A DNA stretch of 64,000 bases from positions 1 to 64,000 of the forward strand of contig JAQGDQ010000837.1 in NCBI GenBank assembly GCA_030141605.1, written 5' to 3'. The notes under the pieces are model-generated. The model made no database searches and was not told the DNA's origin. It was given only the letters and a program-made list of their open reading frames with translations. How positions within the stretch are numbered: the stretch's first letter is position 1; each line of letters opens with the position of its first letter. The position numbers and the translations under genes are program-made. Source of the DNA: Tubiluchus corallicola. Its lineage: Eukaryota; Animalia; Priapulida. Positions 1-64,000 of this stretch are shown in pieces.

Positions 1-272
1 CCATGATAATTTCACTGAATAAATATAAATGTAAATGAAATATTATCCAGAAATTACAAAAGAGATTCTTATGCAGCATATACATGTGCAAATTACATTA
101 CAGAATAATTTTGATGCCTATAGTTTGAGCCTAAAAGTATAGCTTGACAGGCCAAACTGTACGTGGAAATCTTAAAGAAGTGATTAATAATTGAAATAAT
201 GATAATATATACATAAAAGTGTGGGGGGAGTAGTGAATGAAAGATGAAATCGAGTGAGAACTAGGAAAAACT

Positions 273-1294
273 GTAATTACGATGTAAACTGATGTATGGT
301 ACATTGTTATTATAAATGTTTTAGCACATTCGCTAAGGTTTTGTGGAGGAGGTAACACTTGATTAGATATATGGAGGTGTGCACTGCAAATATATATATA
401 GATGGGAAGTAGTAAATGTATTATTATTATTGAGGGTAAGTTGTTGAAAATGAAAAACAAAACAAAGTGATGAATCAGTAAGTAAGCAAGCAGGTGAATA
501 TGATTAATATATTTTTTTTAAATACGGACAGTGAGCAGACATTTTTAAAGCAATTAAATTCAATAGGTAAGGGCAACTATTGGTGTATCAACAGTTTAAA
601 GTGTTCACTATGATTAGATGATATTAACCGAACATTTGTTTTTAGGATTATATCCGATGTACTTGATACAGTTGAAGGCTTGTTCACACAGCCCTCATGC
701 CAGGATTTTGTCAGCTACTCCATGAGATATTTTAAGCATTTTGAAGATTTAATTTGTCCAGTGAAGTCTACCAAGAACAGTGGCGAGGCAACAGTTTAAA
801 GTGTTCACTATGATTAGATGATATTAACCGAACATTTGTTTTTAGGATTATATCCGATGTACTTGATACAGTTAAAGGCTTGTTCACTCAGCCCTCATGC
901 CAGGATTTTGTCAGCTACTCCATGAGATATTTTAAGCATTTTCAAGATTTAATTTGTCCACTGAAGTCTACCAAGAACAGTGGCGTAGCTAGCAGCGGAG
1001 CAAGGGGGATGCAATCACTCCCCGGAGCACATTTCAAAATTGGCACTTTTTCAATAATGGAGTCATTACTTTGTTTGGCTACCCTGTCTCCCGTGTTTTT
1101 GATATGAGCGTGCTTTAATTCAATTCATTTGCCAAGGTTGTTTGATTGAATCAAGGTTAAGATTGCCCCAAATCTGATTATTATAATATGTTCTTGTCAC
1201 ACGATTATCTAGACACGATTTAGATGTGATTGTCTAGTAGTAGAGGTACTGTCAATTATGTATTGGAAAGCAAGTATTGGTGTCTTTATATTTT
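273..1294. repeat. Left arm of about 1 kb inverted repeat (partner 6447-7466)
   Basis: Direct base comparison; includes the same 200-bp tandem duplication. Confidence 0.9.
646..1107 (+). pseudogene. Inverted duplicate of the two terminal-exon copies of the secreted-protein gene, downstream of the RILPL first coding exon (presumed intron)
   Basis: Near-identical reverse complement of 6634-7095 (IISDVLDTV..FTQPSCQDFVSYSMRYFKHF), including acceptors; no upstream exons seen. Confidence 0.7.
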
Positions 1295-1974
1295 TTGGAC
1301 AGTGAACTAAAATGAGATTGAGTCTAAACAATCATCCGGTCTTTTAATAGACTTACTTTGGGATGGAAGTGTTTTGACACTTTTAACCAACTGAATCTAC
1401 TAGTAATCGGGTCCAGCATATTACTACTGTAGAAATATGAGTCATGACTCATCACTTTAGTATGCATTGCAAAGGCTTTAAATGAATTTTCAAAACGAAT
1501 TAATGTCACCTATGTGTAATTATTTGAGAAGCATAATTTATATAAGTGAATTGATAAAAACAGAAAAAAAAATTGCAAATCTGATTACTACGTTTAAAAT
1601 TCACAAAAGTTCATGCAAGCTCGGTCGATTTATTTTTTCACAAAGTTAGTTTATAAAATTCTGATACTGATAAAAACACTGAAAATCTGTTGCTGTGTAT
1701 CGTACATATTCACGCAAAACACCTAGTCACCTAGTGCTTGAGCTGCATCCTGAATGAGACTGGCGACCACATATATTCATGATCAGATTGAAAATATCAA
1801 AAAGTATAGGTATTATCTCATGAGTTAAACACTTTCTGAACACCGAACATCTTCTAACATTATATAACAGTTTAATATTATCACATTTAAATTACTGCAC
1901 AACATTATGGGGCTTTACTTATACTACAAATTTAGAATGCTTAAGAGTTTTACAACTTTTAAAACTTAAGTGTC

Positions 1975-2460
1975 ACTCCCTTTCAACTTTTAAAAAAACC
2001 GTCAGAAAAGAAATATTTCAAAAGTATTGAGAGTAACACAATTTGATAATGGTAATCGCCTGCATTCTTTTTCCACAGTAATCTTAATAAAACGTGACTG
2101 TGCTCAACAGGTTACTGAACACTTTATAATCATGATCACAGTTTTTCTTAGTTCTCGCTCCATTTCATCTTTCATTCACTACTCTCCCCCCACACTTTTA
2201 TGTATATATTATCATTATTTCAATTATTAATCACTTCTTTAAGATTTCCACGTACAGTTTGGCCCCTGTCAAGCTATGCTTTTAGGCTCAAACTGTATGC
2301 ATCAAAATTACTCTCTAATGTAATTTGCACATGTATATGCTGCTTAAGAATCTCTTTTGTAATTTCTGGATAATATTGCATTTATATTTACTTCAGTGAA
2401 ATTATCTGTATTTTTATAACTGTTAGATGCAGAGTGGAAATAAATAAACTTATACTTATA
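1975..2460 (+). mobile_element. Interspersed repeat, probable LINE (CR1/L2-like) 3' end; copies at 20520-21010 (+) and 1-272 (-)
   Basis: Three similar copies; the two + copies end in GAGTGGAAATAAA followed by a short CTTATA-type tail. Confidence 0.6.
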
Positions 2461-2966
2461 CAGTTGGTGATGACATTGTGAAAAGTAGCGGGAACTTCAA
2501 ACCACCGGGCAAGTGATTAAATGTTTGGGATCCAGAAACGATGAGATTAATTACAGCGGGTGACAGATTTAAAGCAAAACTGCTATGCTAACATATTAGC
2601 GCATATGATAAATGTTTAGTTGTGTTAAACAGACTGTTTCGACATTTATTATAGTGCACAAAATTGACGTAAAGATGATGTAAAAGCAGCAAAAGCTCTA
2701 TGGCCACACGCAAGCGTTTTATTTTTAGATATTCTTACATATATATATATCTGCTACTGTGGAATGTCAAGCAGAAATAGTTATATTATGCAATCACATG
2801 TGTGTGTTTGCATATCAAAATCGTCTATACCTCGGCAATTAAACTATTCTAGTTATTCACATATCCTGAATCTCCATTTCATGAAGATCATTTTGATACT
2901 AAGTTCATCACTCAATGTTATTTCCAAGCGGATATATATAAATATATATATATTTTTAGATATTCT

Positions 2967-3007
<41 letters not shown>

Positions 3008-3490
3008 GTTTAAAAACAATTTTATTAAATTAAGAACTTCCATTATTTTTTATTTTCCTCATAACAAAAAGGGTACTTTTTGGCAATTGGGAAGATGAGT
3101 GGGCTAAACATACATCCGTTTCTTCCGAACATGTCCTCTCTTTGTACATTAAAAATCATGTTTCTTATGAGGTTTTTCATTAGTCTAAATACGCCTGGAA
3201 TTTTCCCAATCTCATGAATAAAGTAATGGAAATTGTTTTTGTATAGCAGTAGCTGGGGTGGTTTTTACCTCCACTGGAGCAGGTATTAATTACGTGAAAT
3301 ATTTTGCTCTGCTGTCGAATCTAAAGAAGTTCTTAGAATACTGCAAATGAATCGCAAAAAAGGAGACCTAATGCGTGAGCACATGGCAATTTGATAACAA
3401 TTAACTTATTATAAGCGTATTTCTTCCTTATTTTTTAATTGAAATGTGACATCAAACAAATTAGTCATTTAGTCTTTCATTAGACGATTT

Positions 3491-4012
3491 CAGTGGTGCC
3501 TCGTGTATAGGTACAGTGGAACTGCAGCACCCCCTGTTTTCACTCGATATTACTGATAATATTCAATATAATGTCTTTTTCTTTAGCTCTTTCTTTGTAC
3601 CTGTTGGAACCAGATCACGGAGGTAGTACTGTTTGCTTCACAGCCCAGCACACTGCGCTCTAGCAACGAGGTGTTTGGCTGTTGTGCGCATGCAGCCATG
3701 CACACATGTCAGAGCCCAGATAGAGAAAGGACTGTCACTCACACAGTTTGTTGACAGTTGTCACATGCTTACAGTGAACGAATCAAGCTTGAACTGCGGC
3801 AACTTAGGCTATTAATAAGCAGAAAATATTTTTTGTTTAGGATTTTATTAAGTTTATGCACAAACTTTCATATGTTTGTTTGTTTAACATTGCAAAATTT
3901 TTGCAAATTACAACACAAAACTACATATGTTTGCTTCCTTTTACACAGTAGTAAAACAATGGCTAAAAATTTTCTGAAGCAGACCTCCATTTTAGCTACG
4001 AGCTTGCCACTG
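3491..4012. mobile_element. hAT-type MITE; related copy about 48519-48990
   Basis: Imperfect TIRs CAGTGG...CCACTG and perfect 8-bp TSD GACGATTT. Confidence 0.85.
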
Positions 4013-4470
4013 GACGATTTAAAAAATGTCAGAGTCCAACCCCTAAAGTAAATTATCAATGTGCTATATATAAAGGCAGGGTTTTTAGGACTTTTTAGTC
4101 GTACACTGCGGTCAAACTTATTCCCCTTTTCAACATAAGTTTAACTATTGTTTGCTTGTGATTCTATTGTGTGAAATCTACATCAAAAACTTGTTGAAAG
4201 CGATGCACATAAAATAGAATGTAGGTAGCTTCAGCAATTCCCATCCGCCGCTTTACAGGCTAACTAACTGTATTCTTTTTTATGAATGCAGATGGAAAGA
4301 CTAAGGAAGAGTGATGCTCACAAAATTAATAAACATTCAAAAGTTTAGGTCAGATTATAACTCATTATCTACTAAACCAAATGCAATTCCAATTGTTTAC
4401 TTTTGCGCAGTCAGATAAATTTACAAAAGTAACACTACAAATTAACCAATTAAAAAATAGGCCATTATAC

Positions 4471-4743
4471 CGCTTCATATTTCAATCGTTCAACATTCCT
4501 CTCTGATTTTTCTGCTTCTAGCCTTTGAACACTTAGCTGCAATTCATTAATTTGGTCATTTTCTCTTTCATTCTTCTGCGCTAAAGCTTCCAGCTGCTCT
4601 AGAACGTAGATTACTTTGGGCATTAATTCTGTTACAGAATCTGTACCATAAAATTCAATTATTCTCTCAAACTCTTTTCCAATTGAAGAAGCAGACTCAT
4701 AAACGTCAACCACTGTAATGTCTGCAACTTGTTCGACATCCAT
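4471..4743 (-). CDS. RILPL1: First coding exon of a RILP-like protein (RH1 domain); gene continues leftwards
   Basis: ATG at 4743, 91 codons MDVEQVADITVVDVYESASSIGKEFERIIEFYGTDSVTELMPKVIYVLEQLE...RLKYEA, then donor GTATAA. TVxDVY..AS.IG.EFER.I...LMPKV..VLE is the RILP/RILPL RH1 signature. Exact paralog assignment is nominal. Confidence 0.88.
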
Positions 4744-4980
4744 TTTGACAACGGATTTTATAAAACTTCGCTTTTTATCTACTACTAGATTAATAAAATT
4801 TATAGTTTTTCGCAACACGTGATGAAATTTCGCTATGCGGCGCGAAGGCGTCGATTTCACTTAAATTTAGCAATCGGTCCTAACTGAGCTTAGTGCATCA
4901 CTATGATCTACGCGGTATTTTGCACGACCATGACACGCAAGTTTAAAACAAAGGTTTGTGGTGGATATTATTTTGTCAAA

Positions 4981-5325
4981 TAGGGGTGAGCATTCTCTAC
5001 CAGAAAGAGAATTCGAATCGAATTCGAACCGAACTTCAGTATTTCGAATTGAGATTGAAAGATTTTCCAAAAAAGTTTTCGAACCACCAGTAATCTTACA
5101 CAGTCATGCATATTACACGACTTTGTTCTGCAGTAAAACCACCAATAATTTGTTTAAAAATTGTGCACAAAAGTCACACTTAAATTATGCTGATTGCATG
5201 ACGTTTCAATTTTTTTATTGATCAAGAACATATGTGATTGCAGTGCTGAGTTAGATTCTATAGTTTTAGGTTTGAACTAAAAAAACTCGTTCGAATCAAA
5301 ATTGAACGTTCGATGAGCACCCCTA
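4981..5325. mobile_element. MITE with TAGGGGTG termini (hAT-like); inverted copy 55823-56221
   Basis: TIRs TAGGGGTGAGCA / GAGCACCCCTA, TTCGAA-rich subterminal repeats, second copy in window. Confidence 0.75.
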
Positions 5326-5384
5326 ATGTCTAAATTATCTTGCAAGGCTGACCAAGATTAAATTTTTTGGTACATTGACAAAGA

Positions 5385-5393
5385 ACTGGTCAG

Positions 5394-5432
<39 letters not shown>

Positions 5433-6768
5433 TAATCAAAAAGTGATGCACAAAAACAATATTTTCCAAATCCATGATTCTGTTGCAAAGCTACAACAAT
5501 TAGTCTATATTTATTATGGTTACATGTGCACAGATTTTATTATTTGCCAGTAATAACGCCAGACATTCAGATAAAAACTCCACTGGTTGACAGCGTAAAT
5601 GAAAACTGATTACAGCAATAATAACGATGGAGAAACCGGTAGCAACAACACCTTATAAAACATCTTTTACTTATTAATAGCAAATTAATGACATCATTCA
5701 ATAAAAGTCAAATTCAAAATTTTTATGCATTTTATAATAATTTACCATTATATGCTATGATACATATGATGATAATGTTTGTATCAACATCTTGTAACCG
5801 AGATTACTACAAACGTTTTTGCAGAAGGCAATTTATTATGTAAATAAACTATAATTTTTACAAAAAAAATTATTATTATTATTTTACAATAACATTTACA
5901 AAAAACCATTAATTTACTAGATCATTTACTAAAATACTTAAACAACAACTTTTTAAAGGAAGACCGGACGATTGTTCAGACTTAATCTCGTTTTAATTTA
6001 CTGTTCAAAATATACATTTTCTTGCTTATAAAAGTTAGTAATTGTTTCTTATATTTGAATAACTAGCTTAGAAAGTTAATTAACGGCATTATTCTTTATT
6101 CTGAACTAATGTTTGCACAATCACCAGGTTTTCCTTTAAACACCATATTATCTACTATGAAAAACAAACTGAATGGAATAAAATTTAAATAATCGACCAC
6201 CAAAAACAAAAAAATTCTCTTTATAAATAGAACTGAATCACAGAAATTGTTCTTAACATTACTGACTATCATAAGTTATTTATAGTTGCAATAGAAAAAA
6301 ATGATGAAAAAACTTTAACAAGAGTCACTATTTACAGTTCATGTGCAGCATGGCCGCTTGTTCTTATTCAGGGGCGTAGCTAGGCACTAAAGATAGGGGG
6401 GAGCAAGCACATAAAAAAGGGTACCTTGCTATAACACTCTCATAATAAAATATAAAGACACCAATACTTGCTTTCCAATACATAATTGACAGTACCTCTA
6501 CTACTAGACAATCACATCTAAATCGTGTCTAGATAATCGTGTGACAAGAACATATTATAATAATCAGATTTGGGGCAATCTTAACCTTGATTCAATCAAA
6601 CAACCTTGGCAAATGAATTGAATTAAAGCACGCTCATATCAAAAACACGGGAGACAGGGTAGCCAAACAAAGTAATGACTCCATTATTGAAAAAGTGCCA
6701 ATTTTGAAATGTGCTCCGGGGAGCGGTTGCATCCCCCTTGCTCCGCTGCTAGCTACGCCACTGTTCTT
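5385..6768 (+). repeat. Segmental direct duplication of parts of 19835-22565
   Basis: 5395-5670 matches about 19960-20205, and 5680-6768 matches about 21655-22565, including the same hAT MITE. Confidence 0.85.
6369..6763. mobile_element. hAT-type MITE; copy 22167-22560, partial inverted copy 978-1294
   Basis: TIRs CAGGGGCGTAGCTAG / CTAGCTACGCCACTG; degenerate TSD beginning TTCTT. Confidence 0.8.
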
Positions 6769-7466
6769 GGTAGACTTCACTGGACAAATTAAATCTTGAA
6801 AATGCTTAAAATATCTCATGGAGTAGCTGACAAAATCCTGGCATGAGGGCTGAGTGAACAAGCCTTTAACTGTATCAAGTACATCGGATATAATCCTAAA
6901 AACAAATGTTCGGTTAATATCATCTAATCATAGTGAACACTTTAAACTGTTGCCTCGCCACTGTTCTTGGTAGACTTCACTGGACAAATTAAATCTTCAA
7001 AATGCTTAAAATATCTCATGGAGTAGCTGACAAAATCCTGGCATGAGGGCTGTGTGAACAAGCCTTCAACTGTATCAAGTACATCGGATATAATCCTAAA
7101 AACAAATGTTCGGTTAATATCACGTAATCATAGTGAACACTTTAAACTGTTGATACACCAATAGTTGCCCTTACCTATTGAATTTAATTGCTTTAAAAAT
7201 GTCTGCTCACTGTCCGTATTTAAAAAAATATATTAATCATATTCACCTGCTTACTTACTGATTAATGACTTTGTTTTGTTTTTCATTTTCAACAACTTAC
7301 CGTCTAGGATAATAATAATACAGGTCCTACTTCCCTTCTGTATGTATATTTGCAGTGCACACCTCCATATATCTAATCAAGTGTTGCCTCCTCCACAAAT
7401 CCTTAGCGAATGTGTTTAAACATTTATAATTACTTTGTACCGTACATCAGTTTATATCGTAATTAC
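6447..7466. repeat. Right arm of about 1 kb inverted repeat (partner 273-1294)
   Basis: Direct base comparison. Confidence 0.9.
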
Positions 7467-10400
7467 GAAATACTACTAACGCCCACTGCATTCCTAACTG
7501 TCAACAATATGTTGTTAATTTTATTTACTCACTAATAATTCTAGTGGCCTAACGTAAGCTTGCTTCCTAGGTCTCTAGCGCAGAGTTTAAGAATTCTATC
7601 TTAATTTTGTTGTATTAAATTTGATTTACAAATGTACTTGTGATGCATAAGTATTTGTTTTTATGTGGAATAAAAATGGTTTGAATTAATTAGACCGTGC
7701 TATAGTGCTAACAAAAGAACTGAAGAAGAAGAAGTAGAAGCAAATAATTTTTTGCTATGCCAAACTTACATGCAGTCATCTGTAGACAAAGGATTGCCAT
7801 GTGTTAACCAATTGATCTGCAACAGCTTTGCACCCTGTTCCTGTATTGTCGCGGTTCCCTCATCACCAAATGCTGCTATGCAGGCCATTTCCTTTTGAAC
7901 TGCAAGTTGAATATGCATAAGTTTTTTTCAAGTCAGTATCGATAAAAGTTGCAAGAATGTTTACAACATGTTTCCTAGTCTCAGCCACAATAAAAAAATG
8001 AAACTGACAAAGCATGATTGGAAGAATTGTTAAGAGACTGTTGACACTGTATTTACCATGATGGAATTATATTATTACACACATATTGTTCTAAAAACCA
8101 AAATTACATCTACAATGAAACACACATTATTGCAACATGCATGTATGATATAAAACCACGCCGCCCTGCTACGTCACCAATTTGTTTCTGTTGAAACCAT
8201 GGAAACAAAAGTAAAAAGTTTAAAAGCAATTAAAGTTTAAAAGTTTTAAAGCAACAAAAGCAATTAGCTGACGTAAAACTTTATTTTTACTATACTTTTG
8301 CACAAAAAGGCTTCTTAACGTCTGAAGTACTCACACTTTACATCACTCAAGAGGTAAGCAGGAACATTCAAACATTGATCTTTTGTAGCCACAAAGAAAG
8401 CTGATGCGTAGAATTTTAAATCAGCAACAGTGATTTCATTAATAATGTGATTCAGCTCGTCTGGAAGGTATTCCAAGCCCAGGTTTGACTTCATTTCTTC
8501 TGGAACAACTTTAAGCATCTCTTCAACAAATTTGTCATCATCTTTGCATTTGGCAACCTTTAACAAATCGACCAAACAACCCGGAAATGGTTCAATTATA
8601 CCCCTGCAAAACAAAACAACAAACAAACATTTATAAAAAATTATTTAAAACTCGGTGAAACATGTAAAAAAATACGAAATTTTGAAAAGCTGCCTTATAT
8701 TAATAGACATAGACATAAACGTAGACATAGACATAGAACATTTATTTTCTCCAATTTGTTTGACATGACAAGTTTTTTAAATATTACTTAATTATAGTCG
8801 TGGAGCAGGGCAGAGAAGGACCATAGGGTCATCTCGTCTCCTGCCCTGTCTTATAATTAAATTAGTATGTTAAAAATAAATGGTGAGGCTACGGATAACA
8901 AAAACAAATAAGAAAAAATAATAATAAAAAACAGTATAAATGAAAACAAAGTATAAATGAAAACAGTATAAGTGAAAACAAAAAATAATAAAGTTGGATG
9001 ACACCTAAATCTAAACAAAACAATACAATTAATCAGTAATTATGATTATTATATATATTTTCAAATAGGGGCCTTATTGACAGGGGAATTTGACCAAGGT
9101 TAGTGAGTAAAGTTAAAAAAAACTGAGAGTATGGAGAGATAAAATAAGTATCAAAAAGTGTAATATAGAAAATTTAAGAGAAAAAGTAAGTATAAGAAAG
9201 AGCAACAATTACTTCGGAGAAGAGAAAAAAACTTGCTAGCTTGCTTATTAGTCTTACAAGTTATGTATTATAGGTATATTCATTTAGTAAGAATTTTGTG
9301 TATTTTTTGGAAGCAGAAAATAAGCTACCTTTAAAGGCAACGAGTTCCATAATTTAACGCCTCGTGATTTTAAGCTATTGAAACCATAGATTAATCAACT
9401 GTTTAGTAATAGCCCCAACAAACTACAGACTAAACAACAGTCAGGAATGAAATAAAAATGCCTTAACAAAAATCATACAGGATGCACACAATCCAGAATC
9501 TGTCAAAAACAACATGTCTGAGAAAGATTTTTGCTCACCTACGGGTTTGACCAATGCTGTTCCACCATCTTTCTTACATGCAGATTTTTATTAAACGTGC
9601 TTAATTTTTTGTCTTCTCAGACAAACTGTTCAGATTTGTGGGCTTGGAACAAAAATCTCTCACAGACAACGCTGATCAGACCAATAAAAAACAGTCATTT
9701 TCGTCACGTGTCATCTAATAATTGTTTATTTAGGTTATCCACCGCTTCGGTTTGTTTCATATAAAAGTTACCGCTTACCGTTTCTATTGCAGAAAGTTTT
9801 TATTATCACGTGCCATTAGCATAAGAGTTCTCTTGTCATGCAAAAAACACAGTGAAAAAACTGGACTCACCTGCACCAAGTGTGAACTGCGTTTAATATT
9901 GCGTTTCGTATAGCAGACATATCAGTAATGTTAGCAGCAGCTGACATTTGCTCAGTCATCTGCTGTACAGAAGCAGAAATGTTCAGACATTGTGGAGGAA
10001 TATTCTCCATTTGGTCAAGTGGCCCAAAATCACAAGCATAACTTCCAATAACCAGAGCTGAAACAAACACGGTTATTAATATGTGTCAACCCATTGAAAA
10101 TACTGAATTTGGTTGGCCAGGTGTAGGGGTTAGACTCCTGAGGGCCTTGATCATTGACAATGAGGTGGCCTAGTGGTCTCTGGTATATGACTTGTAAGTA
10201 GAAGGTCCCTAGTTCAAGTCCAGGCTATATTCCAACTTTTTCACATAGCTTGTCCTTCATGTCTAGTATTAAAATTTAATTAATTGAGGATTTATATCAT
10301 TACATAATAAAAAACAATTTAAATGCCATGACTTTAGAAGCAATATTCCAATTAAGCTTGAATTTTTAATGTGAGACTAAAAACAATTTGTTTTGTATTT

Positions 10401-12508
10401 GTAATACTTTAGCAGTTAAAACAACACGTAATGCAAGCAGCAACCAAATTACAATTTTTTGTTTTATGCAAATTTGAAATTTTGCACTACTGACACTTTA
10501 CCGACTATATCAAATATACAAAAAACCAATACACACAGTTATTTGAATGAAAATGGCAAACTGATTATTTTCTGACTGCATTTTGATAATTAGATTTGTG
10601 TGTCATCTTTGCACATTACAAAAATAAACAATTATGCCAATTTCGAAACAGACTCAAGAGTAAAACAATAGAAAAATTAATATGTGTAATATAACCAATG
10701 TAATATAACCAATAATCCATCCTTACAATCAAAGCTCTTTCAACCAATTTATCACTACACTGCTAAAATAACTTAAGGTACAGGTATAGCTTTAAAAGAT
10801 AAAAATCCCAACACACAGGACTATTCATTATCATCATCATATGCCCATTACGTCTATTGTAGACATTGGGCGTACAGAACTCTAAAATAAAAGAAATCTG
10901 CCCTTAAGACGGGTAAACACAGCAGTTAATCCAGCAAAAAACTAGTCTCCGCTATGCCAGTGGCTTGTCAGCACCACTTCCGATTCACACTAAACAAAAC
11001 AAAGGAACCCAATCCAATTTCTAACTAAACCAGGTTTCAAATAGTTTAAATGTAAACTTATCACCTTACACAGACAATATCAAGCTTCTGGAGATATAGC
11101 AAGCCAATTTTAAATAATCGGCTTACATTCGTAACCGAAAGCCATGCAAATCATTTTCCACATAATTGAGGCTAAATGGATTGGTGAAATCTTGATCTTG
11201 AATGTGCGCCATTTTTGCTAAAGCCCATAGGTTAAAAGTACAAACTATTAGCGAAGCGATACTAGATAGTCCACATCAAAACTTTTCGTTTGATTTGCAG
11301 AAAGTCAAATTTCGTGGTGTAAACAATAACGACGCTAGGCTAGAAAGCCACGCGCTTTTGCAGGGCTAGTTATGCATAACACAGCTTTGTGCCATTATCT
11401 AGCAAGATTACTAGTAAAACTATAGTGTCCTGCCATAGTTATTATCAGCGATGGTGATTTCAAATAACATCATCATTTTTGCGTAAGTGTGAAGTATGAG
11501 AATGTCTGCAAATGGACATGTTTATTAAACGCAAACGATCGTTTCGTCTTAGCAGCCATCTTCAATGCTATAAATCAAGCTAAGAAGATATAATTAGTAA
11601 GTTCGACACTATACTAATTTGACAACGTACATAATATATCATTACAAAATGAAATACTAGAATTCAAATTCTCAGAATAAAGATTCATATAATTAGAAAA
11701 AAATTCTTAAGAATGTAAAAAAGTGAATGATAAGTTGAAACGATCGTTTGTGCTTGATAAATAGAGTGAACAACACCTAATTGTAGATTCCTAAAGGCTG
11801 GTTCTTTCATGTATTTATCTGAAAATTATTAACAGAGCTACAAAATAATGGGATTCTCTCAGAACAAATATAATGTGGGTTACGCTTCATACAGGTAATT
11901 TTTTGTGCTTTAACTGTCTGCCTATTTATTTTACCTCAGATCATCAAAAATCGCTCTGTAATTTTTTTACATTATTATGATATATTATGACTCCATTATA
12001 CATTCGCTTGCTTATGTCTAAGAATTATGCTTGTGTTATAAATTAAATTTCAGTTGAAATTGTTATTATGTTTCTGTTGTCAGATTTTTATTTCAGTTCT
12101 TATTTCAGTTCAGTTTTATTCAGTTATTTTCAGTTTGATTTTTTTTATTATACACTTATTATTTCTGTGTATGAATTGTACTAACACGTTATAAGCATAT
12201 CAATTTAATGTCATTCGCAACAATTTAGTTTTTATTATAAGCAGTACTAACACTAATACACTGTAGCATAGCGCCTATAAAAAATGTTCATCACTAACCA
12301 AAGGGCAGCTGACTAGATGACTGATTGGTCTTTCGCTGCCCTTTCTTCACATTTTTGTTACCAAATTAACTGTATTATAAGTGTGCGTGTGTTACGAGAT
12401 AAATAGAAGATTATTATTATTATTATTATTATTACGCCGTTCTTCCACTAAAACAGAATTAATAAATGTCTTACCTGTTAGGAAAACTGCAAAGGTAGTT
12501 TTTGCCAT
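6942..12508 (-). CDS. Uncharacterised secreted, cysteine-containing protein (about 257 aa), 5 exons
   Basis: Phase-consistent GT-AG exons 12475-12508, 9871-10057, 8335-8603, 7770-7899, 6942-7095. N-terminus MAKTTFAVFLTALVIGSYAC looks like a signal peptide. Possible alternative last exon 6634-6895. No family recognised. Confidence 0.75.
8703..9392 (-). mobile_element. CR1/L2-type LINE 3' fragment
   Basis: Minus strand encodes YGFNSLKSRGVKLWNSL (typical ORF2 C-terminal LWN motif), followed by AATAAA and a (CTATGT)n tail. Confidence 0.65.
10162..10300 (+). mobile_element. Degenerate tRNA-derived SINE; related copy about 17282-17460
   Basis: A box TGGCCTAGTGG, B box GTTCAAGTCC; downstream AAAATTTAATTAATTG shared with the second copy. 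Confidence 0.5.
12090..12433 (+). mobile_element. LINE 3'-end repeat with (TTA)n tail; copies 16455-17085 (+) and 26955-27295 (-)
   Basis: Three similar copies with a GGGCAGC...GCTGCCC stem, ending in (TTA)n. Confidence 0.7.
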
Positions 12509-12590
12509 CGTGAATACAGCTATTATACTATACAGTGTCGTAGTACAAATCACAAATACGAATGCTTACATTACTTGCCCTAGCACTGTG

Positions 12591-12600
12591 CTTATATATC
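12591..12600 (-). promoter_or_regulatory. Putative TATA box of the secreted-protein gene
   Basis: Minus strand reads GATATATAAG, about 85 nt upstream of the ATG at 12508. Confidence 0.45.
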
Positions 12601-12652
12601 CTTGATCAGCAATCGCCAATGTCCAGGTAGTTTTCCAAAGGCTCTCAGAGGA

Positions 12653-13502
12653 AGCGACACGCTAAGTGCTTTTCTGAGAACTCTGGGCTAAAAATAGAGG
12701 TTTACCTCATTGTGCGACACGCTAAGTGCTTTTCTGAGAACTCTGGTCTAAAAATAGAGGTTTACCTCATTGTGCGACACGCTAAGTGCTTTTCTGAGAA
12801 CTCTGGGCTAAAAATAGAGGTTTACCTCATTGTACGACACGCTAAGTGCTTTTCTGAGAACTCTGGGCTAAAAATAGAGGTTTACCTCATTGTGCGACAC
12901 GCTAAGTGCTTTTCTGAGAACTCTTGGCTAACAGTAGAGGTTTACCTCATTGTGCGACACGCTAAGTGCTTTTCTGAGAACTCTGGGCTAAAAATAGAGG
13001 TTTACCTCATTGTACGACACGCTAAGTGCTTCTCTGAGAACTCTGGGCTAAAAATAGAGGTTTACCTCATTGTGCGACACGCTAAGTGCTTTTCTGAGAA
13101 TTCTGGGCTAAAAATAGAGGTTTACCTCATTGTGCGACACGCTAAGTGCTTTTCTGAGAATTCTGGGCTAAAAATAGAGGTTTACCTCATTGTGCGACAC
13201 GCTAAGTGCTTTTCTGAGAACTCTGGGCTAAAAATAGAGGTTTACCTCATTGTGCGACACGCTAAGCGCTTTTCTGAGAACTCTGGGCTAAAAATAGAGG
13301 TTTACCTCATTGTGCGACACGCTAAGCGCTTCTCTGAGAACTCTGGGCTAAAAATAGAGGTTTACCTCATTGTGCGACACGCTAAGCGCTTCTCTGAGAA
13401 CTCTGGGCTAAAAATAGAGGTTTACCTCATTGTGCGACACGCTAAGTGCTTTTCCGAGAACTCTGGTCTAAAAATAGAGGTTTACCTCATTGTACGACAC
13501 GC
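12653..13502. repeat. 60-bp minisatellite, about 14 copies
   Basis: Unit GCGACACGCTAAGTGCTTTTCTGAGAACTCTGGGCTAAAAATAGAGGTTTACCTCATTGT. Confidence 0.97.
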
Positions 13503-13559
13503 ATTATACGACAATCCGTTCCATCTTGCTCTGTCACATTTTTATTGTACAGTATCAGA

Positions 13560-13981
13560 ATTGTGAATACAACAACAGGTCTACAGTTATGGAACGGATA
13601 CTGCACAAGTGTTCAAAATAATGGCTTATACAGGAGCCCATAGCGCACGTCTAACCCTTCTTCATGGTCACAGATGGATCTTTTTCAACGTATATTTAAG
13701 TACATTAATATTTCTTCTCCTCTTTTCCTTCTTCCTGTCCCTAATTTTACTATTTTTTTCCATTCCTTCATGTCTACTAACCCTAACCATTCTTTCATTC
13801 ACTGATTTGTGCCACCTTAACAAGCCAAGCTTTCAAGGTGTCATACAGCAACTCTTTTATTTGGTTAATTTGACTTCATCAACGTTTTTTACCTATACTG
13901 TTTCTTTTTGTTTCAATAATATTGTATGTTGATGTATTGCTGGAGTGAAATAAATTGATTGATTGATTGATTGATTGATTA
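13560..13981 (+). mobile_element. LINE 3' fragment with (ATTG)n tail
   Basis: GLQLWN motif, T-rich 3' UTR, AATAAA, then (ATTG)7. Confidence 0.5.
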
Positions 13982-14368
13982 ATTTCTTATAAATTATAAC
14001 TGTTGACTGTACAGAGTATTACAGAGACAACTGAAGTCACGTCCCGATGAATTAATTATTATTATATTCTACGATATATCACTTGTTGTTATGATGATTA
14101 TTTTGTGGGTCTTGAATCCCAGGCATTACATGTACCTGTAGAGTACTTTTGCAGAGCTGCAGTATGGCAACTGTTGCGTGGGACTGCGTGCGTGATCGTG
14201 TTTTACTAAAATTCGTCAGAGTTATTATTATTTATAAAAATAATGTTATTGAGTTTTGCAAGGGTGCCATTCCGTTTGTAAGTACCGCGCAGCGAACGCA
14301 CAGCCGCGGGGTTTTTTTTAGAAATATTTTAACCCAGATTTCAATCGTATTGGCTGCGTGCCATTTAA

Positions 14369-14813
14369 CCCGTTGTATCCCGTGGGATACGAGAATATTT
14401 TCTGCCTTTAAAATTAATAAAATTTTAAAACTGACATTTATTTGATCTGTTAATAGTTATTCTGATTTAAGCCAATAACAATAGACTAAAAATGGTGATA
14501 AAATGGTAAACTAGAAAATCTACATAGCATAAAAAACTGCGCAAGGTACAGTACTTTAGAGACGACTTTGTACAGATCAGCATAGCATGAATACTAAATG
14601 TCTTAAATACTTTAAAAAATTATCAGCAGTTGCAAAATGAAGCACATTTTATGCTTCCATTGAATCCCAATGTATCCCGTGGGATACAGACTATATTTAG
14701 CATGCGGGCACAGGTAGAAAAAATTATTATTATGTGTAAACAAGATGGACATACTGAACAAAAGTACCAAGCCAAAAATTTTTGTTATTAAAAATAATTT
14801 GGGACTGAAAGGG
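14369..14813. mobile_element. piggyBac-like MITE, left end degenerate; copy of 59862-60300
   Basis: Ends GAAAGGG-TTAA; internal sequence shared with 59862-60300. Confidence 0.7.
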
Positions 14814-15095
14814 TTAAAGTTACTCAATATAAGTGATTAGAAGTCACTCATTACTATTGCATCACGTCATCTAATTAGATAAATATAAATAATAATAAAA
14901 GCAACGGCAAAAAACTGGGTGATTACGCTACTGGACGGAAATCTAAAATAAGCTGAAAGGAAATCCACAAAAATGATACGTGTAAGTCAAATGAAAGAAA
15001 TGGCTCCACCATCTTTTTCTTGAAATCAGAGCGCGATTTCGCAATTCCTAGAAGTAAAAGGAACTACAAAACTTGTTTACGAAAACACTTTAACA

Positions 15096-15582
15096 CAGGG
15101 GTGTGCAATTGCAGCGCGCCGAGAGAATTTGTGCGGACCGCGAAGAGGTTTGTTAACCTAATGAAAGTGCGGCCCTGGAGATTAATTGAGTGTATCCAGC
15201 TGAAGTCCGTGCCATGATCCCAAAGATAGTGCGGGTAGTTTTTTCTACTAGATCGGATGCCATTAACCCTTACAAGACGGTTGTAGCTTAATGTCACTGT
15301 ACTACACAGACTGTGTGATACACATTACTAATATGCATTGTAATGAAATTGCCACTATCTGTCGTGAAATTAGAAATATATGGTTTGTAATATAAATTTT
15401 AATAACTTCTAAAATAGTTTCTTGAGTGTAGTAGTAAATTAATGATGTACGCAGGTCGGATGCAGAAAAAATCGTTATTAAGCCTTTCTGTACTTGGCTC
15501 CTTGATCAAACTGCCTGAGGCCTGCAGAAAATGTGGGAAAGTTTAATGTGGCCCGGCTAGTCAGATAATTTGCACACCCCTG
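15096..15582. mobile_element. hAT-type MITE; inverted copy of 62809-63289
   Basis: TIRs CAGGGGTGTGCAA / TTGCACACCCCTG. Confidence 0.85.
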
Positions 15583-16740
15583 AAGTAACAGGTACTTTCT
15601 TAAAGATAGCATGTCATGTCCTTGAGCAATAACGACATTTTAGGAGAAATAATCCCAGTGCGTTCATTCACCGGAACGACAATATTGTGAAATAAAATGT
15701 GTCTGAGGACAGGGGAATAATCATAAATATTCAATTCAATGTTCAATTAAAGTTTACTTGATCTAGCCAGTACGATAGGTTGATTATCACTTTTTGATTC
15801 GAAACCAATGAATTTTAATAAGTCATAAGTCATTTATTTCACCTTACACATTTACAATGGTTACGTATACAATATCTAGTGAAAGGGCCTACAATGAACG
15901 TAATACAAATAAGAAATACTGCACAGGAAAAGCCTCAAACACTGTTCACTTATACACGAAGGTAAATGTGTTGAGGGCAATCAAAAAGCAGGGCTTGTTA
16001 GATTGTCTCACACAGTGATAGAGAAAAAAAGTAATGGAAATAATCTGAAAATTTAAAGTGAATCGTGATAAAAAAACATTAGTGCTTAAAGTGGAATGAT
16101 GTAATGAATGAAACTCATATGTGGGATGATAAAAAAGATAGAAAGACTATAATTTTTTAATAGTATGTAAAATTAAAATAACTTGATTAAGCTAACTGTG
16201 TTAAGCAAACATAACGACAAAATTGTTAATTCAAAATAAAAATAAACCTTAAGCACCAGGGTTCCTGTCAAATTCCCAGGAAGTTCAATGACTTTTTAAG
16301 TTTAGTCACCATTTCCTTGGGGAAACTCTGTCAAGCTGATAAAAACGGGAACACTTTTACATTTTCCAGTTAATTCAAATAATAATCAGTAAAACCACAA
16401 ATTAAACAATTAACTAATCAAATAATCAAATTAGCAAGCTTAAACGCGCAGTATTTCAGTTATTTTCAGTTTGATTTTTTTTTATGCACTTATTATTACT
16501 GTGTATGAATTGTACTAACGCGTTATAAGCATATCAATTTAATGTCATTCGTAACAATTAAATCTTTATTATAAGCAGTACTAACACTAATACACTGTAG
16601 CATAGCGCCTATTAAATATGTTCACTAACCAAAGGGCAGCTGACTAGATGACCAATTAGTCTTTCACTGCCCTTTCTTCACATTTTTGTTACCAAATTAA
16701 TTATATTATAACTGTGCATGTGTTAAAAGATAAATAAAAG

Positions 16741-17086
<346 letters not shown>

Positions 17087-17929
17087 TATACAATTTTAAA
17101 CTGTGATAAGGCTGAATTAAAAAAACGTAACGGTTTCACAATTAAAAAACTGACTGATGATGATTATGCAAGTGAATAATTAATGCAATTTTCGTACCGA
17201 ACTTGAAATATAGAAATTGTAAAAAAAATTTTATACAGCATTGATTTGAACCAAGAAATTTCTGCTTACAAGTCCTAAATACAGTGGCTTAGTCATCCAA
17301 GGCTGACAAAATTAAAAAGGCTTGTAAACACAAGGTACATGGGTTCAAATCTAGACTGTATTAAAAAATTTTCGCATACCAAATTGTGATATACTCAAAA
17401 CTTTTGCATCTTCCAAGTTATGTATCAAAATTTAATTAATTGTGGGTTTGTACTATCATTAATTATAACAATTAATCAATTACCTACGGAAATTTCAGGT
17501 TCAAAATTAATCAAAATAAAAATTAATCTAATTAGTTAAGATCATTGTGTGAATTTTGTGAACTTTGGACTGTTTGGGCCATGAGGTCTGTAGCATTATT
17601 AACAAAAATCTTGACATTAAAACTATAACTATTAAAAAACTGACAGTAGAGCCGAATTAGGAGTATAGCACAAGAAAAGAACATTATAATGCCATAGTAC
17701 TGGGAACTGAGTTTATAAACCCGCTTATTTTTTTACCAACATCAAACACTGACAGGTAGTATTTATCGTACGCGGTTCCTAGAACTGACAGCGAGGAATG
17801 TGATGACCAGCTGTGCTGGTTCTGCTCTGTACTTAAACAGATGATATACAGCCAATTGCTGATATATAATGCTCATTCGTTTACATAGCGAACGTCACAA
17901 AACCGGTCTCAAACTAAATTCGATATCTA

Positions 17930-18390
17930 CAGTCTAGCCTCGTTATCTCGCCCCTCGTTATGCCGCCAAACTCGTATCTCGCCATAGAAAGTACCAGGAC
18001 GGATTTCCTGCTTTGATATTTACCTCGTTAAGTCGCCACCCTCGCTTCTCGCCCTCGCCACGTCATGCTAGGATGAGTGCTTATGTAAACTATATTCGTT
18101 ATGTCGCCAAACAGTCAAACTCAGAGGTGAATCGATCAATACATATACCGTGTGTCGATAATATAACCGCGGTATGTAGACAATGCTGCTGTACTCGATA
18201 GACAGACATAATTAATCTAGTGTGTGTCTCACCAGGATTAGATTAGGAGTGCTGTGGTTGGTTAATGCGCAGAGAAACTAAAGTATATTATGTATATACA
18301 TATAGACTAACTTCGTTATATTCCCGTTACCTCGCCTCTTGCCAAAAATTTGCCCTAGACGGACAGTGGCGAGATAACGAGACTAGACTG
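17930..18390. mobile_element. Tc1/pogo-type MITE abutting the LINE endonuclease fragment
   Basis: TIRs CAGTCTAGCCTCGTTATCTCGCC / GGCGAGATAACGAGACTAGACTG flanked by TA. Confidence 0.85.
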
Positions 18391-18392
18391 TA

Positions 18393-19830
18393 ATCATCTG
18401 AGTTTGGATGCCTATAGATGACTCCGAATACAATATTTTTGGATTTTGTTTGGATTTCTGTCCAACAATTTTCAGCATGCACTTTTGTAGTGTTTGGGTG
18501 TGTATTTATATTGTATTTGGGGGCAGGACTAAAAATTATTTTTTCATTAACATGTGTTCTAACACCTCCTGCATTAGTTATTGAATTCTGATGGAAAAAT
18601 CTATAGCCTGGAATACTCCATACGAAGTGCCGATTACTTGCTAATCTGGTCTCAGAGACTGCAATCAGGCCAGGCCATGATTGAAAGTTATACAATATAT
18701 CTAAGAAATTACTAAAATGTTTATTTAAACTACTTAGATTAATATGGATCATTGATAAATCTTTGGGGTTTATTTTATATTTGGGGTCAGATTCTAGTTG
18801 ACATAATTTGACATACCTGCTATCATACTGAATTGTGAAGTGATTTGGATCATTGTCCTCATTAGTGTCACACAGAAGAGCATAGTAGTTGATTGAAGGT
18901 AGATTAGTAAGATTTGCTAGTTTTGAATGGTCACCGAGTGCATCACACAGTTCATCTTCATTCAAACTTTGAAATGGTAGTATGTCGTTAACACACGGTC
19001 TGGTTTGAATTTTGTTTTACTTATACAAATCTAACGATGCTTCATGAATGGCATTATTGAATAACTATTAATATTAATGTAGTTTTGTGGGTAATGGGCA
19101 TTTCTTATTGCAGGCACGTGTAACATTACTCCTTTCGCTTGAAAAACGAAAGTGAGATCATATTATTGTTCTCCTGATTGTTATGCAAAGTACAATTTTG
19201 ACCACTTGCTCTTTTTTATTTAAAGCATGCTTTCTATGCTTATTTCTTTGGTTATGCTGCAAAATTGCATTTACTTATGAATTCACTTATTGTTTTTTAT
19301 CGTGCTTTGTGCGCAACTGCACATACTGTTGTGGAGATCGCTGGCATCAATTAGAATTACATAGAACATTGTAGAATGTTCTGTTGGAATGACCGCCTTA
19401 TTGTCTGGAACGTTCTGGAACATTACTTCTGGAAGTTTCTTCAGCACGCTATATACAGGCCGCCAACAGGGGAGCACACAGGACGCACGCAGATCTCGCA
19501 CGGACATGTACTTGTATACTTACGTTTTCAGATACACTTAAACGTTTTCCAGATTTTCACGTTTACAGTAATCATTTCTCATTCCTTCATACTACATACT
19601 GTAGAACTCTGGCTAAATAAACTAGTTTTATTTGACGGCGTGTTTTCTGGTTTTCTCTACGAGCCTTCCGAGAGAAACAAAACACAACACATACACAAGG
19701 GTTAGAAAATTTAGTCACAAACATAAAAATAAGCTAAAACAGGCACAGGTAAAACTTCTGTTAGAGCACTATTACCAAGAGACATAAAGCTGTACAATGC
19801 ACATCCTGCTCGTCTGTGAACCATCCGCCA
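18393..19830 (-). mobile_element. Decayed non-LTR retrotransposon (CR1/L2-like) 5' part with AP-endonuclease domain
   Basis: ORF 18327-18965 has LSMIHINLSSL, IAVSETRL, IPGY, AGGV and GVIYRHPNS motifs of APE endonuclease; the domain is cut by the MITE. Upstream boundary approximate. Confidence 0.8.
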
Positions 19831-22800
19831 TAATAACTGGTCAGTCTGTGAAAATTCTCTGTATCCCTGTGACTAGGTTTTAGTTGAAAGAGAGTAAGTT
19901 ATTCAAAACAATGCAGTAGTTCATACACGCACATGCACACACACGCGCACGCACGCACGCACACACTGCTAATGAAAAGTGATGCACAACCACAATATTT
20001 TCAAATTCCACGATTACGTTGAAAAGTTATAACACTTAGTCTATACTTATTATAGTTACATGTGCACAGATTTTATTATTTGCCAGTAATAACGCCAGAC
20101 ATTCAGATAAAAACTCCACCGGTTGACAGCGTAAATGAAAACTGATTACAGCAATAATAATGGCGGAGAAACCGCTAGCAACAACACCTTACACAACATC
20201 TTTCCTTATATAGACAGTCTTTTCCTATATCAGTTTGTGCAAATAAGTAACAGAAATAACAAAAAAACAACGTCTCTACATTTAACATTTACTAGTATAA
20301 AACAGTAATAAACTTTTATATCGTGATAACTATTTACATTACCAACAACAAATTATTTCCAACTTTTTTTGAAAATCCAGTCTAGATAAATGTAAAAAGA
20401 TACAATACCAGACATAATGAATATATACCAAGACGTTGTAGAACAAATATGGCGAAACATTTCATTAGCTATGTGGGACCAGTCCTATGGAATAGACTAA
20501 GCCGCAATTCAAAATGTAGTGACTCCCTTTCAATTTTTAAAAAAACCGTCAGAAAAGAAATATTTCAAAAGTATTGAGAGTAACACAGTTTGACAATGGT
20601 AATCACCTGCATTCTTTTTCCACAGTAATCTTAATAAAACGTGACTATGCTCAACAGGTTACTGAACACTTTATAATCATGATCACAGTTTTTCTTAGTT
20701 CTCGCTCCATTTCATCTTTCATTCACTACTCTCCCCCCCTCACTTTTATGTATATATTATCATTATTTCAATTATTAATCACTTCTTTAAGATTTCCACG
20801 TACAGTTTGGCCTGTCAAGCTATGCTTTTAGGCTCAAACTGTATGCATCAAAATTACTCTGTACTGTAATTTGCACAAATACATGCTGCATAAGAATCTC
20901 TTTTGTAATTTCTGGATAATATTGCATTTATATTTATATTTACTTTAGTGAAATTATCTGTATTTTTATTATAACTGTTAGATGCAGAGTGGAAATAAAC
21001 TTATAACTTATTACATCAAAAAGCAACCAACTAACTTATTCCTATCAGACACAACTATGCTGAATCAAAGGCTAAGACAACGAAGTTGCTGAATCAAAGG
21101 CTAAAACAACGAAGTGGTTCCACGTGGCATAAACATACGTCACCTAAACAACAAAGTAGCCACGTTTCTTTGACTTGACTCTCCAGTGGGCAGTATAACA
21201 TTTGATTATATTATTATGCATTTTAACACATACAGAGTACTTAATTTAACGAAATTTTGTAAAAAAATTAATCAGACATCAACACAAGAAACAAACAAAA
21301 CAGCATTGATCTTAACACATTTTTTCTGCTTTTAGTCAGAGAAATTTCAAGTCAATCTGATATTTACACATATTTCCAGCTTCACAGAAATTTACATACA
21401 ATATTTTAAGTGCATACTATAGACAACCAAACTACTGTTTCAAAGTACCTAATATTATTTAACTTTATAAAGTATGAGAAATTTTAACAAACGCAAATTT
21501 CGTACAATTTTTTTTGCAAAATGTCCAAGACATTTAGGCTTGTTCCAGTTGATGAAGTCCACAACTGATGGGTAACTGGTTCAAATACAGTCTGAGTCAT
21601 AACTTTTTCTGATTTTCTCTCTTTACATCAAGTATGGTGTCATAAACAATTACTCGCAAATTAATGACATCATTCATTCATTCTATAATAATTTAGCATT
21701 ACGTATTATGATACGTATGATGATAATGTTTGTATCAACATCCTGTAGCCAAGATTACTACAAACGTTTTTGCAGAATACAAATTATACGTAAATAAACT
21801 ATAATTTTTACAAAAAAAATCATTATTACTATTTTACAGTAACATGTACAAATAATCATTAATTTACTAATTCACTTACTAAAATACTTAGACAACAACT
21901 TTTTAAGCAAATTAATTCCAACAAAATTTGTTATTAAACACCGTATTAGCTACTACGAAAAACAAACTGAATGGAATAAAATTTAAATAATTGACCACCA
22001 ACAACGAAAAAATTCTCTTTATAAATAGAACTTAATCACAGAAATTCTTATTAACATTACTGACTATCATAAGTTATTTATAATTGTAATAGAAAAAAAT
22101 GATGAAAAAACTTTAACAAGAGGCACTATTTACAGTTCATGTGCAGCATGGCCGCTCGTTCTTATTCAGGGGCGTAGCTAGGCACTAAAGTTAGGGGGGA
22201 GCAAGCACATAAAAAAGGGTGCCTTGCTATAACACTCTCATAATAAAATGCAAAGACACCAATACTTGTTTTCCAATATATAATTGACAGTACCTCTACT
22301 ACTAGACAATCACATCTAAACCGTGTCTAGATAATCGTGTGACAAGAACATATTATAATAATCAGATTTGGGGCAATCTTAACCTTGATTCAATCAAACA
22401 ACCTTGGCAAATGAATTGTGTTAATGCACGCTCATATCAAGAACACGGGAGACAGGTTAGTCAAACAAAGTAATGACTCCATTATTGAAAAAGTGCAAAT
22501 TTTGAAATGTGTTCTGGGGAGCGGTTGCACCCCCTTGCTCCCCTACTAGCTACGCCACTGTTCTTAACATACCTGTGTGGAATATTGTAGGAAAAGATCG
22601 TACCCGTGTATTTAAACGTCTGCACACATAGTTGCCTAACCAAGCATATCATAAATAGACTTCAGGTAATTAATACTGATGCAAATAGGTGAATTTCGTA
22701 CTTCAACGCAATGCGAAGTAAAGACATGAAAGCGTAACTAGTCAAAGGAATTCAAAACCAAATAAGTGATTTGCTCAGAATCAAAATGAACCAAACATTA

Positions 22801-23613
22801 AAATTAGTTCTTTGATTAACTCGTACATGAAACTAACCCATGAGGAAGTTAGTACACTTTTCGTTTACTTGGTTAAAAAGGAAATATTTCAGTACACGAG
22901 TTGTTTACCTTTTAAGGTAGTTATTTCGTAGAAAATAACAAAATACAGTCGAGCCTCCCCTTTACAATGCTAACCCCAGATTTTTACCAGAACAAAATGT
23001 CTATATTTGCATAGACATGTAGTACTACAGCACCTTGTAGCAATGCTAACCTCGCTTATCGCCCAGACTTCTACCAGAACAAAATGTCTATATTTGCATA
23101 GACATGTAGTACTAAAGCACCTTCTAACAATGCCAAATTCGCTTAACGGCAATTTTCTTGCAGCCTTAAAGTAGGCGCTATAAAGACGTTTGACTGATGG
23201 AAGCAGAAACAATGTAGATCAATTTAAATAAACACGACAGCAAGACTAAGTTTTGTAGCATGAAATAACATATTGTAAAAATTATCAAAGTTATGTCATA
23301 GTTAAGTGTACACAGTGAAAGAGAACACATTATTAGCTAGAAGAACACCGGTTTTCGATGAAAAAACACGGAAGCAATTTTAGTACGAGTTTTCGTGACA
23401 GATGAATGTAGACGAAATAGCATTATCGCGTTTGTGACATTCCATTAGATACCATCTTTTTTCCTAGTCGAAAAGCTGTGCCAGTATCTGATTCCGATTC
23501 GGAACTTTTGAGTCGAACAAAACTGAACTTTGACCTACTAGGAAGCAGATAATGGCGTCGCGCAATCGTAAAAATGTTTTTCTGTAGGTGTACATATGTA
23601 CAATGTGGTTTGC

Positions 23614-26600
23614 TCACAATGTTGGAGTGGCTGGTGTCTCTGTGCTGAAGTACGGAGCGGAATCTTGGACTAGAAGCGTGTGGCACACGTCACAAACCTT
23701 TGACGGTCGCTGGTTGGGACCACTCGGAACTGTTTTTGCCGTGCAGTCATTGCAGAATATCCTGCCACAATGACGGCAGTGATGCTAAATATAAAATGCA
23801 AACAGTGATGTAACATTTACATAGTTAGTGGATTTTTTTGTGTAAACAATACTTGTTAATCAGTTCAAGTGATTAAACTAGTTACAATCTCGAAATTACA
23901 GACAGGTATAAAGCTTGCATTAAGTGACTGAAAATGACTGTTTACAGTTTAACACAACCTTGAGTTGAGCGACTGAAAATGACTGTTTACAGTTACGACA
24001 TTACAGTTTAGCACAAACTTTGTGTTAAGTGACTGAAAATGACTGTTTACAGTTACGACATTACAGTTTAGCATAAACCTTGTGTCGAGTAACTGAAAAT
24101 GACTGTTTACAGTTACGACATTACAGTTTAACACAAACTTTGCATCGAGTGACTGAAAATGACTGTTTACAGTTACGACATTACAGTTTAGCACAAACCT
24201 CGCGTTAAGTGACTGAAAATGACTGTTCACAGTTACGACATTACAGTTTAGCACAAACCTTGTGTTAAGTGACTGAAAATGACTGTTTACAGTTACGACA
24301 TTACGGTTTAACACAAACCTTGCATCGAGTAGCTGAAAATGACTGTTTACCGTTACGACATTACAGTTTAGCACAAACTTTGTGTTAAGTGACTGAAAAT
24401 GACTGTTTACAGTTACGACATTACAGTTTAACACAAACCTTGCATTGCGCGACTGAAAATGACTGTTTACAGTTACGACATTACAGTTTAACACAAACCT
24501 TGTGTCAAGTGACTGAAAATGACTGTTTACCGTTACGACATTACAGTTTAACACAAACCTTGCGTCGAGTAACTGAAAATGACTGTTTACAGTTACGACA
24601 TTACAGTTTAACACAAACCTTGTGTCGAGTGACTGAAAATGACTGTTTACCGTTATGACATTACAGTTTAGCACAAACCTTGTGTTAAGTGACTGAAAAT
24701 GACTGTTTACAGTTACGACATTACAGTTTAACACAAACTTTGCATCGAGTGACTGAAAATGACTGTTTACAGTTACGACATTACAGTTTGACACAAACTT
24801 TGCATCGAGTGACTGAAAATGACTGTTTACAGTTACGACATTACAGTTTAGCACAAACCTTGCGTTAAGTGACTGAAAATGACTGTTCACAGTTACGACA
24901 TTACAGTTTAGCACAAACTTTGTGTTAAGTGACTGAAAATGACTGTTTACAGTTACGACATTACGGTTTAACACAAACCTTGCATCGTGTGACTGAAAAT
25001 GACTGTTTACCGTTACGACATTACAGTTTAACACAAACCTTGCGTCGTGTGACTGAAAATGACTGTTTACAGTTACGACATTGCGGTTTAGTACAAACCT
25101 TGCGTCGAGTGACTGAAAATGACTGTTTACAGTTACGACATTACAGTTTAACACAAACCTTGCGTCGAGTGACTGAAAATGACTGTTTACAGTTACGACA
25201 TTACAGTTTAACACAAACCTTGCGTCGAGTGACTGAAAATGACTGTTTACAGTTACGACATTGCGGTTTAGTACAAACCTTGCGTCGAGTGACTGAAAAT
25301 GACTGTTTACAGTTACGACATTACAGTTTAACACAAACCTTGTGTTAAGTGACTGAAAATGACTGTTTACAGTTACGACATTACAGTTTGACACAAACCT
25401 TGCGTCGAGTGACTGAAAATGACTGTTTACAGTTACGACATTACAGTTTAACACAAACCTTGTGTCGTGTGACTGAAAATGACTGTTTACAGTTACGACA
25501 TTACAGTTTAACACAAACCTTGCGTCGAGTGACTGAAAATGACTGTTTACAGTTACGACATTACAGTTTAGTACAAACCTTGCGTCGAGTGACTGAAAAT
25601 GACTGTTTACAGTTACGACATTACAGTTTAACACAAACCTTGTGTCGAGTGACTGAAAATGACTGTTTACAGTTACGACATTACAGTTTAACACAAACCT
25701 TGCGTCGAGTGACTGAAAATGACTGTTTACAGTTACGACATTACAGTTTAACACAAACCTTGCGTCGTGTGACTGAAAATGACTGTTTACAGTTACGACA
25801 CTCCTCAGCATCTTCCTCATGCTCCCAGCGCACCTGCGTGTTCACCTGCCGTATCGACTCCAGCTGCATCTGATAAATAATAAGCTTATTAGGAAAACAG
25901 TCATTAGCCTATAAAATTTGCGAATGACAAGACAATTAAAATCGAAGATCGTTTCAAAATGTGACAAACAATTATAAAATTTTGAAGTTTGTTACAATAA
26001 TACACTCAAAATTTCGTTTTTTGTCAAGAACACTAAGGCGCTATTACACTTTCGCACCGCCTAGCTTTTCCTGGCCTATTGGTTCTTTTCATGCCTGCAG
26101 GCCAGAAAGCAGACCAACAGGGGTAATATACACCATATTCCCATAATATTAGTGCTTTTTACGCTTTATAATTCCAGATTAAAATCATACATTACTTATC
26201 GCCGCCATTAAAAGCTGCAAGTGAATAACCGTGTTTACACCACTAATGCGCAATCGCTCTCGCGCAGTGACGTAGTGGCCCTTAACCTGTATTTTTAGTT
26301 TTTTTGCATAATTTATGATTATTATGGTTGCAGCCACGGGAGTTTGTATCATATTACAGTGTTCCCACATATTAGATTATAAAAGTAAAGGTTTTTTCTT
26401 TATTTCGTAAATGCAATTAAGATGAAAGTGTGTCACGTGCCTTTTAAGCTAGGCCCTGATAATGCATAAACTAGTACGAAATTCGTCACGTGACTACACA
26501 CACAAACAAGATGGCGATACTGTGTAGAACTGTGAATACAGCGTAATTATTGGTAATTATACCTAAATAAATGATTAAATTACAATTAGATTAGCGGAAA

Positions 26601-29203
26601 CATTCACTGATGACGTAAGAATAATAGAATAATGACCTACGGGCCTAGAAACGAGTAATAACCTAGGAAAAGCTAGGCGGTGCGAAAGTGTAATAGCGCC
26701 GAACAGTAATTAAAAAGTGAAATATACACGATCTTGAATTCCCCACAGTGGTAGAAATTTACAGCTAAATTCAATTCGAATTTTTTTGTTCCCAAACTTA
26801 AGGCAATCACATAACTGTCACAATAAGATTAAAATTATTGCAAGTGGAATCGTACAGCAAACTCCACGTAACTCAAATCCAAGGATCCGAAAAAACCGAG
26901 TTACGCGATATTTTGAGTTAAGCGATGTTGGAAATTTTCCAGGATAGATACTCTAATAAATAATAATAATAATAATCTTTTTATTTATCTTGTAACACAC
27001 GCACAGTTATAATACAATTAATTTGGAAACAAAAATGTGAAGAAAGGGCAGCGAAAGACCAATTGGTCATCTAGTCAGCTGCCCTTTGGTTAGTGATGAA
27101 CATTTTTGATAGGCGCTATGCTACAGTGTATTACGGTTAGTACTGCTTATAATAAAGATTTAATTGTTACGAATGACATTAAATTGATGTGCTTATAACG
27201 CGTTAATACAATTCATAACACAGTAATAATAAGTGCATAATAAAAAAAATCAAACTGAAATAAAACTGAACTGAATTTAAGAACTGAAATAAGATCTAAA
27301 CCCCTCCTCCGGAAGGCAGAAAGTCAACCCTTCTATACATAAACGACGATATTTCACGACAATTACATAAAAAATAAGAGATTACATAGAGATACACGAC
27401 TTTTTTATGTTACAAAAAGACACGTACACAACACTATTAAACTACATACCAGTGTCTTACGTACTGCAGTTCAGTTTATGAATGCGTAGTTCAATTATTT
27501 ACACACATTTTCAGTTAGTCAACATGAATTACCTGCATTTTGCCTAAATGGGCCTTAATAATTATTTTGGTTAGGCGAAATTTTTAGCTAAGCGACATTT
27601 TTTTGTGGGAAAAACGAAGGATTTCATCCGTTCTGCTGAAATTCGAAAATTTGAGTTATGCGATTTTGAGTTACGTGGAGATTACTGTAGTTAATTTTTT
27701 TAGAATTTTTGACCAACATAACTGTGAAAGTCATTTTTGAAGTTGTTCAGTCACTTTGTTACGCTCGAGTTTAGACACAGAGAAGTATGGATAGGAATCA
27801 AAAATCTATAATATACATTTGCACTGCACATAACAGAAATGTGTTTATTTAGTGTTTATAGAGAAAACATGAGTAGCAAAACTGCTGCACTGAACATTGA
27901 GCAAAAACTAGAAAGCAAAAAACAGTCAGTAAAACCTGTTTCACAGCCAGTATACAGGCATAGAACTTGACCTATGCAGAGTTGCACAGGCTTCACAACA
28001 ACCAGGGAGAGGACCAGTGTGTATGTAGTCACTGGATCATACAATTATACTGAAGGTAAGTCAGCTGGTAGAATGTAACAAGATTAGCACATAGATGGCA
28101 GCACCTAATTACAATTTACAATTCCAACTTCCACAATAACAATGAAACCTTAGTACTTTTAAGCTAGTCAGTTATGAACCATCACATTTTCTACTGGATA
28201 TGTCACCCTAATCACAAGTAGTTATTATTCAGCATGTGAAAACGATTTTCATCTTGCAAATGATCTTGCGAAAGAGATTACAGGTAAACACGTCTTACCT
28301 GCAAGTTTTGAGAGAGTTTGACGAAATCTCGTTGTACGGCTTCACTGTTGTCAAGGTCAACTTGCATAGATGATAATTTCGCTTTCATCTGAGCCAGTTC
28401 TTGCTCTAATCTCGTCTGCAAATTCATTTATAATTACATGTAATTAACTCCTTCATGACCGCACCATTCAAAATAGGTGTTATTAGACGTATGACTTTTC
28501 TGCTACTGTATGGCACAGACATGACTAAATGATTACAAATTAGGTACTGTTCTATTCAGGAGAATATTGGCTATCCAATCATACTATTTGTTTAAACATT
28601 CATGAGTGATTTAATTGGATAAAATTAAGAAAAACATGTTCTTTTTAGGCATCCCAACTTGGCCTATTGAGTAGTTTGGTCTGGTGTACACTTGTGTGAT
28701 CGTACACACTAATTTATTGATCGCCCGCTTGCTACAGCGAAAGAGAACAATCTTTTAACAGGAATATCTCCTTAAAAATAGAGTAGACTTGAGGCGAAAG
28801 TGTAAAAATTAAGCAGCTGTGAACCTGGTCAGTAAATGGATAAGTGATTATCATTGTCTGTTGTTCAGCTAATTTTTTGTTGGGAATTACATCCAAACAA
28901 GTCAAAGTCATTTTTACAGGCTCAGCGTCTCATATATATGTATATATTTTAGTATTAATAAATTTTAGAAAATTGTTATCAATGTCAGCTAAGAAGCATA
29001 GCTAATGTAAGTCGTTAAATATGAAATGTGAATACTATTAACTGTTATAGCCCCGCAAATAGAGGGCGCATGTATATATGCATCTGTTTGCATGCTCAAA
29101 ATAAAGAGTTATAATAATAATAAATAACTGCCTGACGTTTTTAAGAAACCCATTGTAATAATAATAAAAAATGGAACAATTGGAACAACAAATTGGAATA
29201 GTA

Positions 29204-29235
<32 letters not shown>

Positions 29236-29270
29236 GGAACCCAATAATAAATATTATTATTACAATTATT

Positions 29271-29301
<31 letters not shown>

Positions 29302-29374
29302 CCATCATTATCATTAACATTGCCATTACCATTACCATCATTATCATTATCATTACTATTACTGTTATTATTAA

Positions 29375-29407
<33 letters not shown>

Positions 29408-32400
29408 CATTATCATTATCATTACCATTACCATTACCACATTACCATTATCATTATCATTATCATTATCATTATCATTATCATTATCATTATCATTATC
29501 ATTACCATTATCATTATCATTATCATTATCATTATCATTATCATTACCATTACCATTATCATTACCATTACCATTATCACATTATCATTGTCATTGTCAT
29601 TATCATTATCATTATCATTATCATTATCATTATCATTATCATTATCATTATCATTATCATTATCATTATCATTATCATTATCATTATCATTATCATTATC
29701 ATTACCATTACCATTACCATTACCATTATCATTATCATTACCACATTATCATTATCATTATCATTATCATTACCATTACCATTACCATTACCATTACCAT
29801 TACCATTACCATTACCATTACCATTACCATTACCATTACCATTACCATTACCATTACCATTACCATTACCATTACCATTACCATTACCACATTATCATTA
29901 TCATTGTCATTATCATTATCATTACCATTACCATTATCATTATCATTATCATTACCATTACCATTATCATTACTATTACTATTACTATTACTATTACTAT
30001 TACTATTACTATTACTATTACTATTACTATTACTATTACTATTACTGTTACTATTACTATTATCATTAGCATTACTATTATCATTATCATTGCCATTGCC
30101 GTTGCCAATATCATTACCATTATCATTATCATTATTACTATTATTATTATTATTATTTGCAACGAACTGGGAGATTATGATTCAGCTAAACAGGCACCAA
30201 ACACTAGGAAAACAGAAGTGGAAGAGGAAATATGCTTAATGCTCAAAATAAAGAGTTCTAATTATAATACTAACGATTCCTCGGTTGCATTGTGTTGCAA
30301 AGTTGACCTAAGCCCGCCTTTAAAAACGCACAATTATCACTTCTTACAAACGCACAATTATCACTTCTTACAAACGCACAATTATCACTTCTTACAAACG
30401 CACAATTATCACTTCTTACCCGTGTTTGATTCTGTTCCTCTAGTTGCGACTGCAAAGCTTGAATGATCTGCCTGCTCTTCGCCTGGATGTTTTTCTTTGA
30501 CGTTTCGGCTTCGCGTACGTGATGTTCGAGTTCCCCCTTCTGCGTCTGAACTCTTTCCAGCTCAGTTTGAAGACTTGATGTTATGCCTAGATGAACGTTA
30601 ATCATAACTTTTATATACACTGAAACCTCGACTTACGAAAACCCTATTACACGTAACGAAAAAATATTCAGGATACGAAAACGAAAATCAAAAGTGCCGC
30701 TCGACGGCGGTCCTCCCAGAATGCATTTCGTAGCATCACGTGAATGCATTGTTGTGTTCTTATCTCACGTGAATGCATTGTTCTGCTCTTATCTCACGTG
30801 AATGCATTGTTGTGCTCTTATCTCACGTGAACGCATTGTTCTGCTCTTATCCCACGTGAATGCATTGTTGTGCCCTTATCTCACGTGAATGCATTGTTGT
30901 GTTCTTATCTCACGTGAATGCATTGTTGTGCTCTTATCTCACGTGAATGCATTGTTGTGCTCTTATCTCACGTGAATGCATTGTTGTGCTCTTATCTCAC
31001 GCGAATGCATTGTTGTGCTCTTATCTCACGTGAATGCATTGTTGTGTTCTTATCTCACGTGAATGCATTGTTCTGCTCTTATCTCACGTGAATGCATTGT
31101 TGTGTTCTTATCTCACGTGAATGCATTGTTCTGCTCTTATCTCACGTGAATGCATTGTTGTGTTCTTATCTCACGTGAATGCATTGTTCTGCTCTTATCT
31201 CACGTGAATGCATTGTTGTGTTCTTATCTCACGTGAATGCATTGTTGTGCTCTTATCTCACGTGAATGCATTGTTGTGCTCTTATCTCACGTGAATGCAT
31301 TGTTGTGTTCTTATCTCACGTGAATGCATTGTTCTGCTCTTATCTCACGTGAATGCATTGTTGTGTTCTTATCTCACGTGAATGCATTGTTCTGCTCTTA
31401 TCTCACGTGAATGCATTGTTGTGTTCTTATCTCACGTGAATGCATTGTTCTGCTCTTATCTCACGTGAATGCATTGTTGTGTTCTTATCTCACGTGAATG
31501 CATTGTTGTGCTCTTATCTCACGTGAATGCATTGTTGTGTTCTTATCTCACGTGAATGCATTGTTGTGCTCTTATCTCACGTGAATGCATTGTTGTGTTC
31601 TTATCTCACGTGAATGCATTGTTCTGCTCTTATCTCACGTGAATGCATTGTTGTGTTCTTATCTCACGTGAATGCATTGTTCTGCTCTTATCTCACGTGA
31701 ATGCATTGTTGTGCTCTTATCTCACGTGAATGCATTGTTGTGTTCTTATCTCACGTGAATGCATTGTTCTGCTCTTATCTCACGTGAATGCATTGTTGTG
31801 TTCTTATCTCACGTGAATGCCTTGTTCTGCTCTTATCTCACGTGAATGCATTGTTGTGTTCTTATCTCACGTGAATGCATTGTTCTGCTCTTATCTCACG
31901 TGAATGCATTGTTGTGCTCTTATCTCACGTGAACGCATTGTTCTGCTCTTATCTCACGTGAACGTTTTGTTGTGTTCTTACCTCACGTGAATGCATTGTT
32001 GTGTTCTTATCTCAAGTGAATGCATTGTTCTGCTCTTATCTCACGTGAATGCATTGTTGTGTTCTTATCTCACGTGAATGCATTGTTCTGCTCTTATCTC
32101 ACTTGAATGCATTGTTGTGTTCTTATCTCACGTGAATGCATTGTTCTGCTCTTATCTCACTTGAATGCATTGTTGTGTTCTTACCTCACGTGAATGCATT
32201 GTTGTGCTCTTATCTCACGTGAATGCATTGTTCTGCTCTTATCTCACGTGAACGCGTTATTGTGCTCTTATCTCACCTGAATGCAATCAATAACCATGGG
32301 TCTGAGAAAAGCAAGTGCCAGTGGTAGTGTTAAGAAGAAAAGGTTGATGTCGATGGAAACAAAACTTGAAATTATAGCTACATATGAAAGTGGCATGAGT

Positions 32401-35400
32401 TTAAGCACTATCTCAGGGGAGTATGAGCGAAACCTTTCGACGATCGATTATTAATGAACATATATCTTTCAGGTGGGTACAAAATTTACACTTTACACGA
32501 CTGTTTTTCGGGTGGTGGGTGTGGTGGAACGAATTACGCTATTTAATGGGTAAATCTTGTCTCGTAATACGAAAATTCTAAGATACAAAAGCCCCTCCGA
32601 AACGAATTAATTTTGTATCTCTCGATATTTCTGTATAATTAAGATTTCCATGTTCTGTGGTTTGATCAGTTTTTAGCCTTTCCTTTCGTATTTTGGAGGC
32701 CACTCATTTCTTGACACCTCTTACAAGATAACTTGTTTCAACCTTTACTAGTACAATCAACCTCGGGTATAAGGTACTCGCTTATAAGGGACCACCAACA
32801 CTGGTCCCGATTTTTTGTAACGTTTTTCCTATGTAAAAATTTCTGTATATAAGATACTGGGATATAAGAGGCTTTTGCTTAAAAGGGACGATATCTTCAG
32901 GTCCCACGAAATAGAAACTCAGGTAAATTACTTTGCATCTAAGGGACGATATCTTCAGCTCCCACGAAATAGAAACTCAGGTAAATTACTTTGCATCTAA
33001 GGGACGATATCTTCAGGTCCCACGAAAGAGAAACCCAGGTAAATTACTTTGCATCTTAGGGACGATATCTTCAGGTCCCACGAAAGAGAAACCCAGGTAA
33101 ATTACTTTGCATCTAAGGGACGATATCTTCAGGTCCCACGTAATAGAAACTCAGGTAAATTACTTTGCATCTAAGGGACGATATCTTCAGGTCCCACGAA
33201 ATAGAAACTCAGGTAAATTACTTTGCATCTAAGGGATGATATCTTCAGGTCCCACAAAATAGAAACTCAGGTAAATTACTTTGCATCTAAGGGACGATAT
33301 CTTCAGGTCCCACAAAATAGAAACTCAGGTAAATTACTTTGCATCTAAGGGATGATATCTTCAGGTCCCACAAAATAGAAACTTAAGGGACGATATCTTC
33401 AGGTCCCACGTAATAGAAACTCAGGTAAATTACTTTGCATCTAAGGGACCCTACGAATGACCCCATCAAAGCGAAATTGATCGATTTTTAACCTCAATTT
33501 TTCGCAAACTCAGCCTTCGAACAGCTCGGTTTCTGCAGTCACATACATCTCGCATCAGGAGCTTCCTACATACCGTTTGCAATGAATGTGTAGCAATAAT
33601 CCATAAAAATATGTGTACAGAAAAGTACAGGTATACATACACCCTCGGTCTAACTCGACTTCGGCTATAGGGACGGTTTTTTCCGGGTGCCGAGGTGTCT
33701 CTTATATCCGAGGTTGACTGTAATGCTTTTATTAAAGTCATACCTAACTGCTGTCGCAAATTGTCTACTTCTTGGGTCAAATCATCTTCGATGGTGTTCT
33801 TTGCATGTTGCTCGGCCATTACCTGGTCTTTGAGAAACAGAATTTCGCTTCGCAACGTTTCCTCCAGGTGCTCTTTTGCCACTTTCTCCGTTATAATCTC
33901 CTCGTTACGTTTCAGCAAGAGGTACTGTAAGTCCTGCAAGACAGAGATTATCACTCAGGAAAAGCGACGTTGACAAATTAGGCGAAAAATTAAAGGACAA
34001 GGCTTATTAAATGCAAAAATGAAAATGAATATCAGTTTGCTTAAAGGACAAGAAAAGGCCAAGTTAAAGCAAGTCTCACAAAATTTTCGCTAAAGAATTC
34101 TAACGGTTAGAGACAATCTTAAGCGTTTATCATTCTCACGTTAAAAGAATTTCCTGTTTGTTTTCATTTTAAATACTCCCGCGAGACTGTCACGGCGGCG
34201 CCATATTAGATGGCGTCACAGAACCACAACCCAAATCTTTATAGTACACGTGCTCAGAACTCACTGCGACTGTGTTCGAGTGACGTCATGCCACGTGATC
34301 AGTCACATGCTGGCTTTTCAATTGGCGGACTAAATGAAACATGTCTGCGCCAACGTTTACTGCAGCGGTTGAAATATTTTACAAAAAATTGAGTAAATGC
34401 GAAAACGTGAGTACTTTATTCGCTAAAGATTATACTTAGGTGGTATAATTTTTTATTGCGAATTTTCTGAGGCTTACTTTGGTTGGCCATTTTCTTGTCC
34501 TTTAAAATGCTGAGACTTCCCAACAGGTGTGAAAGGCTAGCAAAAACTTCTGCATCGTCTCTGTTTAGTAACATCTGCTACATTTTGCAACTGTCGATAT
34601 TTTCTCCTCTTAGTCTTTAAAATGTTAAAGATCCCCCATATTGCATATTGCATAGTGGATACTGTCATTAGCTGACAAGCCACTGACACAGCAGTGTCTA
34701 GTTTTTCTGCTGGATTAGTGCTGTTTTTGCCTGCCTAGTGTCTACAGTAGATGTACCAGGCATATGATGGTGACGACGACGATGATGATGATGATGATGA
34801 CATTACTGTCTTTTATTATCCTTCAATGGATGTGTAGTTTTACGTCTAAACTTTTATATTACAATGATAATAATTTCTTAAACCAAAACGATACCCAATG
34901 TTAAACTGCAGGTCAAAACAGCCGATGTTAAAAATATTGAAAGGAAACATACTATTTTTTGAAAAATGTGAAAGAATTATCACCACACAAACGGAATTTC
35001 ACGTTTGCACCACTAGTTCTTTGCTGTTACATGCCATTCGCCATTCGCTAGTTAGACTGGCACTTATCTGCATTTCGGAAATGCAATGCACATAAAGCAG
35101 GTGCTGCACTTCTCAATTCGCATGTGTTAGTTTGTGACGAATTACTTGATGAGAAAACTCCCTTTTGTGAACGCGCCATTACAAGCACCCTTTTGTGAAC
35201 GTGCCATTACAAGCACCCTTTTGTGAATGCGCCATTACAAGCACCCTTTTGTGAACGCACCATTACAAGCACCCTTTTGTGAACATGCCATTACAAGCAC
35301 CCTTTTGTGAACGTGCCATTACAAGCACCCTTTTTTGAACGTGCCATTACAAGCACCCTTTTGTGAACGTGCCATTACAAGCACCCTTTTTTGAACGTGC

Positions 35401-38400
35401 CATTACAAGCACCCTTTTGTGAACGTGCCATTACAAGCACCCTTTTGTGAACGTGCCATTACAGGCACCCTTTTGTGAACGCGCCATTACAAGCACCCTT
35501 TTGTGAACGCGCCATTACAAGCACCCTTTTGTGAACGCGCCATTACAAGCACCCTTTTGTGAACGCGGCATTACAAGCAGCCAATCATCATTCTCACCTC
35601 AAGACTCTCTGGAAGGCTAATACTTTCATTCTGCATCTGAGCCGCAGTCGCCGAATGTTTTCCGACAAGACTGTCGTTTTCTTTCTGCAACCTCGTTAGC
35701 TGCAATAAACTACTTATTATATTAACACATTATTCAGCTGTTATCCTACCAAAATAATAGACAAACAAACAGACAAACAAACACAAATTTGTCTCCCGCA
35801 AGAGCAAAAGTTAAATAATAAAACATTGTTACACTCGTATCTCGGTTTGCCTGATAAAAGCGGGGAGACCTCGGTCCGAATTTGCTGATTGTCGGTATTT
35901 TCCGATAATGAGCTAATAGAGCTAATACAGTAGGCATCGTGTATTTGGCTCACGGTAATGTAGAATCAATTGCCAAATTGTCTCAAAAATATCTAGTACG
36001 GCCCGCTTCTGTGCAAAAGTATGCAAAAACTGTCAGCAATTGACTCTAAACCACTTACACACCGGCTGATTAAACCACTAAACACGCTGATATACAAGCT
36101 ACATGTTACACGCTGCTTGGATGTAAACAAAGCAATGAACCGCCAACTAGCGGTCAGCTCGCGAAACGACTGTGTCCGTAGTATGTGGGACTTTCAAACG
36201 GTCCAGATTTTTCTGAATTTTCCAATGTCCGGTCCAGTAAACCGAGATACGACTGCATTCACTACTTTTCTGAAGCGAGGTACATAAATATTGTCGCCTG
36301 CTTTTCCTTGACAAATAACCCCTCTTTCCCAAATTTTATTCAAACATGCACATTTTTAGACGAACCAGTGCAAGCACACAACCAATTTAACATTAACGTC
36401 AACGTTAATCCTTTGACAAACTACGCGTCCATTTTGTTTACCCCATTGAAGAAGTTCTGTGGCTGCTTGCAGAAATTTGCATTCGAATTTAAAGACAAAA
36501 CTCTCTCAATAAAGAAATACACAAAACCCCATCAGATGAATGCAGAGATCAGGAGAAAGGGGAGTAGGAACATTTGTTGAACCTCAGATCACGTATTATT
36601 TAAAATGCACTATTAGCACTTACTGGTGATTGGAAAATTTTGATTGGCGATCTTAAGAAAGTCTACGTGACGCAAACGAAACCCGTCATGTCGTAGGTTA
36701 GTCACAGTGTAAACTTATTAACTACGGCCAAATCACGTTGAAAACACCGGTTCTCGTCTGATCACCGAAGCTAAGCAACATAGAGCCTGGTTAGTACTTG
36801 GATGGGTAACCGCCTAGGAATACCAGGTGCTGTAGGCTTGCGGGATGCCCACACTGTTTCTTGACACTAGGCGGAGGAGCTGCACAAGCAGCCAACAGCT
36901 AGAGGGCGGAGGAAGTCAAGTGACCCAATGGCCATGTGTAGAGGAGTAAACCTTCCAAATCATGAGTGGAGCCAGTGTGCTCACTGACTCCGGCAGCTCC
37001 TGCAGCCAACCTGGTGCCAAACGTATCGCTCCGCTTTCCTTTGGACTACACCAGCGAGGAAGAGAGGGGGTTCCTGTTGTCTGGGCAACCCAGGATCTCC
37101 ATACACCTTGCCCAGGCGTGCACCCTGGAGACGTTCAAAGATCGCACTGCTCAGCCACAGTCGACGCTGCAGCTCCATCAATGTGATCAATAACTAACTC
37201 TCTTGGCGCACACTCCATCGTCTTCCGAGACAGAAGGATGCCAACCAAACTTGAATTTACTGAAATTCGGACAAAATCTTTGCTTACCTCTTCGTTAACG
37301 TGCATTCGATCCTCGGTCAACATTTTCTGTAAAATTAATCCGAACATTAAAACACAAGAAAACACTCTTCATAAATAAAGCTTAAACAACTGCGGAAATT
37401 ATGTATCACTTACATGCTGTCTTATTGCATACAAAGCTTGCATTAGCAGTAACCACGTAAAAAAACTTGCACAGTTAAATATCAACTGCAGCCTGTACAC
37501 TAAATTTAACTGAGAAACACACTCAAGCACCATTAATGACTAAATGAAATACCAATTGTTGAAGAAGATTTTCTGTCGTCTCTGCATGTTCCTGCTTTAG
37601 ATCGGTGAACGATTTCTCCATCTCGTTCAACTTTTCCATCATTGCCGATATCTAAATGAGAATTTGAGTCATACAGTCAAGAGCAAAATATACGAATTTA
37701 ACCAATTCACTCTTACAGCAAAATAATAAAAATGGCTGAAACATTTTAATAATACAGCAACTGATATCGTTTTTTTGCATATTGTGAATATGGAGTTACA
37801 TTACGTGCAGGGTGGTACATGACCTTTAACTAAGGAGGTACAAAAGAAAACAAAAAGTCAAAATACAGAACAATTTACTATATCAAAAGATTGCTGAAAA
37901 AACAGAGAATCTATCACGTCTTCAAAATTTAATGTGTAAGTCTCAAGCATCTCATTCAGTCTGCAATCATTTTTTGCCTTCACTTGCGATTTCGCCAATG
38001 TCATCACACCAATTTTTTCACGTTGATTTTTTCCTAGTTTTCACCACCGTTTTTACCTGTATTTTTACCTGTTTTTCACCCGTGTTTTTACCTGGTTTTC
38101 ACCTGGGTTTTACCTGGTTTTCACATGGTTTTTGCCCATGTTTTTACCTAGTTTTCACCTGGTTTTCACCCGTGTTTTTACCTGGTTTTCACCTGTATCT
38201 TACCTGGTTTTCACCCGTGTTTTCACCTGGTTTAAACCCGTGTTTTACCAGGTTTTCATCTGGTTTTCACCAGTGTTTTTACCTGGTTTAAACCTGTGTT
38301 TTACCGGGTTTTCATCTGGCTTTCACCAGTGTACCTGGTTTAAACCTGTGTTTTACCGGGTTTTCATCTGGTTTTCACCAGTGTTTCTTACCTGGTTTTC

Positions 38401-41400
38401 ACCTCACGTTTTGACTTGCATTTTCACACATTTTTACCTGGTTTCGCCTTCATTCTCACCCGTGTTTTTACCTGTGTTTGTGCATCGGTGGCTGCATTTT
38501 TCAAACTCTCTTCCAACTCCGCCTGATACTTGTCTGTCCGCTGTAACTCCAGCTTGTACCGCTCGAGCTGCTTGTCACGAAAACGCAACTGCAAAGTGCA
38601 CAAACTAAATGCAATGCTTCTGTGTGAAACGGTGCAACGTGTTTGAACGTGTTACAATGCAAAGAACACAATCCATACATTACTATAAGCTATAGTGAAA
38701 TGTATTGACACAGACTACATAGCAGTGCGAAGCGTCACTTATGACACGTTCAGACTAGCGAGTTTTCTTGTCACGAGTCTTCTCTCTGAAGTGTGAAATG
38801 CTTTGTGAGTTACTGTTGGCAAGCTATTGCACACTCTCCGACAGTTGCTGCGAGTTCATCTCCAGTGAGTTACTGTCTAGTGTGAACGCTTCAGTGAGTT
38901 ACTGTCTAGTGTGAATGCCTCAGTGAGTTACTGTCTAGTGTGAATGTCTCAGTGAGTTACTGTCTAGTGTGAACACCTCAGTGAGTTACTGTCTAGTGTG
39001 AATGCCTCAGTGAGTTACTGACTAGTGTGAACGCCTCAGTGAGTTACTGTCTAGTGTGAATGCCTCAGTGAGTTACTGTCTAGTGTGAACACCTCGGTGA
39101 GTTACTGTCTAGTGTGAACGCCTCAGTGAGTTACTGTGTAGTGTGAACGCCTCAGTGAGTTACTGACTAGTGTGAACGCCTCAGTGAGTTACTGTCTAGT
39201 GTGAACGCCTCAGTGAGTTACTGTCTAGTGTGAATGCCTCAGTGAGTTACTGTCTAGTGTGAATGCCTCAGTGAGTTACTCTTGATAATTCTCGCAGCAA
39301 TTAGAGAAGTGAGTGTCAGCTCGTGCTTACTGTCGGAGAGTAACCTGAAGCAAGTTTTGCACTCTAGTCTAAACGCATTTGCGAGTTAACTTGGCGAGAA
39401 AACTCTCTAGTGTGAACGCACCATAACACACATAAAGAATGCTCACCTGGTCCTCGTACTGTCTTTCGCTGTGCTGTAGAGACTGAAGTTGGGCCTCGTA
39501 GTTTGCACACATATCACAGGGGCGCCCTAACTTGCTTCTAGCATTGCGTATCTACGGCAAAAAAACACGGCTGCCGTCACCAACGAGGTAGCAAACAACA
39601 GTGTGTACGAACATCGTACCTATGATCTACTCTTAACGTAACGTCAACGATACATTTAACACAGTTGATACATTTTATACTTCTTTTAGAAAACTTAAGT
39701 CATAGCTTTACACAAGTTTACAGAGAATTTATATTGATTTTATTCCAATCATTGTTTAATTGAACAATGTTCTTATTTCACTTCTCTGACCAATTGTAAA
39801 TATTTGTACTTTTAGGCCATTTAAACTAGCATAAAACCGATTCAATTTTTAAGCTTGTCAACACTAATTAATTTTATAAGAAATCAATTTCATGGTTTAA
39901 ACGTTTACCTTATTATTCAGGGATGAGAATGACAAATTGCAAAAAACTCTGAAACAGGCCGGGGGTTTGGGGGCCGCGTAGGCCATAGAGAACCTCTAAG
40001 TGGACTTAAAATATCAATTACCTTGTTTCATGCATAATTCAAAATACCCAACTATCAAGGATACATGATACCTAATTGTCTCAAAAACGCCTAAGTACTG
40101 GCCGCTCCTATGCAAAAGTATATAAAAACTGTCTGCAATTGACTCAAATAACTCCACACAATTGATTCTATATTTTTATGCATAGAGATATTCACGTGGT
40201 TACACTGATGTACGTGATGTAAACAAAGTGACGGCCTGCCAACTAGCGGTCAGCTTGTGAAATAATGTGCTGGGTCCGTAAAAATTTACTCAACAAATTT
40301 ACGCGATTTACAAAAATGGCGCTACTGGTCTTTCAAAAACTCGGAATTCCGCGTATCCGCGGAAAATTCTCATCCCTGATTATTATGCTTTACTGCTCGG
40401 AACTTTTGATACTACGGCTAAAAACACAGTACAGTTACATTGCAACATACAAAATCTATACAGCAAATCAGCAGAGAAGAATAATGCAGAAATGGAGCTA
40501 ATGAACACGTCTACAGCAAGAAAGCGCAGAAAAGGGCTAGTCACACTAAGCTACTGTTCAACAGAAACTTCATCTCATTCAATTACTCTGATCAATCAGA
40601 TGATTACATTTCATTAAGCCACACCCAACAGGGTTTTATGAATGGCAGTGACAAATAAGATCTTTGCCTCTTACTTAGCCACACCCATCAAATGTCACTA
40701 ACCAATTAGACTCTTACTTCCTGCTATAGCCACACCCACTTAACGTCACTAATTAAATAGACTCCTAACTCTTGTTGTGGCCACTCCCACTCAATATCAC
40801 TAACAAATTAGACTCTTACCTACTGTTGCAGCCACTCCCACTCAATATCACTAACCAATCAGACTCTTCCTACAGTTACACCCATCCAATGTCATTAACC
40901 AATTAGACTCTTACTTGCTGCTATAGCCACACCCACTCAATGTCACCAACCAATTAGACTCTTACATCTTGTTACAGCCACTCCCACTCCATGTCACTAA
41001 CCAATTAGACTCTTACATCTTGTTACAGCCACTCCCACTCCATGTCACTAACCAATTAGATGCTTACTTCCTGTTACAGCCACTCCCACTCCATGTCACA
41101 GACCAATTAGACTCTACCGCCTGGTGTTGCCACTCCCACTCCATGTCACTAACCAAATAGACTCTTACGTTGTGTTACTGCCACTCCCACTCCATGTCAC
41201 TAACCAAATAGACTCTTACGTTGTGTTGCAGCCACTCCCACTCCATGTCACTAACCAAATAGACTCTTACGTTGTGTTGCAGCCACTCCCACTCCATGTC
41301 ACTAACCAATTAGACTCTTACATCGTGTTGCAGCCCTCCATGTCGCTAACCAAATAGACTCTTACGTCATGTTACTGCCACTCCCACTCCATGCCACTAA

Positions 41401-44400
41401 CCAATTAGACTCTTACCTCTTGTTGTAGCCACTCCCACTCCATGTCACTAACCAATCGTTTGCCGGATGGAATGGAATCGTCACTTTTTTTAGCCGAGGC
41501 AACTAATGTTTCACTGTAAGCCATTTCTGGAGTGATATCTGAAATTAGCAAACACATAAATAAAACAAAATTATTTCAATAAACAGATAAAATTTTTAAT
41601 ACTAAAACAGGCTGTTTAATTTTTGTTTAAAAGTAAAAAAATCAAGTTTTCTTTGAAGGTATACAATAACAGTTTAAAACAGACCTAACCACAAGAGTAA
41701 CCAAGACTTAATTTTGAACGACGAACACTCGTTTAACTATTTGATGTTATCGCCATTTTCAGCTCTGCCAGTCACTAAGCAACAAAAGGATGCTGCTGGA
41801 TGTTCTCAAAGAGTAGTACGATAGTTCCACGCTTAACGACGCCGATGCGTTCCAGCAAAATGCGACGTTAAGAGAAAAGTTGTTAAACGAAGCCAACACT
41901 TCCACAGAATGTAATGTAAGAGAATTGAGATACGTTCCAGAGGCATCAATGCTGCTTATATCATATAAATTAAACATAATATGTGTTATATTCATACATT
42001 TACTGATGAAATTCAACATAATATGTGTTATATTCATACATCTACTGATGAAATCCAACATAATGTGTTATATTCATACATTTACTGATGAAATTCAACA
42101 TAATATGTGTTATATTCATACATCTACTGATGAAATTCAGCATAATATGTGTTATATTCATACATCTACTAATGAAATTACCTATCTTTCTTATCAATAC
42201 CTAACTAGCAGTTTCTCTTTCGTTTATGTTAAAGCCCTAGCACTGCATTAGCAGTTAAACAATGCATAGTAAAAGCCAAACTCCACTTTATGCAAATGGC
42301 TAGCATTTAGCAGTCAGTCAAAAAGCAAAAACATAAACAATAATTGTACTGTTTTATGTTATTAGTGCATTTTTAGAACAGAATAATGCAATATACACTG
42401 AACAGAATAGCGCAATATGTACTGAACAGAATAGCGCAACGTGTACTGAACAGAATAACGCAACGTGTACTGAACAGAATAACGCAATATGTACTGAACA
42501 GAATAACGCAACGTGTACTGAACAGAATAACGCAATATGTACTGAACAGAATAACGCAATGTGTACTGAACAGAATAACGCAATATGTACTGAACAGAAT
42601 AACGCAACTTGTACTGAACAGAATAACGCAACGTGTACTGAACAGAATAACGCAACGTGTACTGAACAGAATAACGCAACGTGTACTGAACAGAATAACG
42701 CAACGTGTACTGAACAGAATAACGCAACGTGTACTGAACAGAATAACGCAACGTGTACTGAACAGAATAACGCAACGTGTACTGAACAGAATAACGCAAC
42801 GTGTACTGAGCAGAATAACGCAACGTGTACTGAGCAGAATAACGCAACGTGTACTGAACAGAATAATGCAACGTGTACTGTTTTAACGCATTAAATTAGA
42901 TAAAAAAGTTGTTGATAATAAAATTGGCTTCGAGCAAAGTAAAAAAAATCGTCGTTAAAACGAAACGGTGTGTCGTTAAGTGAGAAAAACATGTCAGATG
43001 TTCAGCATCGTTAAAACGAAACGTCGCTAAACGGGGAGTCGTTAAGCGAGGATTTACTGTGTAATGTATTTTATACAAGTACAGTGGTAAAGTTTTATTC
43101 CATCTGTTTTGTACTACATAGTAATAATAATAGTAGAAATGTATGAATAGCAGTACATAGTCCAGGTACATTTTGATGATTCAAATTAGGCAAAAATGTT
43201 GCTGATAAAACAAAAATGTCTTTGAGCAAAGAAAAAATTGATGTTAAAATAAAACATGCGTCATTAAGTCAGAAAATGGTGTCAAACGTTTAGCGTCGCT
43301 AAATGGGGAGTCTGAGAGCGAGAACTTGCTGTACTACGTTTTTCAGAAATGTAATTAATCTTTGATTTTTGTCGACAAACACTGACAAGTAATAGACTGA
43401 AAAACAGATTAAATAAGAAAAAATAAAGCCAATTTTTTATTTATTACAGGCACTTGAAAGCATTTATAACCAAAACACCACAACATTATTAAAATTTCAA
43501 ATTCACATAATCAAAAATCGCACTAACTGTTTCGACACACTACTGCTGTCGTCGCCTGTGGTAAATTTTATAAACATACAACCGTGTTATGGCCAAATTC
43601 ATTACCTATTTGGCTTCTGTTAACTACTTAATTGCTTGCATAAACTGGTTGTATTGAAAAATTTACCATTGTTGATGACAGCAGCCGTCTGTCGAAACGT
43701 TAGGCGTGGTTTTTGACTACGTGAATTGGAAGTTTTAATAAAGTTGTGTTGACTTGGCTGGAAAAGAGAACAGTCGCTAAAACATTAAAGGCGCATTCAC
43801 ATCTACTAGTAACTTTCAAGTTAAGTTTTACTGTTTTTATTTTGCAACAGTCACCGTACAGTGCAGTAAAGCACACATACCAGTAATTGCTTTTTGTTGG
43901 TCAACGGTCAGCTGTACATGTGGAATGTTCATGGTTTTTGCCGGACTCCATCGATTCAAGATGGTTTCCATGTCCTGGAGTGACCGAGTCTCGTGTGATT
44001 CATCGGCTAAAGCACTTAGACGACTGCAAAACCAACCAGTATTATTTTTATAGGTATTTATACACTTTCAATTTATACATAAGTGTTTGTAACATCAGTG
44101 CGGCCATTTTTAACTGATGCCATTTTTTTCTTATACTGTACTATCAAAACTTCCGCACATTTTTTTTGTGTCACCCGATACACGTGACACTCATATCACT
44201 GTTGCAAAAGCGAGGAGGCGTCTGTCCGAATTTGCCGATTGTCCGCATTTACCGACACTAAGCTGATACAGTAGACGCTGTGTATTAGACTCATGGTAAT
44301 GTAAAATCAATCGCCTAATTGTCTCAAAAATATGCAACAGTATATAAAAATTGTCTGCAAATAACTCCGCACAATCGACTTACTGTCAAGTGTTCAGCAT

Positions 44401-47400
44401 TTTTAAAACGAAACGTCGCTAAACGGGGTGTCGTTAAGCGATGACTTACTGTCAAGTGTTCAGCATTTTTAAAACGAAACGTCGCTAAATGGGGTGTTGT
44501 TAAGTGAGGACTTACTGTCAAGTGTTCATCGTCATTAAAACAAAACATTGCTAAGCGGGGTGTCGTTAAGCGAGGACTTACTGTCAAGTGTTCAGCATCA
44601 GTAAAACGAAACGTAACTAAACGGGGTGTTAAGCGAGGACTTGCTGTCAAGTGTTCAACGTCATTAAAACGAAACGTCGCTAAACGGGGTGTTGTTAAGC
44701 GAGGACTTACTGTCAAGTGTTCAGCGTCATTAAAATGAAACGTCGCTAAACGGGGTGTCGTTAAGCGAGGACTTACTGTCAAGTGTTCAACGTCATTAAA
44801 ACGAAACGTCACTAAACGGGGTGTTGTTAAGCGAGGAATTACTGTCAAGTGTTCAGCGTCATTAAAACGAAACGTCACTAAACGGGGTGTTAAGCGAGGA
44901 CTTACTGTCAAGTGTTCAACGTCATTAAAACGAAACGTCGCTAAACGAGGTGTTGTTAAGCGATGACTTACTGTCAAGTGTTCAGTGTCATTAAAACGAA
45001 ACGTCACTAAACGGGGTGTTGTTAAGCGAGGACTTACTGTCAAGTGTTCAGCGTCATTAAAACAAAACGTCGCTAAACGGGGTGTCGTTGAGCGAGGAGT
45101 TACTGCCAAGTGTTCAGCGTCATTAAAACGAAACGTCGCTAAACGGTGTGTCGTTAAGCGAGGACTTACTGTCAAGCGTTCAGCGTCATTAAAATGAAAC
45201 ATCGCTAAACGGGGTGTCGTTAAGCGAGGACTTACTGTCAAGTATTCAGCGTCATTAAAACGAAACATCGCTAAACGGGGTGTCGTTAAGCAAGGACTTA
45301 CTGTCAAGTGTTCAGTGTCATTAAAACGAAACGTCGCTAAACGAGGTGTCATTAAGCGAGGACTTACTGTACATCCTCCAATTTCGAGAAGGAGCTACAA
45401 TCATGCAGCCATAACAAATATAGTGAATGAAATCTCGCCTCGCTGATTTACAATCATTCATACGTCACGCCGACTGCTATCTAAATATGAAGCCACAACG
45501 TTTCTTGTAATTAAAATAACGAGCACTTCTAAGGCCATCTTAGATTGTTATTAAAACATGATACGGTTACTCCTAAAAAACAGGAGCTGTAGTGGCACAG
45601 CTCTGTAAAAGAAGGCACCACTAACCTGTCAATAGCTGAATCACTAAGACACGACGTGGAAGCAGCCTTTCTTATCGAAGCACCAGAACTGGCCAAACTT
45701 TTGTCAGCCGACACGAATTCGCCGAAGTCATCCGACAAAGCACTATCGTGGTCCAGTCCGATGTCAAGTACATCATTAGATCTCTATAAATACAACAGTG
45801 ATAGTAGTTAATGAAACAGAAAACAACTTTGTTATTTGATAGGTGATAATGTAGCTAACAGGGATGCAGGGGGAGCAACCGCTCTCCCACCCAATGTATT
45901 TTTCAAAATTGGCGGAATTATTTTTTTGATAATTCGATGCTAGAATATAAAATTCCAATATATGTAGCATTTGTTGTTATAAAAAAACAAGAAAATGACA
46001 TTTCACCAAATTTTTGGGTCATTCTACTTTGAAGCATCATAACGTAGTTTTAACTATGCCGACTTATGGACAGTTTTGGTTTGCAAGCACAAATATAACA
46101 ATTATGCACTTCCTTTAAAACTGTATCTTCCTCGTGTTTTGATTTCAAACAAAATCAAATACATAATCAAAGTGTTAAAAATTGTTTGGTACGTGTCACG
46201 GCGTCTTTTTTACGTGCTTGCTGGCTATGCCCCTTGGTGATGCTACAATAATCTTTTAACAACTACAATAAAAACAGATGAAATGGAACCAATTTAAACA
46301 GATATAAAAAAACTTAATACAGTTCTACTTACGTCTAAAGAACTAGTTGAAAGCATCGATGACTCGTGAGCTGCAGTGAGCCGATTCAGCAGTGGACTAG
46401 TTCTATCAGGTGCTGTCAGTAAAAAGTACATTTCAGAGAGAAGATTATAAAACTGTCAGGAATACTTTAACTAGCATGTTTAAAGTAAGTAGGGGGGGGG
46501 GGGGGGCAAATGAACATTTTTATATAAAAAACCAAAGCAGATTTCTTTATGCTTGGGTGCCTACAAACTACAGCTTAACTGAATGATTGGCCATGCTACT
46601 AAAGCGAAACTTAACCGAATGATTGGCCATGATACTAAAGCGAAACTTAACCGAATGATTGGCCATGCTACTACAGCAAAGCTTAACCGAATGATTGGCC
46701 ATGCTACTAAAGCTAAGCTTAACCGAATGTTCAGCCATGATACTAAAGCGAAGCTTAACCGAATGATTGGCCATGCTACTACAGCGAAGCTTAACCGAAT
46801 GATTGGCCATGCTACTAAAGCGAAACTTAACCGAATGATTGGCCATGCTATTAAAGCTAAGCTTAACCGAATGACTGGCCAAGCTTTTGGCCATGCTACT
46901 ACAGCGAAACTTAACTGAATGACTGGCCATGCTACTAAAGCTAAGCTTAACCGAATGACTGGCCTTGCTACTAATGCGAAGCTTTACCGAATGATAGGCC
47001 ATGCTACTAAAGTGAAGCTTAAACGAATGATTGGCCATGCTACTAAAGCGAAGCTTAACCGAATGACTGGCCATGCTACCAAACCGAAGCTTAACCGAAT
47101 GATTGGCCTTTACCAAAGCGAAGCTTAACCGAATGATTGGCCATGCTACTAAAGCGAAGCTTAACCGAATGTTGGCCTGCTTCACAGCGAAGCAACCGAA
47201 TGATTGGCCATGCTACTAAAGCTAAGCAACCGAATGTTGCCACTAAAGCAACAACGATGATTGGCCATGCTACTAAGCGAAGCTTAACCGAATGATTGGC
47301 CATGCTACTAAAGCGAAGCTTAAATGAATGATTGGCCATGCTACTAAAGCGAAGCTTAACCGAATGATTGGCCATGCTTCTACAGCGAAGCTTAACCGAA

Positions 47401-50400
47401 TGACTGGCCATGCTACTAAAGCTAAGCTTAACCGAATGACTGGCCATGCTACTAATGCGAAGCTTAACCGAATGATAGGCCATGCTACTAAAGTGAAGCT
47501 TAACCGAATGATTGGCCATGCTACTAAAGCGAAGCTTAACCGAATGACTGGCCATGCTACCAAACCGAAGCTTAACCGAATGATTGGCCTTTACCAAAGC
47601 GAAGCTTAACCGAATCATTGGCCATGCTACTAAAGCGAAGCTTAACCGAATGACTGGCCATGCTACTAAAGCGAAGCTTAACCGAATGATTGGCCATGCT
47701 ACTAAAGTGAAGCTTAACCGAATGATTGGCCATGCTTTTGGCCATGCTACTAAAGCAAAGCTTAACCGAATGATTGGCCATGCTACTAAAGCGAATCTTA
47801 ACCGAATGACTGGCCATGCTACTAAAGCGAAGCTTAACCGAATGATTGGCCATGCTACTAAAGTGAATCTTAACCGAATGACTGGCCATGCTACTAAAGT
47901 GAAGCTTAACCGAATGATAGGCCATGCTACTAAAGTGAAGCTTAACCGAATGATTGGCCATGCTACTAAAGTGAATCTTAACCGAATGACTGGCCATGCT
48001 ACTAAAGTGAAGCTTAACCGAATGATAGGCCATGCTACTAAAGTGAAGCTTAACCGAATGATTGGCCATGCTACTAAAGTGAATCTTAACCGAATGACTG
48101 GCCATGCTACTAAAGTGAAGCTTAACCGAATGATAGGCCATGCTACTAAAGTGAAGCTTAACCAAATGATTGGCCATGCTACTAAAGTGAAGCTTAACCG
48201 AATGATTGGCCATGCTTCCAAAGCAAAGCTTAACCGAATGATTGGCCATGCTACCAAACAGCAACTTAAGCGTAAGTTCACAGAACCTCTTTGTGATATA
48301 ACCGAAGTTTACGGACTGGATTTTTTTTCCATTTTTCCCATTCTTTTAGCTAAGTTTGGGCTCAAATTTTTTTTTTTTTGGGATTCAAAATTAAAATTCA
48401 GTTTATTTCCACCAGCAAACTATAATCTTCCAAATACAAATACAACTTATTACCATATAATTGAAAAAACAAAACAAAAAAGAAATTTAAGTAATGGATA
48501 ATGCTGACTCATAAGCGTCAGTAGCGGCTCGTGTATAGGTATAGAGGACCTGCAGCACCACCTATTTTCACTCAATATTATCGATAATATTCAGTATAAT
48601 AAGCCTTTTATAATTGCACGGAACCAGAGCACATGAGGGTAGTACTGTTTCCTTCACAGCCCAGCACAGTGCTGTACAGCAAGGCGGTGTTTGGCTGTTG
48701 TGCGCATGTCCGAGCCCAGGTAGAAAATGTACTGTCGCTCACGCAGTTTGTTGTCAGTTGTCACATGCTGCACTGTGACAGTTTAGGCTATTAGTAAGCA
48801 AAAAATATTTTTTTTGTAGGTGATTTATCAAGTTTATGTACAAACTTTCATACGTTTGTTTGTTTAAAATTACAATAACAAATTACAACATTAAAGTTAC
48901 ATGTTTCTTTCGTTTTGCACAATATTAAAACAATGGCTAAAAATTTTCTAAAATAGCACCCCAACTAATTTCATTTATGATCTAACGCTGGAAATGACCA
49001 AGTGACCATTTGGTTAGCCAAAGGAATGAACTTAAGGAATGTTTGTTTGCTTAAAATTGCAATAACAATCGCATATATTAATTCTACAGGTATATATGTA
49101 TATATTTATTTATATATTTATATATATATATAAGATTCGAGGCTACAGCTTCGACGACGGCACCATTAGTGGCGATCTATACATCAAACGAAAGGTCTCG
49201 ATCTAATGCCATGCCATTGGGGGTTTATTTTTCAAATCGGGCCCACCGGGTCATACAGCGGGCAAAAAACCTCCAAAATTGCCATATTTTGGCCGTTTTT
49301 TGCAAAAGTTATATGACTGAGATCTGGAGAACGGGAACGGGCCACGGGTGGTGCTGGCTATGGATAGATAGCCCGTTCAGCAGTGGGTGTCATAGGCATA
49401 TTTACAATTCGCGAGAGGACCACTGCGTCCCGTAACGGGCATTTTCCCGGACCCAACTCGCAATTTTTTCGAAATTTTGCTCAAACAGCATGCGGAAAAA
49501 AACTTTTAGCGTCGCCTGGTAGGACTCTTGGAAGGAGATATACGGCTCTTTAGAAAGAGGAAGAACAGGGCTACACGATGATGTGAGCTATGTGTTAGGA
49601 CACGTCCACCAAAAGGAGTGACGACGAGTTAATTAGATGTTCTATTTTCCGCTATTTTCGCTTGGAAAACTGCTGACGCAAAGCCATTGTTGTGATGTCA
49701 TCCATTATCCTGTCTATAACTTTAATTCAGTAAAAGATGCAGGTTTTGCGTTACGTAAGTAAACAAACACTAGGTAGGATGTTCGCGTATTTTTGATTAT
49801 GAGTGTATTTATACGCAAAATTTTTTCCGGGGCCTTGGCTAGTCACAACATTAATGTTACACGTGTTTATTTCCGAAGCAGCACCGCCACTAATTTTACT
49901 AAGAGCCGCCATTGGTAAGCGTACTATAGCGTTGAAGGTAACCATGAAAGGGATCTTACAGGTTATCAAGAAACGTGAAAAAAAGCATGAAGAATGAAGA
50001 GAAGAAAGCTTTTGAGAGACAAGAATGAAGAAGAGCTATGTAGCAGTTAGACGGAAGGAAAAAAATCAGAAAGAAGAAGTCAAAAGAAAACATAAAATAA
50101 GAAAACAATGATCACGCTCAGATTAGCTGCAAGTGATCTTTGACAAGAAGCCATCTGCGGATGCTAAATGACCGATACGAATCACCGGCCAATTATTCAC
50201 TATTATTAAACATTAGACATTATAGGGGTTCGTTGCATCAATAACCAATCATTATAACGTACTGTTCGATTCTGCACGTTGTGTTAGCTGCTGTTCTTTC
50301 TGCTCCAGTTTTCTTGCTTCTTCTTTCTCCGCATCTCTTTGTTTAGCTTCTGCGATTAAAAAATGGTGAGTAGTTTAGAAGAAATCGTGCATTTAAGTAT

Positions 50401-53400
50401 GTACGCTAAACAAAGCATAAGTTGTCAAGGGAAGCGATATACGTTTTTAAACAGTGTTGTTGTGCATGTTAGGCGATGATAGTTAGGTAATGTGAGGCTT
50501 GGTTGTCAATAGGATAGGTGAACATCGAGAAAACTGATTCTAAGTAGTTTTATTAGCCTCAGACATCTATTTTGGGCATAAATACTGACCTGAAACACAC
50601 CTGGCTGAGCACATCTCAAAGGATTATCTGTCAATGCAATACATCAATTTTGGCGAGCGTTGGAGGATTTGACATGTTAGATCACTTCTAAATATTTCTT
50701 GTTAAAATAGAACGCTTAAATACACGTATATCATAGCTAAGCTAATTGTGATCAGCATCAGTTTTAGGTAAGCAAAGTGGTGAGCATGATTACCCAAGGA
50801 CAAATGAAGGTCATTTCATCTTTTGACAGGAATTTCTCCTTAAAAATAGAATAGACTTGAAGCCAAAGTTTATCAGAGTGTTGTGTCTGGATAGTTGAAA
50901 TTTTCTGCATTAGCGGATTTCACACATGTGACACTGCAGTTACTGAAAGGTTTTTCAATTTTTTCATCAAAAATTGATTTTTAATTTGTCTAATGTAAGC
51001 AAATGCACTAAATGCCTTTCATATATAATTTTGCATGAAAATCCATCGTGTGAGGAGTAGAAACCTACAAAAATTATTAAATATAATGTAATCGCTGCTT
51101 AGTGAGAGCAGTTTTTCATGAACACATGCAAAATGCAGCAAATGCTTCCGGTCCTGATGGAGTTAATTTTCAGCTGTTTTGCTTCAGAGCTCTACAATCT
51201 TAGCTAAATTTTCTTTTTTTCCTACAAGCTATCAGCAGTAGGAACACAGTGTGATACAGACTACCTAGACTGATAGTCCCATCCAACATTATAATACATT
51301 TAAGGTTGCTTATCTATGATATGTATTACGCAATTACTTGTAGTGTGTTAGTAGCACTATTACCCATGTGGTTACTGTTATTATAGTATATTTGCATAGA
51401 GTTTATATCTAAGCGGGCTGCAATACTGCTTATATGCATTAGGCAATTACTTGTAGTGTGTTAGTAGCACTATTACCCATGTGGTTAATGTTAATATAAT
51501 ATATTTGCATAGAGTTTATATCTAAGTGGGCTGCAGTACTGCTTATATGCATTACGCAATTACTTGTAGTGTGTTAGTAGCACTATTACCCATGTGGTTA
51601 ATGTTAATATAATATATTTGTATAGAGTTTATATCTAAGCGGGCTGCAATACTGCTTATATGTATTACGCAACTACTTGTAGTGTGTTAGTAGCACTATT
51701 ACCCATGTGGTTAATGTTAATATAATATATTTGCATAGAGTTTATATCTAGGTGGGCTGGAATACTGCTTATATGCATTACGCAATTACTTGTAGTGTGT
51801 TAGTAGCACTATTACCCATGTGGTTAATGTTAATATAATATATTTGCATAGAGTTTATATCTAAGTGGGCTGCAATACTGCTTATAAGCATTAGGCAATT
51901 ACTTGTGGTGTGTTAGTAGCACTATTACCTATGTGGTTAATGTTAATATAATATATTTGCTGAGTTTATATCTAAGCGGGCTGCAATACCGCTTATATGA
52001 AAGTATAAGTGAACTAGTAATTTTGATGCAATACAATAATATCTCGGTTTGCCGGACGTGGCCAAAATCTGGATCGTTAAAAGTCCCGCCTGCTACGGAC
52101 CACGTTCCGTTGTTTCGCGAGGTGACCGCTAACTGGCAGCCCGTCACTTTGTTCACATCATTACATCAGTGAAACGACACGACAGCGTGTAACGACACGT
52201 GTGTAGGTTGTATGTCAGGAGCGGCCCGTACTAGATATTTTTTGAGACAATTCGGTGATTGATTCTACATTACTGTGAGTCTAATATGCAGCGCCTACAG
52301 TATTAGCTTAGCATCGGTAAATACAGACGATCGGCAAATTCTGACCGACGTTTCTTCCGCCCTGTTAACCAACGTATCACAGTAATTGCACTTGCTTGTT
52401 ATATGGCGCTTATATAAACAACGTTTCAGTAACTGCTTGTAGTGTGTAATAAAATACGTGCTTTTATATGTATACGAAAGGATATGTGTTGTCCCAGGAG
52501 AAATAAGAACTCATAAAATATGGCGGCTTAAGGTACGACTCCATTTCTACTTAATGCGTAATCCGTAATCCATAATGCGTGATCCGTATTCATTCAATTG
52601 TGACCGCCATTGTCCGAAAACGCATCATGCAGCAGTACGTAGAAGGGAAACAGCTGTTGCGCGGCCGATTATAGTTGGTTTCCGGTGACCATTTTCGCTG
52701 TTTCACTTTCTGAAAATTCTGGTTAGGTGAGTTTTGGTCAGTTTAGGACCTACAAACAATAATATTTTTCTATTTGAGTTTTTGAGAGGTGGAAGAATCA
52801 TGAAGTTACGTATTGGGCATCTAACAGCAGTTCTTTCACTAAACGATGATACCTGCCATATTGTTCTCTCCCCTGCAAGATGTTGTGCACCCAAAACTTG
52901 TGCTTTCTTTTCCGTCTAATAGTACAATAATAAACTAATGCTGCAGCTGTAATTATCTAGGTTAAATTTCGACACAGACGTGGTTTCCAGAAATTATTGC
53001 TTGCAATTTTCACGAATAGCGACCAGAAATGGTGGAAAGAGCGCAGGGAGCTTAATACGCATAGTGTTTACGGACACAGAAACAGTTACATGTTACAGAT
53101 CACGCATTACATGTCACAGATCACGCATTACATATCACAAATCACCCATTACGTGCACATGGAGTCACCCCCACAAGTTAACAACGAACCTGCCACCTGT
53201 CGTTGCTGCTCTGGTGATAAGACGCTTTCCAACCGTCGCAAGTCGGCGATCTGTAATCGCTGCGATTCCAAAAACTGGTCGTTGGCAGCTTGCCAAGTTT
53301 GCTTCAAATCCGTGTGGTTCTTCCTCTCTGCTTCCAACAATTTGCACACTGTAAATGCGCCGTTAATTAATAAATGGTTCGGAAGTGGTGCTGACAAACC

Positions 53401-56400
53401 ACTTGCACAGTGGTGGCTAGTTTTTTTACTGGATTACTGCTGTGTTTACAAATCCCGAGATGTCTACAATAAACATAACGGGCATGTGATAATTAATCAA
53501 CAAATGTAACAAGTAAAAGTGACTGATACCATACTGACTCTGAGTAACTCGACTGTAACAAGTAAAAGTGACTGATACCATCATGACTCTGAGTAACTCG
53601 ACTGTAACAAGTAAAAGTGACTGATACCATCATGACTCTGAGTAACTCGACTGTAACAAGTAAAAGTGACTGATACCATACTGACTCTGAGTAACTCGAC
53701 TGTAACAAGTAAAAGTGACTGATACCATCATGACTCTGAGTAACTCGACTGTAACAAGTAAAAGTGACTGATACCATCATGACTCTGAGTAAATTGACTG
53801 TAACAAGTAAAAGTGACTGATACCATCATGACTCTGAGTAACTCGACTGTAACAAGTAAAAGTGACTGATACCATACTGACTCTGAGTAAATTGACTGTA
53901 ACAAGTAAAAGTGACTGATACCATCATGACTCTGAGTAAATTGACTGTAACAAGTAAAAGTGACTGATACCATACTGACTCTGAGTAAATTGACTGTAAC
54001 AAGTAAAAGTGACTGATACCATCATGACTCTGAGTAACTCGACTGTAACAAGTAAAAGTGACTGATACCATACTGACTCTGAGTAAATTGACTGTAACAA
54101 GTAAAAGTGACTGATACCATCATGACTCTGAGTAAATTGACTGTAACAAGTAAAAGTGACTGATACCATACTGACTCTGAGTAAATTGACTGTAACAAGT
54201 AAAAGTGACTGATACCATCATGACTCTGAGTAACTCGACTGTAACAAGTAAAAGTGACTGATACCATACTGACTCTGAGTAAATTGACTGTAACAAGTAA
54301 AAGTGACTGATACCATCATGACTCTGAGTAAATTGACTGTAACAAGTAAAAGTGACTGATACCATACTGACTCTGAGTAAATTGACTGTAACAAGTAAAA
54401 GTGACTGATACCATCATGACTCTGAGTAACTCGACTGTAACAAGTAAAAGTGACTGATACCATACTGACTCTGAGTAAATTGACTGTAACAAGTAAAAGT
54501 GACTGATACCATCATGACTCTGAGTAAATTGACTGTAACAAGTAAAAGTGACTGATACCATACTGACTCTGAGTAAATTGACTGTAACAAGTAAAAGTGA
54601 CTGATACCATCATGACTCTGAGTAACTCGACTGTAACAAGTAAAAGTGACTGATACCATACTGACTCTGAGTAAATTGACTGTAACAAGTAAAAGTGACT
54701 GATACCATACTGACTCTGAGTAAATTGACTGTAACAAGTAAAAATGATTGATACCATCATGCAGTTCACTGCGCAATCGATCATTGTCCTCTTGCAACAC
54801 GGACTTCTGGGTATTAAGCACTGACACGTACATCTCTAGATCACTGCGGGAAGATTTCTCCGCTTGCAAAACATGACTCAACTCTTTCATCTAAAAAATA
54901 AACGACAATTCACCGCTAGGATAGTGAGCACAGAAACAGCCAAATGGTCACGGCATGTGTTTAGTGACTGATGTTATGAATAATGACGAAGCTGATAAGT
55001 GAGTTCGTGAGTGCCTAGGTTCAATACTCAGTCTCGCAGTTTCCTTTGTCATACTGATTCTGGCTATTTACCTTGCAGAGAAAAACTTATATATGTCCAA
55101 ACATGTCTAAAAACACCTCTGACAGTGCAGTGACTCATCTTAGAAGAAGAGTAGGGCTGTAATGATAAACCTTGGTCATGATATGATACATGATACTAAT
55201 TGCATGATACCTGAGGTAATGTTTGTGAGCTTTTTAAAAGAAACTAGAGTGACTTTTTGATAATAAATGCTAAATATATTTTTTCAATAGATAGGTTTGA
55301 CACAACACAGGCAAACTTTGTTGATACATGTATTGTAATAAAAGATATCATGATACATCAATGTATCGTTACAGGTTCAATAATCAGTTACGGGTTCCAG
55401 TCTTTCCACAATTAGCTACGTTAAGTAAGTCTCGTCATTAAATACCCTGCATTCTTGCTTGCAGTGTATCAAACTGTGTATTTATTCATACTCTTGTACA
55501 GTACACACTCAAAAAATGATAAGAATGATAAGAATTAAGATGTAAATTAGTTAAAACATATATGCAAAGGCTAAATTTTTACCGTTACCTTCTCGTTAAT
55601 CGAGGAAGCCTCCGAACTCGTCTGACCGGCGTCCAGTAACGATCTAATGACTCGGCCAGCATCTCCGCTTAACGAAGGCAGAACCTGCAAACGCGTGAGA
55701 TTCAACGCTATGGAAGAACTTCCAAACATTTCACAAAAAAAAAAACAGTTTCAAACAACGATCATCTCTGTTTAAATCATGTTTTAAGAGAGTGCGATGA
55801 TTTACCATAGCTTTGTGATCATTAGTGGTGAACCTCGAACATGCGAATTCAATTCAAACAAGTTTATTTTTGAATTCGAATCTAAACTATAGATTCGAAT
55901 AATTCAGCACTTCAATCACATATGTTCCTGATCATTAAAACGATTGAAACATCATGCAATTAGCATAATTTAGCTGTCATTTCTGCGCACAATTTTTAAA
56001 CAAATTACTAGTCGTTTTATCGCAGAACAAAATCTAGTGATACACATGATCTTTGTAAGACTAATTTTTACTGGTGGTTCGAAAACTTGTTCGAAAATCG
56101 TTCAATCTCAATTCGAATTCGGTTCGAATTCGAAACACTGAAGTTCGGGTCGATTCTAATTCGAAAGTCACAAATTCGATTCGATTCGAATTTGCTTTCT
56201 GGTAGAGAATGCTCACCCCTAATAGACAGTGGCCAATTAGTCTCGACTAACGCAACGACACAACCACGACCTCGAAGCTCATCAAATCCAACTGTAAACA
56301 ATTTCCCTCCGCTTTCTCCGAATAAGAGCAAGTGGAAGGAGATAATTGGTTGAAATCTAGCCTACCTTGTTAGCCGACTCGAGCACATGCACTCTCTCTT

Positions 56401-59400
56401 CCGACTTTTTTAACTTTGCTTTTAGATCACTAATTTCCTCTTCCAGAGGCAAAACAACGGACTTCAGAATTTCCGTATCCTCCTGTGCCTGCGGGAACAC
56501 AACAAATATTAGTAGAACACAAATTAAAGAAAAGAACAAGTCACTTAGCATGTTGGGTTTATTTTAAACTGTTTGCGGTGTGTTAAAGAAAAGGACAAGT
56601 CACTTAGCATGTTGGGTTTATTTCACTTTAATTACTTTAAACTGTTTGTGGTGTGTTAAAGAAAAGGACAAGTCACTTAGCATGTTGGGTTTATTTTCCT
56701 TTAATCACTTAAACTGTTTGTGGTGTGTTAAAGAAAAGGACAAGTCACTTAGCATGTTGGGTTTATTTTAAACTGTTTGTGGTGTGTTAAAGAAAAGGAC
56801 AAGTCACTTAGCATGTTGGGTTTATTTTACTTTAATCACTTTAAACTGTTTGTGGTGTGTTAAAGAAAAGGACAAGTCACTCAGTATGTTGGGTTTATTT
56901 TACTGTAATCACTTAAACAGTTTGTGGTGTGTTAAAGAAAAGGACAAGTCACTTAGCATGTTGGGTTTATTTTACTTTAATCACTTTAAACTGTTTGTGG
57001 TGTGTTAAAGAAAAGAACAAGTCACTTAGCATGTTGGGTTTATTTCACTTTAATCACTTAAACTGTTTGTGGTGTGTTAAAGAAAAGGACAAGTCACTTA
57101 GCATGTTGGGTTTATTTTACTGTAATCACTTAAACTGTTTGTGGTGTGTTAAAGAAAAGGACAAGTCACTTAGCATGTTGGGTTTATTTTCCTTTAATCA
57201 CTTAAACTGTTTGTGGTGTGTTAAAGAAAAGGACAAGTCACTTAGCATGTTGGGTTTATTTTACTTTAATCACTTTAAACTGTTTGTGGTGTATTAAAGA
57301 AAAGGACAAGTCACTTAGCATGTTGGGTTTATTTTACTGTAATCACTTAAACTGTTTGTGGTGTGTTAAAGAAAAGGACAAGTCACTTAGCATGTTGGGT
57401 TTATTTTACAAAAGGAAGACAGGATGACTTTCCGTATACTACCCCGGTTTCAAGTCCGATAAAAAGTATACATTTTAACACAGTTAAAAATGCCAAAGCG
57501 TTTCTGATAATTAAATAATTAGACTAAAAACTTAATTAACGGCGGGCGAGCCCAACTATCGATGACATCACAAACGAACATAATTTTTACCAGCAAAAAT
57601 ATTCCACAAGCGTGTTTGTAAAAGCGAAATTGAAATGAGAGGTACAACACCCGTTTTTTGTGCAATGCATTTCCAAAATGTAGGCGCTAGTGCTCGTCGA
57701 CCTAGCGAATGGCGAAATGCATGTAACAGCAAAGAACTAGTGTGTCTGTGTGCTAATAATTCTTTCACGTAAGTCGTCTGTGAAAAAAGGTATGTTTACT
57801 TTCAATATTTTAAAGAATAGGTTGTTTTGCTCAACAGTTTAAAATAGGGTCCGGTTTTGCTTTAAAGTAAGCAATTATGCACCACAAGCCTTCTGCAAGC
57901 GAAAATATTTATAAATGAAACTCTATTTTCCAGAAATTTTTTCAAATATAAAACCATTATTTCTCCTTATTTGCATTGGTAATGTGATCTTTTGCACATG
58001 CTTGTCAAACACAACTTGTACAAATAAGTTCGTAAACTTATGTTCGTAAGCTTATGTTCGTAAGCTTATGTTCGTAAGCTTGTGTTCGTAAGCTTATGTT
58101 CGTAAACTTACGTTCGTAAACTCGTGTTCGTAACTTATGTTCGTAAACTTATGTTCGTAAACTTATGTTGGTAAACTTATGCTGGTAAACTTATGTGCGT
58201 AAACTTATGCTGGTAAACTTATGTGCGTAAACTTATGTTCGTAAACTTATGTTCGTAAGCTTATGTTCGTAAGCTTATGTTCGTAAGCTTGTGTTCGTAA
58301 GCTGATGTTCGTAAACTTATGTTCGTGACCTTACGTTTGTAAGCTTATGTTCGTAAGCTTATGTTCGTGAGCTTATGTTCATAAACTTACGTTCGTAAGC
58401 TTATGTTCGTAAACTTATGTTCGTAAACTAATGTTCGTAAGCTTATGTTCGTAAGCTTATGTTCGTAAACTTATGTTCGTAAACTTATGTTCGTAAGCTT
58501 ATGTTCGTAAGCTTACGTTCGTAAACTTATGTTCGTAAGCTTGTAAACTTTGCACTGATTTTGATCCACTCTTTAGTTCCTCATGTGTAAAAATGATTTG
58601 ACATGAAACAAAACGACAACTTCGATTTGGCCCAGTTTTAGGGCAGATCTAATAATTACACCAATGATAAAAAGGGAACGTGAATTTCTTTTTATTTCAG
58701 CTTTTCATTAGTTAAATTATTCGTTTAATAAATTAGATTTGAGAAGCTTAAATTTTGAGAAACAAGTTTGCATTTTTATTTCTTAGGCCATGGTGTTTCC
58801 ACTGTGCCAAGCACAGACATGCGCTTTTTCTGTATGATTCACACATGGTAAGAAATTGTAACACTAGCGCACATTTGCAAATCGTTGATTTACCTGTTTG
58901 TCGGCCATATTGCGTCCGCGCGGGAAGCCACGAACTCGCGAGGATCCGCACAGACGTGGACTTCCCCTGTGTGACTCACATGGAAAAAAATTGAAACACT
59001 AGCGCACCTTTGCAAATAAACTTACTGGCTGGGTAGGTATTGGTTGAAATGAACCGCACAAATTCACTCAAAGTACCATATAACCTCAAGGACGGAAAAT
59101 TTAACTCTCTAATTAAATATCAATAAAAAGATGTTCCTGGTTAAGCTTCGGACACCGAAAATATTTCATGGCCACGAGAAATAGGGTGTAACAGTACAGC
59201 GTGTTAAGTGAGAAGTTCCGGCAATAGGAGACAATTGTACACTGAACACAAATAGAGTACAGTCAACCTCGGGTATAAGGTACTCACTTATAAGGGACCA
59301 CTAACACTGGTCCCGATTTTTCCTGTGTAAAAATCTTTGTATATAAGGTACTCGGATATAAGGGACTTCCAGTTATAAGGGACGATATCTTCAGGTCCCA

Positions 59401-62400
59401 CGTAATAGAAATCCAGGTAAATTACCTCGCATATAAGGGATCCTATGATCAAAGCGAAATTGATGATTTTCAGTTTTTCGCAAACTCGGCATTCAAACAG
59501 CTCGGTTTCCATGGTCACATACTTCTTGCATCACTGAAGGAACTTCCTACAAACCATTTGCACTGAATGTGCAGAAATAATTTATAAAAATGTGGGTAAC
59601 AGTACAGGTAGATACACCCTCGGTCTGACTCAACTTCAGCTATAAGAAACATCGGATATAAGGGACGGTTTTTCCGGTCCAGAAGTGTCCCTTATATCCG
59701 AGGTTGACTGTACATATTAAATGGATCTGCCCTATACACTGTTATGGTTTCTCTCATTCTCACGTATAAATAGAGGTGCTCAAGCAATGGATTTTCTAAA
59801 TTTTTATGAAAATTTATGACCACAGTAAATGCCTCCCATGAGTTTCATACGAAACCCTTAACCCTTTCATACCCGTTGTATCCCGTGGGATAGGAAAATA
59901 TTTTCTGCCTTTAAAATTAATAAAATTTTAAAACTGACAGTTATTTGATCTGTTAATAGTTATTTTGATTTAAGCCAATAACAATAGACTAAAAATGGTG
60001 ATAAAATGGCAAACTAAAAAATCTACATAGCATAAAAAACTGCGCAAGGTACAGTACTTTAGAGACGACTTAGTACAGATCAGCATAGCATGCATACTAA
60101 ATGTCTTAAATACTTTAAAAAAATATCAGCTGTTGCAAAATGAAGCACATTTTTTGCTTTTGTTGTATTTTTAAAAAAGTCGCACTTTGTTTTTTTGCAC
60201 ATGACAAAGAATGTTGTGTATCCAACAGGATGCATTGGGAACAAAAGTTCCGAGCCAAAAATTTTTTTCCTTTTAAAAAAATAATTTGGGACTGAAAGGG
60301 TTAACTTCAAAAGAAAGGAGCAAGTACGACGTGAAGAATCCAAGCACATTAAGCTTCCGTTCTAATTCTTACCCGTCTCATACTGTCCTCCAGATTGTCC
60401 GGCTCCGCTGTGCCTCCCGAAGACGGAGATTGTTTGAAAGTTGGCACCTTCTTTAACGTTTTGATGACGCCGGGCAGCACGCTGTCGCTGTCGGAACAAA
60501 AACGTATCTTTCATTAAGAAGATGCTAGGAGTTTTTAAACTAAATTGTGCGTTTTATAACTGTTGTGCAAGCACACACTTGTACGTGCATTCAAATAAAC
60601 AATAATATTAATTGTAAGTTTATGAAAACCAATATAAAATTGGTCCTTGAAATGCGATAACCAAAGAGGTTATGCTGAGTGCGAGCACATGTCTTTAGGT
60701 TGTACTGAAGCATATCGCAAAGCAGCGGCCGACCAGCAAGTGGCACTTGGCAATTGTTAGTATATGTAGTTTGTACTAGAGAGAAAAGAATTATGTAATA
60801 AATGTGAAAAAGGAAAAGCAAGGTACGTCAGTAAGAACAGGATAGCGCTAAAAACAGTTTGGAGAAAGAAGGTCATGGGAGTAGGTTTACATATTATAGT
60901 TTTAGTTTTTTGAGAGGCAATTATGTTTTTATTTTTGCAGGAGTGTAATTAATAATTATAAAATAGTTTGTGTTAATGGAGAGAAATTTTGTATACGTAT
61001 AGTTATAATATTTTTCAAGGAATATGTTATGAAGGGAGTAAGGAGAACAAAAGACAAATACAATTACAGGTTTTTGGAGTCATCAGGAGGAACTTGAGAG
61101 TCGAATTCCGGCTGCTTACTCCTCTAATAAACAATATTCAAATAAACAATTAATATTAATTGAAATCCAATCAATAAATGTTGTTCTATAATGTAAGAAC
61201 ATAATTTACAGAACAGAGATGTTACCGAAAACTGAATTTACAAACAGAGACCGAAATTTATCAAATATAGGAAACCGATACAAGACACGCTGTACAAACG
61301 CTTATTAGTCAGCACTGAACAGACATACCTTTCTTTTTCATGATGTCCGAATAACTTATTCTTGTACTCAGCCAACTCTGCCTGCAGAGATTTGTTCTCT
61401 TCAAATAACTGCTGTCTGTCCATTTTCCGTTGCGCCTCGGATTCTGATATTACCCCTAATAAAGGAGAAACATATTTTGCTTCTAAATACGGATACGTAA
61501 ACAAGTACACTATATGTAAAATAATGCGCAAATTATTACTATTCTTTGCAATGCAAGGCATGGACACACGTAAACTATCACGCCAAGTTGTTTTGCATTT
61601 CACAAGGAAAATTATGAATATGGATAGTGATATTAGGCTATCGGTTCTTATGAGAAATTCATGCGGTTTCTAATGATAAATTTAAATTTGACAAAGTCAA
61701 TATTAATAGAAGAGTATGTAAACTGTGTATCATACAAAAGTAGGTGATAAATTTCACTATATGCCTACGTGCCCATACTTCCAACATGCCGGGGAAGTGT
61801 ATATTAAAGGAAGACAGGATGATTTTTCATATACTACCCCATTTTTAAGTCCGATAAACAGTATACTTTTTAGCACCATCAATATTGCAAAAGCATTTCT
61901 GATTATTAAATAATAGATTAAAAACTTAATTAATGTCGGGCGAGCCCAACTATTGGTGAATAGGAATACGTAGAAAACTTAGCTTGGTAATTGTTAAACA
62001 TTTTCTAAATGGTCACACCAGTTAGCGGTCGGTAAAACATATGTCTTACTACGAATGCTCTGTGTTTTTTTCAAACTTCATGTAATGTTATCCATCTCGT
62101 TTCAAACAACTTACCGTTAAAATGGCTGCGCATGACGGGAATTTAAATTTTACAACATTTATACAGCATTACTGCTCACTCAAGCTCTGCATACAACAAG
62201 ACAGCTTGTAAGTGCTACAAAATTTCAAGACGATTTTTTAAAACTTTACTTATGAAGCGAATTTCACTGTCTGTAAGGAAGCCTACCTTCCATGATGTGT
62301 TGTAAGGAAGCCTACCTTCCATGATGTGTTGTAAGGAAGCCTACCTTCCATGATGTGTTGTAAGGAAGCCTACCTTCCATGATGTGTTGTAAGGAAGCCT

Positions 62401-62786
62401 ACCTTCCATGATGTGTTGTAAGGAAGCCTACCTTCCATGATGTGTTGTAAGGAAGCCTACCTTCCATGATGTGTTGTAAGGAAGCCTACCTTCCATGATG
62501 TGTTGTAAGGAAGCCTACCTTCCATGATGTGTTGTAAGGAAGCCTACCTTCCATGATGTGTTGTAAGGAAGCCTACCTTCCATGATGTGTTGTAAGGAAG
62601 CCTACCTTCCATGATGTGTTGTAAGGAAGCCTACCTTCCATGATGTGTTGTAAGGAAGCCTACCTTCCATGATGTGTTGTAAGGAAGCCTACCTTCCATG
62701 ATGTGTTGTAAGGAAGCCACTTCTTCACGGCATTTTCTACTGACATCAGAGATTTCATCTTCTTTCACCGTTTCCGTGATCTTCAC
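23614..62786 (-). CDS. RABEP1: Rabaptin-5 (Rab GTPase-binding effector protein 1) with C-terminal FYVE domain; 22 coding exons, 5' exons lie beyond the window
   Basis: Hand-spliced GT-AG exons, all phases compatible, total 2658 nt = 885 aa + stop: 62693-62786, 61329-61455, 60373-60487, 56366-56488, 55589-55684, 54755-54890, 53190-53348, 50263-50349, 46333-46412, 45626-45783, 43881-44023, 41417-41538, 39447-39551, 38472-38588, 37553-37651, 37288-37326, 35598-35699, 33744-33933, 30420-30586, 28299-28415, 25759-25869, 23614-23784. Rabaptin motifs: EEVASLQHIM, AQEDTEILKSVVLPLEEEI, AEKSSRSDLEMYVSVLNTQKSVLQED, TWQAANDQFLESQRL, RLVSDMEWEWLQQE, PCDMCANYEAQLQ, SEAVQRDFVKLSQNLQ. FYVE: WEHEED..CRNC..FSVTRRKHHCRHCGRIFC..C..KVCDVC. 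Confidence 0.95.
23921..25800. repeat. 60-bp minisatellite, about 31 copies; unit = 42 nt of RABEP1 exon end + 18 nt of intron start
   Basis: Minus-strand unit TGTCGTAACTGTAAACAGTCATTTTCAGTCACTCGACGCAAG|GTTTGTGTTAAACTGTAA. Confidence 0.97.
26037..26700. mobile_element. Mutator-like MITE
   Basis: About 36-bp TIRs GGCGCTATTACACTTTCGCACCGCCTAGCTTTTCCT and 9-bp TSD GAACACTAA/GAACAGTAA. Confidence 0.85.
26855..27687. mobile_element. Tc1/pogo-type MITE with nested LINE 3' fragment (26955-27295)
   Basis: TIRs CAGCAAACTCCACGTAACTCAAA / TTTGAGTTACGTGGAGATTACTG flanked by TA. Confidence 0.8.
29204..30157. repeat. Compound microsatellite (TAA)n/(CAT)n/(CATTAT)n/(CATTAC)n/(TACTAT)n
   Basis: Seen directly. 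Confidence 0.97.
30324..30419. repeat. 24-bp tandem repeat x4 starting at a RABEP1 donor
   Basis: Minus-strand unit GTAAGAAGTGATAATTGTGCGTTT. Confidence 0.92.
30618..32633 (+). mobile_element. Internally deleted Tigger/pogo transposon carrying a 29-bp satellite
   Basis: TA-flanked degenerate TIRs (CACTGAAACCTCGACTTACGAAA / TTTTGTATCTCTCGATATTTCTG). 32296-32454 encodes MGLRKASASGSVKKKRLMSMETKLEIIATYESGMSLSTISGEYERNLSTI, a CENP-B/Tigger N-terminal HTH-like peptide. Confidence 0.75.
30737..32285. repeat. 29-bp minisatellite, about 53 copies
   Basis: Unit CTTATCTCACGTGAATGCATTGTTGTGCT. Confidence 0.97.
32754..33720. mobile_element. Tc1/pogo-type MITE with internal 58-bp tandem expansion (32883-33449)
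   Basis: TIRs CAATCAACCTCGG / CCGAGGTTGACTG, TA TSD; sister copy 59260-59710 has the unit once. Confidence 0.88.
34045..34501. mobile_element. Palindromic MITE with TTAA TSD and AGG termini (Kolobok-like)
   Basis: TTAA-AGGACAAGAAAAGGCCAA ... TTGGCCATTTTCTTGTCCT-TTAA. Confidence 0.7.
34670..34799 (+). mobile_element. Short retroposon 3' end with (GAT)n tail; related inverted copy 10826-10973
   Basis: Shared GCTGACAAGCCACTG...TTTT.GCTGGATTA...CATATGATG. Confidence 0.5.
35160..35579. repeat. 28-bp minisatellite, about 15 copies, starting 18 nt into an intron
   Basis: Unit CCCTTTTGTGAACGTGCCATTACAAGCA. Confidence 0.95.
36720..36839 (+). rRNA. 5S rRNA-like sequence (SINE head or pseudogene copy)
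   Basis: CTACGGCCAAATCACGTTGAAAACACCGGTTCTCGTCTGATCACCGAAGCTAAGCAAC...GTTAGTACTTGGATGGGTAACCGCCTAGGAATACCAGGTGCTGTAGGCTT; full length with A/C boxes and several transitions from the consensus. Confidence 0.85.
36720..37200 (+). mobile_element. 5S rRNA-derived SINE (SINE3-type) with probable RTE-derived body
   Basis: Full 5S head 36720-36839 with no oligo-T terminator, continuing into a 360-bp GC-rich body that ends in TAACTAACT. Confidence 0.7.
38028..38476. repeat. Degenerate 11-12 bp repeat built from a donor-like motif
   Basis: Minus strand reiterates CCAGGTAAAAA / CGGGTGAAAA beginning at the exon 38472 donor CAG|GTAAAAACACGGGTGAGAA. Confidence 0.85.
38743..39422. mobile_element. Harbinger-like MITE containing a 29-bp satellite (38863-39281, about 14 copies)
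   Basis: Termini GACACGTTCAGACTAGCGAGTTTTCT / AGAAAACTCTCTAGTGTGAACGCACC; unit CAGTGAGTTACTGTCTAGTGTGAACGCCT. Confidence 0.7.
39918..40378. mobile_element. hAT-like MITE; internal sequence shared with about 35850-36180, 44200-44378, 52130-52350
   Basis: TIRs CAGGGATGAGAAT / ATTCTCATCCCTG in a TTATTATT context; AATTGTCTCAAAAA and/or CCAACTAGCGGTCAGCT-like blocks recur at the other loci. Confidence 0.65.
40665..41457. repeat. 51-bp minisatellite, about 15 copies; unit = about 40 nt RABEP1 exon end + donor
   Basis: Minus strand ATTGGTTAGTGACATGGAGTGGGAGTGGCTACAACAAGAG|GTAAGAGTCTA, decaying away from the exon. Confidence 0.93.
41970..42179. repeat. About 42-bp tandem repeat x5
   Basis: CAACATAATATGTGTTATATTCATACATCTACTGATGAAATT. 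Confidence 0.9.
42376..42880. repeat. 24-bp minisatellite, about 21 copies
   Basis: GTGTACTGAACAGAATAACGCAAC. Confidence 0.96.
44376..45369. repeat. 63-bp minisatellite made of a MITE terminus, about 16 copies
   Basis: Minus-strand unit begins CAGTAAGTCCTCGCTTAACGACACCCCGTTTAGCGACG; a single-copy version lies at about 42990-43059. Confidence 0.92.
46572..48258. repeat. 36-bp minisatellite, about 46 copies
   Basis: GCTTAACCGAATGATTGGCCATGCTACTAAAGCGAA. Confidence 0.96.
51320..51999. repeat. 113-bp tandem repeat x6
   Basis: GCAA(T/C)TACTTG recurs at 51330, 51443, 51556, 51669, 51782, 51895. Confidence 0.95.
53505..54761. repeat. 49-bp minisatellite, about 26 copies, containing a RABEP1 donor
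   Basis: Minus strand CATGATG|GTATCAGTCACTTTTACTTGTTACAGTCGAGTTACTCAGAGT. Confidence 0.97.
56524..57409. repeat. About 58-73 bp minisatellite, about 13 copies, ending 35 nt from an acceptor
   Basis: TTAAAGAAAAGGACAAGTCACTTAGCATGTTGGGTTTATTT...AAACTGTTTGTGGTGTG. Confidence 0.94.
58028..58550. repeat. 14-bp minisatellite, about 37 copies
   Basis: GTTCGTAA(G/A)CTTAT. Confidence 0.95.
59260..59710. mobile_element. Tc1/pogo-type MITE (unexpanded sister of 32754-33720)
   Basis: TA-CAGTCAACCTCGG ... CCGAGGTTGACTG-TA. Confidence 0.88.
59862..60300. mobile_element. piggyBac-like MITE
   Basis: TTAA-CCCTTTCA ... TGAAAGGG-TTAA. Confidence 0.85.
62272..62719. repeat. Perfect 29-bp minisatellite, 15 copies; unit = 25 nt RABEP1 exon end + GTAG
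   Basis: Minus strand GCTTCCTTACAACACATCATGGAAG|GTAG. Confidence 0.97.
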
Positions 62787-62808
62787 CTGAAAATGGCAGG
62801 ATTTAAAT

Positions 62809-63289
62809 CAGGGGTGTGCAAATTATCTGACCAGCCGGGCCGCATTAAACTTTCCCGCAATTCCTGCGGGCCACGAGCAGTTAGAGCAAGGAGCCAAGTA
62901 CAGTAGGACCTAATAACGATTTTTTGCATCCTCTCTGCATACATCATTACTACTACACTTAAGAAACTATTTTAGAAGTTATTAAAATTTATATTACAAA
63001 ACATATATTTCTACTTTCAGGACAGATAGTGGTAATTTCATTACAATGCATATTAGTAATGTGTATCACACAGTCTGTGTAGTACAGTGACATTAAGCTA
63101 CAACCGTCTTGTAAGGGTTAATGGCATCCGATCTAGTAGAAAAAACTACCCGCACTATCTTTGCAATCGCGGCGCGGACTTCAGCTGGATACACTCAATT
63201 AATCGCCCGGGCAGCACTTTCATTAGGTTGACAAATCTCTTCGCGGGCCGCACAAAATCTCTCGGCGGGCCGCACTTTGCACACCCCTG
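62809..63289. mobile_element. hAT-type MITE
   Basis: TIRs CAGGGGTGTGCAA / TTGCACACCCCTG with perfect 8-bp TSD ATTTAAAT. Confidence 0.9.
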
Positions 63290-63504
63290 ATTTAAATGAA
63301 ATAATTAAAAAAGCACTTGTGTTTAAAACAATTTGCTTTGCAACTTTAAAGTTTCTGCTTCGAATAGCTGACTATAAAATTTGCACAAAAACAAGTAAAC
63401 GTTCTCAATAAGTAGCCAGGGATCGGAGCTGTGGAGTCGGTACATTAAACTCTTCACTCCGGCTCCGACTCCTAGAATTTTAGAGGAACCACCCCCGACT
63501 CTGA

Positions 63505-64000
63505 ACGGAAGAAAGAAATAAAGAATAAGATTGAATGTTCTATAAAAAATGAATGTGCAGAAAAATGCAGGAGCAGCACTAAATTAAGATTTTTAAGCCA
63601 TACCGAGTGGAAGCGAGAAAACTACATAGACACATGCAATCCAGAAGAGGTTAAAGATATATTGAAAATAAGACTGAATATGATTAAAGTTGAAGGAAAC
63701 TACAAGAATGAGTTTAAGGATCAGTTATTATGCCCAGTGTGTGAGGAAGATGGTGATACTACTGAACATATGCTTAAATGTGACAGATATGGAGAATGGA
63801 AAAAAATTTTGAACTCTGATATATTAATGAACAGTGAAAAGGAAGGACTGCTAGAAATTAGAAATCTAGTGAACGAATGCATGGAACACAGGATAAAGAC
63901 AAATAGAGACATTAAACTTGGAAAAGACAACTAAAAGATCAGCGTTATAGAAGAATAGACTTTGCACCCTATAAAGGTGCCAGGTGGAGAGAGTCGAGTA
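63505..64000 (+). mobile_element. Non-LTR retrotransposon ORF2 C-terminal fragment
   Basis: LKIRLNMIKVEGNYK...CPVCEEDGDTTEHMLKC, the CCHC-type zinc motif found after RT in LINE ORF2. Confidence 0.7.

What the first reader, a model, noticed from the sequence alone, without database searches (positions are those of the whole stretch)
23921..62719. Splice-donor echo arrays: six unrelated tandem arrays, each anchored on a RABEP1 5' splice site
Seen: at 6 of 21 visible introns (donors after 25759, 30420, 38472, 41417, 54755, 62693) a tandem array begins exactly at the exon-intron junction and its unit contains that intron's own GT donor, mostly with exon-end sequence. Units are 60, 24, 11-12, 51, 49 and 29 bp with no shared sequence, so these are independent events, not one dispersed satellite. 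No RABEP1 array spans an acceptor. Ages differ, from perfect (62.3 kb) to heavily decayed (38 kb), implying a recurrent process. Two more repeats start within about 18-35 nt of donors (35160-35579, 53090-53155). Inference: either a mutational process targeting 5' splice sites (e.g. pausing or R-loop-linked slippage, or copying from short junction-spanning RNA/DNA circles), or retained U1-binding decoy arrays that tune splicing, NMD or premature polyadenylation. It also implies strong first-donor selection by the spliceosome. I do not know a named system for this, and novelty is not verified.
Basis: partly seen in the sequence, partly recalled or inferred. Interest (0 to 1): 0.9.

Follow-up and report, generated by a model that had tools for sequence, protein, structure and literature searches.

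The report
Donor-side "mirage" minisatellites in invertebrate RABEP1
In an unidentified invertebrate's RABEP1-like gene, six of 21 introns begin with head-to-tail copies of their own splice-donor region, a repeat type already known as "mirages" from lancelets and a few human genes, and here likely a tolerated by-product of local DNA duplication rather than a regulatory device.

Summary
A 22-exon minus-strand model gives an open 885-aa RABEP1/FYVE frame. An unbiased scan finds 3-30 copies of the junction at 6 of 21 donors and at 0 of 21 acceptors. Only the 24-bp array starts exactly at the junction; the other five start 7-42 nt inside the exon. Against 18 minisatellites in the gene, 0.65 should hold a donor by chance: about 9-fold excess, P = 2e-5, but the window was chosen post hoc. 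The 6:0 donor bias is marginal (P = 0.03). Read-derived contigs hold the two arrays tested, also in a second sample. The system has a name: 'mirage' minisatellites of amphioxus, and the human F7-type donor VNTRs, where the first donor is used. This scan has already noted mirages 215 times in at least 20 other genomes. Decoy-function tests were negative: donor motifs are not specially conserved and array introns are not richer in poly(A) signals. What stays open is why exon edges are favoured. Splice-site use was not tested.

The parts
23614..62786 (-). RABEP1-like gene (Rabaptin, Rab5-bind, C-terminal FYVE): 22 exons and 21 introns in the window; the 5' end lies beyond 64000
   Evidence: 885-aa open frame, 40-45% identical to six full-length homologues
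62272..62718 (-). 29-bp array, 15.4 perfect copies; unit = last 26 exon nt + first 3 intron nt of donor 62693; second donor would shift the frame
   Evidence: in read contigs of X1-X3 and as three tandem units in X4
53505..54761 (-). 49-bp array, 25.7 copies; 7 exon + 42 intron nt of donor 54755; 24 of 24 copies keep the same donor 9-mer; without the array this intron is about 200 nt
   Evidence: unit at raised depth in X1 and X4
40677..41457 (-). 51-bp array, about 15 copies; 40 exon + 11 intron nt of donor 41417; 12 of 14 copies keep GT, 0 of 14 keep the authentic 9-mer, 4 of 14 keep the -1 G
38033..38479 (-). decayed 11-12-bp array echoing donor 38472 (probable; low complexity; upper end set by eye)
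   Evidence: (19 copies of a junction 16-mer)
30320..30419 (-). 24-bp array, 4.2 copies; starts at intron +1 of donor 30420, no exon sequence; the 3 copies are weak donors, in frame and stop-free
23921..25800 (-). 60-bp array, 31 copies; 42 exon + 18 intron nt of donor 25759 (inside the FYVE domain); fills 1.8 of the 2.0-kb last intron; 21 of 30 copies keep the donor 9-mer; identity falls with distance from the exon
35160..35579 (-). 28-bp array starting 18 nt after donor 35598; does not hold the donor
53086..53159 (-). 21-bp array starting 30 nt after donor 53190; does not hold the donor
56525..57409 (-). 72/59-bp array ending about 37 nt before acceptor 56488, clear of the AG: the only near-acceptor array
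   Evidence: lower end set by eye
12654..13502 (.). control: 60-bp x 14 array upstream of the neighbouring gene, at no modelled splice junction, with a 9-nt partial extra unit

Best explanation
The six arrays are 'mirage' minisatellites: tandem copies of each intron's own donor region that likely arose as local DNA duplications and are likely tolerated because splicing would use the first donor. Steps: (1) Shown: this gene carries 18 unrelated minisatellites built from local sequence, some inside dispersed repeats whose other copy holds the unit once, so a general duplicate-and-amplify process acts here. (2) Shown: five of the six donor units hold contiguous exon and intron sequence with variable ends, so the template was unspliced. 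(3) Inferred: birth or growth of arrays is favoured at exon edges on both sides, for example through breaks or pausing in a transcribed gene, or unequal exchange anchored on the conserved exon between diverged alleles. (4) Inferred: selection then filters by side. A donor duplication leaves the first copy as an intact exon end and upstream-first donor choice skips the rest, whereas an acceptor duplication puts new AG sites ahead of the real one and is more often lost. (5) The extra donors then drift and are not kept as functional decoys.
For: Defining mirage feature met at five junctions, a donor-only variant at the sixth. Excess over chance 9.3-fold (95% 3.4-20), 6.5-11-fold in four other countings; removing acceptor seeds alone lifts the expectation only from 0.65 to 0.68, so a filter alone is not enough and some edge bias is needed. 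The 58- and 66-bp units occur once in related repeats elsewhere in the window. 18 arrays in 39 kb of gene against 1 in the other 25 kb (P = 0.001). Donor position within the unit is compatible with uniform (KS p = 0.25, n = 6). Second-donor use would give a stop or frameshift in 4 of 5 arrays tested, yet the first-donor frame is open and conserved. Intronic donor positions +1..+6 vary as much as other columns (4 alleles in 18 columns against 45 in 127, p = 0.26). First-donor scanning was shown with 50 F7 constructs (PMC1557585); amphioxus mirages occur on both sides and give normal mRNA (PMC3087553, PMC3902484).
Against: One gene, picked because it looked striking; P = 2e-5 is 1 in about 46,000 in a scan of some 250,000 windows. 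Zero acceptor arrays is not itself a depletion (0.62 expected, P(0) = 0.53), so purging of acceptor arrays is not shown. 6:0 gives only P = 0.03, 5:0 P = 0.06. Acceptor-side mirages persist in amphioxus BflGb6. Human 6-16 and CBS also use the next two pseudo-sites, so first-donor use need not be complete. Which donor this organism uses is untested. Nothing here separates a two-sided edge bias from a donor-specific one.
Confidence: 0.5

Rival explanations
1. Donor-specific mutational hot spot: polymerase pausing, U1 engagement or R-loops at 5' splice sites of germline-transcribed genes cause nicks or breaks whose repair duplicates a few tens of bases across the donor. The arrays are still neutral mirages, but the asymmetry comes from mutation, not from selection.
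For: 6 donors against 0 acceptors, or 8 against 1 with arrays within 40 nt (P = 0.03-0.04). Units straddle the donor with variable ends. Arrays are denser in the gene than outside. In human cells, breaks are reported at splice sites on release of paused polymerase II (passage in PMC7463922 citing Dellino 2019), and break density at splice sites depends on expression (passages in PMC9645720). The five human examples listed in PMC1557585 are all donor-side.
Against: Small numbers. Selection gives the same asymmetry. Acceptor-side mirages exist in amphioxus. The break data are from human somatic cell lines, and the passages I read do not separate 5' from 3' sites.
Confidence: 0.22
2. Chance plus ascertainment: arrays fall at random in a minisatellite-rich genome, and this gene is the extreme of many windows read.
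For: The window was selected for this pattern. About a third of the gene span (13.4 of 39 kb) is minisatellite. The strictest count (4 arrays) gives only P = 2.5e-3. The two donors of the neighbouring gene have no echo (0 of 2).
Against: P = 2e-5 for six, and few windows can be this dense in both arrays and exons. Mirages recur in four amphioxus gene sets.
Confidence: 0.15
3. Selected U1-binding decoy arrays that suppress premature polyadenylation, strengthen exon definition or feed NMD-coupled control of RABEP1.
For: 82 of 84 scored copies keep GT and 58 of 84 keep the full donor 9-mer. Arrays of this size would bind U1 (inference). Human tandem repeats can alter splicing (passages in PMC10078293). 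Both arrays tested are present in a second sample.
Against: GT retention matches the general homogeneity of the arrays (p = 0.26). Positions -3..-1 vary more than other columns (9 alleles in 9 columns, p = 0.009, post hoc, 7 of the 9 from the 51-bp array), which points to erosion. Poly(A) hexamer density is equal (1.62 against 1.61 per kb). Array introns are if anything shorter once collapsed (median 604 against 1127 nt, p = 0.08). Donor strength does not differ (U1 match 7.67 against 7.63).
Confidence: 0.08
4. RNA-templated or rolling-circle origin from splicing intermediates (lariat, cleaved 5' exon, small circles).
For: The 24-bp array starts exactly at intron +1, as a lariat-derived template would.
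Against: Five of six units cross the junction unspliced, with 7-42 exon nt and 3-42 intron nt; no shared end point. Every array sits at its own locus, and no copy of a donor unit was found elsewhere in the window.
Confidence: 0.04

Closest known systems
Amphioxus 'mirage' minisatellites (Adh3, troponin C, globins BflGb6/BflGb9, PGBD5). Seen: passages of PMC3087553 (abstract, section 16, legends) and one passage of PMC3902484. The original paper (Canestro et al. 2002, NAR) was not held.
   Same: Tandem units that span an exon-intron boundary and repeat the splice signal; unrelated units of varied length (Adh3 10-72 bp; here 11-60 bp); edge copies diverge from the homogenised interior; mechanism of origin stated as unclear.
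   Different: Different animal (best named hits are a priapulid and decapods; taxon not settled). All six are donor-side, whereas amphioxus has both sides. Length instability and normal splicing were shown in amphioxus and are not shown here.
Human donor-spanning VNTRs: F7 intron 7 (37 bp), CBS intron 13, 6-16 intron 2, lamin B2, PDGF intron 4. Seen: abstract, Introduction and Discussion of PMC1557585.
   Same: First unit spans the junction; identical pseudo-donors run into the intron; similar unit sizes and copy numbers.
   Different: One array per gene in those examples, against six in one gene here. Donor choice was measured there and is inferred here.
Intron gain by tandem duplication of splice signals (Rogers model, as applied to mirages in PMC3087553 Fig. 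7 legend and text)
   Same: Same raw material: duplicated junction sequence.
   Different: No new intron or exon is needed: the first-donor frame aligns with homologues across the array junctions.

Membership tests
mirage minisatellite | Tandem repeat whose unit spans an exon-intron boundary | tested here: met
   Five arrays hold 7-42 exon nt plus the intron start; the 24-bp array holds the GT but no exon base
mirage minisatellite | Splice signal repeated in the copies | tested here: met
   82 of 84 scored copies in five arrays keep GT; 58 of 84 keep the donor 9-mer
mirage minisatellite | Locus-specific units of minisatellite size, not one dispersed family | tested here: met
   Units 11-60 bp; 13 of 15 pairs unrelated, two at p = 0.025-0.03; no donor unit found elsewhere in the window. 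The rest of the genome was not available.
mirage minisatellite | Length variation between alleles or cells | tested here: inconclusive
   Second sample X4 holds both arrays tested, with lower depth ratios than X1, but at depth 2-9, and contig depth is not copy number
mirage minisatellite | mRNA spliced normally in spite of the copies | not testable with these tools
   Inferred only from the open, conserved first-donor frame
F7-type donor VNTR | Only the most upstream donor is used | not testable with these tools
   Needs spliced reads; second-donor use would break the frame or add a stop in 4 of 5 arrays
Functional U1 decoy (telescripting) array | Donor motif conserved above the rest of the unit | tested here: not met
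   +1..+6: 4 alleles in 18 columns against 45 in 127 (p = 0.26); -3..-1 more variable; three arrays, low power
Functional U1 decoy (telescripting) array | Sited in long introns or introns rich in poly(A) signals | tested here: not met
   1.62 against 1.61 hexamers per kb; collapsed length median 604 against 1127 nt (6 against 15 introns)

The most novel reading that the evidence does not exclude
5' splice sites of germline-transcribed genes are hot spots for small tandem duplications in this lineage, through damage coupled to transcription and splicing. Donor mirages would then be a fossil record of that process and a main engine of intron lengthening: two introns here are about 175 and 200 nt without their arrays and 2.0 and 1.4 kb with them.
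Probability: 0.22. Interest if true: 0.65.

Novelty: new member of a known kind. Interest (0 to 1): 0.3.

Why it matters
The repeat type is known, but its origin is called unclear in the amphioxus literature (PMC3087553), and my searches (open-licence PMC and bioRxiv only) returned no genome-wide test of donor or acceptor enrichment. Six arrays in one gene, all donor-side, is a dense example. With a genome and RNA it would be a good natural test of upstream-first donor choice outside mammals (58 copies identical to the real donor 9-mer) and of whether splicing leaves a mutational mark on DNA. As it stands it is one more case among many.

Tried and rejected
No whole genome is held, so the genome-wide permutation could not be run. 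No RNA holder listed. X5 and X6 matched only dispersed repeats in 54690-56520 and were not used further. Assembly artefact rejected: a 59-nt single-unit contig of the 29-bp array has depth 2931 against 216 for the exon contig in X1, and the 49-bp unit stands at 6401 against 166; X1-X3 may be the source sample, and depth is no copy number. X4 (other sample and study) also holds both; my read laying stretches covered only the first 1-3 units of two of the six arrays. Three exon candidates read by eye (61123-61068, 58966-58894, 52915-52853) did not fit the frame and were dropped from the model; adding them changes P to 5e-5. Searches had off-by-one coordinates; donor scores of copies are wrong and were redone. 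The 12654-13502 array looked like a seventh case (its unit holds a donor-like and an acceptor-like motif) but lies upstream of the neighbouring gene's modelled start codon and a TATA-like motif; an unseen 5' UTR intron is not excluded. GC preference does not explain the excess. Microhomology could not be read, because partial end units of 0-45 nt cannot be told from remnants. The earthworm metallothionein paper (PMC12783039, passages) was not relevant. Two papers listed were seen as listings only. Two look-ups of earlier findings for a genome-wide donor/acceptor test returned nothing, as did the look-up for this genome.

Full report
Gene. The finding lies in a minus-strand gene. I fixed exon borders by reading frame and by tblastn with eight homologues. 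The final model has 22 exons from 62786 to 23614, 21 GT-AG introns and an 885-aa frame with a single terminal stop; it aligns with six full-length RABEP1-like proteins at 40-45% identity. Single exons hit Pfam Rabaptin, Rab5-bind and FYVE. The best named hits are Priapulus and decapod crustaceans; the taxon is not settled. The model rests on frame and homology, not on RNA.

Observation. TRF lists the six arrays with the stated periods. To avoid picking by eye, I scanned all 21 donors and 21 acceptors for copies of a junction 16-mer in the adjacent intron (up to 3 mismatches). Six donors had 14, 25, 13, 19, 3 and 30 copies; the other 36 junctions had 0 or 1. Unit anatomy, exon + intron nt: 42+18 (25759), 0+24 (30420), about 8+4 (38472, decayed), 40+11 (41417), 7+42 (54755), 26+3 (62693). 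So only one array begins exactly at the junction. Of 15 unit pairs, two reach p = 0.025-0.03 and 13 show nothing.

Chance. The gene span holds 18 non-redundant minisatellites (period 10 or more, 3 or more copies; microsatellites and 2-copy repeats left out; two ends set by eye), 13.4 kb in all. With every array collapsed to one unit and seeds placed anywhere not wholly exonic, 0.65 should hold a donor GT and 0.62 an acceptor AG. Six hold a donor (P = 2.2e-5; 9.3-fold, 95% 3.4-20) and none an acceptor (P = 0.53, no depletion). Dropping the decayed array gives 5 of 17, P = 2.7e-4; dropping also the exon-free array gives 4 of 16, P = 2.5e-3; adding three doubtful exons gives P = 4.6e-5. The side bias is weak: 6:0 P = 0.03, 5:0 P = 0.06, 8:1 within 40 nt P = 0.04. 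The window was chosen for this pattern, so these P values overstate the case, and no genome was available to repeat the test. The two donors of the neighbouring gene show no echo.

Reality in reads. Two arrays were laid on read-derived contigs, first 1-3 units only. In X1 the 29-bp unit forms a 59-nt contig at depth 2931 against 216 for the exon contig, and the 49-bp unit stands at 6401 against 166. X1-X3 are one sample, perhaps the source, and the tool warns that depth is no copy number. X4, from another sample and study, differs from the window at 9 of about 270 and 4 of about 300 letters in two contigs that cover intron. It holds the 49-bp unit at depth 49 against 3-9, and three tandem 29-bp units in one contig of depth 2.2. 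An artefact is unlikely. Length variation is hinted at but not shown.

How it likely arose. Arrays are born from any local sequence here: the 58- and 66-bp units each occur once in a related dispersed repeat elsewhere in the window, and a 60-bp array lies upstream of the neighbouring gene. Arrays are denser inside the gene than outside (18 in 39 kb against 1 in 25 kb, P = 0.001, ignoring autocorrelation). Five donor units carry unspliced exon-intron sequence, and the donor's place in the unit fits a uniform spread (p = 0.25, n = 6), which argues for DNA-level duplication without a fixed cut. The 60-bp array loses identity with distance from the exon (rho -0.64, p = 1.5e-4); the 51- and 49-bp arrays do not. 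A selective filter alone cannot give the excess (0.68 expected after removing acceptor seeds), so if the excess is general some bias at exon edges is needed. Candidates are breaks at splice sites in transcribed genes (human data: passage in PMC7463922 citing Dellino 2019, which I did not read; passages in PMC9645720) or unequal exchange anchored on conserved exons (my inference). One gene cannot tell a two-sided bias plus purging from a donor-specific bias.

Why tolerated. Second-donor use would add a stop within 16 or 10 nt (60- and 51-bp arrays) or shift the frame (49 and 29 bp); only the 24-bp array is in frame and stop-free, and its copies are weak donors. The gene is intact on first donors. 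In human F7, identical downstream donors are functional but unused because the most upstream one is chosen; lamin B2 and PDGF behave alike, while 6-16 and CBS leak to two more sites (PMC1557585: abstract, Introduction, Discussion). That this holds here is inferred.

Decoy function. 82 of 84 scored copies keep GT and 58 keep the donor 9-mer (the decayed array is not in this count, and one more 29-bp copy was unscored). In the three variable arrays, columns +1..+6 carry 4 extra alleles in 18 columns against 45 in 127 other non-CpG columns (p = 0.26), so the donor is not specially kept. Columns -3..-1 carry 9 in 9 (p = 0.009, post hoc, 7 from the 51-bp array, where 0 of 14 copies reach the real donor's score), which hints at erosion of decoys. 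Array introns have the same poly(A)-hexamer density and tend to be shorter when collapsed; their donors are of ordinary strength. These tests are small, but none favours function. The U1 consensus and hexamers used are recalled motifs, and the weight matrix was built from this gene's own 21 donors.

Known systems. Tandem repeats spanning exon-intron boundaries were named 'mirages' in amphioxus Adh3 and found in globins, troponin C and PGBD5, on both sides of exons, with units of 10-160 bp, unstable length, normal mRNA and an unclear origin (passages of PMC3087553 and PMC3902484). The original Adh3 paper was not held; my memory that most Adh3 minisatellites are mirages is recall. The scan holds 215 notes with the term from at least 20 genomes, some with 5-7 junctions in one gene; these are unchecked leads, not support. 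Searches found no genome-wide enrichment study in the held library; subscription papers and all supplements were not seen.

Verdict. Real, above chance within this gene, and a new member of a known kind. The open question is the cause of the exon-edge and donor bias, which needs the genome and RNA. Interest 0.3; 0.65 if a donor-specific germline hot spot were shown (probability about 0.2).

Noticed in passing
window 36720-36838 (+): Full-length 5S rRNA match (RF00001, 100.7 bits) inside a RABEP1 intron, antisense to the gene and followed by about 400 nt of non-rRNA sequence; may be a 5S-derived SINE or a lone 5S copy.
   Followed up: partly
window 12508-8315 (-): Three-exon gene for a 169-aa protein with a signal-peptide-like start; no Pfam family for exons 2 and 3; TATA-like motif near 12600.
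   Followed up: partly
window 4743-4490 (-): Short single-exon frame with a RILP homology 1 domain (PF09744, E = 1e-28) that appears to stop soon after the domain; possibly a truncated or retroposed RILPL/JIP-like copy.
   Followed up: partly
window about 120-1170 against 6420-7400, and about 2000-2460, 5400-6700 against 19950-22560: By eye: a large inverted duplication that includes the 200-bp two-copy repeats at 589-985 and 6756-7152, and multi-kb direct duplications between the 2-7 kb and 20-22.5 kb regions.
   Followed up: no
window 32883-33449 against 59256-59721; 44377-45370 against 42992-43058: Minisatellites born inside dispersed, MITE-like repeats whose other copy in the window holds the unit once.
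   Followed up: partly
window 53505-54761: The 49-bp array has a higher-order pattern: two unit types alternate, with a four-unit period over copies 3-19.
   Followed up: no
window 61123-61068, 58966-58894, 52915-52853 (-): Three AG...GT exon-like stretches not needed for the open frame; the 63-nt one at 52915-52853 is frame-preserving and could be a cassette exon.
   Followed up: no
window 55868-56239: Very high-copy dispersed repeat (summed depth about 1e6 against 166-200 in X1), also matched in runs X5 and X6.
   Followed up: no
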